Assembly (NCBI GenBank): GCA_905178155.1
Contig: CAJINV010000002.1
Coordinates: forward strand, 11,348,591 to 11,412,590
Source of the DNA: Amoebophrya sp. A120
Taxonomy: Eukaryota; Protista; Dinoflagellata
Direction: 5' to 3'
Length of the DNA stretch: 64,000 nucleotides
In this document: positions 1 to 64,000 of the stretch, in pieces
Numbering within the stretch: position 1 is the stretch's first letter
Layout: each line of letters opens with the position of its first letter
The notes under the pieces: model-generated
Told to the model about the DNA's origin: nothing
Seen by the model: only the letters and a program-made list of their open reading frames with translations
The model's database searches: none
Position numbers and translations under genes: made by a program

Positions 1-628
1 AGGCCGAGGAGCCGAAAGGCCGAGGAGCCGAAAGGCCGAGGAGCCGAAAGGCCGAGGAGCCGAAAGGCCGAGGAGCCGAAAGGCCGAGAAAAGAGAAGAC
101 GGGAAATGCAAACAAAAGCCGGGAAAAGAAAAACGAAACCGAGAAAAGAGAAGCCGGGAAAAGAGAAACCGGGAAAAGGAAAACCGGGAATGGGAAAAGA
201 GAAACCGGGAAAAGGGAAATCGCGACAAGAGAAACCGGCGAAAGGGCAACCGGGAAAAGAGAAACCGGGGCGAGAGAAACCGAACCGACGAAAGAGAAAC
301 CGAGAAAAAAGAAATCGGAGAAAGAGAAACCGCGACAAGAGAAACCAAGAAAGAGAAGCCGAGAAAGCGAAACCGAAAAAAGGGAAGCCGAGGAAAGGAT
401 AACCGAGAAAGAGAAACCGAGAAAAAGGAAATCGGAGAAAGAGAGGCTTCTCGGCCTTTCGGCCCCTTCTCGGCCTTTCGCCCCCTTCTCGGCCTTTCGG
501 CCCTTTCTCGGCCTTTCGGCCCCTTCTCGGCCTTTCGGCCCCTTCTCGGCCTTTCGGCCCCTTCTCTGCCTTTCGGCCCCTTGGCCTGTCGGTCGTTATT
601 CAGCCTTTCGGCCTCTCGGCTTCTCGGG
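1..628. repeat. Low-complexity/minisatellite block with inverted arms
   Basis: 1-90 is (aggccgaggagccgaa)n. 91-444 is purine-rich degenerate gaaaag/ccg repeats. 445-628 is (ccttctcggcctttcggcc)n, roughly the reverse complement of the 1-90 unit. Confidence 0.85.
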
Positions 629-1900
629 CTACTGCTTTCCTGATTCTCGTTGATCGACACACTGTGGCGACATAACCTGCCAACTTGTAATCAATAGCAG
701 TGCTGTTTCAAACAGAACTGCTCCACGGTGACCCGTCATCCGCCACCGCCAGTGATGGATCACAGAAAGATTGTCGGGGCGTGGTTGTTGGGAGGCAAAA
801 TCAAAAAAAACAAATTGTTGGAGTACTTCAGTGCCATACAAGAGAGTTCCATCAACATCGCGCGTTTTCTTCATGGGATATTCGTAGTCCTGCGGGTATT
901 CATCTGCCGGATAGTATCGCTTCGCATACGGAACCACTTTATCCCACGCAAAAGCACTATCGTGTCACGCTCACGAAGCTACGAAAGCATTACAAACATA
1001 GTAATTTCTGCCAGCGCTTTTCGCTGCAGTAGAATGTTCGTTGGTAGTGTTTGATTTATCACGGAGCTTCTTGATCATCATCAGCATCCATTCCAACGCT
1101 AAGCAGCTTCATAGTAGTTTCGCGCATCTTTTAGTTGTCACCCGAAAGGAGCGAAACCCACACTGAGTCATGTCACTCCATACAACGGGCTAGCTTTCGC
1201 GAATAGACAACTTTTGCATTGCATAGCCGAGGTAGTGCTTGCATCGAGCGATCCACTTTTCTCGGAGCGCATCCTTTTCCGCTTGGCTTCGCTTCTTCGT
1301 CGCCTGGTTAAATGAATTAAGGAAACACATTGGTGGTTTCGTATTTATTAGTTGTCACGGTGATCGCACGGGTATACCACACCTCGAGCGCAAGCAGTGA
1401 AAAAATCATCAATCACGATGCTATCGTGTCGCTCTGGAGCTAATAAAAACGACAAAAAAATGCGACTGTGCGTGCGCTTGTGCAAGTTGCAAAAATTCAC
1501 TTTTTTCCACCATAGCGTCGTATTTCGCGTGAATGACGACGCTATGCTGGACGCGTAGTAATTGATATTTCTTTAAAAAACTAATATATTTCTTGAACGA
1601 CGCAAACTACTGAAACGCCTTTTTTTTTCTTTGCCGCGGCTTCTTGCAATTTCGCTTCTCGAAATTTTCGAAAATTGTCCTGGAGTGATCCTGCATTTGA
1701 AAAAAAATCATCCTGCACTTGTACATCAGGCGACGCAACAGGAGCCGGCATCTTGATTGTGCGCGCCTTACAGTCAACGTACAAAACCAATGCAACCACT
1801 GCCGTGTCTCTTCCTATTTTTTTGATACAGAGCCTTACTATCCGACGAGGTTCGAAGATCTTTAGATACTTGTTTTGCCCTTCCCTTTGCCTCCGCGTCC
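629..1900 (-). CDS. Multi-exon hypothetical protein (boundaries approximate)
   Basis: Protein-like ORF pieces 1581..1940 (MPAPVASPDVQVQDDFF...EAAAKKKK) and 629..937 (VPYAKRYYPADEYP...) on the same strand, separated by AT-richer intron-like sequence. Confidence 0.45.
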
Positions 1901-2520
1901 GTCCTCCAGAGGTTTCCTCTGAATTAGTATTTGCTACCACTACTACAAGAACCAGGCTGCAGGAGGACGTTTTAGTTTCATTTTGTATCCCTTTCGTTTT
2001 GTATTTGATTTCTCATCCCAAGATCATCTTCTGTGGCCACTTTGACAAATAAATTTAAACTACTTACTGTCACTCACGCTCCTTGCACCACCTCATTCTT
2101 TCAGTAAAGAAACCACAGAACACACAACAGAGTCGATGCGGAAGCAACCACCTTGTGCGTAAAAAAATTTGACAATGACATTGACAGTTCCTTGCTAAAT
2201 CTATTGACTCCACCAGCATGGTCAATCATACATTGCACGCGCAAAAAGGTCCACGACGCAGGCCGACAGAAAATCTGTCCACTGCTGGACGTGAGCAGGG
2301 GTTTTTATTGTTGCGTACTCAAATCTTCCATGTGGTGCCGATAGATCTGAGTCTGACTCGGCAGCGTTCTGGTTCTTCAACGCCTGCTCTTGCACCTCCA
2401 CATCATGGTGCTCGCGCTGGTCGAGGAAGCTGACACAGCACAAGTGCTAGTGCACACAACGAACTCGCAGCCAGTTGTAACAGTATGACTTTTAACCCGG
2501 CGAAGCAACAGTTTTCCCTA

Positions 2521-5500
2521 CTAGATGTAGCAGGGCTCCACGTACTTGTGGCAACGCTGGTTGCAAAGTGGACACCTGGGAGCGCGCAGCTGGAAGAAAC
2601 AGTCCTTGCAGAGCGAAATGTGGTTGCAGGGGAGCAGCAACACGCTTTTTTTCTGGTCCAGACACGCGCAGCAAAGCGTTTCCAGGGGCGGTCCGGACTC
2701 GGGATGGTAGTTCTGCATGCGCTATCAAATGTAAAAATGTCTGGGTCTGGAAGATTGCGAGATTTGTCATGCATATTTCGGATCACGCAAATGGCGTCTG
2801 ATGTAGGCAAAAGCATCACAGGTTTTGCGCACGCCTCATGATGCGTGTCCCGCATGAGAAACTTCCTACTTGCGTGCCAAGAAATGGACAGCTTTTGGCG
2901 CTCATGCAACACAAGTTTTTGTGTGTTTCAGAGTTTGCATCACAAGTTCCAACCCTCCCAGACCCAGACATTTTTACATTTGATATGCGCTCCACAAGGT
3001 GTTGCAGGTTCCGTACCTGGATGGCGCGCCCGGTATGGATGTGTCAGGTTTGAAATCGTCAGAGTTGAAATAGTTTGTCATGCATAAAATGGATGCCAGT
3101 TGGAGCCCAGTTTTCAAGTGGCGCATGACAAGTTTTGGCGGTGCCTAAATCCAGTTTGTAATGCTGTTTGGGTAAGAAAGACGCGTTTTGTCATGCTACT
3201 TTGGCAGCTCTATTTCTGCCCCTCAACAGGCTTGCAATCTGCCTCCCTTGCCGACTCTGCAAGACAGGCACTTTGTGGGTTGCATTTTATGCATCGCAAA
3301 TTATTTCAACTTTGACGATTTCAATCCTGACGCTTCCATACCCGGACTCCGGCGCGTACTCGATCCAGACGTAGGTGAGCAGAAAGGTAACAAGCACCAC
3401 CAACAAGGCGCGCCCCAGCGTCCATCCGCTCCAGAGTACAGCCCGCAAATTTTCGGCGCTAGGTAAAAGCACGAACGAAGGACGAGAGGCTTTAGAAGCA
3501 TTGGTCTGGAGCTGGTGCACCTGTTTCGATGAGGTCGTCCCTGCGCTCGCTCGGCTCGCTAGATGCGCTGCTGTTGCCGAGGAGGACGGAGACGGCGACC
3601 TCCATGACCACATCAATCCACCGTCAGTGAACACGTCGTCAATGTCGCCTTCCGTTTGCCCCCGCGCAAACACTTCCTCTTCTACGTATAATGCGGAGGG
3701 GAAAAACGTCGTGTGACAATACCCCCGGAGTTTGGTGTCGTGCAGGTGGCGGAAGGTGTCCTGGAGGTAAGACATGCCGCGTGAGGAGATGTAAAAAGGA
3801 AAGTACAGAACAAAGTAGAAAGTGACCAGAATGAGCACCAGGCGTGCAACCAGTTCTGCGGGGGTTGTCTTTTTGGGTAGATGTGGAAGTTCTGGCTCTA
3901 CTACTTCCACCGAAGTAGACCTGCTCGTTCCCCGATGAACTTCCGCCAGCTCGACGACCAGCTCGTCCACTGATGCAGGAGCAAGAACTTCTGCACAAAC
4001 AAGGTCTTCTACTTCCGCAGTTCTTAATACTATCTGACCTTCGTCCCTTGTCGTTGTTTGGCGACCGGTCGGAGTTGGCAATATTACCTCGTAGTTCTCT
4101 GGTGTAGTCCTGGAACAAGTCAATGCTCGCTCGCGCAAAGCTGCGCTGGCTCGCGCGCCGTTCATTTCGTCTGCTCGCGACCTGGCGGCCGTTGTATCCG
4201 TTTCGGTAGTTTCCCGCCCCTGTAACTCGTGGTGGTGGATCGCTGCAGCGCGCAGCTCGTCGTTGGCCAAATCTTTTTCGTCTACTTCCCTTACAGTTAT
4301 TTCATCTCGCTCTGCTTGTAGCCCTTCTGCCACAACAAGAACGTCGGTCGTGCCATTCGTTCTTGTCCCTCTATTCTCGACGACGTCGTCCCGATTCGCG
4401 GCTACGGGCTTGCCTAGCTCCCGAAGCCTCTGCGCAAAATTGTACACTCCGAGGGCGAGCAACGCAACCACTATCCATCGTAGCCAAAACTGCACCACGC
4501 CGCGCAGCGCGACGGATGAAGTGAACGACCTTGATGTCGCGGTCAAGGCAGCTCCTGCGCCCGTGGTGCCACCACCTCCACCAGCCAAAGGGCCGGAAAA
4601 TAAGCCCACCAGAGGGAAACTTTGGTTCTGCAGCTCGAGGCACAGCAAAACAGCAACACAGACAGCACTCCATGTTCCGCTGACGACCAGTGACGGTTCG
4701 CGCAAATACCGAACGTACACCGGATACGCTTTTGTCAGGACACGCGGCGCGCCGTCTTTCCACAGGATGACGAGACTGGGAAAAACCAAATCCCTAAAAA
4801 ACCCGCACAGGAGCAACAGGAGCATCTTTACCACGTCAGCCAGGAATTCCTTACTCCGTTCCGGCAAAAGCTGCGCGCACACACGATCCAACTGTCGCAC
4901 GAATGCGTTATCGCAGAGTAGGTTCGAGAGGAGGCAAAACAGCCTCATCAGGTCAGGCGCATGCGACGGGTCTGCTCCTTGGTCCTCCTCGCGGCGGGGC
5001 GGGGGGCCGCTACGCTTATGATTGTCTGTTTTCTCTTTGTCGTCTGCATTATTGTCGGCACCACCATCATGTTTTTGTTTTTCAACATCTCGTTTTTGCG
5101 CGGGCAAATCTCTATCTTTAAGCGCGTCTACGACGCCGGTGCGGACAAAGGTACGTGACGATGAGGAGCTCGAGGAGGACGAAGACGACCCAGTGTCCTC
5201 GACCAGGATTTGGTCCGTAATGTTGTCTAACATGCCGTTGTAATGATGCCGGTATTCTTCTTGTTCACCTCGGCGTGCGGCCGTACCTCGTCTCCCGCTG
5301 GAGCTGGACTTGATTGTGTTCTGTGCAACTGTCTGGTGCTGGTTGCTCCTTGTATCGGTACTAAGGTAAGTTGTCGGCCGGTCAACAGCTTCGCCACCTT
5401 CATCCGGTGCTGCAGGCGCCTGAAAATCCTGGTGAGGACTCTCGTCCGGTGCCATGTCTGCCATCTTCGCACTTTTCCGTTCTCTCCTCGCGGGAGCACC

Positions 5501-5632
5501 AAGCAGCCCCTGCTGGGCGGCCTGCGTGGACGAAGAGGAATCGCGGACAGAGCTTGCGATTGCGGTCTGGCGCTGGCGAACACCGGCGAAGAAAGCAAAA
5601 TCCGCTGTTGTATCTTCCTGCTCACTAGTCAT
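2521..5632 (-). CDS. Multi-pass membrane protein with C-terminal C3HC4 RING finger (putative E3 ubiquitin ligase); 3 exons, 2 introner introns
   Basis: The long ORF with several hydrophobic segments joins the RING motif once both introners are removed: ...YAPESG|RAIQVRNLQHLVER|MQNYHPESGPPLETLCCACLDQKKSVLLLPCNHISLCKDCFFQLRAPRCPLC. First ATG is at 5632. Confidence 0.85.
2723..2985. mobile_element. Introner family A (263 bp), non-canonical intron
   Basis: TIR tatcaaatgtaaaaatgtctgggtctgg / ccagacccagacatttttacatttgata. DR tgcgc at 2718-2722 and 2986-2990. Removal restores the RING gene frame. Confidence 0.95.
3034..3340. mobile_element. Introner family B (307 bp), non-canonical intron
   Basis: TIR tatggatgtgtcaggtttgaaatcgtcagagttgaaata / tatttcaactttgacgatttcaatcctgacgcttccata. 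DR cccgg at 3029-3033 and 3341-3345. In-frame stop inside. Confidence 0.95.
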
Positions 5633-7275
5633 GGCGACCCGCAATATTGATGATCTTCTAGTGTACGACCGACACCGACATGAGGATCGAACTTACTTGT
5701 CATCCAAAACCAGAATCATTTTTGCAGCACTGACTTCCACTTCTATCAATACAACACTTACGGTTACGCTTACGCCAGGGCTAGGCATTTGACTTTCAGC
5801 GAAAAATAAAAGGGTCGTAACAACTCCGATTTTTTCCAACTCGACGTCAGGAAAAAAAGATGATCTTCGAGTCGCTGCTAATATCCAACGTGAAAACCTG
5901 GCTTGTTCTTCTGGGGATCAACATTCATAGATTAATCAAGGGGACCTGTAATATGTGTTGATGAAAACGAGATTGATTCCTCACGACTCCTGCACCAGCT
6001 ATCAATTCATATTAGGCGAGTGGCCGTGGTGCGTGTTTGCAGTTGGAATAAGTCGCAACCTCTACTTAAAGGCACGACCATAAAGTTGTTCGACACCACC
6101 TTCGATAGCTCGACATCACAAAGTAACGATAACGAGAAATCCATAGATATGGATTGATAGAAGACTGACCGCTGACAAACCCTAGCTTCTCCTCGAAATC
6201 AAAAAAAACTCTCACGCATGTTGCTACATACAAATCAATGAACTATACTCGACCGCTGGTCAAAACATAAACAAAAAAACGGATCGAGAACGACACTGGA
6301 ATCTTGGAACGTGCGTCAGGTAGGGTGTACGATGAATGTCATACGAACGTCAGCAGAGGAAGCGAGAACGATAGATTTTGGAATGTTGCGAATGGGAATG
6401 CATCGCATTCCACAGTGGATATCCGCGGTTAAACGCAAAATTTTGTACGACGTGATCACTTTCAAGCTGGTCGTGGTTCTCCAGAGGGTGAAATATGTTG
6501 ACCAACGCGCAGATCTGGGAACAGAGTGGTCTAGCATCTCACAAAAGTCAGGCGGAAAAAATCCATGGCCGCAAGACCGACTGGATGCTATACGTATGTA
6601 TGATGCCGCGGAGTATAAGTGCTTCACTCGTCTTGCATGGTCATGTCACCAAAAAGCTATGTTCTTGTTCGTGAATCCTGTGCACATAATGTAGATTCTT
6701 TTGCGTGATCTGTTAGTACGCTCCTTGAGCTCCTTTTCGTGAGCGTTCTAGCGGACATGCACGCTTGTCTTAGCGGTGTGCAACCTACTTCAGTGTCGTT
6801 GTAATTGAAAACTAACTGTTTATGATTGGTTCAGAATACGAAAAAAAATGAAAATGTTGAAGCAGAAAATAAAAATCAAAAAAAATCCGTGGAAAAGTTA
6901 GTGGAAAAAACAAAAACAAAGGAGAAATAAAAAGATTGCAAAGTGTAAACTGAGGCAGAAAAGGTCGCAAAGCATTAGCTTAAGATTGCGGGGAGGGGAT
7001 AAAAAGCATGCGCAACTCGTAGTGTCATCCGACTACATGAATGCCAGTCTCTGAATTCTGCTTTCCGTTCTTATTTGCCACGTGATACCTACTACACTTC
7101 AGGCACAATGATCGTAGAAAATTTCCACGTTGAAACTGAGCAGGTACTAAAACACTGTAAGAGTGGTGCAGCATGATGGGGATTGGGGAATCTTAAATTA
7201 TAGATAATTACTGTTTTTGTCACGATTACACGACGGGGGCTGTAGCACTCTATCGTTATCTCGAGGCGCTTATCA

Positions 7276-10200
7276 TCAGTCGAGCATGTGGTTTTGGAAG
7301 ACGCCTCTCCTCGGTCCGCCTCCCGGCAAAACGATAACGTTTCCCCCGCGCGTCAATTCCAGGAGTTCTGCTACGCCCCGGCGCACGTCGCGCACGTCCT
7401 CGCGGATCCGGATAATGTCGTACTCAATGGTAGAATTATTCTGTCCGCGGCTGTCGAGCGAGTTGCGGCCCGCAAGCGCGAGCGTGTTGCCGCGATTTCT
7501 GCTAGCACTTGGCGACCTATTCGAGGGGTAAAGATCATGGTCGTCGAAGGGGTCGTTCATATCTCCTCCGGAATGTGCATGTTGATGTTGCGACGCGCCG
7601 TGAAGATGATGTTGTTGATTATGCATCCTGCTGGGCGCGGAGTTGCTGACCAGGCCAGGTATGATCTTCTTGTTCACAGTCATCATCAGTTCGGACAGCT
7701 GTTTTCTGGTTTCCTGCAGCTCCCTCTCGATGGTGCCCATATCTGCGGCGGCCGTGCCGCTGCCGCCGTACAGCGGGTTCGGTAAGGATGCGTCTAGCGC
7801 TCCCGCTGCGCCCCCTCCGCCAATGCCGCCAGACGAGGCTATTCGCTTCATTTCTTTTCTCGTGTTCTGCAGCTCCGCGCGCAGGGATTCCAGCAGTTCC
7901 GCGTTGCTGTTACCCTGCTGCTCGTGGAGCACCTGCCGCATCACCTGGGCCATCTGCTCTTCGTCGAGCGAGATGGTCATGTTGCTGCCACCCATCATGT
8001 TGCCCATCAGCGGGGTGCCGGGCGGGATCTGGCTGCCGCCCATCACGGGCACCAGCTGCAGGTCGCCGCTTTCGCTGGTGCCCTGTTTTCGCAACCCAGA
8101 GGTTCTTTGCCCCGACGGGGTCCCCACCGGCGCGCCGAGCGGCAGCGCCGCCGCGGCACTCGCGGCGCCCCCCTTCGCGGGCGGCGCGAAGGACTCCGCA
8201 CCGAGGACGGGGCTGCCGGGCAGCATGGAGGAGGATCGCTTCAGCTTCTTCGCCTCCTCCTTCTCGATGTCCTCCTGGCTTTTCCAGAAAAAGTCGAAAC
8301 TGACCTCCTCGTTCCACACCGGGTTCACGTCGTCGTGCATGGTCTTCGTGCGCTCGTTGATGTGCTCCAGCTTGATGTCGCCCGAGCTGGGCACCTTGGG
8401 CCAGACCGAGACGTTGGCGTGCGGACTGGCGATCATCTCGCCGAGAAACTCGTCCGATTCGTGCGCCGGGTACAAGTACCTCGCCCGGATGATCTTCACC
8501 GTCAAGTTCCCCGGGTGGAAGGTGTGCCCGCCGTGCTTGATGGCGGGGAGCCCGGTCTCCTGCTGGTTGAAGGGGGTCCACTTCAGTTCCACCTCGATGC
8601 TGCCCTGCGCGTTCAGCTGCTTCTCCATGCCCGATTTCACCACCTTCATGATGTTGTTCTGCAGGGGGGCCTCGATTTTCCCGTGAAAGTGATTGATGTC
8701 GAACTCCACGGGGGCGAGCTTCAACTTCTTGCTATCGCGGACGTTCGCCTGGGTCGACCGTCCGCTGGTATCGTAACTCTGCTCCGAACCGTCGCGGTTC
8801 CGGGCCCGCGCCCGCAGACTGCGCAGGCCCTCCTTCTCGGCCTTCTCGATGGCGTCCCAGTTCTTCCCGATCAAGTCAAACTCTAGCAAAACCTCGCCCA
8901 AGAACAGGAACTCCCCCAGCACATTTTCGTCATACACCTCGATCTGGATGCGCCGCAGCAGGGCTTCCGGCTCCTCAAACTGCATCACATTCTCGACCTG
9001 AAGATTCATTATCATTCCCATTCGTTCGAGGGAGGACGTTGTTTCAAAATCGTTCTGATTTTCGTTTTCTCTAAGTGCCGGCGGCGAGTTGAGTTCTAGT
9101 AAACGAAGTCAAAGGGGCCGGGGGTCGAAGATGACAGCGACCCGCCGAACCCGACCATTTTTACGCGACGAGTGAATGCATTACGCCTTCCAGGAGCACA
9201 CCCGGACCCGGAGCCAGCGAAATAACAAAAAAATTTACTGAAAAGGCGACGGGGGGGATCTGTCTGCCTCACACTTTTTCAAAACTTTCAAAAAACTTTC
9301 CGCGATCTGTTTCCCGTCCTAAAATCATTCGCCCAATTTGGGGCGGGGAAAAGACCGCAACAGTCACACGGGCTGCGCGCTGCCAACACATGGCGCAAGA
9401 GGGTAGGAAGGTTGCCACGCTAACCGTCGCGCGCCCTGTGCTATGACAAGGCCCGCCTCCCGGGCGGCGCGGCGCAGGGTCCACCGGCCGCGGGGCCTCT
9501 CCTTTCCTCTCGGTCGTGGACCACATGAGAGGGGTCTCTCGGGTATTGCCAATCCTGCATCGCCCAGACAAAACAATCCCGGCCAAGGAACGAACATCCA
9601 CAGCGGAGCCCGGCGCCGTGATGGCCCCCCCGGGTGCTGCCAAGTGTGCAAAAAAAGAAACCGCGCAACCTCGCTCGGGCAACCCTCTATGGGTCCTGCG
9701 ACAGGTGCCGCACCTCGAAGGGTGGTAGACCCCGCCAAACCCCACACACCCGACGCAATGGCCCCCGAGAGCGCCAACAATTTCCCACAAAAAAAAGCCC
9801 CTGAACTTCGTGCACGCGAAGGTATGGCGCACGCACAGAAAAATGGGTACGCTCCAAGTTGGCCTCTCGCAACCTCGTGCACGCGACGGCACGGCCCTCC
9901 TGAGTGCCAGAAAAAAGACCCCGCCCAACTTCGTGCACGCGGTGCTATGACCCTTCTGGGTGAGGCAGGATTTTGCGAAAAAAAATCCCGCTTCAACTTC
10001 GTGCACGCGAAGGTATGGTCCACGGAACTGCCAAAAAGAGCGCGGCAGCTGGCCCATGGCCGAAATACTTTGAAAATACTTTGGAAAATACTTTGTGAAT
10101 ACTTTGCAAAACTGCCGGCCAACTGGCCGGCTGAGCGGCACCATACCTTCGCGTGCACGAAGTTAAGGGGCAGCCGAAAATGTCCGCTTTCAAAAGTATT

Positions 10201-13200
10201 TTGCGAAAGTATTTCGCCCCGGGAAAAGCTCGGGCCGGCCGGCGATCTGGCCCGAAGGCTGTGGTCGGGGGACCTCAGACGCCCGGTCACCAAAATGGCG
10301 CGCCCGGGATGCGTCATAGCGTCGTGTGCACGAGGAGAAAGGGGCAGAGGGCGCGCCCTCTCCAGCAAAGACCTGCGCCAAGGTCCTTGGCACCGAAGGC
10401 CTGGCCTTGAAGTCGCCCGGACGAGGCGCGCGCCTTTGCGCGCGCTCTTTGGCTGCGTCTGCCCTTTTGCAGCTAGGGCGCTGCTGCCAATCTCAGCGCT
10501 GTGGATTTTGCCTCTTTCCCTCGGGTTTTTGGAAATGGTTCCTGCTGCTCTACAGCAGGTTTTTTGGATACTCACCCGATTGGCGCAGACTAGTTTTTTT
10601 AGGCCATAGAGCCACGGCCGGAAAGTCGCTTGCTACGATCGGCCGCTGGATATGCAAAGTGCGAAAGCGAAAAATCTTTCCAAGTGGTGGAAACCGACGA
10701 CGCAATTTCCCAGCTTGAGGGCGGAGATCATAGTGCGGATTTTGAAATGCAGAAACAGTTTCTAGCCTCAGAATCAGAGTGCGTTTTTTGCAATGCAAGT
10801 CCAGTTCTCCAGCTGAAATCCGAGGTGTGATTTTTGAAATATAGCTGCACTTTTCGGCCGAAATTCGAGGCGTGTATTTTAAAATAAAAGCACAGCGCCC
10901 CGGCTGCAAATCGAGGCGTGTGTTTTGAAATACAGCAGCATTTTGCGGGCGCGATTTCAATATGCGAATTTTCAAAAACGCAAAGTATTTTGAAGGTATT
11001 TTCGAAGTGTTAGACGAACAGAATAGCCCCCCCGTCTTGTCGGTAAAAAAAAATGATAAATTGAAATTCCCTTTTAGCATAATTTTAATTCACTCGAATG
11101 AGTACTAAAAAACAAATATAAGCAATGAATCTTGAAGCCCGTTGGTGCAGCTGGTGGACGTAAAATAAATCTTGGAAAAAAGGCACAAAGAATCCGGTAG
11201 TACCGTTTCTCGCTCGATCTGGTTTTGCTTGCTCTGCACCGCGAGGTCAGCGTGGTGCTCGGTCCAGACGTCTGTGAAGTTGTTCAGCAGCACGGAAGTT
11301 GGCATCGCCACGACGAGAAGCGCCGTGAGCATGGAGATGATGCCGGCCAGCTGGCCCACTAAGCTATAGGGTGCCATGTCTCCGTACCCCACGGTGGTGT
11401 AGGTGACGAAACTCCACCACATGCTGTGCGGGATGGACTTGAAGGGGGTGGCCTCCACGTCGTCTATGACCCAGTTTCTGCGTACCCACGTCTTCTTCAC
11501 GGGGTCCCAGTGCCCCGACTCCGCGAAGTAGATTATCGAGGCGGACACCGTCACGAAGAGGAGCAACACGAACAGCAGCACGGCGAGCGCGAGGAAAGAT
11601 CGGGTAAACACCTTCGCGATCACCGTTATTGTGTTCACATACTTAGCCACCTTCATGAACCGGAACAACCGGGTCAGCCGCACCACACGCAGCACCGTGG
11701 AACCCTGCACGCCACTGCTGCCCACGAAGAGCTCGAGATAGAACGGCACAATCGCCAGCACATCAACGAGATTCATTGGGGTTAGGATAAAGTCGCTTAA
11801 CCTGTTTGTTTGTTGTTCCGTAGAGGATTTGGATATTCCGATAATTCATGCATGTTGGGCACTCGCATTGGGTTTGGGGGGGGCCTGTAGTTAAAGGTAG
11901 AGGCCTGTCGTCAACTGTAACTGAACATCAGCGATATTAGAAGAGGTTCAATTACAATTTTGGACCAGATAAATACAATTCAATACCTTCTCAATCGTCC
12001 GTGCCTTCTTCCGAGACTGTGCTCCCCGAGGCAGAGTTCAACGCAGCAGTTGCGGCCACGGCACCAGCTTGCAGCGACCTTGGGTCGCTGCGAGCACACA
12101 GGGCGGCATTGTCGGCCGACTGCGTTGTGCCGTGCGTCGCAGCTGCGGTGCGCTCGCTAATCCATGCATCGAGGCGGGTGGAGATTAACTCCCAACGCCC
12201 GCTCTCCCAATGCTCCACCGGGCGAGATTCATGCTGGGCCATGGCCAAGGTGCGCGGCATGTTCAGCCAGTGCATGCACTGGAGATNNNNNNNNNNNNNN
12301 NNNNNNNNNNNNNNNNNNNNNNNNNNNNNNNNNNNNNNNNNNNNNNNNNNNNNNNNNNNNNNNNNNNNNNNNNNNNNNNNNNNNNNNNNNNNNNNNNNNN
12401 NNNNNNNNNNNNNNNNNNNNNNNNNNNNNNNNNNNNNNNNNNNNNNNNNNNNNNNNNNNNNNNNNNNNNNNNNNNNNNNNNNNNNNNNNNNNNNNNNNNN
12501 NNNNNNNNNNNNNNNNNNNNNNNNNNNNNNNNNNNNNNNNNNNNNNNNNNNNNNNNNNNNNNNNNNNNNNNNNNNNNNTTCAATACCTTCTCAATCGTCC
12601 GTGCCTTCTTCCGAGACTGTGCTCCCCGAGGCAGAGTTCAACGCAGCAGTTGCGGCCACGGCACCAGCTTGCAGCGACCTTGGGTCGCTGCGAGCACACA
12701 GGGCGGCATTGTCGGCCGACTGCGTTGTGCCGTGCGTCGCAGCTGCGGTGCGCTCGCTAATCCATGCATCGAGGCGGGTGGAGATTAACTCCCAACGCCC
12801 GCTCTCCCAATGCTCCACCGGGCGAGATTCATGCTGGGCCATGGCCAAGGTGCGCGGCATGTTCAGCCAGTGCATGCACTGGAGATCATGCCCGCAAACC
12901 AGGGCCATGCTGCCCGTTCTCTACACCTCTCTATCTTTCCCCGGGGCTGGCTTTCAGATACCCGCCCATGCGAGTATCTAAGAGCCAGTCGCCCCAGGAA
13001 GATATACCCTGAGCTTCTGCTTCGCGCAGCGAGCATGCCCTCTGTGGAGGGGCGCTCGCGTGGAGCAGAAGCGCAAGGCAGCGACGCACTGGGCTCACGC
13101 GGGGCCGGTATCGCAAGGGACCACGCAACACGTTTCCGCGGGGAAACATGCCGCGACGGGGACCTACGGACGCGACGCAGGGCATTTTCTGAGGTACAGA

Positions 13201-15268
13201 GCGTCGCTGGGGACCACGCGGCACGCTTCGGGCGAAGCGTTTCGCGACGGGGACCTACGGAGAGACACGACACGAAGCTCATAGCTTCGCCGTCGCGTCG
13301 GCAGGGACCGTATATACGCTTCGCTTGAAGCATGCCCCAATGGTGGCCCAAGAGGTAGCACCAAGCTCCTGTGGAGAGGGTGCCTGGGTCACACAGCAGG
13401 CTTCGTGGAAGCGTGGCGCGACGGGGGGACCACAGAGCGGACACCAAACCCTTGCAGGGTTGGTGTCGACAGGGACAGGGACCGCGCAGAACGCTTCGTG
13501 AGAAGCGCGCCCCGAGGGGGACCTGCGGAGACCAACACACCACACCGAGCCGTGGTGGAGTTGATGTCGACGGGGACAACGAACACGCTTCGCAAAAGCG
13601 CGTCGCGATGGGGACTTACGGAGACGCGCGACACCAAACCTGTAGCAAGTTTGCAACACGCGTCGGCGGGGACCACGTGGCACGCTTCGCGTGCCAGAGT
13701 ATGGCCGGGAGCGTGGCAGAGTATGGCCGGCGCGTCTTCACTGGAGTGCACCTGCGTGCCAGCACCTCCAGCTTAGACCTCCAAGGCGTGCGCCTCAGCT
13801 CTCGCTGCAGCACCACCCCGGGGTGCGTCGCATACATCTGCCGCCTCGCGCGCCTTCACTGGAGTGCACCTGCTTGCCAGCACCTCCAGGGAAACGACAA
13901 CACGCGCCCGGCGCGCGCCGTTGCCCCTACAGCGGTGTCGCTCCCGTTAGCTGGCAGCGCTTAACCTCATTTCGCTATTGATCGATATGTTGGACGCGAA
14001 ATACCAAATAAATTTCAATACCTTCTCAAACGTCCGTGCCTTCTTCCGAGACTGTGCTCCCCGAGGCAGAGTTTGAGCAAGTAGTCCTCAGACAGCACCT
14101 CCGGTCTGCAGCCGTGGCAGGTGAGCAGCCGCGCAATGTACTCCGCCGAGAAGATAATGACGCACACGACCTCCATCTGGTCAAAGACCGGCAACTGCTT
14201 TGGTATACAGTCGTCGCGGCAGTACTCAAAGGTCGCCAGGGGCCACGCCTGCCGGTGCACGGTGTCTACGTTGCAGGTGGTTTCGCACGCGGTGTTGGGC
14301 CACACCTTGAACTCGGGCAGGGTGGCCACGATGAAGAGGATGGAGGAGAACATGATGGTCGCGAGCAGGAAAAAGGACAGCCACTTGGCGAGCCGGCAGC
14401 TGGAGGGGTCCTCGAACACCATGAAGACCCGCTCCATGGTGGTGAGCTGGATGAAAAAGCTGGAATTTTTCCACACGGCCACGAACTCCCACCACCCCAC
14501 CACGTATCAACGGTAAAAGTGTCTGGATCTGGAAGATTCTGACACTTGTCATGCACGTTTTGCATGGGCCATGATGTCTGTGATGCATACCCTAGCAATA
14601 CAGATTTTTTGAGGGCTTCTTGATGCGTATTCCGCATGCCAAATGCCTTCTCAGCGTAGCAAAAACTGCATTCCCTTTGCTGGTACTCATGCAATCAAGA
14701 ATTTTTTGGAATCCAGATGCAGCATCACAAGTTGCATTCTTCCAGACCCAGACATTTTTACATTTGATACCGCGCCGCTGCCGTCCACGTCGTAGTGCTC
14801 GGAGCGGAACACCGTGTCCTCGTCCCCGATCACTTTCAGCACCCGCCGCATGGCCCGCTCGAAGTGCTGGATGTGGATCTCGTCGGCGTTGGACGGGTGG
14901 ATACTAAACCGGTCGGACAGGGTCTGGAACAGCTTCCGGAACAGTCCGAGCCCCAGTTCTAACTTCGCGGGGGGAAGCATGCTCTGGTTCTCGCCGTCCA
15001 TGTTTAGAAAGTCGAACCGGGACAAATCCACCGGGGGCAACGCCCGTATCGGCGCCTCGTCGTCCGTCATCTTTTTCAGGAACGAGTCCCCCGACTGGGA
15101 CACCGAGCGGAGCTTCCCTTGCTCCATCACCGGGTCCACCTGCTTCTTGTTCGTATTGTAGTTTGTAGAATTGGACCCAGGGGTCTCCGTGCGCGGTGTT
15201 GGGTCCTCCATCCCCGGTCCGCCGCCCGGACTGATCTGGTCCTTGTTGCCGCCGAAAAAACTACTCAT
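7276..15268 (-). CDS. Voltage-gated potassium channel with N-terminal EF-hand and C-terminal C2 domains (multi-exon)
   Basis: EF-hand DVDGSGAV|GWWEF is rebuilt across an introner. S4 is LRVVRLTRLFRFMK and the pore is TTVGYGD. Canonical GT-AG introns 14021-11802 and 11203-9055 join in frame to C2-like segments (RRIQIEVYDEN...FLGEV; LTVKIIRARYL...VNPVWNEEVSF). The link to the C2 exon is inferred. Confidence 0.8.
9234..11047. mobile_element. Putative non-autonomous TIR DNA element (~1.8 kb) inside a canonical intron
   Basis: Imperfect ~70-bp TIRs (tttactgaaaaggcgacgggggggatctgtctg... / ...cagaatagcccccccgtcttgtcggtaaa). Internal repeats of cttcgtgcacgcgaaggtatgg in both orientations. Degenerate ~45-bp tandem repeats at ~10810-10960. 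No recognisable protein. Confidence 0.6.
12287..12578. other. Assembly gap (N run)
   Basis: 292 Ns; flanks 11979-12286 and 12579-12886 are identical. Confidence 0.99.
12639..13995. repeat. GC-rich intronic insert with degenerate internal repeats (probable mobile-element remnant)
   Basis: Recurrent cgcgacggggacc...cgcttcg units and a duplicated cttcactggagtgcacctg...ccagcacctcca. Flanked by a 60-bp copy of the host exon end. Confidence 0.5.
14505..14769. mobile_element. Introner family A (265 bp)
   Basis: TIR tatcaacggtaaaagtgtctggatctggaag / cttccagacccagacatttttacatttgata. DR ccacg / ccgcg (1 mismatch). Removal rebuilds the EF-hand. Confidence 0.93.
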
Positions 15269-15279
15269 GATATTCCGCT

Positions 15280-15561
15280 TATCCTGTGTAAAAACGTCCC
15301 CACCCCAGAGTTGTCATGCAGATTTGCAATTGCAGGAACATTTGTAATGCGCGTCCCCAAGGGAGGCGCTTCCAATCGTGTTTTGGCATTTGTAATGCTG
15401 CAAAAAGGATAGGCAGATGGATTTGTGATGCGGCTGTCCAGCATGCTAATATGCACTACATTACGGACTGCAACTTGTCATGCGTGGCTCCCAAAACTTA
15501 TGGATTTGTGTTGCTACGTTCCCAACTTGACTATGGGGTGGGGACGTTTTTGCATATGATA
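15280..15561. mobile_element. Introner family C (282 bp), in the probable 5' UTR of the K channel gene
   Basis: TIR tatcctgtgtaaaaacgtccccacccca / tggggtggggacgtttttgcatatgata. DR ccgct at 15275-15279 and 15562-15566. Confidence 0.9.
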
Positions 15562-17188
15562 CCGCTGGTGCTGTCTTCATCCGGTTAAGGCACACTCCTG
15601 CTGCAACAAGGTTGATGTCTCCTGCTTCATGCGATCAGATGAGATCCGGCTGAGGAGGGCCGCTGAGAAAATCCGACGGAGGCATACATAATTGTATCAA
15701 TTTTTGGCAAAATTGACGTCAAGGGGCAAGGGGGGCCGCTAAAAGTAGAGGTATAATGTAACACTAACATATTCGAGTGGAAGCCCGAAATTTAGTAAGG
15801 GTGAATTAGGACGGAGGGTGATTCAATGTGGTTCCTGTTAGCAAGTTTCATCAAGTTCAAAAGAACGTGAAAACGAGAAGGAGGTCGCAAAAGCAAAACC
15901 GAATACTCAGGATTGAATTCTGTGCGTCTGCGTGGTACTTTGACGCGCGACAACGGAGAGGACGACGAGCAAAAGTTTTCCATGGGCGCAGCACTGCGCC
16001 TGCTTTTCTATCGTCGTACGATAAAACTATCCATTGAGGGGACAGAGCCTCTACTTCCTTGTTGGACGACGTCTTGACATCTAACCGAGCCATCGTCTGC
16101 AGCCTACTTATATGTATCTCTGGACGAACCGAGGTAAGGAACTTCATGGCTCGATTTTCAATACTTAATATGCGACCGATTTATGTCATTATCAATTTCA
16201 ATAAGCAAAAATTAGTTCATTCAGGAAAAATCAAACAACCAGCGCTGTCTTCATCTGTCCCATGTCGTGCTGGTATGAGACAAGAAAAAAAAGAAAGGAT
16301 ATTCCAGGATGAGAGAAGTAGAGAATAGGACTTTATTAACCTGAGCAAATAATCGTTTGTCCATTTACTTAGATTGATCTCGACCTTGTTACTCAGGAGT
16401 TCTTGGGGAGCGGAAGAGAAGATAGGGGTAGGGTTGCTACCTTATGTCATAACTATAAATATTACTAACTGGTCAAAGAATTCGGAGTTGGTGCTCGGTC
16501 AGCGTCAGGAAAGAATGAGAAAGAGAAACAAAAAGAAAATGTGAAGAAATAAAAAATAAAATGCGAAAAAAGTGAATGCGTATGCTAAAATCTAAATTAC
16601 GTGAAAAGCAAAAAGGAAAATGAAGTGGAGACGAGGTATGTACTGACAGCAACCAATGAATGTGGTGCAGCCAACAAAGGTACTCGTACTTATCCGTAAA
16701 AAAGCTTGCTAGATTCGATTCCCATTCCACCTAGGAAAGCTGGTCAAGCAAGTTCATACTGTCCTCGACAATCCGCTTGATGCGAGAACCTCCAGGTTGT
16801 AATCTTAATCTGCAACTGCAAGTGGTCCACCGAGCACTTCTTGTATATGTACTTTCGGTCATCTTCCACTTCCTGTCTGCTTGATAAGATATGCCTTTGT
16901 TTTGGCTCATCTGCCCTCGTCGTGCGTGTCTACGGCATCAAGCGCAATGCAAAAAGTTAACATATACTCGTCCTGCAGAGACTACTATATCAAAAAGACA
17001 GAAAGAGAGGAGAGCGTGAGGCTCTATCACCTCTTTTTCTTTGAGTTTGACGTGTTCTACTTCTACTTCTTGTAAATAAACAACTACCTACCGTACAGGT
17101 TTAGCGTAACTACTGAAACGAAAGAATTAGAACTCAAGTGAAAATTAGTATTGTACCCGCAGAGCTACACCTACGACAGCTATGATGC

Positions 17189-20100
17189 TCACCGTGAGAG
17201 GTCGAGTTCCAGAGCGGCGTGTATTTTGTCTAGTACGTCGGTCATGCGGTTGAGCTTCCCCTCGACTGTATCCATTCGCCCGTTGAGTGCGTCCATCTGC
17301 CCGTGCAGAACACGAGCTGCGTCTCCGCCGCCCACTGAGACTGTAGAAACGGCTCCTCCGTCGCGGCTTTGCGCCCTGCTGAGGCTAGGCGTTTCGGCGC
17401 TGTCCTCTACATCTCCTGGAGCTGGACCTAGTGTCAGTTTGTTTTCAGCGAGCGTACATACTCCTATATGGCCGGACAAAAGTCCTTAATTCCGGATTTT
17501 GCTAGCGATAAAAATAGATAATTTTTTCTATAAATTGAGTGGGTGCGAATTCGGCAGAGCACAGACTCGATGCGCTCAAAGGCCGCAGGTCTTTGTGTTT
17601 TGGTCTCGAGATCATTTCCATCTGGCAGCATTTTTTTTATGATTGCACGAATGCGAACAGTGGGCGTTGCAGTTCTTGCACTTGGGGCGCCCACGCCTCC
17701 GCAAGAAAGCAAACAAACTCGCATGGGCCGCCTTGTATCCAGCGTCTACGAACTAGCTGGCCCATGAGGCATCTTGACCAGTGAGCACGCCGTTCCTGGC
17801 GGGTGCGCCAATAGATGTAGGACCGGCCCCCAGCAGGCCTGCTGCTCCGACACTATTGGGTTGCCAAACATAGGGCAAACCCGCCACGGCCAGGGCGATA
17901 GAACCAAGCTCGCCAATTAATTTGCAGAAAAAAGGGCGACGGCCCAAGCGCGGCGGCGTTCAATTTAATTGATTTCCTAAGGCCGGGCGGCAATAGAATA
18001 GAGGCGCGAGGCCAATAGACTAAGAGGCGCGAGGCCACTAGACTAGAGGGCGTGGGCTTCTGTGATAGTGCTCGCGGGCGCTGGGAAATCAATTAAATTG
18101 AGGGTCGCCACTTTGCAACCCGCCGCCGGCGAGCAGGCAAACCATGCGAAAACAGCGAAGCCAGCGACAGCTCTGGCGCTGCGATCGCCACGATATTAAA
18201 GCAAAACGGCCCCCCGCCTTCGCGCGGCGGCGCCCTGGCGAGCGCCCACCCAATTGGCGCAGTTGCCCGGGGCGGCGTCTCACGCAGATTCTCTTCGGGC
18301 GCAGCAACAGGAAGGCCCCCGCCGTTTTACCCTGCGGCGCGCAATGGGGATCGTTGGCAATCAAGCTAAAGCCCTCCGAAGGCAGCGCGCTTGCCTATTG
18401 TGTGGCGCTTGTTGTTCTACACCTCCTGGAGCTGGACCTAGTGTCAGTTGTTTTTTCCAAAGGTAAGTCCATTAGTAGAAGATGCACCGTATCCAGCGAG
18501 CGTACATACTCGTACTCCTACTCCAGGTCACAAATATTTATAACGATTAAGGCGAGCTGCTTCACTTAGTAGAAGCAACATCAGAATACGAGTAGGGGCG
18601 ATCGTCTTCTAGTAGGTTCAGTGTATGCATGCTCCAGCAGTGGTTTTCTTTTTTTCCATTCGTGCAAAACACGTGATGTCACCTTTCCGTTCTAATACAC
18701 CATCCATTGCTGGTCGAAGCAAGAATAGATCAGCTAGTATTGCTTCGACCAGCAAAAATAAGTACTAAAACGCAGAGTGCTCCGTACTAGCTTCTCCTAG
18801 AGCTAGACCCAGAGTGGTCACAGTCATAATTTCATCTGGCACCAGTTGGAAGTTCATCTTCATCATCATCTTCATCTGCTATACGACGGGGGAACAAGTA
18901 TTAATTAATAGGTACCTGACGCTGCCGCGGGCGGGAGAAGGGATTTCGATCTTGTCCTGCTTCCGCCGGACAAACCTCCGGAGGCTAGCTGCATCCGGTG
19001 TGACGTGAGCATTTTTTGCACGTCGTTTTTCGTTTGCTTCGCTATCTTCAACACCTTGGTGAGCTCAATCGGCGCCTCGGACGTGACGCGCTCCCGCATC
19101 AGGTCGCAGAACTCGTCAATCCCGACGGAGTTGTCCCCGTCCACGTCCAGCGTGTCGAATAACTGCACCGGGGATTCGTTGCCCAGGAAATGCTGCAACT
19201 CCACCTCTATCTCCGGGTTCGTCTCTAATCCCTCGAGTATGGCGTTCTCAAATGTTACATTCTCAACTGTTACATGAATTTGTCATGCAAGAACAGCAAA
19301 AGCGAACGCGGGAAGATTGCGCGCTTTGCATTACAAATTTGGAGCAGATCCAGGTGGTGTTTAGCCCTTCGAGAATTTGTCATGCGAAACACCTTGATCG
19401 TGTGGCGGCTTATGGTCATTTTGCATGACAAATCATGTAACAGTTGAGAATGTAACATTTGAGAACGCCATATCGAGCAGCTCCTCCTTGGAAATCTCGC
19501 CGGACCCGTCCCTGTCGAGCAGAACGAAGATTGCTTTGATTTGCGGCATATGCATTGCAAAAGCATCGTATTCGTACTAGTACAAATTGCATTACAAATT
19601 TTATCAGAAAGAAAAATGGAATTTGTAATGCTAATTGAGGTAAAAAGGTAGGTTTGTCATGCAAGATTTTTTTTTTTTCATTGGGCCCCGCTATTTTTCG
19701 CATATATCAAATTCATCACTAAGTTAGGAGGCCGGTGGCCGTTGCCTAACATGTGATGCAGTTCTACGAATTCACCTGCCTGCCGCAGCAGGTATCAGGG
19801 CCGACACCTTTCACACAGTTGAGCAGAGCGCGTTTATACCATCTTTTTTGTTTTTGTTTTTCTCTTACTTTCGACGCCCGGTCTTGCAGGACTCTCGTCC
19901 TGTGGTCTCTTGGGCTGTATACTGCTTGTCATGCAAGATTGCAATTAGTACGAGTACGATACTTTTGCACAGGATACGGCATCATCTGCTCCAGCTTTTT
20001 TTTCGCGTACACCGCGTTCACCTCCTTGTCATTCTTCGACGATTCCAGCGCGTTCTCGACGAGCACGGCGGTGACCAGGTTCATCATCGCGATACTGACC

Positions 20101-21059
20101 GCGAGGATGAAGGGCACAAAGTAGAAAAAGTAGGCGGGTTGGAACTTGATCATGGGGGCGTAGATGCGGTTTATGCTGTCCAGCGTGACGAAAGACAGCA
20201 GGGTGAGCATCACCGAAAAAAGACTGTCAAAGTCCTCGTCCATCAGCTGCTTATACGTGCCGGCCGGCGCGTAGGTCCCGTCGTCCCCGTGAATGTAGTG
20301 CTGCCTGTTTTTCGTGATCAACTCCACTCCCAGCACGGCAAAAAGGTACACGGTCCCAGCGATCAGAATGAAGGTGAACATGATGGTGTCCGCGGAGGTC
20401 AGCAACCCCCGGACCAGCATCCACAGGGTCTTGAAGGTGATGATCAACCGCACCGCTCGGGCCAACCGCAGTAACCGCAGCACGCGGAGCACCATCAGGG
20501 GCTCCAACGCAGAGGGGGTGTCGGCGAAGATGATGGGGAGCACCCACTGGGAGACCACGCCCACCACCACCAGAAAGGTATCGAACACGATCCACCCGGA
20601 GGATTTTAGACTTTTCATGACCCCGAAAGCAAAAAAGCGCGCGGACAACTCGACCACGTAGATGAAGAGGAACATGTTCTCGATCACGGTGAACGCGTCG
20701 GTGTTTTCGTCCTCGACGTTCAATTGCGTTTCCCACCCGATGGTGAGAGAATTCAAGATGATGATCACGCCAATCCACACATCGAATTTCTGCTGGTTCA
20801 AAAAAGAGGCCACGATGGCGCGGTAGTATTCCTTCTTCTTCTCAAACTCGGTCATGTTGGACTGATCCACTATTTGCACCGCCATCGTCCCCCGTAGCGT
20901 CTCCGCGTCTTTCGCCTCCTTTTCGCGCTTCAATGCTTGCGTAGGCAGTTCGAGTTCCGACGTCATCTTTCGGCCTCCAGCAGCACCTCCTCCGGGCGAC
21001 GTCGGGACGATCGTGGAAGTCTTGCTGTGTTGTGGCATGTTGGGTAATTGGTCAGCCAT
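17189..21059 (-). CDS. Single-domain voltage-gated Na/Ca-type cation channel with two C-terminal EF-hands (3' exons uncertain)
   Basis: 6-TM ion transport domain with S4 LRVLRLLRLARAVR, filter FVTLDSI and S6 MNLVTAVLVEN. After introner removal: EQMMP|QIKAIFVLLDRDGSGEISKEELLE|GLETNPE...LDVDGDNSVGIDEF. Confidence 0.85.
19238..19472. mobile_element. Introner family D (235 bp)
   Basis: ~40-bp TIR tatggcgttctcaaatgttacattctcaactgttacatga / tcatgtaacagttgagaatgtaacatttgagaacgccata. DR tcgag. Confidence 0.95.
19549..19976. mobile_element. Introner family E (428 bp)
   Basis: Imperfect TIR tatgcattgcaaaagcatcgtattcgtacta / tagtacgagtacgatacttttgcacaggata. DR cggca at 19544-19548 and 19977-19981. Removal restores the frame. 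Confidence 0.88.
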
Positions 21060-22197
21060 GCTTGCTGGTCGTGGGAGCGGGAGGCGAGTCCGAGTCGATC
21101 TTTTTCCACCACCTTCCTTTATTTACCTTTGGACTTGGAGGGTGATACAGAAATAAAAAGTAAAAATGGCAGCTGTTTTATTATTCGTGTTTTTGATCTT
21201 CCAGCTCCTGCACAGAATATCACCCGTCGTCCGGTTTGCGTGCCATTGGACCGGATCGATTGCGTCTTCTTGTTTTTTGTTCTTGCAAGGAACTACTGAT
21301 GATCAAATTTCAACTTCCTAAAGTAGACGCTTGCCCGACGAAACAGCCACGCTGTAACGTCTTTAACTTTATGGGGGCATCAAAGTCACGGGCTATCCGC
21401 GGAGGGGAACTGGTTTCTTCAATGAGTACTGCCATATCGTGCACAAAATCCATCCGTCCAAGGAAACAAACATACCCCGTAAGGGAAGGAACGCACGACA
21501 GCCACGATTTACTTTTTGCACGAATTATACGACTGGACGACAACAAACGAAACCGCGCGTGAGAAGGTGATTGTACGTACCGATTTTAGCTTTTTCTTTC
21601 TGGTTGGCCTTTCATCGATAAAAACCGATGCACTTATTTCGTCTAAATGCCGATTTTGTGCAGCTTTTCCGCCACCTAATTTTTACTAGTATCGCATTAC
21701 GAAGTACTTTTACCGATATTCTGATGAGTTTTGTTCTCTTTTTTGTTCTATCGTTCTTTATTTGATACAAGCACAGCTTCGCACCGACCGTCTGCGAGCC
21801 AAAGGGTGCGACCAAGACCTATGCGGTGACCGAACAAGATGACTGCGTTAGCGCCGATCAACATTTATAGAAGAAGTTTCGTGGGGGGCTGTACGTAGTA
21901 GTTCTTCATCAGCGCACGTGGACGCTAGTTGCGGACGCACGCGATTTCATCAAAAAATTTCATTTGGTGCACGTTCTATGTTTACACAGTTGTAGGTTTC
22001 TTTTGTCATTCCGTTCTTGATGTTGCATCATCGTCCTGATCATAATATCTTTAGTTCACAACATCAAGAAACATGTTCCTGTTCATACAGATACATGACA
22101 TATCGCCGAGACGAGGAGAAGCATCGGCATTGAAAGATGAACAAGAAGAGGACCACGGCATCCAGAAACACCACTTCCAACGACCAGTCACCGCTCC

Positions 22198-23452
22198 TCA
22201 GCCTTTCACAATCGTTTGATACACGAAGCCGAAGTCTTTATCGCCGCTTCCCTTTTCCACAATGGCCTCGTACTCCGCTAGCGCGTTTTTTGCGAAGTGC
22301 ACCTTGCATGCGGCTTGGTCGGCGTTCTCAATGGCTAGCTTCAAATCCTTCACCATTAGCGACGTTTTGAAACCGTTCTCGTACTCCCGGCTCGCCGGTG
22401 CGTTGGGCAACACGCCGGGACAGGGATTGCCGACGTCCCCAGCCCAACAACGGGCACTACTTTTGTTCATTACGTTGGAGAGCAGAGTCGGGTCCATGCC
22501 TGTATTTGAGTTTTTTCATCATTGGATGTTACTGGCTAAGAATCAACAAGAACGTGAAGTCGTGAAGGAGCAGGAACATGCAACGTAATACTGAAGTCGT
22601 CTAGCAGCTGCTTAGCGTTGTTACTGGAGGAGCCGGAACCTGGCGCTGGACTACAAATAGTACATTTATTAAGCGGTGGTCGCAGAAGAATTTACAACGT
22701 TCCCTTGTCTACTTACCAAGTTTGACTCCGAGCGCCAAGGCTTCCGAGACAGAGATCATTTGCACGGCTAAGGCCATGTTGTTGCAGACTTTGGCCACGG
22801 ATCCGGTACCGCTGGGGCCGCAGTAGAACACGTTTTTGCCCATCGACGAGGCCAGCAGAAATTTTTCCGCCCGGGAAAAGGCGGGCTCGCTGCTGGCGCC
22901 GCACATAAACGCCAGGGTGCCCGCCGTTGCACCCGCCACGCCCCCGGAAACAGGTGCGTCTACCATGTCGAACCCGCGCTGCTTTCCCTCCTCGCCGAGC
23001 GCCTTCGCGAAGGACGGCGCAATGGTCGTGCCATCGATGAGGAGGCACGCCGGTTTCGCGTGCTGGAAGAGCCCCTCCGCTCCGCGGTACACCTCCTCGG
23101 TGGTGTCGGTGTTAAACAACATGGTGAACACCACATCGCATTCCTCGGCGATCTGCTTCACGGAGCTCGCTCTGTGCGCACCCGCAGCGGCCGCTAACTC
23201 CACCCTCTCGGGATATTTGTCCAGCGCGAAGACCTTGGTCGTACCAGGACCCACACTACTTTCCGTGGCCTTGACCACGTTTTGGCACATTGGCAGACCC
23301 ATGTTCCCAAGGCCGATAAAACCAATGGCCTTGATGGTCTCGTCAAAACCAGTAGTGGTCGTAGTACTGAAGCATCTCCTGGTCGACGACGTCGACGTCT
23401 TGGTAACAGCAACTACCAATAATAGCCGCGTCCGCGGAGGTAGTGAGGTCAT
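22198..23452 (-). CDS. HIBADH: 3-hydroxyisobutyrate dehydrogenase, probable mitochondrial precursor; 2 exons
   Basis: Motifs IGFIGLGNMGLPM, DAPVSGG, AKVCNNM, SSARCW and GFKTSLMVKDL. Canonical intron 22716-22500 (gtaagt...tacag). R/S/T-rich N-terminus; start codon inferred. Confidence 0.93.
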
Positions 23453-24229
23453 GGCGGTCTTTTTGCCTTTACGCCAAAAAAGACGCAACTTCTCTGCCCA
23501 CCATGCCATCGTGAGTAATGTTATGCACGACGGTACGGCGGTCGCGAAAAATCTCATTCCAGGGCTGGCCTCCGTTTGGTTTCGAATCGAAAAACCTTCC
23601 CCGCATGCTATGGCCCCGCCAGGGCCCGCGCCAAGGACAGGCCCTTGGGAGCCCCAAATCGGGCCCATAGCATGCGGATTGGCTTTTTGCTTTTGGCGGA
23701 CTTTGTTTTTTTGTTTTTTTTTTTTGCAAGATGCCGCATCTTCTGGCCTTCAGTCCGCCTCTGAAATGGCGGATTTTGGTGGCGTCTTTTCCGAGGCCCG
23801 AATGTGGGCCAAAATTAGGCCCATACTATGCGGATTCGCTGTTTTTTACGGAGTGCTGCTTTTTGGGCGCCCCTTTTTGGGCGCCCCAAATCGCCAGAAA
23901 CCAAGGCGGTGTGCGCCTCAGAAGGGCGCCCCTTTTGGCGGCTCCCTTGCGTCGTTTTATCAAGCGTGAATCGATAGAATCCGCTCGCGCTTGTTTGACA
24001 GCAAGGCCCCGGCCGCTTGATAAATGGAAATCTTTTATGTCCAAAAACACTTCCGCACGCTTGAAAACTGCCGGTCGTTTTGCGTAATGCATGGCAAAAA
24101 AACCGCTAGATTAGAACGTTCGTGACCTCACTACATACTATTTTTCGTCGTTTAATGATAAGTATAGAACAAAAAATTTTAACGCACACCTCCAGAAACC
24201 TCCACCAACTACAACTCCCGCGACCTCCA

Positions 24230-26035
24230 ACCCCAACTCCCGAAACCTTCCGACCAAAACCTCCGCGACCTTTACCCGCGGCCCCCGAAACCTCCGACCT
24301 CCGGGCCCCGGGGTCCCCGAAACCTCCGACCTCCGGGTCCCGGGGTCCCCGAAACCTCCGACCTTCGGGGCCCGCGGTCCCCGAAACCTCCGACCTCCGG
24401 GGCCCGGGGTCCGCGAAGCCTCCGACCTCCGGGCCCCGGGGTCCGCGAAGCCTCCGACCTCCGGGCCCCGGGGTCCGCGAAGCCTCCGACCTCCGGGCCC
24501 CGCGGTCCGCGAAGCCTCCGACCTCCGGGCCCCGCGGTCCCCGAAACCTCCAACCTCCGGGTCCCGGGGTCCCCGAAACCTCCGAACTCCGGGCCCCGGG
24601 GTCCCCGAAACCTCCGACCCCCGGGCCCCGGGGTCCCCGAAACCTCCGACCTCCGGGCCCCGGGGTCCCCGAAACCTCCGACCTCCGGGGCCCGGGGTCC
24701 CCGAAACCTCCGACCTCCGGGTCCCGGGGTCCCCGACAGCTCCGCACTCCGGGTCCCGCGGTCCGCGAAACCTCCGACCTCCGGGTCCCGCGGTCCGCGA
24801 AACCTCCGACCTCCGGGTCCCGCGGTCCGCGAAACCGCCGACCGCCGGGTCCCGGGGTCCCCGAAACCGCCGACCGCCGGGCCCCGCGGCCGGTCCCCGA
24901 AACCGCCGACCTCCGGGCCCCGGGGTCCCCGGAACCGCCGACCCCCGGGTCCCGGGGTCCCCGAAACCGCCAACCTCCGGGTCCCGGGGTCCCCGAAACC
25001 GCCGACCACCGGGTCCCGGGGTCCCCGAATCCTCCAACCTCCGGGCCCCGCGGTCGCCGAAACCTCCGCCCCCCGAGTCCCGCGGTCCGCGAAAGACCTC
25101 CGGGCCCCGGGGTCCCCGAAGCCTCCGACCTCCGGGGCCCGGGGTCCCCGAAACCTCCAAACTCCGGGGCCCGGGGTCCCCGAAACCTCCGACCTCCGGG
25201 GCCCGCGGTCCCCGAAACCTCCGACCTCCGGGGCCCGCGGTTCGCGAAACCTCCGACCTCCGGGGCCCGCGGTCCGCGAAACCTCCGACCTCCGGGTCCC
25301 GCGGTCCGCGAAACCTTCGACCGCCGGGTCCCGCGGTCCGCGAAACCTTCGACCGCCGGGTCCCGCGGTCCGCGAAACCTCCGACCGCCGGGCCCCGCGG
25401 TCCCCGAAACCGCCGACCGCCGGGTCCCGGGGTCCCCGAAACCGCCGACCGCCGGGTCCCGGGGTCCCCGAAAACGCCGACCGCCGGGTCCCGGGGTCCC
25501 CGAAACCGCCGACCGCCGGGTCCCGGGGTCCGCGAAGCCTCCAGCCTCCGGGTCCCGGGGTCCGCGAAGCCTCCGACCTCCGGGCCCCGCGGTCCGCGAA
25601 ACCTCCGACCTTCGGGTCCCGGGGTCCGCGAAACCTCCGACCGGACCTCCGGGCCCCGCGGTCCCCGAAACCTCCGACCTCCGAGTCCCGCGGTCCGCGA
25701 AACCTCCGACCTCCGGGTCCCGGGGTCCGCGAAACCTCCGACCGGACCTCCGGGTCCCGCGGGCCGCGAAACCTCCGACCCTCGGGTCCCGCGGTCCGCG
25801 AAACCTCCGACCGGACCTCCGGGTCCCGGGGTCCCCGAAATCTCCAACCTTCGGGTCCCGCGGGCTCCGAAACCTCCGACCACCCGGTCCCGGGGTCCCC
25901 GAAACCTCCGACCCCCGGGTCCCGCGGTCCGCGAAACCTCCGACCTCCGGGTCCCGGGGTCCGCGAAACCTCCGACCCCCGGGTCCCGCGGTCCCCGAAA
26001 CCTCCGACCTCCGGGTCCCCGGAACCTCCGACCTG
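24230..26035. repeat. GC-rich minisatellite, ~32-bp unit
   Basis: Unit gaaacctccgacctccgggccccggggtcccc recurs at 24287, 24319, 24351 and onward for ~1.8 kb. Confidence 0.97.
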
Positions 26036-27575
26036 GGCTAGGCAGGCCGCTAGGGCTTGTGGCTAGGCAGGCCCGCCGCTAGGGCTCGAGGCTAGGCAGG
26101 GAGGCCGCTAGGGCTCGAGGCTAGGCAGGCCGCCAGGGCTTGGTGAGGCTAGGCAGGCCGCTGGGGCCCGAGGCTAGGCAGGCCGCCAGGGCTCGAGGCT
26201 AGGCAGGCCGCTAGGGCTCGAGGCTAGGCCGCTAGGGCTTGGGGCTTGGCAGGCCGCTAGGGCCCTAGGCCAGGGCGGCCGCTGGGGCTTGAGGCTAGGA
26301 AGGCGGGCCACGGGGGCTCGAGGCTAGGCAGGCCGCTCGGGCTGGCCCGGGGCTAGGCAGGCCGCTCGGGCTGCCTCGAGGCTTGGCAGGCCGCTACCTA
26401 TGGCTCGGGGCTACCTAGGCAGGCCGCTAGGCTAGGGCCGGCCCGAGGCCAGGCTAGGCAGGCCGCTAGGCTAGGGCCCGAGGCTGGGCAGGCCGGTCGG
26501 GCTGGCTCGGGGCTTGGCAGGCCGCTCGGGCTGGCCCGGGGCTGGGCAGGCCGCTCGGGCTGGCTCGGGGCTGGGCAGGCCGCCCGGGCACGAGGCTAGG
26601 CAGGCGGCCCGCTCGGGCTCGAGGCCAGGCAGGCCGCTCGGGCTCGAGGCTAGGAAGGCCGCTCGGGCACCGCACCGCGAGGCCAGGCAGGCCGCTCGGG
26701 CCCGGGGCTAGGAAGGCCGCCCCGCTCGGGCTCGGGGCTAGGCAGGCCGCTCGGGCTCGGGGCTAGGCAGGCCGCTAGGGCTCGAGCCCAGGCAGGCCGC
26801 TAGGGCTCGAGGCCAGGCAGGCCGCGAGGCGAGGGCTCGAGGCTAGGCAGGCCGCGAGGGCTCGAGGCTAGGCAGGCCGCGAGGGCTCGGGACTAGGCAG
26901 GCCGCTAGGGCTCGAGGCCAGGCAGGCCGCTAGGGCTCGAGGCAAGGCAGGCCGCTAGGGCTCGAGGCTAGGCAGGCCGCTAGGGCTCGGGGCTAGGCAG
27001 GCCGCTAGGGCTCGAGGCTAGGCAGGCCGCTGGGGCTCGGGACTAGGCAGGCCGCTAGGGCTCGAGGCTAGGCCGGTGGGGCTCGAGGCTGGGCTGGCCG
27101 GTGGGGCTCGAGGCTAGGCCCGTAGGGCTCGAGGCTAGGCCCGTAGGGCTCGAGGCTAGGCCCGTAGGGCTCGAGGCTAGGCCCGTAGGGCTCGAGGCTA
27201 GGCCCGTAGGGCTCGAGGCTAGGCCCGTAGGGCTCGAGGCTAGGCCCGTAGGGCTCGAGGCTAGGCCCGTAGGGCTCGAGGCTAGGCCCGTAGGGCTCGA
27301 GGCTAGGCCCGTAGGGCTCGAGGCTAGGCCCGTAGGGCTCGAGGCTAGGCCCGTAGGGCTCGAGGCTAGGCCCGTAGGGCTCGAGGCTAGGCCGGCCGCT
27401 AGGGCTCGAGGCTAGGAAGGCCGGTAGGGCTCGAGGCTCCTGGGCCCGGCCGCTAGGGCTCGAGGCTAGGCCGCTAGGGCTCGAGGCTAGGCCGCTAGGG
27501 CTCGAGGCTGGGCCGCTAGGGCTCGGGGCTGGGAGGGCCGCTAGGGATCGAGGCTAGGCCGCTAGGGACTAGGGC
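26036..27575. repeat. GC-rich minisatellite, 21-25-bp units
   Basis: Degenerate gggctcgaggctaggcaggccgcta units, with a homogeneous gggctcgaggctaggcccgta run at ~27105-27390. Confidence 0.97.
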
Positions 27576-27874
27576 ACTTCCGCTGAAGGTTCAGAAAGAC
27601 GGGGGCGCATGAGGCGAGGGCCAGAACATTAGAGGCCCGGCTGTGCCTGCACCACTGGGACTGTCGCCTTGCTGTGCGCCTGTGGGGAGTGCGTGAGGGT
27701 GCGGCGGGGTGCCTGCCTGGTCGTTGTTGTGTGTTGCTTTTGGTTTCTAGTGCGGAGTGAGTCAAGGGTAGCTTGCGACTAGTATTCCAAGATGAATCAC
27801 GAGTAGAGGAAAATGGAGTCTTCGCTTGTTTCACGACACCTCCAAATGGTGCAAACGGCGTTAGCAAGGTCGTG

Positions 27875-29700
27875 CTACCTCTGGACGTGGTTGGACTCCT
27901 GCTGGCACAAGTAACAGGTGATGCGCTCGATTTGGCTCCCCGCGTTCCTGAGCCGTTTGCTATGGAGCGCAGAAGCACTGTGTTCATGCGAAACGTGAAG
28001 CTCGTACTCGCCCTCGACTTTTGCATGGCAGTGCCTGCAATACCTCGTCGACTGCTCGACGAGCACGAGGGGGTCCCCGCCCTCCCCGCAGACACCCACA
28101 TGATGTCGCGTCTAAGTGAAGATGGTGGATTCCGTAGCTGTCCTACTAACTATTCTTATCTCTCGTCTCTTGGCCTTAAGTAAGTACTTTGGTGCATCAC
28201 GAAGCATGTCGATTCGTCTTGTCATTTCTCTCAGTCAAGGTCGTCCTCGTCTTTCTCATTTCTCTTTTCCTTCCACAAAATATGACCTTGCTCAACACCA
28301 CAGAGTTGATAGCGCTGCGGTTACGCTAAATAGCCAGCCACTGGCAATATCAGTATGCAAGCGGAAGCGCATCAACCTGAACATACAAACACATCAATGC
28401 ACATACACCACTATGCTAAAGAACTCCACCAAATGAATGGACAACACGAATGCTCCAATCCACCGCTTCTCACGAAGTGCGTCTGGTTTTCCCTTCCCCT
28501 CCTTGGATAATTTCTATGATGAAGGCTTCATCATAGAAATTATCCAAGGATTCGGAAATCGAAATTCAAGTTTATATCTTCGCAAACTGAAGATGCCATT
28601 GCAAAATGTTATGAAATCATACTGGAGGTGCTGGTCCTCGCAGTACGGTTACAGCCGTTCCGGTTACAGCCGTAGCTCTTTTGGCGGACAGGCTATAGAA
28701 ACGCAGAACTATTACAATTATAATTGTGTTTTCTAGAGAGACCGAATATCAATATCATCTACGTCGTCATTGTTCATTGTTACAACGGAGGGTGGAGTGA
28801 ATACAACTTTGTTTCCGCAATCTCAAATTGGCTGTTTCGCTAGGGTCTTCATCTTCTACTAGGCAGGCCTCTTCGCCTTTTGTGGCCTTTGCCGACCTTT
28901 TTATCTCTTTCTGTTTCTTTCACAAAAACTCACACCGCATAAGTGCGCCAGTCTGTTGTACCGCCCTGGTGGTCCTGGGTCTTCTATCTTCTTGATACAC
29001 GGCGACCAGGGTGTTCATTGACAATTCTACTGGTTGTGGTCGTTGAGCAGGAGCTATAATACTAGCATGTCGATGTCGAAAACACCCACCGAGCTGCTTC
29101 TACTGCTAGTAGTCAACAAGTCACTAGGGCGAGGGCCAACATCGAACATTCATTATCTGCTAGCACCTACCGTTCATCATAGGCCGAATCCGAGTCCGTA
29201 GCTGCGAGAGAAACTAGAGAAACTAGTTGTAGCCACTAGGTAACGTCATTGAATGATGGCAAGAGAGTTTCGCTTTTCCAGAAACTACTTCTTGCTCTTG
29301 TGTCTTTTCTTTTCATGCGGTTTGTGAAATACACATACACTACTTAGTTAGAATAAGAAACATAAATCGCTTTTGATATAAATAGAATAAGTCGAAAGAA
29401 ACGATAAAAAGCTGCTGAAGAGTTTTGCTAACCTCAAAAAGTAGATTTATTATTTTTGATATCAATACAGGTGGGGGTGGCAGAAAAGGGAGTCACACCT
29501 GTTACACTTCATTGACAACGGGAACGGCTCGTCCATGATCATCGTCAGAATGAAGGCATTTAGCTGTATCAATGCTGTTGCTGTCTCTGTTGCTGTGCTG
29601 ACCGCAAAATGTATAGCGGCGCATCGATCGAGACAACCGTTACCATTGTCAACTAAAAAACATTTTTCCTTGGACTGTCGTACCAAGGCATCTTCAGGTG
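27875..29700 (-). CDS. Possible multi-exon zinc-finger protein (AN1-like motif); model very uncertain
   Basis: Cys/His-rich pieces MKCNRCDSLFCHPHLY (resembles AN1 CxxCxxxFCxxH) and YCRHCH...CYLCQQ on the minus strand. Confidence 0.35.
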
Positions 29701-30367
29701 CTTCGGAATTAAGTTGAAGTCCGCATCTCCAACGCCAATTCAGGTTTGTCGCACAGCGCTGCAGCTTACTCGACTCGTCCATCCATTGCGCCTGTGCTTT
29801 CGACAATGAAAATGATTGAAGCAGAGTCGGAGATGATTTGGTATATTTATTATATATCGATCCTACCGTCGAGTACATGAGACGGTTAATCAATGCGCAA
29901 CTTCAACTTGTACATAGGGGATTCGAAATCTACGCCATCCTTTTCCTCGTTGCGGTTGTACCCGCGGCCGAGGTCTCGATATTGGTTTTACTTCCTACTT
30001 CATTTCTGAAATGCCAGGCAGCTCCGTCACCGTCGTTCTTCTTGCTTCTCACGAAGTGATACTGCAAGGCTACGTCTTCTGAAGTAAAAATTCAAGTTGT
30101 TTCCAAAAAAAACTACGACACCTCACTAATCTTCTTTTTCTACTTACTCAGATTTGTTAGCCCAATTACAAGAAGCCCAAAAAAAGCTACTGAAGTTTGT
30201 ATTTACTCAAAGACAAAGCACAAGGACAGTTGTCAGCTTCTTCAGCTGTACTTTGAAATGGACAAAGCTCGTGTTCATATACATGTTATCTACCGATACT
30301 GAAACAGTGCGAGATCGTGCTGGTGTCTCTGTCTTTTTGCATCTGTCATCAACATTTTCTTGCCCTT

Positions 30368-32922
30368 CTATTTTCCCTCAACGGACCTCGGTTGGACCGA
30401 TACGCAAGTTAAGATCACCGTGCAATCGTCACTGCTTCCTTTCGTCAGAGCCAAAGTCACGACGTCTCCGGCTATCCTCTCCAATACCGCAGCAACCTGG
30501 TGCTCGGGGTCAACTGTGATGTGAAAATTTTCTTTTGAAAAGTGCCTGTATCTCCGAGCAAGAATGGCGCTTAAGCAATTGAAGAGGCATGATAAAGCCT
30601 GCGCCTGGTAGTTTTGGAAAAAAAAAGAATGTTATAACACAACGATGCTCATACTACTAGTGACGGTTGCATATGCCTAAGCAAGAGCAAGAACTCAACT
30701 AGTAGTACATGCGCATCCAATATATATAATCTATGTATATACAATCTTTTCCGGCTGTTGCCAGATATTTCTGCAGCTGCCGTACTGATTTCTGCTTCGT
30801 CTTGATGACATTGAGTATGTCCTGTCCGTTCACGCAGTCCCAAATACCTTTTTATTTTTGAGAACGACTTCGACTACGAATCATCTCCTTGTTGTGGATC
30901 TTTGTTAGTTCCGATGTTGTTGCAGGAGCTCGAGCTGTAAATAAACTGCGAGAAAAACCAACCTCGCTGCCCCGACAAACACAAACATCGCAAATAAGAC
31001 ATGCAAACATCAGAAGAGATTGAGATGTAATGTGTCCACAGTTTACCGTCTGTGGCCTGCACGAGCAAACCCTGAACGTCGGTTGCGTCTTTGTCTTTTT
31101 TCCTGGCTTCGGCGACCATGTCTACCATTCTAGTTTCCGGGACAATCGATATCACACCTTTCGGGACTTTTGCCTTCACGTCGAAGTCTCCTATCGTGCG
31201 GGTCGGCTGAGGTTGAATAATTAAAAATGGTTGTGTATATTCATATTGCAACCAATATGTCGCAACAACTAGAACCACAAGCCTACGCAAGCACACTTCT
31301 TGAGGACATTCTGATTGTCATCGCTACCTCGCGTCTGAAGCAAGCAAGGCAGAAGTGCTTTCTGGATCTTGAAAATGGCGATGGGAAAGAAGAATTTGAA
31401 AGACCCGAAAAGAGACGAGAAGACGGGACACTTTAAAAGTACCTCGAGTCCTTCGACCCTGCCGTCCGACACTCTCCATCCGCAAGACCGGATGCGCTCC
31501 ACTTCGTAGGGCGCGGAGGCTTTCAGATCTCGTGACATCCAGCAGAAGGCGCCCGTGTCGAAGGTGGCACTGTCTGCATTATTGAGTGGTATCCAGACCG
31601 CGCGGCAGTCACCGAGGTTCGCACACCAGAGGTACCTCACACACAATAAGATTTTTGGAATCTTCCCGCCATTATGTCAGGGTGACGAGGAACTTTGTAG
31701 CAATACTAGGGAGGACGTCGACAGAAATTATACACTGCGTCTATTGTCCTCATCAATCTTCTCTTTTCATCAGGATCAGTTGCTCCTTAGGAGCAAAAAA
31801 TGCAAAGAATAAGCAGCAGAAAATAGAGAACATAAAGCAAAATTTACTTTCCCCACACGACGCAACTGTTCGCACAGCAGCCTGCGGTAGATCCCGTCTT
31901 GGCCAACGTTTTTTCTATCTCCTCGAAACCGCCCACGTGGGCCTCGTGCACTTTTCTCTGGTCCAAAAAACACTGGTTAAACACCAACGCCGGTAGCTGG
32001 TCCGCGACCATATCGGCTGCGACGGCACCGTCGTGACCATCGAGGACCCCGACAATGAACATGTCAATCAACTCGGAATTCTTTGACCGTACATGCTCCT
32101 CGCAAAAAAATCGGTCCTCGTTGGCTGGAGATCATGAAATTGAAAATTATGCATTGTCGTCTGGCATCTTGAACATGAACACCCTCCAGAACGACTACAT
32201 GCCGGGTCCTCGGTGGCTGACGGTGCTACCGTACTAGCCGAACATGAAAACATGAGAATGTAAATGTACATGAATGAGAAAGGAGGTTGTCGGATACGGA
32301 TTGATAATATTGATATTCAACATAAACTACGTATCAACAACATCTACAGAAAAATAGGGGGCGCGTTCCAACTACATGAAAACACATTCAAGAGGTACCG
32401 TGGAACCCAGGTCGATTCTCTTCTGAATAGGCACGGCACATGTAAAACATGTCGACCTCGTGGCTTTCTCGTATGATTTCCTTTACCGTAAGCGGCTCCG
32501 CTGAGGTGGATTCACCGGTTTCCGTGCTCCCTGAGACATCGGGGGCAAGAGCGCCACGCACACTTGGCTCCGCGGGAGTTTGGTACGGCACGTCGCCGCG
32601 CGTCCTGCGGTTTATCTTCGGCATTTTCTCTGCTACTGCTCAGTCTCCTGCAACTACAACTGTACCTCTTCCTCTGCTCAGCTCGCTCCTGGTTTCCGAA
32701 CGCGTTCACGGTGACTGGTGTACACCTATTCTCGAGTCTGCTGGTTCGCGGATTTTCCACGACAAGTAGAGCGAAAATGCGGGCGTTCTTAATTACGGCA
32801 AATATCAGGTTTCGAGTTCTCCTCCTTGCCCCGCTGGTACTAGAGCTTGTGGTTCTGGAGCTGGAAGATGCGGGAAAATGGCGTACACTGCGCAGGGCGG
32901 CGGTCGTAGACAGGTGCACCAC
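30368..32922 (-). CDS. Protein phosphatase 2C (PPM family), multi-exon; 5' end uncertain
   Basis: Motifs in order: NEDR, GVLDGHDG, ANLGDCRAV, TRTIGDFDVK, LVQATDG, and a last exon LALTKGSSDDCTVIL...EGK* ending at 30368. Confidence 0.9.
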
Positions 32923-35235
32923 TTCGACTTCGTCCGTGCACCCGCCCTTGTCACGATTGGGCCGTGGTAGTAGAGCCTACCTCAACAACTATGGGGCCCG
33001 GTTCCCGTGCGGGGCGGCCAACGCGTGCATTACGGAAAGCACCTCCAGTCTGCATTGCGAAAGTGCCCGCATCTGTTCGCGCTGTTCTTCCGATGACAGT
33101 AAGAGCTAGAGCGGCTGTCAAAACGAAAACAGCAACCTCCAGAAGGGAACTGGTTCTTCTTTTGGTCGTGCCAGCACAGGTGCCCTACACGGTGACAAGC
33201 GGAAACCGTTCGTAGCAGTAGAAGTGCGGCCTTCGGGTCCAAAAACTCAAGCTGTACTTCTAGGGCTAAGAAGTGGCAGCCAGAAGCTCCCGGCGCAGAG
33301 TTCAACTCACCGTCCCGCCCCTCGGAACTTGTTACAATAAGTGCGTCTTCGTACCTGCGGCTGTTCTCCTACTGTTGCGGCTGCCGTGATACAACCTCTG
33401 CGAAATACGACGGCTTGACAGCAAAAGAGCGAAGAGGCAGAGGTGGTCACAGTCTGGATGCTGCAACTAAACAAATATCCGAATTCCACACAATCAAAAG
33501 CAAGAGTCGAGTAGTGATACCTAGAGCTTGACCGCCTACTACAAGTGAAAGTGCATAGGTAACGATAGATGGTGATGGATCGCGATAACGTACCGACCGA
33601 CTCTGGTAGTTCTAGGTAGGTAGTTGTCGTTACACTTACACTTTCTTCAAGAAATTATGCCGGAAGAAAAAGTACCTCACCGGAAAAGTAAAGCAGGTAG
33701 CGCCTGCAAAAACAACGATGGCGCGGAAGCTTCTAGCGACGCAGGAATTTCGCATTCGCTTGCTTCATGGTTACTTTATCCTTAAAGTAGACAGAAAAAG
33801 AAAAAAACAACCACAGACGAAAGCTTTGTTACTATTGCATTTTTCGAGGGCGTGAGTATAATCCATGCTCTCCTCTCCTCCACGCAAATAGCTATCATGA
33901 ACCGTCTAAAAAAACCTGTCGCAGAGACAGTGAGTTGCGGCAGTAGGAGTACGTAGCCGTAACGGTCGTGTTTCAAAAAATTGAAATAACTGAAAGCTTT
34001 TATCACTTGCAATATTCGCAGTGAGCACAATGCAATATTCGCAGTGAGCACATGTTTGAGCCATATCTAAACTGAAGTAGATCATGTAGGAGATATGTAC
34101 TGCACGTGCACAAATGAACAAGAATTTTGAATTTTCATTTCTTGCCTGCGCTGCGACTGCTCTGGATGGTGACAGGCAGCAGCGCGAGCACGCCGCGAGG
34201 ACGAAGAATATGCGACAACAAGCAAGCTACGCACTGACGAAGATACACATCGTGGTCCCATTTCCACCTTTTTCTCGATGCGATCTCGTACAACTAGAAC
34301 TACTCACATAAAAATACAACATGGCTCTACTACCGAGGGAGCGCTGAAAGAAATGTTTTCTTTGAAGATACATTTTACGTTCGGCGGAGTGAAATTCGAA
34401 AGGCGAGTCGCCGCGTTGGCGTTCACAGAACATGAGCAAGTCGTTCGATGTTCCGTCACGGTGCCAGCAAAAGGTTATGCGCAGCTGCTATTTCTGGCAA
34501 AATGAATGCGCATGCCGAAAGATGAAAAAAGGAAAAAGCTAAGCCCAGATGAGAGTTCGATGCACTACAAAAACAATGAATTCTGATGGAGTTAGAAGCC
34601 AAAGCCATTTAATATATTCCGCGTCCGCAACAACGGAAAGTCGTTGAATACTAAGCGCATCTGACCCTCCCATTACAGCAGTATGAAATTGGAACCTGAT
34701 TGTCGCTAAAAAACCTGTATCTGTTGGATGTTCGCTACAAAATCAAAACTAGTCGCTAGTTTGAACATTGTTTTTGCTTTTTCGAATACACTTAAACGTA
34801 GGAAAATTCAATATTAATTATCACTAGAGGGTAGAAATAATCCAATGTTGGATTGTCCAAGTCTTCTAATTTCATTTTCTACATCAAAAACCATGTTGAA
34901 GCAGAAAAGGACTGGGACTGCTCCCAGTCTCAGTCATCATACCCAAGCCCGCCATCCTGGATGCTAAGAATGCATTTGATATTTTTCTTTTTGGTTGTTT
35001 TCAGGCTTTGCAGAAGCCCATAGTCCTTCTAGACTTCTGTGCGTCTAATTTATGATTCTACTGGATTTCATTCATCGGTTATGTTGCATCTTCTCGACTG
35101 TTCTACTTCGCCTTCGGAAAGAATAAGAATCCAAACAAGTGGCAGAAGGCTCCTACAGCCGCGACTTTCATCTATTGGTTTTAGCTGCAGATAAGAGCTG
35201 GCCAGCTGTCGCAGTCTTCGCCCTGTAATTGCATC

Positions 35236-38200
35236 TTACGTATTTTCTTTTTCCTCTACTCCCGTAGTCTCTCGTGTCGGCCTGGCTTCGCTTTGACCGG
35301 GCCCGGTGGAGGCATTACCTCCACTCAAGATAACATCACTTTTGACCTCGCCAGAAACTACGCTGGAAGTTGTAGTGGTTTGATTTTTTCGTGCAGGAAC
35401 TGCAACTACACATCCGTCGATGTTGACGCGAGAAACAACTGCGCCACCAGCTTCATCGTCGATTGACGGTTCCCTCGGGCAGTTCTTGATGATGCCGTCA
35501 AAGTCATAAAAATCGGTGAGCAGAAATTTTGGTTTCTCCCTGTCCAGGTAAGGCATGATCACCTGGCGAAGACAGCGATCGGAGACTTTACCCGACAAGG
35601 GATCCAACTCCACCTCCACAGGCCAGCAGCTTTTACGCTGCAGCGCGAGCAAGTCCCGCGTCAAGTTGTTCACTCTGCCCCGAGCTGGTGCAGCCGGCTC
35701 GTCTTGTTCCCCACCAGTCATCTCAGTATTCTCATTGTGATTACTAGAGTCGGTTCCATCGGGAGCTCTGAGTGCGCTGTTTTCATTTGTTCCAAGTACA
35801 GCGGAAAGCAAACTCTGTCTTGCTTGTTCTTGCTCGCTTTCACGACCTAGGAGCATGGCAGCAGCAGTAGGAGGAACAACAGAGGCGCTCTGTCGTGTTG
35901 TTGATTCCCTCGCTGAAGTAGAGCTTGAGGACACAGAGCCGCCAACATCTTCGGAATTTTTGCCTCTGCTGGTTCCGTCTTGCGGCTGCAGTGCCGCCGC
36001 GGGGCCCGTGGTGGATTGGCCTTGCATTTCGACATCTTGTTCTTTGGCATTTCCAGTGTGGTGCTGCGCCGCGAGACCCGGGCCTGTTCCGCCTACGCAT
36101 ACGTCGTCTTTCTTGGTGTCCTCGTCGTGTTCTTGTTGACCGACTCTGGTTCTTTGCGGATTAGAAACTCCAACATGATGTAGTTCGTGATGGTCTTCGA
36201 CGTCCCCTTGCGGTTGTAGCTCGACGGAGGATCCCCATCCCGCCCTGTTGACATGATTATGATCCCCTGTTCCAGCTGCCGCTGCGTTGCTCTGGTTGGC
36301 AAGCAGCTCCTGATCGTTCTCCCGCGGCCCGTTATTAATAGTAGAATGGTTGTGTCGTTCATCTTGTGCAGGAGCAGCTATGCCTTCGTCAGTGGTCTGG
36401 CCGTTTTCATCTTCAACTTCGTCGCCTTGTTGCTCCATGTCAGCATCCTCGTGTTCGTCGCCTACTTGTTCGAAGTCAGATTCAGACAGATCCTCATCGT
36501 CATCGTCGTCCTCTTCGTCTTCGTCGCCCACCTCCTCCTCGTCGATTATGATTATGCCTGCTCCGCGACCGGCCATGGGGCCGACCTCTTGTTCATCATC
36601 CTGCTCGTCTTGATCGACCAGAGCAGCTGGTTCGCCTAAGTCGTCACCAGCAGCGTCATGCTCATTCTCGTCATCAGCCAAATTCCCGTTCTCCAGGTGC
36701 TCCTCCTTCCGCCGCCAAAAGTACAGCGAAACCTGGGCAAACTGGGGCAGCGAGTACTTCTTGTGCACCGCACACATCTATCAAATGCAAAAATGTCTGG
36801 GTCTGGAAGAATGCAACTTGTGTTGATACTGCGTCTGCATTATCCAAAAATGAAAATCTGTATTGCATGAACAGCAAAAGAGGTCTGGTTTTGGCCACGG
36901 CGAGATGGCATTTCTCATGCGGTATAGGCATCAGAAAGCCCTCACAAGATCTGTGATGCTAGGGCATGCATCGCAGACATCAGGAGTCACGCAAAATGTG
37001 CATGACAAACCGGCGGGATATAAGTTGGGGAGCACTGATAGATAAAAAGGTAGCATGCACAGGGGAGAGTGGCCCCTGTTGCAATGCTGACCTATAAAGA
37101 AAGAGAAAGATCACGAAGATCCGTATCGTACAAGCAAAAGGACCCACGCATTGCGGGGCGGGATCCGTATCGTGAAAGATCCAGTAGTTTTTCTAGTCTA
37201 TGCTGTGCCCCTTACTAGCTTGCCGTCGAGTAGAAGTAGAGCTGATTTTATTGCAATTGCCGCTTTTGCGATATTTTTAGCGGACCCCGCCAAAATACCC
37301 TCATGCTTTTCCCGAGTAAACTCATTGCAACTAGAAACATCCCCTTCCTGCTTCGGCGCACCCCATCTGCCTAGTCGCCCCTAGGTAGATGAGGGAATTT
37401 TTTGTGTGGGCTTCTTCCTGCTTAATTAATCTGACAGGGGCTACGTCTTTTTTTTCTGTCTTGCCAGCAGAGTGGGTGAGGGAACTAAACAGGGATCGAC
37501 AACGAAGTGCAGGACCAGAGGACGAGAGCCGAAAAGGTACAAATCGGGAAAAAATGCCGTATACCCGCGTAACCTGGTATGTGAATTGTGCTACACTCTT
37601 CACATTTCAGAGATCGCACCCGCTCGCGCAAAAAATTAGATAGTGAATGATGAAAAATTTGCGAGCCAATAAAAAAAAAAAAAAATGCGCATGACAAACC
37701 TTGCCTCCTTCCAGACCCAGACTACATTTTTACATTTGATAACATCTCTGTCGGCTGGCGAATAGGCTGCCCTTCGCGGTTTCGGGGTACGAACTCTTTC
37801 GGGGGCACGGACGCAAGCTGGTACAAGTTGCGGACCTGGTGATGAAGACGACACTATCTTCACAATGAGTGGATAAATGAAGTGCTGAAATAACGCGCAG
37901 TGGGCTCATAGCGCTGTGCGCGTGTGCGCACTCAGGACTACCTGCGAGGAGTCTCTGTTTTGCTCCTGCACACCATAAATCCCACAAAAAAAAGAAGAAC
38001 GAGTTCTACATGTAAAAAAACCGAAAAAACCGAAACCTAAATCCAGCATCAGCATGTCATCTGAATTGCAAATGAAAGCAGTAATTTTGATGTGTACTCA
38101 CTGCAGCAATGGTAGAAAGAGACGAACAACGATACCAGCGATCTTGAATGCGCGTCCTGTGGAAACTCGAGCTGGTCGAGGATAGCGCTCGCGTTCGCTG

Positions 38201-41200
38201 GTCCTGTGTACTCCCCGTCATGGTGCTGGATTTGCCGAACCAGCTGATGGAGTTGTAATTGTTGATGTAGCTCATGCTCATCGACCGAGAGTTTGACTGA
38301 GAAAAATAACAATAGTGAAACTAACTCCAGCTCCATACATTTACATGCATACTAAACCATTATAAGTGCAGTGTGTAGATGTACCACTTCGGCGCAGTGG
38401 AGCACCGCATGCGCTAGCAGGCTGGGCAACTCTAACAAGTAGTCGACTTCCAAGATCGTGAGCTCCAGCAGGTAACTGGCGATCAAATTTCTGAGGACGA
38501 AAAGGGCCAGGCCCTGCGAGTCGACCTTGATGTTGTCCTGAGGTTTGGACAGCATGTCGACGAAACCCGTGCGCGAAATGGACACAAGCAATCTGTCCTT
38601 CTTAGGGGTAGCACTTGGCAGGTAAAATTCTGCCCAAACGGGAACCGTTCTTGAAGATCGTGATGTTGCCACAGGTCGCCCTGTCGCGGTCCTTGGCAGA
38701 CTCGTTGTTGATATCCTTTGTTTTTGTAGTCCATCGCTTTCATCTCCGGAAGCAGGAGCAAGAGACACAACCTCGGCGGGCTCTTGCTCGTTGTTCGTTA
38801 GTAGGTCGATGTCTTCATCTTCTGGAAGTAGGTAGTTCTTGTTTGGACTAGAAGTCAACTTCCGCTGTTGTTCGACGCTTGGGCGGAGGTTCCGAACTGT
38901 CAAAAGCTCCTCTTGCTGCTCTTCCTTGAAAATCTGGAGAAATGACACTGCGGTGGGTGCGCGCAGCACGTAACCGTATTTCAGCAGGGTGGCCAGTTAT
39001 CAAGTGTAAAAGTGTCTGGGTCTGGATCTGGAAGATTGCCAGGCTTGTCATGCATATTTTGCATAACCCATGATGCCTGTAATGCATGGCCGAGCATCAC
39101 AGATTTTTAAAGGGCCTTCTGATGCGTATTCCGCATGAGAAACGCCCACTCCGCGTAGCACAAACTGAACTCCTCTTGCTGGTCATGCAATACAGATTTT
39201 TTTTACCTTCCAAAGACAGCATCACAAGTTGCAACCTTCCAGACCCAGACATTTTTACATTTGATACCAGTACATCAAACTCCATTTGTCGGATGTTATC
39301 CTCGGTGTACGTGTGTTCGCAAATGAAACCTGAGTTGCATTTTTTTTTGTAGTAGTTACTCTTACTCAATCACAACAATACTATCCAGAGCCAAGCAAAG
39401 GACAGAAAGAAAACTAGCATCTATGTATCACCGTATTCATCTTCAATGGTGACTTCAAAGTTGTTTTGCTTTTGCTTTACCTCTACCTCTTTTAGGTGGT
39501 TTATTTGGTATAAATATTTATAATACCGAGTTCATCGACAATCGCCGGCCTCGTTTCCTCTACCTTGCTCGCGATGAGCAGGCACGCCAGGCCGACGAGC
39601 TGCAGCTTCTTGCGGGACTGCAAAGCGTGGTGGTTGAGAAACCGGTCCAGGATTTGGATGGCCAGGAACAGCGTGGATATCCATTCGAACTTGAATTTGT
39701 GATGAACTTCAATCAGCCAGTCGACCAGCACGGAGCGCATCTCCACCGTTATGTCCTTCTGATTCTCGTACATGACCATCTTCTCCTTCAAAAAAAGCCG
39801 CTCCGTTTCAAACAAATACTTCCTCGCTGCAACACCGTAGTAGTCAAACTCTTGCTCATCTTCTTTGAAGAGGGGTGATTCTTCTTTACCTCGACATCCG
39901 TGTTTTACACCTCCTCCTGGCACGACCGCTCTACTTGAACAAGACTTGGTCGTTCCTGTACTAGAACCCTTGGATCTAAAAGTTGTATCTTCTTCGCATG
40001 AGGTGGACGATTTCGCAGATAAGCTTCTTGCTCTCGTCCTTGGAGGCGCGAACGGCCTCTTGAAGTCCATCGGCAAATCTGGGCTGAACCGCTCAAAGTC
40101 CCGTAGCTTCGCGTGCGCAGCCCAGAAGCTCTGTCGTGTGCGCCATTGCGGTACGGCATCCAGCCGCTCCGACGGCAGCCATGCGGGATTGGGCTGCATA
40201 TAATAATTTTGAAGTGTTGCTTGCGAGTAGATCACCGCAGTGTTGCTGGCTGGGTCTTGCGGTACTAGCGGTACTAGTGCTCCTCCGCCCGCATCATTGT
40301 GGTAGGGCGCCCCGGCTGTCGCTATGGCGTAGTTCCTTGCGTTTCTCCCACTCCAGCACGTGTCGGCCGGAGATGCGTTGTACTTTTTCCAGATGTTTTC
40401 CGGATCCACATCCCCTCGTATGGCGTCGAAGTACTCGTGGGCCAGCGCCTCCTGAATCTGCATGCGCTTCTTTGGGTCCATGGTCAGCAGCGCCCGGAGC
40501 AGCCGCACCCCTTTCTCGCCGCCAATGTTCGCCAAAAACCGCACCTGTTCCGCGTTGTACCGGGCTCGGAGCTGCTTTCTCGGCAAGGCGAGCTCCTCGT
40601 CGCGAAAGGAAAAGAGTTTGCAGGGCCGCCAGAAAGGGAAGTCGCGGCCTCGCACCACGTCCCACTCAATCGGGGTACCCAACAGCCCGAACAGCTGGTA
40701 CACCCAACTCACTTCGCTGTCCAACACCAAACTACCGAGGTTTTGCGGCAGCCAGTGGGATACCCATGAGCAGCCGATCTTGTTCATGCACAGGGTCTAT
40801 CAAATGTAAAAATGTCTGGGTCTGGAAGAATGCGCGATTTGTCATGCTGCTTTTCCATGACCCATGAGGTCTGGAATGCAGGACCTAGCATGACAGATTC
40901 TGCGCGACCTTTCTAATGCCTATCCTGCGTGAGAAACTACCTCCCGACTTGGTCAAAACTAGACGACTTTTGGTAATCATGCAACACAGATTTTTGCATG
41001 CTGCAGATTTAGCATGACAAGTTGCAATCTTCCAGACCCAGACACTTTTACATTTGATAGGGTCCCCAACAGCAGCCCGCACTGCCACAGGTCGCTGTCG
41101 AACAGCGGGCGGCTGGGCGACCGCGGCGGTATGGAAGCGTCAGGTTTGAAATCGACAAAGTTGAAATGATTTGTCATGCATAAAATGCAACTCAGAGACT

Positions 41201-44200
41201 GTCTCTATTGCAGAGGACGCAAGGGAGGCAGATTGTAGTGCTGGCAAGGGTCCAGAATTGGGTTGCTGATTAGCATGACAGAGGGGAGTCCTTTTGCCCG
41301 AAACAGCATGACAGACTTGCTCTAGAAGCCAGGAAAATTTGTCATGCGCCAATTAAAAACTAGGCGCCAACTGGTATCCGTTTTACGCATCACAAATTAC
41401 TTCAACTCTGACGATTTCGATCCTGACACTCCCATAGAAGGCGGGGGACGCGCGGTAGACGAGGCACTCGCGCTCGTGCCGGTGATCGCCGAGTTCATAT
41501 GGAAGCAGGTGCCTTTCGGGACCGTATCTTTTGGGTTTGCTGTGGTCTCAGCCCCGGATGTTGTAGATGATCCAGACGACGAAGCTGCTGCATCAACTGT
41601 GACCCCTGCCGTCTTATTTGCTCGTTCCATCAACGTGGAAGCCGGAGGACCACGTACTTGCTGTGAAGATATTTTTTTTTTTCGTGCGAACAGCAAGAGA
41701 ACAGGAGTAGTCAGGATCTTGTACCTCATCCTGTGAGAGAACCAAAAATAGAACATTCAAAAGCTAGCAAAGCTACTCAGTCACTGAAAATTATGCGTCG
41801 CACGCTCATACATCGAGTTGTTTGAATCCGAAAGCATCAACGTAGATGTCGATCACCAACTTCTGCTGGTGCGCGTGAGTACTTAGTACTTGCAAAATCA
41901 TTTCCAAAAATTTCTATATGTAAAATCAAAAAAAGCAGCAGTCTAACAAGTAGATCACTGTACGACTTCTGCGTCTGCCGGCGTTCTGGTAGCACGTTCG
42001 ACAGGCGCAGTCGCTCCTGGCTCCCCTTGAGAAGGTAGTAAAAGCGCCTCTGGCGGTTTTTTCACGTAGGAGATGCCTAAATTATGGCACACTCAAACGT
42101 TACATTGATCGCTGTTCCAGGACTTTGGCCGGATTTGTTGTGCGAAGCACAAGCACCTGTGGCTACCTATGCATGACCCAGGGCCAGGAGGTCGTGGCTC
42201 GCATGACAAATTCATCCTGAAGCGCAATCTGGCACTCAAATCCGTGCCAAATTTGTGATGCAGATGCAAGCACAAGCAGCGAAAGCTTCTTGTTGTCTCT
42301 TCTGCTTTTCGTTTCTTTTGCCTTTCGTTTACGTTTTGCTGTTCTTGCATAACAAAGCACCACGGAATCACCATCAAGGAAGAGCGATCGATGGAACATT
42401 AAAATTTGAGAGCGCCATAAAAGTTTTCCCGATCGTGGGACAGCTTCTCGGACGGTTTTTCCTGAATCCCGTACCCGAAAAAAAAATCCAGTAGCTCGAT
42501 GGGGCTCCCTATCCTGAGTAACGACGTCCCCTTTTCAAGCTTGTCATGTAAATTTGGGCATGCTCATGATGTTTCTCATGCGGCTCTTGTTCTAGTCGTC
42601 CTCTCGTGTATTTAGTTTGGAAGCGATGAAACAAATTCTACTTCATTATTGTTATTCTCTATATGAGGATCCGGATCTGTGCTGCGGCTACACTAGCTGC
42701 AGCGAGGCACGAAATCTGAAGATCCTTCCAGGTTCGTCAAGCCTCAGAACAAACATCTTCCGAGTTGTTCCTTGTGTTGGCAATTTCTCAACATCACCGT
42801 CTAGGAACTTGTTTTTGCTCAGGATACGCCCAGTCGTCTCATCGAGCACAACCTTGCTGGCGTCCAGGTTTCCGTGCCCATTCCCGGTCGAGTGCAAGCG
42901 GTGCAGCAGCAAAAGCACGTCCCACATCATGACCTTAATCGTACGCGGCGTCAGCCCGTGCTTCCGGGCGTTGTTCACATCTTCTGGGCCAGGCTCGGCC
43001 GCTTGTTGTTCAACATCATCTTCCAAGTGTACGTTGCGCTGAAAGTCGTAGCCTCGGGCTGCGGCCTGCCGCTGCTTGTCGTGGCATCGGAGGTCCCGCC
43101 CCACAGTATTTTTCGCTTGTTGGGACGATGAGGACGAGGAGGACAAAGATGATGTCTCAGCTCCCCCACCAGCCGCGCCTCCGGCAGATCCGGGAGCCAG
43201 GAGAGCACCGGAACCGCCCTGGTGTCGTGGCAGGTCGTGTGCAGTCGCCGGGGCCGCCGCTGGGTTGCTGGACACTACCCAATCTCTCGCCTTGTTTCGC
43301 GCGGCAGCCTGCTCGGCTGCCAACCGCGGATCGGGATCTGCAATGTTAACGCCGGTGTTATTCGCAGTTTGGGCAAGAGCAGTTGGTGCAGTTGTAGCTT
43401 CCCCGCACTTATTTGGCGGCGGCATTTTTGAAGAAGACGATGAACTTGAGGCTGCGGCAAGAGGAACTTCCCCCGAAGATGATGTCGTTGAGCTGGTGCA
43501 AGAAGTAGTGTTAGAAGATACCAGCAACCCGCCTTCCGAGGTGCCTTGGTCTCCGGGTGGAATGCTCGTGTTTGGAGCTGCTGTCGACACCGTGCTGGAG
43601 TTCGATAGCGTGTTGAGCTTCAGAAAGAGTGATGAAGACGATGAGGAGGACGACCGAGCGGAAGCCGCACCACCAGCGTCGGCTGCTGGTCCACTAGCGT
43701 CGACTCCAGCGTTGTGGTTGGCTTTGCCTCGAGCCGCCGCTCGGGAAGCGGCGCTGCCCCGCTTCAGCAGCCCGCCTCCCCCGCCGGCAGTTGTGGTAGT
43801 GGCAGGGAAACTATCAGAGGAGCTCGAGGAGGAAGAGGACGAGGATGAGCCCGCCATAGAAGGTAGTAGCAGTGGTGGGTGCTGAGGGTGATCGACATGG
43901 CTTGCACTAGAAGCAGGCGCCGCAATTCTTGACGGTAGAAGATCCACCCTATCAAACATTTTCATTTCCATTTTCAGTAGATGATGAAGATGAACCCCTG
44001 CACTTGTTGGTCTTGAGAAAAAAGAAAGACGAAACAAACCCTCGTCCACTTCTCCGAAATAAAACTACGGTGGAGCTCCAGCTCAACATTCATTTCTCCC
44101 CTGTGCCTACGCATGTGTACAATCGGAATTGACAAAAAAGCAAACAGACAATAATACTGCATATCTGTGTCCATTGCCTCAAGAGTGTCGTCTTGCTCGT

Positions 44201-46564
44201 CTCCTCTATGGTGTTCACCTGGTGCGAAATCCCACACAACCACATTCTCCTGCGGCAGAAGATTCCTTTCGGTCTGCAGTTCTTGCTCCCGCGCCGCCAG
44301 GTCAATGTGATGCACTCTAAGACGCTCGGGCACAACCTCCAGCGCGCCTGCTGCACCAGCACCCAATTGCACGTGGTCCTCGTCCATGACCATGTTTTGC
44401 TGCTCGACGTCGGGCACTGCATGATTGTTGGGCAGGTGCGTTTGTACTCGCTGCAGGACATGATTTTCCGATTGCCCTTCCTCGCCATCACCATCATCGT
44501 CCCGGTCCCGGACAAGGACTTCAATTTCCTCGACGACAGCAGCTGGAGCAGCACCCCCGCCAACCTCTGTAGCTTCCACAATACAACTCTGGTGTGCCGG
44601 TACCGTCTCCTTATGCAAACGCTGCAGCTGCGCAGCCCGGAGCTCCTTCGTGGCTTGCTCCTTCAGCAGAGTGGACAGCAAAAAGGGAACACGCCGGAAG
44701 ATGAAGACCACGTTTCGGCGGTCAGCGACTAGTGCTACCTTCATCACATGGTTGTCGTGCAGAAATGGGTGGCACAGGTACCGAACCTATTGTAGTTATG
44801 ATGTTGACAAGAACTTAGCTTAGTGACGACATGCAGAAAAATCGACCCTGCATGAAGAGCTACTCTAAGAAAAAAAGCCTAGAGATGAAGCTGCTCATGC
44901 AACAACAAGGACGGGACACAGAACCAGCATCTTCGCCCCAAGCGAATTGCATCTAGTATCTATAGCTAAATGTTGCTAACACGTTGCCAAGTATAAGCAA
45001 TTTGTTCACACCGTGGCGTGCGCCATGCCGTCGGCGTCGGGCAACGGAGCTTCCACAAGTAAAGTCTGCCGCTCGCTGCATTTGCTGGTGTAAAACCAGC
45101 TGCGCACAATATGCGAAAACACGCACTCGGCAGATTTCGGAAGGTGCTCATCGTGCTGTTGGACGAAGTTCCTGGAGAGTGTTATTTTTCTCTTCATCCT
45201 GGTCATAATGGGAAGATAGAAACGCGACGCTCGCGCGCGCCGTGGTAGAGACCAAAGAAAAAATGTCTGTGTATCAGTATCGTCCATCACGTTTAATCGC
45301 ATGCATCACGATGTTGATGATGATGTATTATTGTGCTGATGTACTAGTGAAGTCACATGCAAATTCGAATGCGTCTTTCCACAGGAAAAAACAAAAAGTT
45401 ATTGTACTGGAAGAAGTTTTGCGTGATGATCTTTTCCAGCTCCCCTTTGGCCGTGTTCTGGTCCTTTCGCGGAATGACGCGATTGTAAGTAATGCGCACG
45501 CAATCCACCCAGAGGTGAGGGGCGTAGGCGAGTTCCAGGAAACGCTTGCACTATCCTGCACAAAAGTATCGCGCTCGTACTCATTGCAACCATACATGGC
45601 AAAGACAACCACATGTACTGCTACTACATCTTTCTTAGGCAAATCACCACTACATGTTGAGTTTTGCTCTTCAGAAAGTTTAAGTTTGTACAAGTATATG
45701 TTGTATATGCAATCTTCACTCGGCCGTTACTTTTGCAATGCATATGCACACCGGCGGCACGATTCCGCCCAGCTCATCCGGGCGTAGGAAGGCGAAGATC
45801 AGCAGCCAATTGTCATCAGACAAGTCTGGATAGTAGAGCTCCGTCATAGTGCTTTCGTCGCGTTGGTCTTCTTGTTCAACAACAGGAGTGTCAATCGCGC
45901 CTTCCAAACTCAACAACTCGTCGGTGTTGCAGCCGGCTATAGCTCGTCCCGTGTCTTCCTGGTTTTCCTGCGAGTAATTTTCTCGTGACGCGCAGCTGCG
46001 CCCCGTGCCCGTGCGCCTTGTTGTTGTATGATTCGGGTTTATTATCTGCAGGTCCTGCAGTTCGTCTCCTGCGGCAACGCCAATGTCGTCCAGTCTATCT
46101 TCTGCCGCGTTTGGATTTTTTTGCCAGGATAGCTGCTGCACTCCGCCGTGACAGTACAAAGCAGAGGGAGACAAAGGAGACTCCGCCACTGCAAGAACCC
46201 CGCGCTCGCGGCCCGCCTCGCTCCGAGTACAACTGTTGACAAAAATGCTACGTTGACGCGTTTCCCTTTCCTGTTCTTCCGGAACCACACAGTTCCTAGC
46301 GGAAGATCCAGGTGGATCTGGGGGGCGGCCGTAACTTTCAGGATAGCTGGGAAGGGTAGAAGCAGAAGTGCCTACTGGCCGCTGCAGGTCATGCTCCTGC
46401 TGCTGCTGAAGCAGCCGCGCCGGAGTGGGAACGTTTCGAAAAGACCTGCTTCCACCTGAGGGTGAGGGTCTCCAGCTCGTCCTAGATGCTCGCTTATCTT
46501 CTTCTGGATGACGACTGTGGTTCGTCTGGTTGCTCGGCAGAATGTCGCCTCTTACGCTTGCCAT
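35236..46564 (-). CDS. F-box + CDK-like pseudokinase + cyclin (A/B-type) fusion protein, multi-exon with 5 introners
   Basis: F-box-like YPDLSDDNWLLIFAFLRPDELGGIVPPVC. Kinase motifs HGNLDASKVVL, KPPEALL, DLWQCGLLL, LLTMDPKKRMQIQEALAHEYF. Cyclin box MRSVLVDWLIEVH...LQLVGLACLLIASKVEE lies in the same ORF as the kinase C-lobe (39501..40787). Cyclin C-terminal AVHKKYS. The F-box link is inferred. Confidence 0.75.
36779..37741. mobile_element. Introner family A (963 bp), reversed orientation, with nested insertion
   Basis: Family A TIRs; DR acatc at 36774-36778 and 37742-37746. Removal gives ...RQPTEM|CAVHKKYS. Confidence 0.92.
37012..37681 (+). mobile_element. Nested polyA-tailed retroposon (SINE-like or 5'-truncated non-LTR), 670 bp
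   Basis: Flanked by 19-bp direct repeats aaaatgtgcatgacaaacc (36993-37011) and aaaatgcgcatgacaaacc (37682-37700). Ends in aat plus an A-run. Removal returns the host to 274 bp. Confidence 0.75.
38998..39266. mobile_element. Introner family A (269 bp)
   Basis: Family A TIRs; DR ccagt. Removal gives cyclin MEFDVL|ATLLKYGYVLRAPTAVSFL. Confidence 0.95.
40798..41059. mobile_element. Introner family A (262 bp)
   Basis: Family A TIRs; DR gggtc. Removal gives DLWQCGLLLGT|LCMNKIG. Confidence 0.95.
41130..41436. mobile_element. Introner family B (307 bp)
   Basis: TIR tatggaagcgtcaggtttgaaatcgacaaagttgaa / ttcaactctgacgatttcgatcctgacactcccata. DR degenerate (ggcgg / gaagg). Confidence 0.9.
42083..42419. 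mobile_element. Degenerate introner related to family D (337 bp)
   Basis: Ends tatggcacactcaaa...gatcgct / agcgatc...tttgagagcgccata. DR eroded (taaat / aaagt). Removing element plus 5 bp gives HDRENF|GISYVKKPPEALL (kinase subdomain VIII-like). Confidence 0.75.
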
Positions 46565-48333
46565 GTCACTTCTGCTTTCGTCACTGGTGGTGCTGAAGCA
46601 GAGTCCAGCATGTCAACCAAACATCTTCTGGTTCTGCCGCCTCATTTTTATCTTCGTCCTCTGGGTCGTGGAAAGGACACCATCATACATTTTTAGCACA
46701 CGTGGAACTCGCTCGTTCGCATACGTGGTAGTGAGGAACCACGAAGTTGATCTGCTGAGGCCCCCACAGAAAAGATCTTCAACAAGCCCAAAGCGTTGCA
46801 GATCATACATGGAAATAAATTAGTACCTCATCATGCGAACATAAAAGGAGCGAGGCTCTTTATCTTATGGTTATGCTTGCAAGTAGTGCGGAAAAATGAA
46901 AATCCCGCTGACCCGGATGGTAGCAGTGCTTCATGCGGTTCTGGTCGCTAAAATTGGAGTCATCTGCAGCTGGTTGCGTTGTTTCTACGAGCTACTTTTT
47001 ACTCATACGACCACACATCAACACTAGAAATACAGAATCTTGGCCACGCCGGCAGTAACCAGATTTGCAGCAACTGCAGCCTTGTGATTCAAGATAGATA
47101 CAGAAGAAAGATCATGTTTGGTCACCTTGCTGGTCTTCAACAAAAAAGTAGGAGACCTTCGCTAGTATCCAAAAGTGGCAAGAATCGACCAACAGCAACA
47201 CTTGCAAAAACTACAAAATATCTTCATCAAACGCACACGCACTTTCGAGACTGATGACATTGTTGAATTGCTTGAACCGGCTCCAACATTTACCTCACAT
47301 GCTTTCTTCCGCGTACGTTAGCTACTCAGGCTTCGCCTTAGACTTGCACTGCAGGGGACGGGTCCGCAAAAATAATAAATTAGGTCGACAACATCGGAGA
47401 CAGAAATGCACCACCGTAGGCATCGACGCTGCAACTGCGTTCTGTTCTACATATCCTCCCAAAGCCAAAGGAGAAACTCTGTGCGATAATTCTTGAGCGA
47501 GAGCGAACAATGGCTTGCATTTTCTGTGACGAGCAGAACAGTATGTTCTTCCGCTGACAAGCGCCGCGCAATTTTTATTTCTTCTGCGATGAGTTGATGC
47601 GGTTTTCATCTCTTTATCCTTGCTTAATAAGCAGGACATTCTTATATGCGTAGTGATGTCATCCTGTCGTCAGGGCATTGAAATTCCCATCAGAATTTCA
47701 GGGTATTTCATTGCGATGACGCTACGAGAGCGACGCTGGAACGCGTCTTGAAAAAGTGATCAATGAACTGTAGGGGCAGCTGCAGTTGCGGAGGTTTTTC
47801 CATCGAGCTGCGGCTGATGCTGCATCTTCGTCTCGCGGAACTCGAACTGCACGGCGTGCAGCGAAGTACAGCCCGCGCCGACGCCGTTAAAGAACAATAT
47901 TGTAATTGTGAAAGAACAAAAAGTAGCATAGAACGTCACACGCTCCTCGTAAAGCCGTTCTTCTGTGCTGTGCCACAACTTCTAGCAACCACCAAGCCGC
48001 GGTCGGGCAGCAAGACCGCAACAGGTGAAGTCATGCCCCTACTATTTGGACAGACTGAACGTTTACACGTCCTCTGCCGCGACATCACTTTTCGTCCTCG
48101 CTTTCAGGCATCAGCTCCGCAAGTTTTTTGTGATCTCTTCGCGTCTCAGCTACATTGCGATCTCGCCATTGGATGCGCTTGCGCCCAACACCTGTTTATG
48201 TGTATATTTAAGTTTACGTCGCATTCATTGCAGTGAAAAGTATTTCTTTCCTCCATACTTTGGAACCAAAAATTGAAGAAAACGAAGCTACGCATACGGT
48301 CAGATATCGCGAACTAACTAAACTATGACAAAC

Positions 48334-50922
48334 TTAGCGCTGGAGGGAATGCATAATAGAAGTACCAAATCCGGTGTGCGCGGAACTCTGCCCGGTTTGC
48401 AGCTGCGCCAGCATCTTCTTCATGATCATCTTGTTTGCGATAGGGAGAAACTTCACGGGCATCTTGCTCTTTTTTGGGGGAAACACCCACAGGACGGCCT
48501 TGTCGTCTTCTCTGGTGGCTTCCCATTGGCCCTTATTGACCCACATGTACCTGAGTTCAGTGGTGGTCACGAGTTTACTTCGTTCGAAGATGACACAGCA
48601 AGCCTCCAGCAGCACAGCCTTCGTCTCATTTCTCGTACAAGTGATTAACTGAGCAAAGAAAGGGACTCTTAGCTTGTTACCCTTTTCGTCGGAGTACTAG
48701 CGCAATCATCTGTATGAAAATCCACAACTTGCACTACCACTACGTGTGCGTCGTCGTCGTTACTCGCTAGTAGATTATTTACTAGTTTTCGATGCATACA
48801 AACATGGCGGCACACGGAATAAACTTACTTAAGAAAGAATAAACAAGTAATCGAAAAGTTCTTTATCTGTACGATCGGTCCAGCTTATGCTCTCCCCTGT
48901 CGTCCGGTTGTAAGAGGCCAAAGAAGCTCTTGGCCAACTTCTGTTCGCCCCAGAAGACCGAGGGATTTTCTTCCTCAAGCTCCTTGATGTCGACGTCCTC
49001 GTCGAAGGTGACTTGCCGGAAATCCTGGACCCAATTCGTCTCGTGGGGGACGATGGGATACTCGGCTTTCACCTGAATGCTGGGGTCCGTGGGGTGCACG
49101 GCGGGCCTCTTCACGGCGGCGAACGTGCTCTTGATGCGCTCCAAGAGCTCCTCCGGCGTCGTTTCCTCCACCGGCTTACGTGGCAAGTTCTTCTCCGCGG
49201 CTGTCGTGTGATCATGAACAACGAAAATGTGGTCGTGACAAAACATATACTTCTATCTTGCACAAAGAGAAGAGAAGTAAATCTCCACTCGGCGCTATTT
49301 GACAAGACAAAACTATCAATCTACAACACCGTCCATTTCACGGTGCAGCGTAAGTGGTCTCACTGCTTCAAAACCTCGCACCGGCACAAAAACGATTGAG
49401 CATCTACAAACATAGAGCTCTATTCTTTTTCTGATATCCTATTTTCAGGCATCAACCAGAGAAACGACTTGTCACGCATAAAGGCTTCGACTCAGGCATA
49501 TGAATGTCAATCAATGTCGACTGAAAAAAATGCAAGAGAAAAGCATATCCAAAAGACATCCAAAATTCTTCTGCATATTATAAATATTTGACTATAATTT
49601 TGTAGTTTGTAGTTTCTAATACACAAAAAATTATGCTATAGCAGCGCATTACCTTCGTGGCCGACGATGATATCGTCACCCTTGGAGAATATGTCGTTCT
49701 GGACGAGGATTGGTCGCCGCAAGAACAGGGCCTCGGTTTCTTGCTGCTTGTTTACCAGGCGCTGCTGTTGCTGCTGCTTGGTGTATCGCTTGCTGTGCCC
49801 CAGCGGGTGACTCGCGGGCAACGGATTCATGTCCCAATGCCATTTCCGCTGCGAGAAGGCGCCAATTTTGCTCGCCTCAAACAACAAACTCGTAGAAAAC
49901 GGGTCCACTTTTGTCACTGTTTAATTGATTCATTCGATGTTCTTTCCAGTTTCGACGATGTTGTAGGAAGTGGTTCTTCAATAAAATTTGTTTCGACAAC
50001 CATGATGCAGTATCTCTATCTTCACATATTAGATGAAGGCTGAATGTATGGTGCGTGGCCCATTGGTCGGCTAGAAACAATTTCAGTACGATGGTTTTCC
50101 TTCAAACTCAGCTCGTTGACGGTGCTGCTTGCTGTGCGTGCCAGGAGGTACTCCATTTTGGACCTGCAAACCGGCGTCGCGAGGATGTGATTGCTGTATT
50201 GCAGCGCGCAAAACATGGGCTCTGCCTGTGGACAATCCAAGTTCTCAGCGTGCTTGAATGTATGAAACCTCGCTTTGAAATGCTCCTTATTTATGTTTTC
50301 GGCGGCCTTGCGCTGCCGTTTCGCCCGAGGCTGGCCATCCGGAGGCTGGTCGTCATCGCCCTCGGCGGCTGCACCCGGAGGGGCTGCCGTGCCTCTGCGG
50401 GCTGCCGCGGCCGGTGCTCCATCGTCGCTGCGGTCGACGTCTGAATTGTGAAAGCTCGGACCGTAACCGCTTCCGCCGCCAGGGGAGTGTGCTGTGTAGT
50501 AGTAGGGGATAGTTATAGTATATAGTGTTCGAGTTTGTGCTTGGTGTATCAATGTAGGTAACACCAGAAGCGCTGACCGCCTGCAGTTGCAGGTGCACTT
50601 CTTTGTCGGATCTTCAAGTTCAACCACGCAACTCGTTGTTTTGTTGTTCCATTACTTTATTTTGATTCGATATTTCTTCCATGATGGTGTCGATGATGTT
50701 GGCAGTCGTGTGCCCTTTACTTAGCGGACTGCTGCGTGCTTGAAAAAATAACGAACAATATCGCAGCCAGTTTAAAAAGAATTCGAATACAACTACACAT
50801 ACACAACTCAAAACAATAACAAAAACAAGTATACATGACATTGAGTCGCCTCCGCCGAAATCAGAAACCTTGTGAGAGTCGCCCCTGCCCATGGAGTCGA
50901 CCTGCTGCAAGAGGTCACCCAT
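48334..50922 (-). CDS. PAF1: RNA polymerase II-associated factor Paf1-like protein, multi-exon (ends uncertain)
   Basis: Segments FCALQYSNHILATPVCRSKM, FLRRPILVQNDIF and LLERIKSTFAAVKRPAVHPTDPSIQVKAEYPIVP resemble conserved Paf1 blocks in the expected order (recognised by eye). Confidence 0.65.
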
Positions 50923-53399
50923 TTTGCCGACACAGAATGGTCGTCTCCCCTGCGGTTCCGGCTCCGGGTCGTGTACTTATCGATGTGCAGAGACTGATCG
51001 CTGAAGCTGATGCCAATCTTTTCGCTTGGCCAGTGCCTCGCTTCCGTCTTCTCCTGGTTCTTGCCACCCTGCTGAAACGAAAAATTGTCCTTGTCGAAGA
51101 AGTGCCTATAGACGATCGATATCGTGCTGCGCCGCGAGCCAAAAGAGCAGCGCGAAGATGATCTACTACTTGTTCGAGAGCGACTGGGGTCTATTTCGTA
51201 CTACTCGTGCAGCTACCTTGGTCGTGTCTCTGCGTTTTTCTCTTTCGGCACGACAGATCGGGACGCGGAGATCGTCGCACAGCGAGAAGGAGGACGGTGC
51301 CGTCAGTCGTTCTGGAAGTAGTAGTGCCTCTACTGCTACTACTATACTTCTCGCTACTTCTCGTCGATTTCAGGAGAGACGGGCATCTTTTACTTTTGGG
51401 GAAATAAGTGTAGGATCCATCGCTATTATTCGGGCCTATGGTGGAGTCGTCTGGAGCGTCTGTAGCACTATGATGTTGAAGGCTGTCGCGATTAAAACTT
51501 CTTGTAGTTGAGGTCGGTGTTCCCACACCAATTATGGTCTTCGGTGCTGCCACCCGTGGTCGATTCTAAAGAAAAGCGACGGCCGAGGTAGAGAACGTTC
51601 TAACAGGACGGGGTCGCGCAGAGCAAGAACTGAAACGGCGGCTGAGCTCCTGGGTCGGTTGAGAACCTCCAGCAGTAGGCAAACTACAGGTCGTCAAATG
51701 TCGAAGCAATTCCGGCCCTTACTTTTGACGGCTGATCACCTGGACCACGTGATCAATCGTGGTCGTTACGCTCCTGTGGGCAAAAGAACTAAATTCTACT
51801 TGGGTCGGAGGTCGAAGCGGCTCACGTCGAAATCACTGAAGGATGTAGGTTCACCAGAAGATGAAGACAGACATTTTCTTTACGTTCCGATCGTGTAAGT
51901 AAAACAAAAAATGTTACGGGCGATCATAGGAAAAAAAAGCTACGGGCTTAGTGAGGCATCCAACGAGTCATGATAAGGCACTCTTCAACATGGTCACACT
52001 GAAGACCTTGCACATACATACTACGCAGGTCCACTTCGCTCAAAATGTTCTCCTCTGGCTGGAAATTAAATGGTCAGGTTGAGAAAATGGAAAGGCGAAA
52101 CCGCGACAACTGTACGAAAAAAGTCGCGACGCGCACTCATTTTATCGGCAACGAACCGATGTTGTGTAGTTTTTGATTTCGTTCTTACGGTCAACATGCA
52201 GATGCAATTATTGTTATTCATGTTCTTCTTCATATATTACTGCATCAACTTTAAATTTACTATATCAATTTCAATCTCGTGTTCCGGAGCATTACCTAGT
52301 ACTAGTTTGTTCTTGACCGCCACTACTTTTAAGTACCCCCTCCGCGTTTCCCCTTAATGTGATGGCATACATATCCAATAATCGAACCACAGGCCGTGGG
52401 AATTAATAGAAGAGCACGGGCAAGACCTCAACGAAGAAGGTAAGAGCTGAAGACTTCTTCACTAAATAACCAGCTGCATTTCGTCCGGAAGATCGGCCAG
52501 TCAAAAAAACACACACTACACAATTGAGCATCAATGATGGAAGGGGCTTCGATTTTCGATTTCGAGCGAAATGGCAAAATACGAACGTTCTTTTTTGAGA
52601 AAAACAATTTGAGAGCCGCGAATCAATGGCAGATTTCATCTACGAGCTGGTGGCCTGCGATAAACATAGGCCATAGGAACGGGAACCTCAAATTTTTCCG
52701 AACTACTAACTAGAGCTTCAAGGGACCATAAAGCTGCTAAAACAAGAAAGCTGTGGCTCGCGGAGCTCAGTCAATCATGCGTTTGTTAGTCCCGGTCCGC
52801 CGCGTTTTTTCCATGGTATCTATTCTATTCGAGAGAGGTATGCACCAGTTGAGCATTTTGCTTACATGGTCGAGACACTGGAATGTAAGAACGAGGCTGA
52901 GCCAGATCCTTTAATCTTGAATGCATTGCATTTTGATTTACATTTCCTTTTCCATTGGCCAGAGAGCGTGTGTGTGATCATCTTCATGGAGTTTTCCTCC
53001 CGTTGAAGGTACTTGCGAGCAGTCTCAGAGTAGACACTCATGAAGATCGAGATCCTTCAATACTTGTTTTCGTTTATACTCTGTCCCGCATCAAAATGTC
53101 ACAACGCTTATGCATGCAACTGCTCCCAACCGAGGACGCCACCAATGAATCGTGTAGAATTTCCTTCAATTTGAAGCTGGGCTGAGGTAGCGAATCTACA
53201 ATTGAAGTGCAGTTCTAGGTGGTTCTCTGTAGTACGCAGCTCCGTTTAAAAGTACGGGCCTGGCACAGCGTCTTGTGGAACATCAAACACACTGAACAAC
53301 GTTGTGACTCGGCGGTCCAATACACGGACCCCACTAATTTTGTTTTCATCTTCATGCAGCTATGGAAATGATTTTTGAACTTCGCTCGTCAATTGCGAT

Positions 53400-55121
53400 T
53401 ACGTATTCGTAATATACTGCATATAGTATAATTTTTTGATGTGCTGCCTGCTGAGGGTCATGCTCAGATCCGACTTCCTTGTTGATAAGCTGAAGATGCT
53501 CAGATGATCTCGATCATCTGCTTCCGTTTTTACAACACGGACGGTGAATTTAAGTCATTGTCGTTCGTTCGAGCTGCACAACTACAGGAGCGGCATATCC
53601 TTGTAGTTGTCGCCGGCTAATGTTGCTGCTGCCCCTCCTTTTTGATTTTACTCTGATCCAACGATAATAGGACCTTGCTCATCTTCCATGCAGCTTCATG
53701 TCACAGCCGCGCCGTCTCCTCGCCATGATGCTCACCTTGCTTTCGACAAACCCGCCCGGCTTTAGCTTTTCAACATGTCGCCCTCAAATTCATAAAACAA
53801 CTTTTTTCTTTATGTTTTCGCTATCGTTTCGAAACTGTGGTAGAAAAAAAAGAAATAGAATAGGAATACCAGTCGGTATTCTCATTAATAATGTGCGTGT
53901 GCAAAACAGGAGAAAAACTTGTATAGCAAACTGCAATGTAAATGATGTAAAACAAAAGAAAAAATCATCTCGATTTTTTTTGTCGCCCCATTCTGTCCAT
54001 GTTGAACATGGACACCGATACAACTCATGGTCATGCCCTCGACGAAGACCATCATTAACAGTCCTCACCCGTCAGAACGAATCTGAATGATTGATGAAAG
54101 CTGTCCAACTAGAGATGAAATAGAATTCAACAAGATAAATTGTCGTGGAAATGAATGATGAAATGGAAATCCTTATGGACAAAAAATGACACGTGTCCAC
54201 CTCCACACTTCTATCGCCTCCGTAGTTCTTCTTGCACAACGTATCGACTAACGACCTGATGCAGACAACGCGCCATGATAGATGAACTGTGAAAAGAAAG
54301 ATACTACAGGAGGAAGTGGCAAATCTCGGCGCAGCTTCGTTTTTATTTGCGCAGATGTTGTGGCTCTGTGTCTGAGCTGCCCGAAGAGATTCCACTCTCC
54401 CCTCCTTGCTTTGAGCTACTACTTCTGGGAATCGTAAGGTACTAGCGTGCAATTTCCGGCAAAAATTGCTCCCAAATTGCGTAGTCGTACTTACACTTTC
54501 TCCGTTGTATCTCCGTTGTAAAAGTGAATGAGACAGCGACGCAAATTGATGCTTCACAGACACCTCAAGTGGAGCATCGACGTGAGGCGGGGGTAGATTG
54601 ATCACCCCCTCCGCCGTGACGAGATGTGGGTACAACAAGACTCACGCGGCGCTGTCCGTCGTCTCCCCGTGGTCCACTTCCTCCTCCTCGTCCTTCTCCA
54701 CGCGCGGCCCCGCAGCAGGCCGCGGCTTTCCCAGCTGCAGGAGCGGCAGCGGCTTCTTCGCCGGGAAAGGGTCGGCGAAGATCGTCCCAGAGGGCGAGAA
54801 GGAGCGCTGTTCTTCGGGAGCACCTGCTCCCGCCGCCCCATCTTCATCATGATGCCCACTTGCACTTCCGCCGTCGCCAAGAAGACCTTCAGCTGGATCA
54901 TCGCGCCGCGAAGATGAGAGCAGCAAGGGACTCTTCTTAGTGGCCGCGCTCCTCTGCTCCGACAACGATAAAAAAGCGGAACGTCTTGTAGTTCTTCCAG
55001 TCGCGCTGCTTCTTCCTGAGGAGCGCCTCGTCCCCGCCGAAAGCCCGCTGGCAACGGTGAACCCCGAACCAGCAGCCGAACTCGGCGTTACACTCGCGCC
55101 ATTTCTATCAAATGCAAACAT
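53400..55121 (-). CDS. Hypothetical protein (first exon 54600-55121 plausible; downstream exons unresolved)
   Basis: GC-rich ATG-initiated ORF 54642..55121 followed by intron-like AT-rich sequence. Confidence 0.35.
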
Positions 55122-55358
55122 CGTGCTCCTTGGTCTTCAGAAAGAATGCAGAAAGTGCGTCCTCGTTGCTGCAGCTGCGACCTCTTAAAAAGTGTCGTCG
55201 CACCTCGCGCGACCGGATGACGAGAAGAACAGTGGTGCTGCTGCAATCTTTCTTGAGAATACATATACAACAACTGTCGTTCTATAAAACAAATGGAGGC
55301 AACAGTGCAGTGAAATCATTTGTTTGTACGACAAGAACTCCTACAGACCAGGGAAGCA

Positions 55359-58300
55359 TCACGAAGATGCATAAGGAGCAGAAGAATACTCTGAATAATC
55401 ATCAGAGTCATCATAATAATCCTCAGCAGGATCATCTAAGGCGGCGGATGAAGCGCGGCTTCCCGTTCTGGAACTGCGTCTTGAAACGCGGCTTCCAGCG
55501 CGGCTTCCAGGTGACCTGGAAGCCGGAAGTCGTGTTCCAACTGGCGGTTGTGCCGGACGCGGCAGCAGCCCAGGAGATCGCGTTCCGCTGCTCCCCACCC
55601 TGCTCCTGGCCCCGCCCGCACTGCTCATGGCCCTGCCCGCTACACTGCTCCTTGCAACTCCTGCCCGCCCCCTCGGCTGTTGCGTGCTCCCGGGCAGAAC
55701 GGCTGCCGTTTGCTGGGGCCCGCCACCCCCCACAAGCTTTCGCCGGTGTTCCGTAATTTGCGACAGTACCTTCTGCCGCCCGCATTCCCGCTTGTAGTTC
55801 AAGAAGCTGAGCGCCTCTGTGTGGCTGAGCACCGCGTTTTCGTACGGTGGAGCCTCCACCGCCAGTGGCTCGCGTTTTTGAATTGGGTTCTCTGGCACAG
55901 ACAAGAGGTGAACGTCCGCGTTTTGGTACTGGTGAAGAAGGTAACGCGTGATCACCCCGGCCAACACCAAGTCTCCCACGTACGCCTGCGTTTGCTCCTT
56001 CAGTTCGTCCATTTTTTGGTCTTGTTGCACTTGGTTCAGAGCACGATCCTGGATGATGATGTCCCGAAGCCATTTTAGGTTCGAAAACTGATACGGACGG
56101 TTTGGATCATCGTCGTGCGGGTCCTGCCTCAGGTACAGAGCATCCAGGTTCCAAATGGTGACGCTCCCGTCGAATCGCTTCGCTTTTTGTTCGGTCTTCT
56201 TTTGTGTTGCCGACGTTTTGTTCTTCCCGGCAGATGTGAGCTCGTCGAGAAATCGCTTATATTGCGTCTCCACATCCTTTCGCACCACATCAGCCAACAT
56301 TTCCTGGGCCTCCGAGTATTGTCCGCTCCGCAGAAACTGCACGAAGTCGCTCCACGCCGCACCATCGCCCTGCCAATGCTCGACGCTGGAGATTTCCACG
56401 CGGAAAACCAGGCAAGAGTTGGCGGAGCCCTTCGAGCCCGTGATTTCCTGGCACTTTTTCTCCTGCGTTTTGGTGTTGAGTGGCAGTTGCATCTGCCTTA
56501 TGGAAGCGTCAGGTTTGAAATCGTCAAAGTTGAAATAATTTGTAATGCATAAAATGCATGACCGGAGGCACGTGTGTTGCAGAGCAGGCAAGTGAGGCCG
56601 ATTGTAAGCCTGTTTGGGGCTACAGCTCGAGCTGCTAAAGTAACATGAGAAAATCGCTCTTCTTTGCCTAAACAGCATGACAGAGTGGATTTAGGGACCA
56701 CCGAAATTTGTCTTGCGCTACTTGGAAACTGGGTTCCAATTGGCATCCATTTTATGCATGACAAATTATTTCAACTTTATCGATTTCAACTCTGACACAT
56801 CCATATGCCTCGGGTCTTCCGTCTCGGTGTCTTTTTTGCGGATCCGCCCGACGGGGACGAGCAGTCCGTCGCCCAGGTCCGTAATGTAGGTCGCGGGATA
56901 TTCTCCATCGACTTGATCGAAGAACACACGCTCCATGGTGGTCTTTGCCGCGTTGCAGGCGTCGTCCAACACCAGCATCTGGGCCTGCGTCATCCGCACG
57001 TGCAGCTGGTCCTTCGTACCAAGCCCGTTCCGGATCGGCGTCGTCGTGTGGGACTTCAAATATTCATCCAACACCTCGTCCCGCTTCTTCGAGAACTTGT
57101 AATACTCTATTCTCGCTTGGTTGCCGTGGAGCACGTACAGCGGCGAATTTGGGTCGTCGTCGGTGGAAAACCGGGCGTATTCTCTGCAAAAGTCCATCGT
57201 ATCAAGGTTTCCAATTGCAACTGCAGTACCTAGATGTAGATCTAGATGTAGAGACGACAAATAACTCATTTGCCGAAGAAGACATATACACTGTTGCTAC
57301 TGCTACTCAGGAGCAGAGCTAGTAGTAAAGGAAAACAAGGCTCAAGCAAATGATCAATTGCTAACATGCAGTTTGTTTTGGCAACCTGAAGACGATAGCT
57401 TTCAACTGCATAAAGCTTCCCAATCTGCGGCGTCGTGCGCAACTCCTGACGCCGCCCAGGAAGAAGCATAGAGACGAAGGAGAGCGGCTTTGCGCGACGC
57501 CTGCTGGTAGGTGAGCAATATGGCGCTCTCAAATGTTACATTCTCAACTGTTACATGATTTGTCATGCAAAAACACTGTCACTCTTAATACGATCAAGCC
57601 TTCTCCGCATGACAACTTCTCGACGTGCTAGATAGCATTATAATCTGCTCCAAACCTGTAATGCAAAAGGCGCAACGTTTTTCCTTTCACTTTTGTCGTT
57701 CTTGCATTACAAATTTCATGTAACAGTTGAGAATGTAACGTTTGAGAACGCCATAAGCAACGCTTTCAGTTTATCGAAAGAAAAAAACCTTACCTCCAAT
57801 ATGCGTATTCAGCGAAGGCGCGTGAAAATGGAGGAGGTCAGGGCCTTAGCTTGTAGAAAGCAGAGGAAGAAGGGCAGAGAAAAAGAAGCCAAGTTGTCGT
57901 CGGACGCCTACTTCTGCCTTTTATACGTGATCAAAAGAAAAACTAGAGGACCGTGACTCTTCCTAAAGCCATGAAAAGAAGTAAAACTTTGAGAACCAAC
58001 CGCGGCGATGACACATGCGCATTTTCCTTGTTCTCACAGCAGATCTACTCTACGTGCATACTTCTATTTCTGAATTGGAGCTGGAGGGAGGCAAACAAGA
58101 AGCGCAGATTGATGAAGGCAGAAATCAATCGACCAAGTCCAAAGGACCTCTACTGTGGCTTATGCGGGGCGTTCCATCAAGAGCCGGCCCGACATCAATC
58201 AACCTGCAGCAGGGCTAGGGCTTCAGCTGGGCTGGCTCTCATCCCTTGCAAGAAAGCACGGACCTACGAATGTGTCCATGCGCCACAGCGATCTTTCGCC

Positions 58301-60636
58301 CGAAACCGGGGAAAAGTAAGAGCAGAGATTGAGATGGATGTTGATGAAAAAACGAGAAACAAAAAGATGAAAAATGGTTGGTCCCAATGATCTCACCACT
58401 TCTAGCACATCAACTAGCGGCATTTTTTCGCTAGGAGGCAAGTAGGCAGCGGGTTTTTTTCTAATCATATCATTGGATGTCCCGCATCTGCTCAAACACC
58501 CCGCCGAGCGAGTCGGCCTTGATTTCGTAAGCCGACTTTGGCTTTGCCTTGGGTGCAGCTGGGGCGTCAATTCTTGTCTGATCAAGGGCCTTGGACAAGC
58601 TGGCACGCATCCATTGTTCGGGGCGCTTGTACGTGCTGATGTCTCCGGCTTGGTAGCAGGGCTGCAGACTTGCCTTCACGTGGGACCTCGCCACTGACTC
58701 CGTCATGCCGTACCGCTGCTCGATGTACCCAGTGAGCACGTCACCAAGGGCAGCAAGGGACACGTCGTTGCTGGCAGAGTTTGGGTATGGGTTCACATCC
58801 ACGTCGATCAGCAAAATTCTCTTTGGAAAATCAAGCATGTCCTTGTTCTCACCCGTGGTTTTCTCGAGCATTTTTTTCGCGATGCCGAGCGGACTGCTGT
58901 CGCCGTTTTGAACCTTTTGTTTTCGCGTCACGTCCAGGAGACCTCGGCGTTCCGGCGCCGCCTTCGTCGGAGCCGGCCTGGCTTGGAGGACCCACCCGCG
59001 TCTGCCTGGGCCGCGAGGACAAGTTATCCAAAAGCTCTGCGGGTTTTGTTCCCAGTTCCCGCCATCGCACACAAAGGTCTGCGCAGTTTCCTGGTCCAAC
59101 ATGTAAAGGTCCAACATGTAAGTATTTTGGGATTGGGGATGTTTTGTTCGATCAAGCCAGACAATCTGTCCCGTTTTTTCCATCTTTGTCCAGTCAGAGT
59201 TCAACTTGTCTCCCACCTTTCTCGTGTCTTGAACCATCCGACTCAAATCCTCGCTGAGGGAGGTATGGCGTTCTCAACTGTTACATTCTCAACTGTTACA
59301 TGAATTTGTCATGCAGAACTACCATCAAGATCTACACGAGAAAGCTGCTTCGCGTGACAAATTTGCGAAAGGCTAAGCAAAGCCTAAATCTGTGCAGAAC
59401 TTGTATGTAATGCTAGAGGTGCAAGAACCTCGCCCCTTTCACTTTTGCAATTCTTGCATCACAGACTCATGTAACAGTTGAGAATGTAACAGTTGAGAAC
59501 GCCATAGGAGGTGTCGAAGATCACGTTCACGACGGGCGCCGAGTCTTCGCCGAGGGGGGGCTTCGCCGCAAAACAGCCCGACCGAGAGAGCTTGTCTGCG
59601 AACAAATCGCGGTCAGCCTGGGAAGCGTTCTCGTCAGGCACACTAAGCTTCAACTTCTGGTACCCAACACCCCACCGATCAATCTCCCCGCGGACGTTCA
59701 TCCCGGAGTCGCGAACCGACGAGTCCACAAAGTTCACGCAGATTTCGGGCACAATCGAAACGGCAGCAAATGAAGGCCCGCCTTCGACCCCTCCCGGCAC
59801 TGGATTGCTGCACTGCTGGTTGGTACTCAGCGCCACTGCTGCCATCTGGGAGCGGACCCCGCCGAAGGCTGCCTCCTCCTGCTTGCGAACCTGCTCCTGC
59901 TTTTTCTGCGCGGCCTCGTGTGCCAGCAAAGCTTTCCGTGCAAAGTAGCTGGATCCGATGAAACCTCCCAAATTGGGGGTTCCGTAAATTCCCCAATTCG
60001 CACCCACCAGGGCCGCACCAACGACCGGAAGCGTCCATAAGACCGCACCTGCAGGTGAGATCTGCTGCAGCTGCTTCTCCTGCACCTGCTGCTTCTCCTG
60101 CACCTGCTGCTTCTCCTGTACCTGCTGCTTCTCCTGTACCTGCTGCTTCTCCTGCACCTGCTGCTTCTCCTGCACCTGCTGCTTTTCCTGCACCTGCTGC
60201 TTCTCCTGCACCTGCTGCTTTTCCTCGAGCCTTTCCCGCAGAAGCTCTGTAAAACAAAAAGAATGGATCTTGCCACACTTGAACTTCTTGACCATCAAAC
60301 CTATAAAAATCATGGGAAAATGAGAAACCAAAGAGAAATGACGTGAAGATCAACATGATCATGATGTAGATGTTCGCGTCGTGGGAACAACAACAACATC
60401 AACAAACTACACGAATATAATAGCTGCGTGGTACTCGTTCGCTTCTTCTGAAATTCCAGCTTCACTCCCGATCCGGTGTAGAAAACCGCAGCAAGCCAGT
60501 ACATCACCAGGCGTGGCAAGTGAAGGCCCGGTCGGGCCCCTGCACGGACAACTACTACGGGCGACGAAGATGCTGCAGCGCTTGACGAGGCCGCCGCAGT
60601 CGCGGAGAACCCTGCTCGGGCACAACCTTGCACCAT
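55359..60636 (-). CDS. Large multi-exon hypothetical protein with 3 introners and a QEKQQV repeat (could be more than one gene)
   Basis: ORFs 59459..60331 and 58470..59246 join in frame after introner removal (FDTS|LSEDLSRMVQD), as do 56766..57269 and 55359..56678 (EDPR|QMQLPLNTK). No family recognised. Confidence 0.65.
56499..56805. mobile_element. Introner family B (307 bp)
   Basis: Family B TIRs; DR tgcct at 56494-56498 and 56806-56810. Confidence 0.95.
57519..57755. mobile_element. Introner family D (237 bp)
   Basis: Family D TIRs; DR agcaa. Host exon frame is plausible (KLKAL|LTYQQASRKA) but not independently anchored. Confidence 0.92.
59264..59506. mobile_element. Introner family D (243 bp)
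   Basis: Family D TIRs; DR ggagg at 59259-59263 and 59507-59511. Confidence 0.95.
60071..60224. repeat. Coding 18-bp tandem repeat (QEKQQV)n
   Basis: About 9 copies of ctgctgcttctcctgcac. Confidence 0.9.
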
Positions 60637-61999
60637 GATGTCCTTGAAGGGAAACGGAAAACTTGCTGTGATCAAAAATCAAGAACAACGCCGAAGTTGA
60701 AGTTCGATCTTATTGGGATACAGTTCAAGTTGTTGTTCCCTCGTTGTTGCCTTGTTGTTGCATGAAGTACTAAAAATGAAAATCGAAATCCCGACGTCGA
60801 TATTACTATTAGAGGAAAGCTCCAGAAAGTGATCTTCACGGTGGCGATCTTGTTTCTTTAATAACACATCATCGTCTACTCAGACAGCAAAGCAAGAATC
60901 GCAAATTCGAATTCGTAAAAATACGGGTCGTGGGTAACGGTAATGGAGATTCCTGTCATAAGGATAAATGTACTTAGTGAGTGTCCTGCAACAACAATTC
61001 ATACGAAACGTCAAAACTTTGGTGGACGAGAAGGCACGAATATTGACAGACCACGAGTATTTTCTTCTTCGGTCTTGCACGACTACCGATCCGAAGCTAT
61101 CTGCTTAGCAGGCTTTGGCAATAATGAACGATGCCTGTCCACTTGGTTCAACTGATGTGCATGCTGCAATCGAACTGATGAATAGCCTAAAAAATCATGA
61201 AGACCTTCTTTTACTTGTTGTGGCGCGAACGTTTTTATTGTTTAAAGTAAAAAGTAAAGTAAAGTAAAAGTCTTGGACTATAGGATCCAGAAACGGTGGC
61301 GCTCCATGATCCGCTTTCTGGATTTCAATAGCAGTATGCTGCGACAACCGAATTGATGCAAGTCTTCAATGAAACAGTAACAAACAGGATGATGTGTATT
61401 TTTTTACAAACCGAGTATTCGTGTAACTTGAAACCGAATTCTACGTCACTTCTGCGCGCTCCAGTCACGATGGATACTGATTACAATATTTCACTTTGTC
61501 CGAAGGAAAAATTGTGCAACGGGTCGTATTCATACATCAATCTTCATTTTATACTTAGTAGCCGACGAATCTTCAAAGAATTTCAAGCCGAGTTGCCCAG
61601 TGCGACAACTTTTTTTTCGACCGCTTTGCTTTGTATCAATCCATAAGTACAAGCGGAATCTACTTGACTTTCACTTTCCTCCTTTTACCGAGTTCGATGG
61701 TTGACCGACGTGATAGAATTGGATAGACCTCCTTCGCAACAGGTGTTGAAAAACTAGACATGCGTTGATGACCGCTATTCCAGCAGGAGCATCCCGATAT
61801 CAATGTCCAGTGCATTTGCTTTCAGCAGCCTCTAATTTCATCAACAGAAATGAATCAAATACTTATCAGGTTGAATCGGATGAAGAGGTGCGCAAAACCA
61901 AAACGCCACTTAGCAAGTTTTTTTTGTCCTCTTGGTCTCGACTGCGGTGGCAGTCCGCTTCACGAAAAAAAAATCTCTGGTCGTCCACCTCTACCTGTC

Positions 62000-63830
62000 A
62001 GATTGGGAACAAAGCACGGCGATCGCGTACTAGAGGCCTGCATCCGCTTGCTCTACTTCTTCTCCATCGAGGTTAGCGACCTCCTCGTCCCTGAAGGATG
62101 ATGACATTTTTAACAACGAAGGACTGCCTTCCAGTAGCTGCGAAAGTCGCTCGCTTCGCCGAGGATTCCGATGGCAGGTTTCGGTTTCGGTCACGACATC
62201 AACTCCATCTTCGACATCAGTTTCCTCCACAGCCTTCGTGGTCTTTCCTGCTGCAGGGAAGGCGCTTGCGGCGGAAGAACAGGAAGTAGAGCTCGTCGAT
62301 TTGGTTGCGCTTATTGCGACAGACAGGGTCGCCGTTGATGGCGGAGATGATGAAGATGTTGATGACCGTGTATTTCTACCCGCGGAAGAAATTAGAGCTT
62401 CATCTAGTTCTACACCTTTGCTAGGATCATGATCCAGCAGTCGTCCTTCGGAAATGCTGGCCGAAGAGGACGCGGCGCCGGCTTCGCTGTAAGACGCCAG
62501 GAAGAGTCTTTGCCCGACGAGCGTGCTGTCCTGCGTGCCGTCGACGCTATTTGGCGACGTAGGAGAGGAATACCTGAAGTGAGAAAAATCTGCCGACGAC
62601 GATCCTACGTGCTGGCGGTCGTGGTGTCCATATTTCTAGGTCGTTCGTATATCCATTATATGCACATTTGGATGTTTTCGAGCATAATCAATGCCGCAGC
62701 CGGTAGGCGACTTCCATTCCGATGAATTGATTTGTTCTGACGTGATGGTCCACCAGCAAATTAGTGCATTTTTGGAAGTCGTCACTCAGTAGCCACCCGC
62801 CTCGTCGGGACTGACACAAATCAACAGGAAATCCTAGAAGAAGATATCACGTGGTTCACGGAAGTATTTATTCTGTTGTACCCGCCTGTGCTTTTTTTCA
62901 GTCGCGACACACTTTTCGGGGACGGGGACACAGAGGTCGCAACCGCGCCAATGTCGCAGATTATCGAGAGGTTAAATCCCCCCTCCCCATATTGAAAAGT
63001 TACGCTTTCAAGAATTTACGTTCTTGGGTTGCTGATTTGCGGCCACAAATCAGATTTGTCTTGCAAGAAGACAAGCGCAACGGCTTCCCTCCGATTATGG
63101 AAGCGAATATGTGGCAACATGCTGTACCTGTAGGGCCTAGAGGGCAGCCATTTGCAATGCTAAACAACTGGACCCAGACGCCCCTACCTAGGCTGGGTAT
63201 CTGGCCTGCTCAATGCCTTACTGCAAGACGGAGCGCATGATTTTGATTTGTGTACGCAAATATACTGAGCGTCAGCGACTCCGTTTCGATATGGGAAGGG
63301 GGCACTTTTCCTTTTGATACAGATCTCTTCTTCTTCTGTCAGACAGCTCAGCAACCCACCACTGACCTCATCCACCTCCACTCCGGCCGATGTTGGGGAT
63401 GGTATCTTGTTCAACCTCATCATGTTCAACATCATGTCGCCTTGCGCCCCTTGTGGTCCCCGATTCGGCTCGCCCGTGCCTCTACTTGCTGCAGCTCCGT
63501 GCATGCTGTCTGGAATAATAATAATTCGCCCCGAAGAAATTCCCTCGGACGAGCAGCTTAATATGGCTTCATCATCTTGTCCTTCGAGAAATTCGTGCAT
63601 GTTCTTCGGTGTGCGCGTCTTGTTCGTGCCGTGGTAGGTACTTTCGCTCGCTCCGCCCGAAGCGCCAGTCGTCGTCTTGTTGGCGCCATTGGGCGAAGTT
63701 CGAAAGCTCCCTGCCGGCGAGGAGCGACGAGAGTCCGAGATGGATGACCCGGCCTTGCTTGTCTGGCTGATCCGTCGGCAGCTGGGTGTCACCAGATGGC
63801 TCGTGGTGGTCGTTGCGGTGGAGGTCAAAA
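62000..63830 (-). CDS. 3' part of a low-complexity hypothetical protein continuing beyond the window
   Basis: S/T/G-rich ORF 63184..63828 and acidic pieces near 62030-62600 on the minus strand. Confidence 0.35.
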
Positions 63831-64000
63831 GGTGATCGTCGTGATCACCTGCTCCTGGTGGAATGTCAAAATTTATATTTATAACTTAACTGTCCTAATC
63901 ATAAATAATGCCAAAGAACTTCTGCAGCGCTAATCACATTTGACTTGCTATCATGTCCATCACGATTGAACTTCTTGCAGTTTTGATTGCACGTGTCTGG

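Follow-up and report, generated by a model that had tools for sequence, protein, structure and literature searches.

A shared cut register at the TAT...ATA ends of six introners in Amoebophrya sp. A120

Transposon-like inserts in coding sequence, with symmetric ends and precise removal, are known as the IESs of ciliates (Paramecium, and the Tec elements of Euplotes), where they are lost from the somatic DNA. In Euglena, nonconventional introns of MITE-like origin lie alongside GT-AG introns (Nomura et al. 2025, PMC12501133). Closest to the present case are the introners of Amoebophrya A120 (Farhat et al. 2021, PMC7789003). The accessible part of that paper describes many families with TAT-initiated inverted repeats and short direct repeats, RNA-supported, with non-GT-AG ends and without an internal transposase. 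It gives splice sites that vary relative to the hairpin by 1-5 nt, and in its Table S4 T stands at intron position 2 in 9/9 of the commonest A120 splice dinucleotide pairs. In the same text 83 of 89 spliceosomal proteins were found, and no U1 snRNA.

Our window is a single stretch of 64,000 nucleotides. One of its genes encodes a protein that matches an annotated protein of A120 at 100% identity, so the organism is the same as in PMC7789003. The elements in the window are Amoebophrya A120 introners, a class already published there, and they show no difference in kind from what the accessible part of that paper describes. The first-pass annotation had named them as such, and all published introner traits that we tested were found. 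The elements, listed without strand, and one example of a subterminal motif are as follows (DR, direct repeat of 5 bp).

2723..2985, introner, family A; perfect DR; RING-domain gene (- strand)
3034..3340, introner, family B; perfect DR; same RING-domain gene
14505..14769, introner, family A; DR 4/5; EF-hand-like loop of a channel/C2 protein
15280..15561, introner, family D; perfect DR; upstream of the annotated start codon (15268), outside the annotated CDS
19238..19472, introner, family C; perfect DR; EF-hand region of an ion channel
19549..19976, introner, family E; perfect DR; same ion channel gene
36779..37741, derivative of family A, 963 bp; perfect DR; no Pfam match inside; F-box/kinase-like/cyclin gene
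38998..39266, introner, family A; perfect DR; cyclin region
40798..41059, introner, family A; perfect DR; kinase-like region
41130..41436, introner, family B; DR 3/5; linker without homologue match
42083..42419, introner, family C-like; DR 3/5
42510..42826, introner, newly added; DR 4/5
45552..45744, introner, family E, newly added; perfect DR
55106..55397, old introner; DR 2/5; no subterminal motif; RNA joint 55100-55398
56499..56805, introner, family B; perfect DR; RNA joint skips 312 = 307 + 5
57178..57412, old introner; DR 2/5; no subterminal motif; RNA joint 57173-57414
57519..57755, introner, family C; perfect DR; absent from RNA; adjoins a 12-nt exon
57772..58469, old introner, 698 bp; DR 2/5; no subterminal motif; RNA joint
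59264..59506, introner, family C; perfect DR; RNA joint skips 248 = 243 + 5
62962..63319, introner, family F, newly added; perfect DR
2765..2772, + strand, subterminal motif TGT[CAG]ATGC, one example; likely a transposase-binding site (predicted)

All 20 elements start with TAT and end with ATA. They form about six families, in agreement with the at least five counted before. Every start of the 14 TAT...ATA elements listed in the first-pass annotation was confirmed, with 16-20 of the first 20 nt matching in the terminal inverted repeat (TIR), and a strict TIR+DR scan found 14 elements in the window versus 0-1 per shuffle (20 shuffles). The six further elements are 42510, 45552, 62962 and the old copies 55106, 57178 and 57772, these last three recognised through their RNA joints. 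Two details of the earlier description held only in part. The 5-bp DR is perfect in 11 of the 14 but matches at 4/5 positions in 14505 and at 3/5 in 41130 and 42083; TIRs are present in all 14, but instead of 28-40+ bp the ungapped TIR of 36779 (963 bp) has just 18 nt. In a related assembly the 5-bp repeat is exact in 192 of 234 strong-TIR elements. As in the A120 introners, a direct repeat of 3-5 nt lies over the exon/intron border, and the end motif TAT + ~7 nt + AAA is present, end positions 11-13 being A in 87-98% of 147 elements; family B has no AAA, and in family C it is shifted. One 28-nt element end occurs at no fewer than 132 loci among the matches listed. The elements have the features of MITEs: a TIR, a target duplication of fixed length and no coding capacity. 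Pfam searches gave no match for 20 frames from long elements and introns, nor for a transposase in the frames tested from five long copies, and Rfam gave none for the window.

The RNA evidence consists of the assembled contigs of one run (X3), from which rare forms are dropped, and covers the joints listed, with 48 more beyond the listing. Run X3 is taken as spliced RNA because GT-AG joints are present in it; its kind is otherwise a guess. A run of raw RNA reads (X13) gave 2 reads over the stretch examined for joints. Spliced contigs join across three of the 14 listed elements (56499, 57519, 59264) and across the three old copies (55106, 57178, 57772), each time with the element and 5 nt gone, and all six were removed at non-GT-AG borders. 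Elements 40798, 41130 and 42083 are too thinly covered for a joint in the rows listed, 36779 and 38998 fall just outside the stretch examined for joints, and the six elements in 2723-19976 are without RNA joints. The joined form is dominant (568 versus 6). The low-depth contig retains 57772 and ends exactly at the expected start of 57519, from which we infer a partly spliced molecule. These data bear out the precise removal claimed earlier. The contigs lack the elements rather than retaining them, and the joints coincide with the element ends rather than with cryptic GT-AG sites away from the TIR/DR boundaries; either outcome had been named beforehand as fatal to the claim. A cryptic site at joint 59258-59507 was considered and rejected, the GT..AG being on the + strand and the gene on the - strand. 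Five GT-AG introns are seen in the RNA, all with GTA starts, and ordinary introns do occur alongside the elements in the same genes, as had been stated. In the DNA run (X1, contigs) all listed RNA joints have zero depth and the elements are in place.

Where, then, do the cuts fall? Six copies with diverged repeats have only one pair of cuts in common. Read in the sense of the transcript, the first cut lies 1 nt ahead of TAT and the second 4 nt past ATA, which keeps 4 nt of the upstream DR and 1 nt of the downstream DR; we denote this register 4/1. The RNA joints of 57178 and 57772 are compatible with 4/1 only (in the latter 5/0 creates a stop codon), and that of 55106 with 5/0, 4/1 or 3/2. The conserved residues agree: at 14505 the Ala of the A120 and A25 proteins needs 3 or more upstream DR nt to be kept, at 42510 an Arg found in two homologues needs 4 or more, and at 42083 a Leu found in two homologues allows at most 4, all 5 being excluded. 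The sole register common to 6/6 informative copies is 4/1, and the mirror register 1/4 is excluded by all five copies able to discriminate. These six copies belong to minus-strand genes in a single window, and just two of them are fixed by RNA alone. The junction is exact even where the DR copies match at 2/5 positions. Removal is measured from the element ends and is not directed by the repeat. The loss of "element plus one DR copy" described at first is therefore right in length, but the junction is a hybrid of 4 nt from the upstream copy and 1 nt from the downstream copy.

The first three terminal base pairs of the three old copies have pairing probabilities of 0.01-0.41, so a hairpin by itself does not account for the register. 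Where the DR copies mismatch, the difference is synonymous in 14 of 23 cases versus 37-41% predicted by a strictly fixed register (p 0.02-0.05), a hint that both DR copies may reach mRNA. Codon models for the related assembly gave no pattern among 23 single-mismatch copies; among 25 imperfect copies 4/1 versus 1/4 had p = 0.37, and no register produced a stop.

Removal also rebuilds the proteins, as claimed. The six removals seen in RNA (element + 5 nt) yield an open frame of 1204 codons, the RING motif is rebuilt across 2723/3034, and a single alignment spans 19238/19549. Alignments to the A25 orthologue span 36779, 38998, 40798, 42083 and 42510, and an annotated A120 protein spans 14505. That the elements interrupt conserved domains does not hold for all of them: 15280 lies just upstream of the start codon and 41130 in a linker.

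The borders show no selection for splice signals. Among 147 oriented coding insertions of the related assembly 36 start with G and 13 end with AG; a GT/GC donor with an AG acceptor is not the rule (GT-AG in 2/147), and under 4/1 none of the 20 window elements has GT-AG in sense. Both orientations relative to the gene occur (18 versus 20 in family A, 3 versus 2 in family B), where U2-type introns would have only one. In target composition no position departs from codon expectation at p<0.02, and the exon-start base follows codon composition, without the purine of the Euglena type.

The subterminal motif TGT[CAG]ATGC has 54 matches in the window, 51 of them inside 17 elements. TGTCATGC is found in 269/276 young elements versus 0/3 old spliced copies, several times per element, in both directions and with a commonest spacing of 31-33 bp. 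Because old copies without it are still spliced, it likely serves transposition rather than removal. A role as branch point was rejected, given the several copies per element, both directions, and its absence from three spliced old copies.

We propose, with a probability of about 0.55, that non-autonomous TAT...ATA transposons are cut from pre-mRNA at fixed distances from their ends by a hairpin-guided activity, which is probably not the normal spliceosome. One trans-acting transposase, probably an integrase-like DDE enzyme, would bind TGTCATGC, common to the young families, and insert the element in either orientation, with nearly no target preference, making the 5-bp duplication. In the transcript the symmetric ends may pair, so that in either orientation the 5' side would read N-UAU and the 3' side AUA-NNNN; a putative enzyme would then cut and join, guided by the hairpin, 1 nt ahead of TAT and 4 nt past ATA. 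Loss of the element and 5 nt would restore the original coding sequence exactly; insertions would therefore be nearly harmless and could spread through exons. Age would then erode both DR copies, the motif and the greater part of the TIR, leaving the terminal TAT/ATA and the register in place. A bolder version, which we hold only tentatively, is that a second, spliceosome-independent machine reads just the paired TAT...ATA end, cuts 1 and 4 nt beyond it and so undoes the 5-bp duplication made by one transposase, which would act on many families via TGTCATGC; such a code would have evolved independently of the analogous one in Euglena.

A modified U2-type spliceosome working in the same register is the chief alternative, possible though rather doubtful: N-UAU would serve as a relaxed donor, the 3' site would be set by stem distance and a lariat would be released. 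The register does place U at +2 and A at +3, like the GT-AG donors of this genome; the five GT-AG introns seen in RNA all start with GTA. The phases under 4/1 (63/39/22) resemble those of spliceosomal introns, a likeness judged by the usual spliceosomal phase ratio. Yet neither G+1 nor a terminal AG is selected, whereas the second spliceosomal step normally requires terminal Gs. Removal in either orientation and a donor buried in the stem from +2 onward also argue against it. The spliceosomal inventory reported in the accessible part of PMC7789003 (83/89 proteins, no U1 snRNA) would suit an altered machine, and so would Fritillaria, where, according to the portion of PMC13326754 at hand, altered U2AF and snRNA methylation handle non-GT/AG introns; however, those introns retain preferred terminal dinucleotides, as far as the text seen of PMC11282704 goes, and the window elements have none.

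It is unlikely, and clearly more so than a modified spliceosome, that a domesticated transposase excises the elements from DNA in a programmed, IES-like manner, making a staggered cut in the intracellular nuclei where transcription takes place. In its favour, the ends are symmetric, orientation does not matter and the subterminal motifs are spaced, all traits of DNA transposases; the synonymous excess among DR mismatches would suit heteroduplex junctions, and run X1 has no recorded life stage. However, the joined forms have zero depth in that run (contigs, one run), a symmetric DNA cut should yield both 4/1 and 1/4, of which 1/4 is excluded in 5/5 informative copies, and old copies without the motif are still removed exactly; the literature searched links no Amoebophrya to programmed DNA elimination. 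The earlier inference of a second pathway, at RNA level or as IES-like excision, is thus favoured in its first form and disfavoured in its second by the zero DNA joint depth, the transcript-sense polarity and the motif loss. That the joints are template-switching artefacts of reverse transcriptase and the genes broken is highly improbable, for although strong hairpins with 5-bp repeats are a known setting for it (PMC8240250, in the part accessible), the joints are exact at copies with just 2/5 repeat identity, the joined form prevails (568 versus 6) and the proteins rebuilt on removal are conserved in the A25 orthologue and other homologues.

A fixed register predicts the ends of the excised RNA (a circle junction or the 5' end of a lariat), would settle where the borders of tens of thousands of introns in A120 are to be called and explains the silence of insertions that duplicate 5 bp. 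A transposition signal, TGTCATGC, apart from the removal signal, the terminal TAT/ATA, would provide bait for a cognate transposase. Should the machinery turn out to be other than the spliceosome, an intron working in either orientation and needing no exon sequence would represent a second splicing code in nature and might serve as a tool; if truly independent of the spliceosome, that code would be dedicated to transposon repair.

How do these elements compare with the known systems? Unlike ciliate IESs, they are kept in the DNA run, and their junction is polar in transcript sense. Fritillaria borealis has MITE-derived introns that likewise escape GT-AG genome-wide, but in the parts seen of PMC13326754 and PMC11282704 these are spliceosomal, with the terminal preferences that our elements lack. 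Compared with the A120 introners in the accessible part of PMC7789003, variable sites (1-5 nt) stand against one register in six copies, and no common internal motif against families linked by one motif. In the literature searched we found no report of a single cut register shared by A120 introners with diverged repeats, of the non-GT-AG and either-orientation statistics for these coding insertions, or of the cross-family motif TGTCATGC and its loss from old spliced copies. The Euglena introns (PMC12501133) differ in motif (CDG/CH'G versus TAT/ATA) and in the purine preference, which exon starts here lack; young copies of the present elements also have long inverted repeats with 5-bp duplications, and the lineages are unrelated. 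Both systems nevertheless share complementary end motifs with unequal fixed spacers, N3 + N5-6 in Euglena and N1 + N4 here, the latter found in 6/6 informative copies.

A scan of the window for TAT...ATA elements with inverted ends recovered all 14 introners listed in the first-pass annotation and three more. Three old elements, with diverged direct repeats (DR), were recognised from joints in sequencing run X3, and further candidates have weak inverted ends. Introners are called by their start:

42510; 45552; 62962: extra introners, TAT...ATA inverted-end scan
55106; 57178; 57772: old TAT...ATA elements, joints in run X3
940-1225; 16691-17510; 18194-18697; 33656-34370; 34489-35193: candidate old TAT...ATA elements

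The strict count of terminal inverted repeats (TIR) with DR was 14 in the window versus 0-1 per shuffle (20 shuffles). The annotation had proposed at least 5 families, in keeping with the about six that we counted (68-82% identity within family); its 5-bp DR was perfect in 11 of the 14 elements and imperfect in three. Every assignable gene in the window lies on the minus strand, and an exon of the channel/C2 gene matches an annotated protein of Amoebophrya sp. A120 at 100% identity. Other features of the window were as follows:

35239-46612 (-): single gene with F-box-like N-terminus, CDK-like kinase segment (read from sequence, Pfam kinase match absent) and cyclin N/C domains
9234-11047: distinct 1.8-kb element within GT-AG intron 8994-11201, flanked by A-runs and containing repeats, its inverted ends (TTTAC...GTAAA) imperfect, Pfam match absent
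11986-12042 and 12586-12642: the upstream exon's last 19 codons in two copies (89%) within a 2.2-kb GT-AG intron, flanking N gap 12287-12578 (either a duplication or an artefact of assembly)
24000-28000: arrays of GC-rich tandem repeats, with 73% GC between 24 and 26 kb
1-700: low-complexity repeat, at the beginning of the window

The gene at 35239-46612 may be a kinase-cyclin fusion; its domain order is also found in its 2032-aa A25 orthologue, P0001.

The annotation linked these elements to reported Amoebophrya introners, and the matching description is that of Farhat et al. 2021 (PMC7789003), so the system is already known. The available text of that paper gives inverted repeats starting with TAT, direct repeats of 3-5 nt, 29,850 copies in 1954 families with RNA-seq support, and splice sites that vary in position with respect to the hairpin, lying 1-5 nt away from the inverted repeats. 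It reports that U1 snRNA was not found and leaves the removal mechanism open.

Are the elements really removed, and how precisely? Four runs were aligned to 40400-60300. The five GT-AG introns of the Paf1 gene are joined in X3 (RNA by guess) and likewise in X6, which means that both runs are spliced. Introners are absent from transcripts. The precise excision of element plus 5 nt, as the annotation had predicted, was seen in X3 at 56499 (312 nt skipped, 307+5) and at 59264 (248 nt, 243+5), and 57519 was also removed. Together with the joints of the three old elements, these six removals give an open frame of 1204 codons. A 12-nt exon (57756-57767) is flanked by two introners, both accurately removed in X3. 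The X3 evidence consists of contigs, which hide rare forms; raw RNA run X13 gave 2 reads on this interval, and among the joints listed none fell at elements from 40798 to 45552. In the DNA-like run X1, depth was zero at every RNA joint listed, and a 15-kb contig retained three elements.

A perfect repeat allows six possible cut places, hence diverged copies are the informative ones. For the RNA joints at 57178 and 57772 the sole fit keeps 4 nt of the upstream copy and 1 nt of the downstream copy (4/1); at 57772 five upstream bases would give a stop codon. The joint at 55106 is compatible with 5/0, 4/1 or 3/2. Homologous proteins constrain three others: Ala at 14505 in A120 and A25 needs at least three upstream bases, Arg at 42510 in the A25 orthologue and another homologue (P0095) needs at least four, and Leu at 42083 in the same two proteins excludes five. 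No homologue matched at 41130, the seventh imperfect copy, which was omitted. The only register common to the six informative copies is 4/1, which places the intron start 1 nt ahead of TAT and its end 4 nt past ATA; the mirror register is excluded by all five copies able to discriminate. In Table S4 (PMC7789003) all nine commonest A120 pairs carry T at position 2, consistent with 4/1, but in eight of them the last base but one is A, so that the table cannot tell the strands apart. Two points count against a fixed register: all six copies come from a single strand and window, and repeat-copy mismatches were synonymous in 14/23 cases versus 37-41% expected under a strictly fixed register (p 0.02-0.05).

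A wider sample came from a related assembly, where one 28-nt end matched at least 132 loci. The 80 loci listed are all contigs of one assembly record, sharing no flanks with the window. The listed loci held 240 perfect-repeat elements and 45 with 4/5 among 323 TIR pairs (nested false pairs included). A codon model, correct in strand for 79/85 test pieces, preferred removal of element plus 5 nt at 152 of 182 scorable junctions (236 examined). Its register tests found 23 single-mismatch copies patternless, and 25 imperfect copies gave p = 0.37 for 4/1 versus 1/4. Introners insert with a 5-bp duplication and in either orientation: among 147 oriented insertions, family A lay 18 times one way versus 20 the other. 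GT/AG selection is absent at their borders (G start 36, AG end 13, GT-AG 2), no target position departed from codon-expected composition at p<0.02, and both element ends had an identical profile.

Insertion phases 0/1/2 were uneven in 124 coding insertions (63/39/22, p 3e-5; a symmetric target model expects 42/26/32%), and the skew was stronger for one strand of the loci (39/17/8) than for the other (24/22/14). One element nested within another (L026:3329-3608) has an 8-bp duplication, not 5-bp; if removal is fixed at +5, the frame would survive a duplication of 2, 5 or 8 bp.

The families share an internal motif, TGT[CAG]ATGC. In the window 51 of its 54 occurrences fall within 17 elements spanning 5573 bp, and it is present in 269/276 young elements of the related assembly. 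The first inward copy starts at 33-34 or 41-43 in 250/552 ends; a spacing of 31-33 bp, roughly three turns of DNA, is the most frequent. The motif was missing from all three old spliced elements and from the five GT-AG introns checked. This pattern suggests that the motif serves not splicing but the binding of one transposase acting on many families. Duplications of 5 bp are in keeping with integrase-like DDE enzymes. No transposase was found: the long elements gave no Pfam match in the frames examined. TIR introners of A120 with Copia/Gypsy-like frames are described in the accessible part of PMC12130899.

The elements are known; the analysis adds a sharper removal rule, which makes the open mechanism testable. 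Within our literature search, which lay mostly outside subscription papers, neither the 1/4 register (intron 1 nt before TAT, 4 nt after ATA), orientation independence nor the shared motif was stated for Amoebophrya introners; for the register this covers the available text of PMC7789003, whose figures (Fig. 3, S19-S25) may show more. The accessible parts of PMC11282704, PMC12005148, PMC9860276 and PMC12787238 held nothing further on these three points.

The annotation had left the second removal pathway between RNA and IES-like DNA excision. Polarity, the DNA run X1 and one apparently partly spliced contig point to removal at the RNA level. A relaxed spliceosome stays a serious rival, because the register yields U+2/A+3 and there is a precedent in Fritillaria (PMC13326754, as far as accessible). 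Less firmly, we infer removal by a non-spliceosomal enzyme. In folding, young copies form a stem with overhangs of 1 nt and 4 nt; old copies keep only partial pairing, and therefore the TAT/ATA triplets are probably read besides the stem. The nonconventional introns of Euglena, in the available part of PMC12501133, follow the same logic as introners, though their spacers measure 3 nt and 5-6 nt.

Follow-up and report, generated by a model that had tools for sequence, protein, structure and literature searches.

Introner elements of Amoebophrya sp. A120 lie in either orientation and are probably cut at fixed distances from their ends

Introduction

In Amoebophrya sp. A120, short non-coding transposons with inverted ends occur in both orientations relative to their host genes, and those with imperfect flanking direct repeats (DRs) point to a single asymmetric cut, probably with a 1-nt spacer ahead of the first TAT and a 4-nt spacer behind the last ATA. 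Fixed-distance splicing of these transposons, measured from the element ends by a relaxed major spliceosome, is the account to which roughly even credence is given here. The elements are the introner elements already described by Farhat et al. 2021 (PMC7789003), because a gene in the window (the whole stretch of 64,000 nucleotides that was analyzed) shows 100% identity with a protein of A120. That study reported non-GT-AG ends and had already proposed a hairpin, and the legend of its Fig. 3 marks the intron border as unknown. Neither the orientation of the elements nor a fixed cut position in A120 is treated in the literature searched or in the text and supplement text of Farhat et al. 2021, a search that lay outside figures S19-S25; orientation neutrality and the 1 + 4 cut position are what the present analysis adds to the published elements.

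The window elements do not differ in kind from the published ones (PMC7789003), sharing with them non-GT-AG and inverted TAT ends, an A-run at positions 11-13, direct repeats of 3-5 nt, repeated families, the lack of a transposase, co-oriented genes, and a proposed hairpin. They agree with them in species, in terminal inverted repeats (TIRs) of 8-20 nt or more, in DRs of 3-5 nt and in family structure, in the terminal order of TAT, seven variable bases and an A-run (TAT itself having been preset in the main scan), and in RNA-supported, non-GT-AG removal, with 6/17 absent from an RNA-type contig and GT-AG possible in 0/17.

Elements in the Window

The window contains 17 elements, each bounded by inverted TAT...ATA ends and a DR of 5 nt; they include all 14 that a preliminary description had listed and three that it had overlooked, and no strand is assigned to the elements themselves. 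Family A is represented at 2723..2985 (263 nt, perfect 5-nt DR, its removal opening a long minus-strand frame), 14505..14769 (265 nt, the two DR copies differing at position 3), 36779..37741 (963 nt, reversed, exactly absent from the RNA-type contig), 38998..39266 (269 nt, perfect DR, likewise exactly absent), and 40798..41059 (262 nt, perfect DR, absent from the same contig). The three family B elements, each 307 nt long, lie at 3034..3340 (perfect DR), 41130..41436 (DR copies differing at positions 3 and 4), and 56499..56805 (perfect DR). Family C comprises 19238..19472 (235 nt, 40-nt perfect inverted ends), which sits within an ion-channel/EF-hand reading frame, 57519..57755 (237 nt, perfect DR, in an uncertain coding context with a posterior of 0.23), and 59264..59506 (243 nt, perfect DR, inverted ends perfect over 40 nt), and a C-like element is found at 42083..42419 (337 nt, DR copies differing at positions 2 and 5). 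Family D ends are carried by 19549..19976 (428 nt, perfect DR) and by the overlooked 45552..45744 (193 nt, perfect DR, removed exactly by the gene model). Another family is represented at 15280..15561 (282 nt, perfect DR, coding context uncertain with a posterior of 0.38), and the remaining overlooked elements are 42510..42826 (317 nt, one DR mismatch, at position 4) and 62962..63319 (358 nt, perfect DR).

The DR is thus perfect over 5 nt in 13/17 elements and carries one or two mismatches in four. Among the original 14, the DR list of the preliminary description holds for the 11 perfect repeats and gives the upstream copy only for 14505 (one mismatch), 41130 (two), and 42083 (two). Within the outermost 25 positions of every element, between 15 and 25 are paired as a terminal inverted repeat. 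The unusual 963-nt length of the element at 36779 is due to an insert of about 670 nt carried within it (37012..37685, plus strand, limits approximate), which appears retroposon-like from its poly(A) end and flanking duplication of about 15 nt, and which has a DNA depth of 3154 vs about 44. When the window was scanned without the TAT requirement, 17 rows were returned, and all 9 scoring at least 12 start with TAT.

The larger sample consisted of the window and at least 132 further loci retrieved with one family-A end motif, 52 of the 132 loci listed being shorter than 900 nt, and the main scan required TAT ends. In the window and the 132 loci listed, 250 elements were found, compared with 4 in 609,921 shuffled bases, and they fall into 12 families of 2-137 copies each. 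Strand calls were taken from a gene model that agreed with 16/16 Pfam-anchored loci, 13 of them independent, and 36/252 elements were dropped for the weak strand score of their locus; the coding calls of the analysis's own model contain errors, as at L027:1261, which is nested in an older element and was misplaced. The terminal composition is TAT(C/G)...(C/G)ATA, with an unbiased adjoining exon base, and A occupies end positions 11-13 in 87-95% of 175 elements among the loci listed, the full A-run being missing in families B and C.

The DR is 5 nt long and has no more than one mismatch in 237/252 elements, a figure set in part by the detection rule. Other duplication lengths comprise one case of 8 nt and two of 2 nt, and no claim is based on their differing from 5 nt by multiples of 3. 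Single mismatches hit all five DR positions (6, 3, 6, 5, and 7 at positions 1 to 5). The paralogous loci L004 and L005 each have the other's insertion site empty with one DR copy, as do L061 and L075, while the site of L005:1125 was checked in L004 and is not empty. Insertion alone therefore accounts for the DR, which, as in miniature inverted-repeat transposons (MITEs), is a duplication made at insertion. An A120 TIR family with homology to LTR elements is described in the accessible part of PMC12130899.

Exact Removal from the Host Gene

The host gene P0005 (35239..46564, minus strand) encodes a 2344-aa cyclin-domain protein of Amoebophrya sp. A120 and contains seven elements together with seven ordinary GT-AG introns; the window reading frame at 35236-36777 shows the 100% identity to the A120 protein, and the full protein maps to the window. 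Six elements (36779, 38998, 40798, 41130, 42083, and 42510), with family A in both orientations, are absent from contig 1 of run X1, which was only guessed to be RNA, no run being recorded as such. The contig gaps of 202, 61, and 489 letters equal the DNA distance minus the element plus 5 nt and minus the ordinary GT-AG introns (141+300, 197, and 303 nt), the third gap testing four elements as one sum and the ordinary introns at 37747-38384, ambiguous by enumeration, being assigned via the gene model. The A120 gene model, which may share underlying data with run X1, excises 7/7 host-gene elements exactly, the seventh (45552) being supported by the model only. This comparison covers 35100-55000, with 10/17 elements outside contig coverage, and the raw-read runs X9 and X11 contribute 10 and 2 reads. 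Contigs of run X5 (41407-55000) carry the elements unchanged, so that a search of these contigs for DNA-level elimination of the kind seen with internal eliminated sequences found no element missing. Retention would break the frame in 180/181 confidently coding insertions, including one in the largest subunit of RNA polymerase II.

Orientation and Splice-Site Signals

Pfam matches in the window are all on the minus strand, as are 29/30 listed ORFs, in line with the earlier statement that the host genes share one strand. The reversal of the element at 36779 relative to four other family A copies, and of that at 3034 relative to 41130 and 56499, was borne out, and 19238 is likewise reversed relative to 57519 and 59264, as is 19549 relative to 45552, so that families A, B, C, and D occur in both orientations. 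Tabulation against gene strand beyond the window, as the preliminary description had proposed, revealed no bias among the 132 further loci listed, either in family A (48:62, p=0.22) or in eight families pooled (p=0.32).

When the junction is slid through the DR on the minus strand, GT-AG is reached in 0/17 window elements and GC-AG in 1/17 (56499, which would require a cut position other than the one proposed below), exactly as described before. The claim that the boundaries cannot be GT-AG is true of the window and is no general rule: among the loci listed, 9/175 perfect-DR elements allow GT-AG (11.2 +/- 2.9 expected) and 5/175 allow GC-AG, both at chance level, and 0/17 has a probability of 0.41. 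A single L+2 cut yielding GT...AG from both DR ends was considered and is ruled out by the RNA lengths. A conserved strand-specific branch motif, which had been named as a finding that would overturn the earlier interpretation, was looked for among the loci listed and not found: five branch-like or pyrimidine-rich motifs and pyrimidine content are equal on the two strands, and none of the 5-mers compared between sense and antisense survives about 511 tests. The DR letters show no donor or acceptor preference: +1 is not enriched in G, nor -2/-1 in AG, and no combination of +1 with -1 is favored. The elements thus lack the GT/GC donor with AG acceptor and the sense-strand branch or pyrimidine tract of canonical U2 introns. 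A spliceosomal route might have left preferences at +1 and at -1/-2; none is present.

Given no orientation bias, no sense-strand motif, and no DR preference, it is the symmetric ends that must carry the signal. This upholds one part of the preliminary description, in which recognition relied on a symmetric TIR stem; that an RNA stem is required stays a supposition. G-U and A-C mismatches within stems number 142 and 144, giving no sign of selection for RNA pairing. Duplex energy (median -29.8 kcal/mol) is equal for sense and antisense, leaving no sense-strand folding advantage, and TIR positions 4 and 7 are paired in 134/216 and 110/216. The suggested check for covariation between left and right TIRs found some in family A, mostly at positions 10 and 14 and possibly reflecting subfamily structure, and none in 2/5 families. 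In stems this long, any one pair would be under weak selection only, so the power to see selection on pairing is low. The element at 42083 folds end to end (z = -4.0).

Position of the Cut

The position of the cut can be read where the two DR copies differ, with k denoting the number of upstream-DR bases retained in the exon. The element at 42510 requires k of at least 4, as the RNA piece starts at 42827 and the upstream copy gives the Arg found in the gene model and in 2/2 orthologues. At 42083, k is at most 4, the conserved Leu of the gene model and 2/2 orthologues using the downstream copy at position 5, and at 41130, where the gene model is the only source, the upstream copy is retained through position 4 (k at least 4); k at both sites is derived from proteins. 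In the wider sample, L027:1259-1834 requires k of at least 4 (Lys in 58/66 homologues) and L027:972-1199 k of at least 1 (Phe in 65/66 homologues). The sole value fitting all five sites is k=4, with a probability of 0.026 under a uniform cut, or 0.077 without the model-only site; three of the five lie in one gene, and the upper bound is set by 42083 alone. A weak counter-case is L057:1937, where the closest homologue has Glu (k=5) and k=4 gives Asp, at a position that varies (R, E, N, Q, Q). Searches of solved structures with L057, L059, and L012 gave matches that stop short of the junctions. Polarizing the DR mismatches by GC-to-AT bias was dropped, as the substitution spectrum of the elements is symmetric and the empty sites of L061/L075 give one case each way.

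If the spacers are 1 nt at the TAT side and 4 nt at the ATA side, then whichever way round the element lies, its terminal TAT would occupy donor positions +2 to +4. In the ordinary introns of the host gene, A stands at +3 in 6/7, and the pair most often seen at +3/+4 is AT (17; background 3.6%) among 81 predicted donors, a set derived from the analysis's own model, whose non-coding state may favor A/T. The earlier conclusion that no directional donor exists is therefore correct for the DR letters and may be wrong for the element, as TAT fills +2 to +4 like the commonest predicted ordinary donor. T stands at +2 in all 9 of the commonest non-canonical A120 end pairs in Table S4 of Farhat et al. 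2021 (PMC7789003), where aligners place ambiguous junctions arbitrarily, and A stands at -2 in 8/9 of these classes, a feature that does not follow clearly from k=4. In strain A25, the same table has TT at the start of all the commonest non-canonical ends.

Proposed Mechanism and Alternatives

The splicing machinery would measure from the element ends, placing one cut a single base upstream of the first TAT and the other 4 bases beyond the last ATA. A relaxed major spliceosome appears the likeliest agent, with a donor-like end and folded-back ends as a ruler that would replace G at +1, branch-region signals, and AG, and the intron start N-U-A-U would be an ordinary donor minus its first G. As 1 + 4 makes up the five duplicated bases, the exon would be restored whatever the DR letters, and as both ends have the same sequence, either orientation offers the same signal. 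In A120, nearly all spliceosome proteins and U2, U4, U5, and U6 have been reported, and U1 has not (Farhat et al. 2021, PMC7789003). No lariat or splicing intermediate was seen. A stricter version, in which a spliceosome without U1 would read the terminal UAU as donor +2 to +4 and, needing neither G nor AG, would set the acceptor 4 bases beyond the paired terminus, is tentative and somewhat doubtful. The same fixed geometry could be produced by a non-spliceosomal nuclease and ligase reading the stem, a route suspected for Euglena's non-conventional introns. This is unlikely, although the missing signals at +1, AG, branch, and pyrimidine tract, the missing U1 snRNA, the end-to-end fold of 42083, and the fixed spacers that flank a paired motif in Euglena, 3 nt ahead of it and 5 nt behind it (accessible part of PMC12501133), speak for it; against it, the terminal TAT falls where an ordinary donor has its positions +2 to +4, the transcript's canonical introns depend on the spliceosome even though U1 is missing, and a tunicate reportedly splices TIR-derived non-canonical introns by the spliceosome (accessible part of PMC11282704).

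Fixed measuring from the ends fits better than the earlier proposal that the stem aligns the two DRs, which would be joined by identity anywhere within the repeat. The prevalence of near-perfect DRs and the lack of orientation bias agree with that proposal, and perfect DRs cannot reveal where the cut lies; but 41130 and 42083, with mismatches at 2/5 positions, are absent from the RNA-type contig, the five informative sites share one asymmetric position (p = 0.03-0.08), single mismatches are spread over the whole DR, the one-copy empty sites make insertion sufficient, and direct repeats are unable to base-pair with each other, which leaves it quite improbable. Hardly more credible is a reading in which proteins recognize the terminal motif at both ends and the stem is a by-product of transposon DNA symmetry. 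It draws on the equal G-U and A-C counts, the lack of a sense-strand folding advantage, and the limited covariation; yet the long stems leave the pairing-selection test low-powered, and the 3' end, as the reverse complement, would present a second, different RNA motif. A hairpin with flanking direct repeats is a known substrate for template switching, and the RNA evidence is a single assembled contig, so reverse-transcriptase switching, or excision from DNA, could mimic splicing. That removal is not cellular splicing is nevertheless very improbable, as nearly all coding insertions would break the frame, all six elements are missing from one contig, the X5 contigs retain them, and such introns have genome-wide RNA-seq support (Farhat et al. 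2021, PMC7789003).

Comparison with Known Systems and Significance

According to the accessible parts of PMC11282704 and PMC9860276, the MITE-derived introners of Micromonas pusilla and Aureococcus are likewise non-autonomous TIR elements with a target-site duplication and an exon restored at the RNA level, but their splice sites are canonical, the element providing one and the duplication the other, whereas the DR letters are free in A120. The non-conventional introns of Euglena, as far as the accessible part of PMC12501133 describes them, resemble the A120 elements in having non-GT-AG ends at fixed spacers from a paired terminal motif, with the 3' spacer longer. They differ in a CAG/CTG motif, spacers of 3 and 5-6 nt, and a purine after the junction, in place of TAT/ATA, probable spacers of 1 and 4 nt, and no purine preference, and the Euglena signature N3-CDG ... 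CH'G-N5-6 plus purine does not describe the A120 ends. Transposon termini also supply the splice sites of the TIR-derived non-canonical introns of Fritillaria borealis, which, in the accessible parts of PMC11282704 and bioRxiv 10.1101/2025.08.15.670264, are reportedly removed by an adapted major spliceosome; their end dinucleotides are mostly AG-AC/AG-AT, whereas +1, -1, and -2 are apparently free in A120.

Orientation neutrality places every signal in the symmetric ends, and mismatched DRs provide a way to read the true cut from existing RNA-seq, five usable sites here leading to 1 + 4. If this cut holds genome-wide, it would give a simple rule by which a transposon becomes harmless at insertion, an annotation rule for A120 genes, and a clear means of telling a relaxed spliceosome from a separate machine. 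Were the ruler spliceosome without U1 to prove true, the element ends and a 5-base duplication would make an instant perfect intron in any orientation and any target, which would explain the invasion of exons by tens of thousands of elements.

Structure and Host Context of the Elements

Self-comparison of the window and a direct scan identified 17 elements of 193–963 nt, each starting with TAT and ending with ATA, with paired ends and a 5-nt direct repeat (DR) on either side; 14 of them had been listed in the preliminary description, to which 42510, 45552 and 62962 (named by start position) are added. The DR is perfect in 13 of the 17, with one mismatch each in 14505 and 42510 and two each in 41130 and 42083. 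A shuffled control produced 4 elements per 609,921 bases, compared with 250 in the real window and 132 listed loci. Insertion sites that are empty in a paralogue hold one copy of the DR, five bases being duplicated on insertion. When an element and one DR are taken out, long minus-strand frames open at most window sites, the coding context of 15280 and 57519 being uncertain.

A 2344-aa protein attributed by its source to Amoebophrya sp. A120 contains a stretch identical to the open reading frame at 35236-36777; the protein maps over 46564-35239 once seven elements and seven GT-AG introns are taken out. This host protein (35239-46564, minus strand) contains a cyclin domain and long unique stretches, and its A25 orthologue aligns to it in blocks with 29-73% identity.

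Orientation and Splice Signals

A scan for family-A ends extended the sample by at least 132 loci, which belong to this strain or one very close to it; one locus matches an A120 protein at 98%. Strand was assigned to 216 of the 252 elements in the window and listed loci by a model trained on the window, whose strand calls were consistent with all 16 Pfam-anchored loci.

It had been claimed that sliding the junction through each DR gives no GT-AG and a single GC-AG solution, and that families A and B include reversed copies; on the minus strand, the 17 window elements bear out both counts, the orientations are correct, and families C and D are likewise present in both orientations. Neither of the contrary signs named in the preliminary description, an orientation bias or a strand-specific branch motif, appeared in the window and listed loci: family A is divided 48:62 (95% interval 0.34-0.53), no bias is seen when eight families are pooled (p = 0.32), and the sense and antisense strands do not differ in branch-like motifs, pyrimidine content or 5-mers. 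Of 175 perfect-DR elements, 9 have a GT-AG solution, versus 11.2 expected, and DR letters show no departure from the codon-position background.

Among 181 coding insertions, the phase is skewed (92:46:43, p = 4e-6), the commonest being phase 0 if the cut lies at the position inferred below. Two bases are enriched around the DR at 147 insertion sites: C directly after it (57, with 36 expected) and G at the second position ahead of it (62, with 46 expected), a pattern that is not clearly symmetric.

Removal from RNA

Contig 1 of assembly run X1, which we guess to be RNA, is without ordinary GT-AG introns, like cDNA, and aligns in pieces to 35100-44787. Three gap lengths computed for it (1611 - 968 - 141 - 300 = 202; 532 - 274 - 197 = 61; 2035 - (267+312+342+322) - 303 = 489) equal the 202, 61 and 489 letters observed, so six elements were removed exactly, four of the six being tested only as a sum. 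A reversed family-A copy and two forward A copies were all removed in one X1 contig, and elements are retained in contigs of run X5. Retention would disrupt the frame in 180 of the 181 confidently coding insertions, and one frame-breaking insertion sits in the largest subunit of RNA polymerase II.

Position of the Cut

Where the two DR copies differ, the message tells which copy is exon, giving k, the number of bases of the upstream copy kept in the exon. About 45 elements with mismatched DRs were examined, and six provided usable evidence. At 42510, an RNA piece free of differences begins at 42827, and the gene model and both orthologues have Arg, which requires k >= 4; Leu at 42083, again in the gene model and both orthologues, requires k <= 4; and Ser in the gene model at 41130 requires k >= 4. 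In L027, a locus outside the window, Lys in 58 of 66 homologues (element 1259-1834) gives k >= 4 and Phe in 65 of 66 (972-1199) gives k >= 1. These five sites jointly fit k = 4 only (if the cut were uniform, the probability would be 0.026, or 0.077 with 41130 left out); the sixth, L057:1937, leans weakly to k = 5. We infer that the intron consists of one free base, TAT...ATA and four free bases, at a fixed position.

A family-A element, L027:1261-1529, is inserted in the extreme 3' end of the older element 1259-1834, splitting its last bases and DR; if the cut is fixed, the inner element must leave first, as in a twintron.

Terminal Stem

Selection for RNA pairing should leave more G-U than A-C in the end mismatches of the sense strand; no such excess was found (G-U 142, A-C 144), and duplex and whole-element folding energies did not differ between sense and antisense. 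The G-U/A-C test is weak because stem strength is high in any case (median -29.8 kcal/mol), 42083 even folding along its whole length, end to end (z = -4.0). Covariation between left and right ends, proposed earlier as a check, exceeds permutation in three of five families, in family A mostly at two positions; relatedness and the seed motif can produce it. A role for the stem in splicing is plausible.

Inserts and Other Features

A sub-terminal motif common to several families, often as inverted pairs (approximately 3076-3083, 19283-19290, 37001-37010, 41173-41180 and 42542-42549), is possibly a transposase-binding site and is the target of a retroposon-like insert. Two family-A copies carry this poly(A)-ended insert of about 670 nt, both at the same internal motif (approximately 37012-37685 and L029:1730-2420). 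The two inserts are much more alike than their host copies, and each has a duplication of about 15 nt matching its own host, a configuration likely to reflect a retroposon targeting introners independently. DNA depth at the insert is 3154, against about 44, pointing to a copy number in the tens.

Related elements L061:959-1212 and L075:937-1209 lie 10 nt apart in paralogous genes, each site being empty in the other, and L027:124-268 and L030:2074-2313 lie within ordinary GT-AG introns near the acceptor, outside exons. The window also holds GC-rich tandem arrays (24100-27550; units of 32, 25, 29 and 21 nt), inverted repeats and near-perfect hairpins that lack TAT ends and 5-nt DRs (9789-10333, 17952-18109, 18707-18755, 28500-28550), and a 308-nt exact duplication (11979-12886) flanking an N gap (12287-12578), probably an assembly artefact.

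Proposed Mechanism and Alternatives

With anatomy, orientation neutrality and exact removal at six sites shown, the following route may be proposed. A transposase would insert the element, duplicating five bases; in pre-mRNA, both ends would present the same signal in either orientation; and the machinery would cut one base before and four bases after the ends, removing exactly the element plus five. The terminal TAT would then occupy donor positions +2 to +4. Six of the seven ordinary donors in the host gene have A at +3, AT is the most frequent +3/+4 pair among 81 predicted donors, and T stands at +2 in all nine commonest A120 non-canonical end pairs in Farhat Table S4 (PMC7789003, consulted in part). 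This donor-like placement favors a relaxed major spliceosome over its rivals, and the whole account, including the fixed cut, is given about an even chance, ahead of all four alternatives.

A separate machine like that of Euglena appears unlikely, and the Euglena signature, as described in the part of PMC12501133 used here, is absent from the window elements. Recognition of the end motif alone is given a smaller chance still, joining guided by the repeats a slightly smaller one, and an artefact is very improbable. The window elements also depart from canonical U2 introns in the features tested, and tests for DNA elimination gave no match. In another Amoebophrya, most introns are GT-AG and a U1 snRNA is present, according to the part of bioRxiv 10.1101/2024.09.05.611473 seen; further comparison drew on portions of PMC12130899, PMC11282704, PMC9860276, PMC12787238 and bioRxiv 10.1101/2025.08.15.670264.

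With the introner elements of A120, the window elements share every feature tested. The sections of Farhat et al. (2021, PMC7789003) used here report that more than 60% of A120 introns are non-canonical, describe inverted ends beginning TAT and direct repeats of 3-5 nt, give the genes as co-oriented and U1 snRNA as missing, and propose a hairpin able to join exon ends, so the element class and the hairpin idea were already known; intron border position was marked unknown there. No account of element orientation or a fixed cut position was found in the literature searched, which took in passages from the text and supplement of Farhat et al. The window elements belong to this published class, for which a new and testable cut-position rule is suggested.

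Follow-up and report, generated by a model that had tools for sequence, protein, structure and literature searches.

A single short word, TTGTVATGC, recurs within the introners of Amoebophrya sp. A120, where it is conserved above its surroundings and spaced in register with the turns of the DNA helix. Judging from its sequence conservation and arrangement, we propose that it is probably a subterminal double-stranded-DNA binding site for a protein mobilising these elements.

The stretch of 64 kb that was analysed (hereinafter, the window) contains 17 elements with terminal inverted repeats (TIRs), 5,573 bp in total, with TAT..ATA ends and mostly perfect 5-bp target-site duplications (TSDs) (Table 1). 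A scan that ignored the word and relied on TA..TA ends, a 5-bp duplication and terminal complementarity yielded 13 clear elements, each with a perfect 5-bp repeat and a TIR match of at least 14/20, with 0.15 expected per window; four further elements with decayed duplications were taken in from alignments. The elements show the defining features of MITEs, namely, TIRs, TSDs of fixed length, no coding capacity and many dispersed copies, and have no target-site preference. These are the published non-canonical introners of Amoebophrya sp. A120: organism, inverted repeats starting with TAT, direct repeats at the boundaries, non-canonical junctions, lengths of about 240-300 nt and the multiplicity of families all agree with the published descriptions in the text of PMC7789003 and PMC12130899. 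The exon at 19980-21122 is 100% identical at the protein level to A120 protein P0001. Contigs of sequencing run X1 are unbroken across the element ends, and for each end, 61-204 contigs carry other flanks.

Element C1 of family C lies immediately before the start codon (ATG at 15268) of a gene on the minus strand, in what is probably its 5' UTR, and folds into a hairpin (z -3.86) because of its TIRs. For the long composite A3, a full-length copy with 89% identity is present at a different locus in a close relative (L029 10001-10972) and, therefore, the long composite form itself moved. In many contigs of run X1, one element ends 26-40 bases before the next, so that very short exons lie between introners elsewhere; contigs of this run also contain shorter forms of family E and family C copies with a duplicated 31-32-bp unit that includes the word.

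Table 1. Introner elements of the window and the parts of element C1 (positions in the window; a dot marks elements listed without strand)
Feature	Position	Strand	Remarks
A1 (family A)	2723..2985	.	word at offsets 41 and 40 from its two ends
B1 (family B)	3034..3340	.	four exact words, the first at offset 41
A2 (family A)	14505..14769	.	imperfect duplication, 4/5; 270 nt skipped in probable RNA contig
C1 (family C)	15280..15561	.	282 bp, TAT..ATA
C1 left 5-bp TSD	15275..15279	+	
C1 left TIR arm	15280..15311	+	32 nt, 88% complementary to right arm
C1 word copy	15311..15319	+	31 bp from left end
C1 word copy	15342..15350	+	offset 62, 31 after the first
C1 word copy	15390..15398	+	offset 110
C1 word copy	15423..15431	+	offset 143, 33 after the third
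C1 word copy	15475..15483	+	offset 195
C1 one-mismatch word copy	15506..15514	+	offset 226, 31 after the fifth; conserved in family C consensus
C1 right TIR arm	15530..15561	-	
C1 right 5-bp TSD	15562..15566	+	
D1 (family D)	19238..19472	.	four exact words; intron of ion-channel gene; removal restores A120 protein P0001
E1 (family E, long form)	19549..19976	.	terminal word copies face outward; intron of the ion-channel gene of D1
A3 (family A ends)	36779..37741	.	963-bp composite; two exact words
A4 (family A)	38998..39266	.	word-blind scan
A5 (family A)	40798..41059	.	splits a cyclin-domain ORF
B2 (family B)	41130..41436	.	orientation opposite to B1; duplication decayed
G	42083..42419	.	D-like TIR, duplication 3/5; two exact words (42201, 42253)
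C2 (C-like)	42510..42826	.	duplication 4/5; one-mismatch copies only, offsets 31 and 63
E2 (family E)	45552..45744	.	perfect duplication; internal word absent; removal joins a 63+289-codon frame
B3 (family B)	56499..56805	.	word-blind scan
D2 (family D)	57519..57755	.	word-blind scan
D3 (family D)	59264..59506	.	word-blind scan
F1 (family F)	62962..63319	.	one-mismatch copies only, though 26/29 family F members have the exact word

Other repeats in the window comprise two abutting GC-rich satellites at 24275-27567, with a 32-bp unit repeated 54 times and a unit of about 25 bp repeated 61 times, of opposite GC skew; a 25-40-bp unit in nested repeats, both inverted and direct, at 9797-10335, lacking TAT ends, a duplication or the word; purine/pyrimidine tandem repeats in an inverted arrangement at the window start (1-627); inverted arms around palindromes at 12067-12882; and a perfect 25-bp hairpin at 28500-28550.

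On both strands of the window, TTGTVATGC has 39 exact matches, compared with a mean of 1.75 and a largest count of 6 in 100 shuffles. All but one of these copies (38/39) fall inside the 17 elements and the remaining one, at position 987, is the only copy in the other ~58 kb, so that the word is by no means equally frequent outside introners. The first-pass annotation of this DNA had pointed to this word as shared by all introner families despite different TIRs. The five copies it listed for C1 are present with the letters given, at 15311, 15342, 15390, 15423 and 15475, and those listed for families A, B, D, E and the element at 42083 are present as well, some of them one base away from the position originally given (verified positions 2764, 2937, 3075, 41171, 19280, 19423, 19589, 19654, 19926, 42201 and 42253). 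The generality of the word holds at the level of families, in that it is found in 10/10 family consensuses, but not for each individual element: an exact copy is present in only 14 of the 17 window elements, being absent from 45552-45744, 42510-42826 and 62962-63319, and one element of the relative (L031 2936-3321) is free of the word. The difference between TIRs likewise stands in part: those of family B share only 6-7 of 27 positions with those of A, C and H, whereas C, F, I and J share 13-20 of 27. The TATC..AAAA start is common to the TIRs of A, C, E, H, F and K.

More copies of the elements were obtained by scanning metagenome contigs with the family A TIR, which yielded at least 130 loci, at least 129 of them from one assembly, a sample biased to family A. 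The source organism shows 92-96% protein identity to A120 and thus is a relative, not the same strain. Among the matches listed, the one from another assembly (L091) was rejected as a chance match in coding DNA. Among viral contigs, there were no matches to an A-family TIR and two matches to the paired word, without a TIR or a duplication. A word-blind scan for elements in 629,751 non-redundant bp of the relative, run alongside a Markov control, gave 342 elements, compared with 0 in the control. The strict cases confirm the 5-bp duplication previously noted for introners, with 5 bp in 263 elements, 6 bp in one and 4 bp in four; 55 matches with a "two-bp TSD" were also obtained. When the TIR scan was made blind to the termini, the leading class among the matches listed was TAT with a 5-bp TSD (256), and the other matches listed were palindromes and cross-element pairs.

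With the window copies included, the exact word is present in 156/159 members of family A, 38/40 of E, 36/37 of C, 25/30 of H, 26/29 of F, 15/15 of D, 10/10 of B, 8/9 of I, 4/4 of J and 2/3 of K. A blind ranking of words over the ten family consensuses returned TTGTNATGC in all ten; the best word outside it was found in 4/10. Outside the masked elements of the relative, 148 copies were detected against 16.6 expected, and 121 remained after a looser scan; of the 148, 91 occur in clusters, and among 25 contexts sampled, many resemble decayed elements, but not all copies are explained in this way. These outside copies weigh against a clean confinement of the word to introners.

Several elements of the relative stand apart. 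The 386-bp TAT..ATA element at L031 2936-3321 has a perfect TIR and a 5-bp duplication but no word even at one mismatch, and may be a member of a second system. At L068 11256-14195, a 2,940-bp element with a perfect 30-nt TIR and a 5-bp duplication splits a long ORF in frame; it contains its own internal repeats, lacks the exact word and, having no long ORF, was rejected as an autonomous copy. The 866-bp element at L009 11405-12270, with a TIR of ~50 bp starting with TAC, no word and other internal repeats, is non-coding and was rejected for this role as well. In several element-rich loci, conserved genes are split into several ORF pieces: L007 2635-6090, L067 1661-7131 and window positions 39504-41436, the genes being those for a C5 DNA methylase, a type II topoisomerase and a cyclin.

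The word is better conserved than the adjacent positions, both in the families of the window and in those of the relative. In leave-one-out comparisons of the window families, one-mismatch sites were identical at 668/797 positions (0.84) compared with 946/1494 (0.63) for flanks, the pairs not being independent. For 24 interior sites in the eight families with at least nine members, conservation was 0.87 compared with 0.75 in 618 overlapping control windows; two of the 24 sites are poorly conserved (0.58 and 0.67). The conservation profile has a steep step at the edges of the word and a dip at its middle base, which is as variable as the flanks except that T is nearly excluded (3%). In pairs of copies at any divergence, mismatches are fewer in the word than at other interior positions, with a ratio of 0.2-0.5 in the closest bin. 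Together, the conservation and the pairwise mismatches indicate that the word is under selection. An age test based on duplication decay gave a deviation of the word of 0.162 in both the 5/5 and 4/5 classes.

The conservation profile bears on the reading under which the word has no function now and is a leftover from an ancestor, rich in repeats, that all families shared. Some families indeed share material: unmasked modules link E with H, C with H, H with K and B with J, and the TIRs group in clans, some with a common start, so that the families are in part related. Tandem duplications of the 31-32-bp unit holding the word, seen in family C copies, would also fit a relic. However, once the word is masked, the family consensuses barely align, with seven weak matches among 45 pairs at E of 0.007 or worse; the spacers between phased copies are not homologous; and conservation drops sharply at the word edges and the middle base. 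The relic reading, which we consider highly improbable, is largely refuted already.

The arrangement of the word favours a protein-binding site. Measured from the end of the element, the first site that points inward is found at 31-32 bp for 105 ends (families C, H, I, K and a subfamily of A), at 39-43 bp for 306 ends (A, B, D, F, J) and at 52-55 bp for 20 ends (F, O), with 33-38 bp for 23 ends. Family E is an exception, its terminal copies being reversed and pointing outward. In the A subfamily (for example, L084 301-552), the first site is at 32 rather than 39-41, one helical turn shorter, at 41 ends with few intermediates; this subfamily may be a single amplified deletion. Taking 15 family modes as independent gives p of about 0.001 for the end offsets, which is overstated; at this level, a step of 11-11.5 bp fits slightly better than 10.5 bp (R 0.70-0.72 compared with 0.64).

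Inside the elements, 11 of the 22 same-strand pairs of consensus sites within 60 bp are spaced by 31-33 bp (null mean 1.6, maximum 7 in 5000), and the spacers of such pairs are not homologous, with 4-11 of 22-24 bases identical. Pairs on opposite strands cluster at 16-17 and 46-50 bp. At 10.5 bp, same-strand pairs are in phase (z +3.7) and opposite-strand pairs in anti-phase (z -3.3); a 16-bp lattice of sites is also apparent (z 5.2, 0 of 3000). The signed period peaks at 10.3-10.4 bp and is -0.09 at 11.0. The phasing persists in five subsets (p of 0.03 or better) and the 16-bp term in four of the five; the phasing p-values overstate independence because the families are partly related by descent. 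In individual copies, 479 of 537 spacings are within 1 bp of the consensus, and the larger shifts are mostly +3 to +8 rather than whole turns, so there is no support for phase-preserving indels in single copies. Such phasing is what subunits of a protein lined up on one side of the double helix would be expected to produce, a reading that rests on the pitch of DNA. The earlier suggestion that the word is a protein-binding site is thus in line with a conserved block with one free base, fixed distances to the ends, helical phasing and non-homologous spacers, all of which suggest such a role. One protein, several related transposases sharing a DNA-binding domain, or a host protein would fit these data equally well. 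We found no paper on the helical phasing of transposon ends.

The protein in question might be a co-opted architectural or chromatin protein of the host that binds the word on DNA and bends or wraps the element, either for transposition or as a mark for co-transcriptional splicing. Phasing at 10.3-10.4 bp fits any protein surface on one face of DNA, and a host protein would explain both the occurrence of the word in families with unrelated TIRs (B and A, 7/27) and the lack of a detected transposase, as well as the 121-148 copies outside recognised elements in the relative. The TTTGT half of the word may resemble HMG-box sites, which would count in favour of a host factor. Resemblances to two other sites, the Sox-Oct composite site of animals and the RBFOX word, are likely coincidental. 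Yet only one copy, about the chance level, occurs in the ~58 kb of the window outside the elements (genes, canonical introns and intergenic DNA); the 1,488-nt GT-AG intron at 17428-18915 contains none; and the fixed distances to the cleavage ends point to an end-processing complex. We regard the host-protein explanation as rather unlikely. The same intron, on the minus strand, includes a near copy of its own acceptor region at ~18420-18450, and splicing uses the distal site.

Direct transcript evidence covers positions 13000-21500. Within this range, elements A2, C1, D1 and E1 are skipped exactly, each together with one 5-bp duplication, in contigs of runs X3/X6, which are probable RNA and also skip a canonical intron; for C1, an X3 contig skips 15275-15561. 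Run X9 (RNA, same species label) contributed only 11 partial reads. When D1 and E1 are taken out, each with five bases, residues 1-491 of the A120 protein are recovered free of gaps. More generally, of 269 elements removed together with five bases, 88 left at least 100 open codons to either side, compared with 17-26 when the element was removed together with 3, 4, 6 or 7 bases. For the word-poor elements (45552, 42510, 62962, L031, L068), splicing is deduced from frame restoration.

These data allow the DNA-site reading to be weighed against one in which the word acts as an RNA signal to enable non-canonical splicing, whether as a branch-point-like GCAUBACAA close to the 3' end or as the binding site of a protein that takes the place of U1. 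In favour of the RNA reading, A120 has no detectable U1 snRNA according to the text of PMC7789003, and a GT..AG intron does not result from any of the six possible cut registers in the four spliced elements (4/4). Symmetric families carry the word inside the TIR stem, ~40 nt from each end in whichever orientation the element is read, and an 11-bp step describes the end offsets as well as one of 10.5. However, the internal spacing fits the pitch of DNA, not 11 bp. Of 80 elements whose host strand is firm, 10 have the branch-point-like 3' copy in the transcribed orientation only, 16 in the opposite orientation only and 11 in neither; the skew is largest in family A (12 against 24), and families with the word strongly on one strand are inserted in both directions (C 4/5, H 3/3). 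E1 is spliced exactly without such a 3' copy; frames are restored as often without an exact word (9/16) as with it (150/253); and an Rfam search of 14400-20100 gave no match. The lack of a strand bias relative to host transcription makes an RNA signal unlikely, and we assign this reading a low probability; the evidence favours action of the word on DNA rather than RNA. The "excision factor" for splicing that was initially suggested as a candidate binder is disfavoured.

The search for a transposase was negative. No matches to transposase families were found in Pfam searches with the 100 longest of 265 ORFs from about 0.7 Mb, and no coding element was found among TIR pairs up to locus length; accordingly, the DDE transposase flanked by these TIRs that the first-pass annotation proposed to look for was not detected within this scope. 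Its lead to IS3EU transposons fared better in one respect than in another. TA..TA termini, with TAT and a 5-bp TSD as the leading class, resemble IS3EU/GingerRoot elements, and the TAYGG..CCRTA ends described for IS3EU of rust fungi match families B and D, as well as G (PMC10045372, PMC12730594, PMC6839031). As correctly stated earlier, these sources give 6-bp duplications for IS3EU, and mostly 6 bp for IS3EU/GingerRoot, whereas the elements of the window and the relative have 5 bp (263 against one with 6 bp), so they differ from this group in duplication length; GingerRoot TIRs are described as 100-150 bp long. A published A120 family (family 38), portrayed in the text of PMC12130899 as Ginger-like, with a 5-bp TSD, TA/TA termini and ORFs similar to LTR integrase regions, is, on its published description, the best lead for the parent. 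A 5-bp TSD also characterises hAT5, a further possible affiliation, as defined in the text of PMC12730594; in the published A120 table, as seen in PMC12130899, fam135 is the sole row with an hAT5 terminal match.

Binding of transposases to subterminal repeats has precedents. For the Emigrant MITE, PMC1636448 describes a transposase that binds subterminal repeats and is sensitive to their arrangement, and cites subterminal binding also for Tc1/mariner, hAT and CACTA elements. The A120 elements similarly contain a short word repeated inside the ends and conserved above its flanks. Like the Emigrant-Lemi1 system, they are non-coding and have TIRs, with short words that recur internally in either orientation; in Emigrant, the arrangement of such words is important for cooperative binding (PMC1636448). 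In contrast, the repeats of Emigrant are partial copies of the TIR and are confined to a single family, according to the same text, whereas the A120 word is unrelated to the TIRs and occurs in ten families. The A120 array also differs from that of Emigrant in extending over the whole element, in being phased and in belonging to elements that are also introns.

Another parallel is V(D)J recombination, whose signals, with 12/23 spacers, set a 9-bp inner site apart from the cleavage tip by distances differing from one another by whole helical turns. The A120 ends share this layout, but the sequence and termini are different, there are many internal copies, and there is no pairing of short and long ends (A 41/39, B 41/41, K 31/31).

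Under the preferred reading of the word as a DNA site of the mobilising machinery, several subunits of a transposase or of an accessory protein would sit along the array, all on one side of the helix. With its distance of three, four or five turns from the tip, the first site would place the catalytic subunit on the TAT end, and the array would serve as the loading platform of the transposition complex, with selection acting each time a copy moves. If only copies with an intact array were amplified, the word and its spacing would stay the same, whereas the spacers and the interiors of the TIRs would be free to drift. In that case, the families are non-autonomous descendants of one unrecognised lineage at the superfamily level, for which the best lead is on the IS3EU/GingerRoot side, with an integrase-like enzyme; splicing would rest on the TIR stem and the duplication, not on the word. 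A bolder version, which we consider improbable, is that the phased array is read in every family by a single protein so far unrecognised, either a divergent integrase-like transposase or a DNA-binding protein of the host, and that the complex formed on the DNA also tags the element to be removed exactly from the transcript as it is made. If true, the thousands of A120 introners with different TIRs would be a single mobile system, in an organism without U1 snRNA.

The introners of A120 were described by Farhat et al. in 2021 as having inverted repeats starting with TAT and 3-5-nt direct repeats; the text of that paper reports no transposase and no U1 snRNA in A120, leaves mobility and splicing of the introners open, and argues against general transposase-mediated mobilisation (PMC7789003). 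A shared internal word or its spacing is not described in the text of PMC7789003, PMC12130899 and PMC9860276. Thus, the elements were known already, and the shared, phased signal is apparently undescribed. The word offers a bait for pull-down and a signature of the autonomous parent, and independent mutation of the word and the TIR would separate mobility from splicing. The question addressed is how the tens of thousands of non-canonical introns of Amoebophrya spread and are spliced: a single conserved, phased word across families argues for one kind of machinery, and the common phased array speaks for transposase-mediated mobilisation, against the argument of Farhat et al.

Follow-up and report, generated by a model that had tools for sequence, protein, structure and literature searches.

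Host gene and host introner

The window, i.e., the whole stretch of 64,000 nucleotides of contig CAJINV010000002.1 from Amoebophrya sp. A120 that was analyzed, contains a minus-strand cyclin gene which is interrupted by an introner with terminal inverted repeats (TIRs), a small DNA transposon. This introner belongs to a family, here called family A, and carries a 670-bp insert. The features of the locus are as follows:

35236..36773, minus strand: final coding exon of the host cyclin gene, which lies downstream of the introner
36774..36778: left copy of the host introner's 5-bp direct repeat, same sequence as 37742-37746
36779..37741: family A TIR introner with TAT...ATA ends, 963 bp with the insert and 274 bp without it
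36779..36823: left terminal inverted repeat of the introner
36993..37011, plus strand: 5′ copy of the insert's target-site duplication (TSD), 19 bp, begins with AAAA
37012..37681, plus strand: insert, probably retroposed, 670 bp, non-coding, antisense to the host gene
37047..37094, plus strand: predicted hairpin 1, 18 pairs, without G-U
37118..37178, plus strand: internal direct repeat of the insert, 2 x 17 nt, 88%
37350..37473, plus strand: core, ~90% identity to a second, more abundant sequence family
37361..37395, plus strand: predicted hairpin 2, 14 pairs, within the core
37668..37681, plus strand: AATAAA merging with the A tail (11 A, or as many as 15 if those of the repeat are counted)
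37682..37700, plus strand: 3′ copy of the TSD, 19 bp, with one derived substitution
37694..37741: right terminal inverted repeat, in which 3 nt are inserted compared with the other copies
37742..37746: right copy of the 5-bp direct repeat
37742..37835, minus strand: host exon upstream of the introner in the transcript, placed by depth arithmetic

The host gene could be recognized by matches to Cyclin_N (E 7e-27) and Cyclin_C (E 7.5e-5) in upstream frames of the minus strand. In the minus-strand segments 39504-40796 and 38355-38996, the C-terminal piece of a CDK-like kinase is followed by Cyclin_N in one frame, after which Cyclin_C follows; the CDK-like piece matched Pfam Pkinase at E 0.027, which is below the cut-off. 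Judged from the reading frames, the host is a possible kinase-cyclin fusion gene, and this candidate fusion gene is broken by four TIR introners (41130-41436, 40798-41059, 38998-39266 and 36779-37741). A comparison of the host cyclin frame with metagenome contigs yielded one weak locus (33% over 39 residues), which is not an orthologue.

The window contains five copies of family A, which exhibit a very high depth in the DNA-type run X1. A script identified in the window at least 10 elements with TAT...ATA ends and 5-bp direct repeats, plus one with a poorer repeat. A degenerate TIR element at ~42083-42420, whose ends resemble family C, was missed by the strict scan. According to the accessible part of Farhat et al. 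(2021; PMC7789003), the inverted repeats of A120 introners start with TAT and are accompanied by direct repeats of 3-5 nt. As the host element has TIRs starting with TAT and a short direct repeat, it was assigned to this introner type, which it also resembles in its length of ~260 nt, its non-canonical ends and its hairpin. This copy differs in carrying an insert with the marks that target-primed reverse transcription (TPRT) leaves. The word "nested" is absent from the accessible main text of that paper, and LINE, SINE and non-LTR are absent from the accessible part of one of its supplements.

Removal of the insert together with one flanking repeat leaves an element of 274 bp, which can be aligned over its full length with the other four family A copies in the window (262-269 bp). 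Its identity to them is 71-80%, and those four are 69-82% identical to each other. Since the emptied element can be aligned in full, the 19-nt repeat is a genuine duplication of sequence that the introner already contained. This duplication contains the motif gcatgacaa, which is located subterminally in the introner families A, B and C despite their different TIRs, and in both orientations. Exact occurrences of the motif in the window lie inside TIR elements in 20 of 24 cases, the remaining four being found outside the listed elements at 15311, 15475, 19654 and 19926. The motif is a candidate common site for a transposase or a splicing factor.

Some further features were observed elsewhere in the window. 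Two adjacent long GC-rich tandem arrays with units of ~32 nt and ~21 nt and opposite GC skew occupy 24106-27567, and a near-perfect palindrome of 51 nt (fold z ~ -11) lies at ~28450-28550. An exact duplication of 308 nt across an N gap (11979-12886) likely results from an overlap in the assembly; the first 60-68 nt of this duplication are found again at 14006-14073.

Anatomy of the insert

The two copies of the direct repeat, 36993-37011 and 37682-37700, are identical at 18 of 19 positions (95%) with a spacing of 689. At the mismatch, the first copy has the letter which is also found in three of the four other family A copies, so that the change in the second copy is the derived one. The insert ends in a run of 15 A (37671-37685), the final four of which are part of the duplication, and AATAAA is located at 37668-37673. 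As the tailed strand is antisense to the host transcript, this AATAAA cannot end the latter. None of the plus-strand frames of the insert is longer than ~70 codons, and two such frames had no Pfam match. The preliminary description of this locus had reported a 670-bp insert nested in a family A introner, with 19-bp repeats that start with AAAA and have one mismatch, a 3′ A tail, a duplicated target containing gcatgacaa, an internal repeat and no convincing ORF, and all of these points were borne out by the present analysis.

Among the four A/T runs of at least 10 nt in the window, two are accompanied by a flanking duplication, namely that of the insert and one near 19667-19941. The latter was rejected as a candidate, as it seems to be a fortuitous pair of gcatgacaa, a motif that is common.

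Nature of the insert

A search against Rfam (E<=10) over 36500-38200 yielded three weak matches, none of which lies inside the insert, and ARAGORN did not detect any tRNA in it. The only ARAGORN call, a tRNA-Pro at 24565, is located inside the GC-rich tandem array, a long way from the insert, and is likely spurious. No exact A or B box of Pol III is present in the insert, and candidates with one mismatch did not give a convincing pair at the 5′ end. Pol III terminates at T runs, and as the insert contains four internal ones (5, 5, 6 and 8 nt), a Pol III transcript is unlikely. A classical SINE was therefore rejected, there being no tRNA or Rfam head, no Pol III box pair and these four T runs. 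The preliminary wording "SINE-like or ncRNA-derived" thus does not hold in its strict sense. The insert shares with classical SINEs, as described in the accessible part of PMC3747384, that it is non-coding, tailed, flanked by a TSD and apparently mobilized by TPRT. Unlike those with tRNA, 5S or 7SL heads, it is headless, without a box pair and longer than usual. In the accessible part of PMC3229502, SINE matches are reported only against a human library.

HDV-like and hammerhead ribozymes were searched on both strands with motif descriptors, of which the HDV-like one is uncalibrated on a known ribozyme, and neither was found. A truncated copy would have lost such a head anyway. Neither a spliced-leader relic nor an Sm site nor a telomere template was detected in the insert by motif search.

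The insert had also been described as structured. This is correct for two predicted hairpins (18 and 14 pairs), but the folding signal is local and does not extend over the whole insert. In comparison with shuffled sequences, the folding of the whole insert reached z -2.92 on the plus strand, where none of 20 shuffles did as well, and z -1.86 on the minus strand, where 1 of 20 did. Windows of 100 nt with z < -2 amounted to 4 of 14 on the plus strand of the insert versus 6 of 78 in the background, and those of the insert are all located around the two hairpins. As the stem of hairpin 1 lacks G-U pairs, its strand cannot be told.

Copy number and related sequences

Four of 17 listed sequencing runs were compared with the window: the DNA-type run X1, the RNA-type runs X3 and X4, and X15 with raw RNA reads. 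Summed contig depth is not equal to copy number, and distinct versions of a sequence are the firmer evidence for a multi-copy status. No second copy of the insert could be detected within the window by self-BLAST. In X1, the unique flank contigs have depths of 25.3 and 31.4, and the bins of the insert reach 82, 109, 339 and 104. At 37272, three versions with depths of 54.6, 28.9 and 42.7 are present in X1, the sum of which (126.2) corresponds to 4.0-5.0 times single copy; one of these versions differs in 8 letters and a 6-nt gap within 200. A further X1 contig with several changes and a depth of 239.7 (7.6-9.5 times single copy) covers part of 37350-37414. An X4 contig matches 37350-37473 only, with 13 differences, one gap and unaligned letters on either side. 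The versions and depths in X1 together with this core-only match in X4 show that the insert belongs to a small family whose copies are nearly identical, and that a second family shares a common core of 124 nt at ~90% identity. The relative of this core (37350-37473) has a depth of 240 in X1 and of 56-79 in X3, its flanks being unaligned; it may represent a subfamily that has diverged and is expressed, or else a module that was shuffled.

One X3 contig originates from another copy of the insert. It shows 12 differences in 311 nt. Its match begins at 37010, so that it includes two letters of the TSD, and the contig extends for 110 letters upstream of this position. These letters lean toward a longer element of which the present insert is a truncated form, but could be the flank of that other copy. 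Outside the core, the depth of the insert in X1 is nearly flat (82, 109, 104).

These findings agree with the multi-copy status that had been proposed before. The insert is neither single-copy nor the ancestral interior of family A, the two findings that had been named as speaking against a mobile element: several versions of it exist, and empty family A copies dominate. The introner bins of X1 have depths of 1e5-6e5 versus 82-339 in the insert, and X1 contigs join 37008-37011 directly to the right TIR of family A. As empty elements dominate in X1, the insert does not represent an ancestral interior, and all four other copies of the window are empty at this site, too. It is also very improbable that the insert is an artefact of the assembly. 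Among the X1 pieces listed, none spans either junction of the insert, and at 37114 both covering X1 contigs differ from the letter of the window, probably owing to an error in the assembly or to a version that is not listed. However, a tail together with an imperfect duplication of 19 bp is no signature of assembly, and X1 contigs without any difference run from the unique flanks into both ends of the introner, reaching 36804 on the left side and 37714 on the right side.

An origin from cellular polyadenylated RNA, such as a structured ncRNA or the 3′ UTR of an mRNA, that was retrocopied by a LINE acting in trans appears unlikely. According to the accessible parts of the respective papers, retroposition of mRNA is common in dinoflagellates (PMC5585692) and the possibility of polyadenylated snRNAs in Amoebophrya has been considered (PMC7789003), and the good coverage of the related core in X3 would fit a cellular transcript. 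Yet, the several versions at 96-100% and the second family at ~90% suit a family of transposable elements better than one-off copies, and the insert exhibits neither an Rfam match nor any spliced-leader, Sm or telomere-template motif.

Probable excision of the introner together with the insert

The introner 36779..37741 appears to be a non-canonical intron of the host gene which is skipped by the RNA-type contigs. X3 and X4 were taken to be RNA by guess, though both of them also skip two further introns. Their host contigs match the window without any difference as far as 36773, which immediately precedes the left direct repeat. Beyond this base they continue for 165 letters in X3 and 305 letters in X4. 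The contigs of both runs account for 41 letters of the bin 37793-37939, and as an independent check the exon lengths fitted to the bins for X4 (92 + 100 + 10 + 103) add up to 305. In X4, the insert bins have depths of 0.5, 2.3, 6.5 and 0 versus 26.3 for the exons. The neighboring introner A4 shows the same signature as the host introner, with a contig piece that ends at 38992.

Four splice models were compared. Two of them, with a skip of 968 nt, open a frame of 781-784 codons, a GT-AG cut of 966 nt yields 318 codons and retention yields 278. No register of the 968-nt cut has GT-AG ends. The arithmetic has a resolution of 1-2 nt, as a neighboring intron was fitted at 171 nt where the frame needs 172. 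At this neighboring site (38198-38384), the contigs fit an intron of ~171-172 nt (GC-AG, 172 nt, keeps the frame) over a nearby 181-nt intron with GT-AG. The mean pairing of the TIR stem is predicted at 0.83 with the insert and 0.87 without it, compared to 0.80-0.92 in the four other copies. We infer from these data a precise excision of introner and insert together as 968 nt (±1-2 nt), in line with the junction that the preliminary description had predicted. An introner-free allele would yield identical X3 and X4 contigs, and the joint is absent among the matches listed. From X15, 134 reads were placed, one of them at 99% or above and none on the host exons; as this run likely does not contain the present strain, it is uninformative on expression. 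That excision tolerates a longer loop is plausible and unsurprising, given that TIR-bearing Amoebophrya introner families of ~1.2 kb are on record in the accessible supplement of PMC12130899.

Origin of the insert

Taken together, the insert is probably a TPRT copy of a low-copy non-LTR RNA of the Pol II type, likely 5′-truncated. Within this reading, the 3′ UTR of a LINE and a non-autonomous derivative similar to RIME or NARTc are about evenly probable. The TPRT origin, already suggested by the preliminary description, is supported by the TSD, the A tail after AATAAA and the T-rich nick site. The locus could have formed in four steps. At the start, a family A introner with its 5-bp direct repeat would have occupied the cyclin gene, where its sequence lies today. 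A LINE endonuclease may then have nicked the T-rich strand at the subterminal AAAA of the introner, and reverse transcription primed on the A tail of the RNA would have produced the 19-bp duplication. TIRs and direct repeats, which are intact in the sequence, would have kept the predicted ability to pair. Finally, introner and insert would be excised as a single non-canonical intron of 968 nt, as the RNA-type contigs suggest, restoring the frame. As excision would restore the frame, the insertion was likely neutral and would have survived by chance and not by targeting.

The bottom-strand nick site of the insert would be TTTT/G; human L1 favors a TT upstream of the AAAA, which is missing from this target. 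In the accessible part of Kojima (2010; PMC2912911), human L1 is reported to cut TTTT/AA with a TSD peak at 14-16 bp, and 5′ microhomology is found in ~80% of truncated L1 copies. Compared with truncated LINEs of the L1 type as described there and in the accessible part of Ohshima (2013; PMC3747384), the insert is similar in its A tail, its TTTT nick, a TSD near this peak and a possible 5′ microhomology of 2 nt, and its length falls within the 100-1,000 bp of truncated copies. It differs in having no coding remnant and in the nick at TTTT/G instead of TTTT/AA. With the trypanosomatid elements RIME, NARTc and SIDER (0.25-0.5 kb; accessible part of PMC2323293), to which it is likened by description, the insert has in common that it is short, non-coding and not derived from Pol III transcripts, with an A-rich end and a TSD. 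Unlike these elements, it lacks an HDV-like ribozyme, as far as the uncalibrated descriptor can tell, and a known partner LINE. No autonomous LINE partner was seen in the analysis. Non-LTR elements are reported in Amoebophrya in the accessible parts of PMC7789003 and PMC12130899. In the latter (Gozashti et al., 2025), introner families of A120 are classed as non-LTR, e.g., fam99 with 5 copies, ~784 bp and an 11-bp TSD, which shows non-LTR activity in this lineage. Those families are introners themselves, whereas the insert, which is set apart from them by description, is a passenger without a splice function of its own.

Alternatively, the insert might be a full-length, structured non-autonomous retroposon with defined ends that is targeted to AAAA-gcatgacaa and uses introners as spliced-out safe havens. 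This appears quite unlikely. The insertion lies exactly at the motif common to families A, B and C; this is one insertion, however, and no sign of targeting, as 20 of the 24 motifs of the window lie in TIR elements and any subterminal insertion would contain one. Introners account for 17% of the A120 assembly and coding DNA for 40.6% (accessible part of PMC7789003), so that, if the genome is alike, at least about a quarter of surviving random insertions would be located in introners. Moreover, upstream of the visible 5′ border of the other X3 copy, no family A sequence follows. The nearly flat depth outside the core fits an element of defined length as well, random truncation predicting a rise toward the 3′ end. 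The hairpin core is common to two families, and of the three listed changes at paired sites of hairpin 2, two keep the plus-strand pairing (G-U to G-C and U-A to U-G) and one breaks a pair, with one more variant in the bulge, which gives weak evidence for pairing. The core depth of 56-79 in X3 versus 7.4 for the host gene would be in favor of this alternative, although contigs cannot show transcript ends, strand or level. The 3′ part is nearly missing from the RNA-type contigs (3′ bin depths of 0.57 in X3 and 0 in X4), which speaks against a discrete, tailed transcript from the insert version.

Returning to the truncated non-LTR copy as the preferred origin, the insert is probably a harmless passenger and not a new kind of element. 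A search of the open-access literature, in the accessible parts of the papers, found neither retroposons nested in introners nor SINE-like elements of Amoebophrya. As far as searched, the insert is a previously unannotated, low-copy non-LTR copy that lies inside an introner of a known kind and is likely removed with it by splicing.

Implications

A hyperparasite of intron-forming transposons in a lineage that splices non-canonically, i.e., a group of structured non-coding retroposons of the Pol II type with a swappable 124-nt core that home to the subterminal motif common to the introner families and are spliced out free of cost, is decidedly improbable. If the copies were targeted to introners, they would add a new host-parasite layer among mobile elements that would be worth study. 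An introner that was enlarged 3.5-fold by an insertion 41 nt from one end appears to be still precisely excised; this is one case and not decisive. The insert thus represents an undescribed low-copy retroelement fragment and, at the same time, a small natural experiment.
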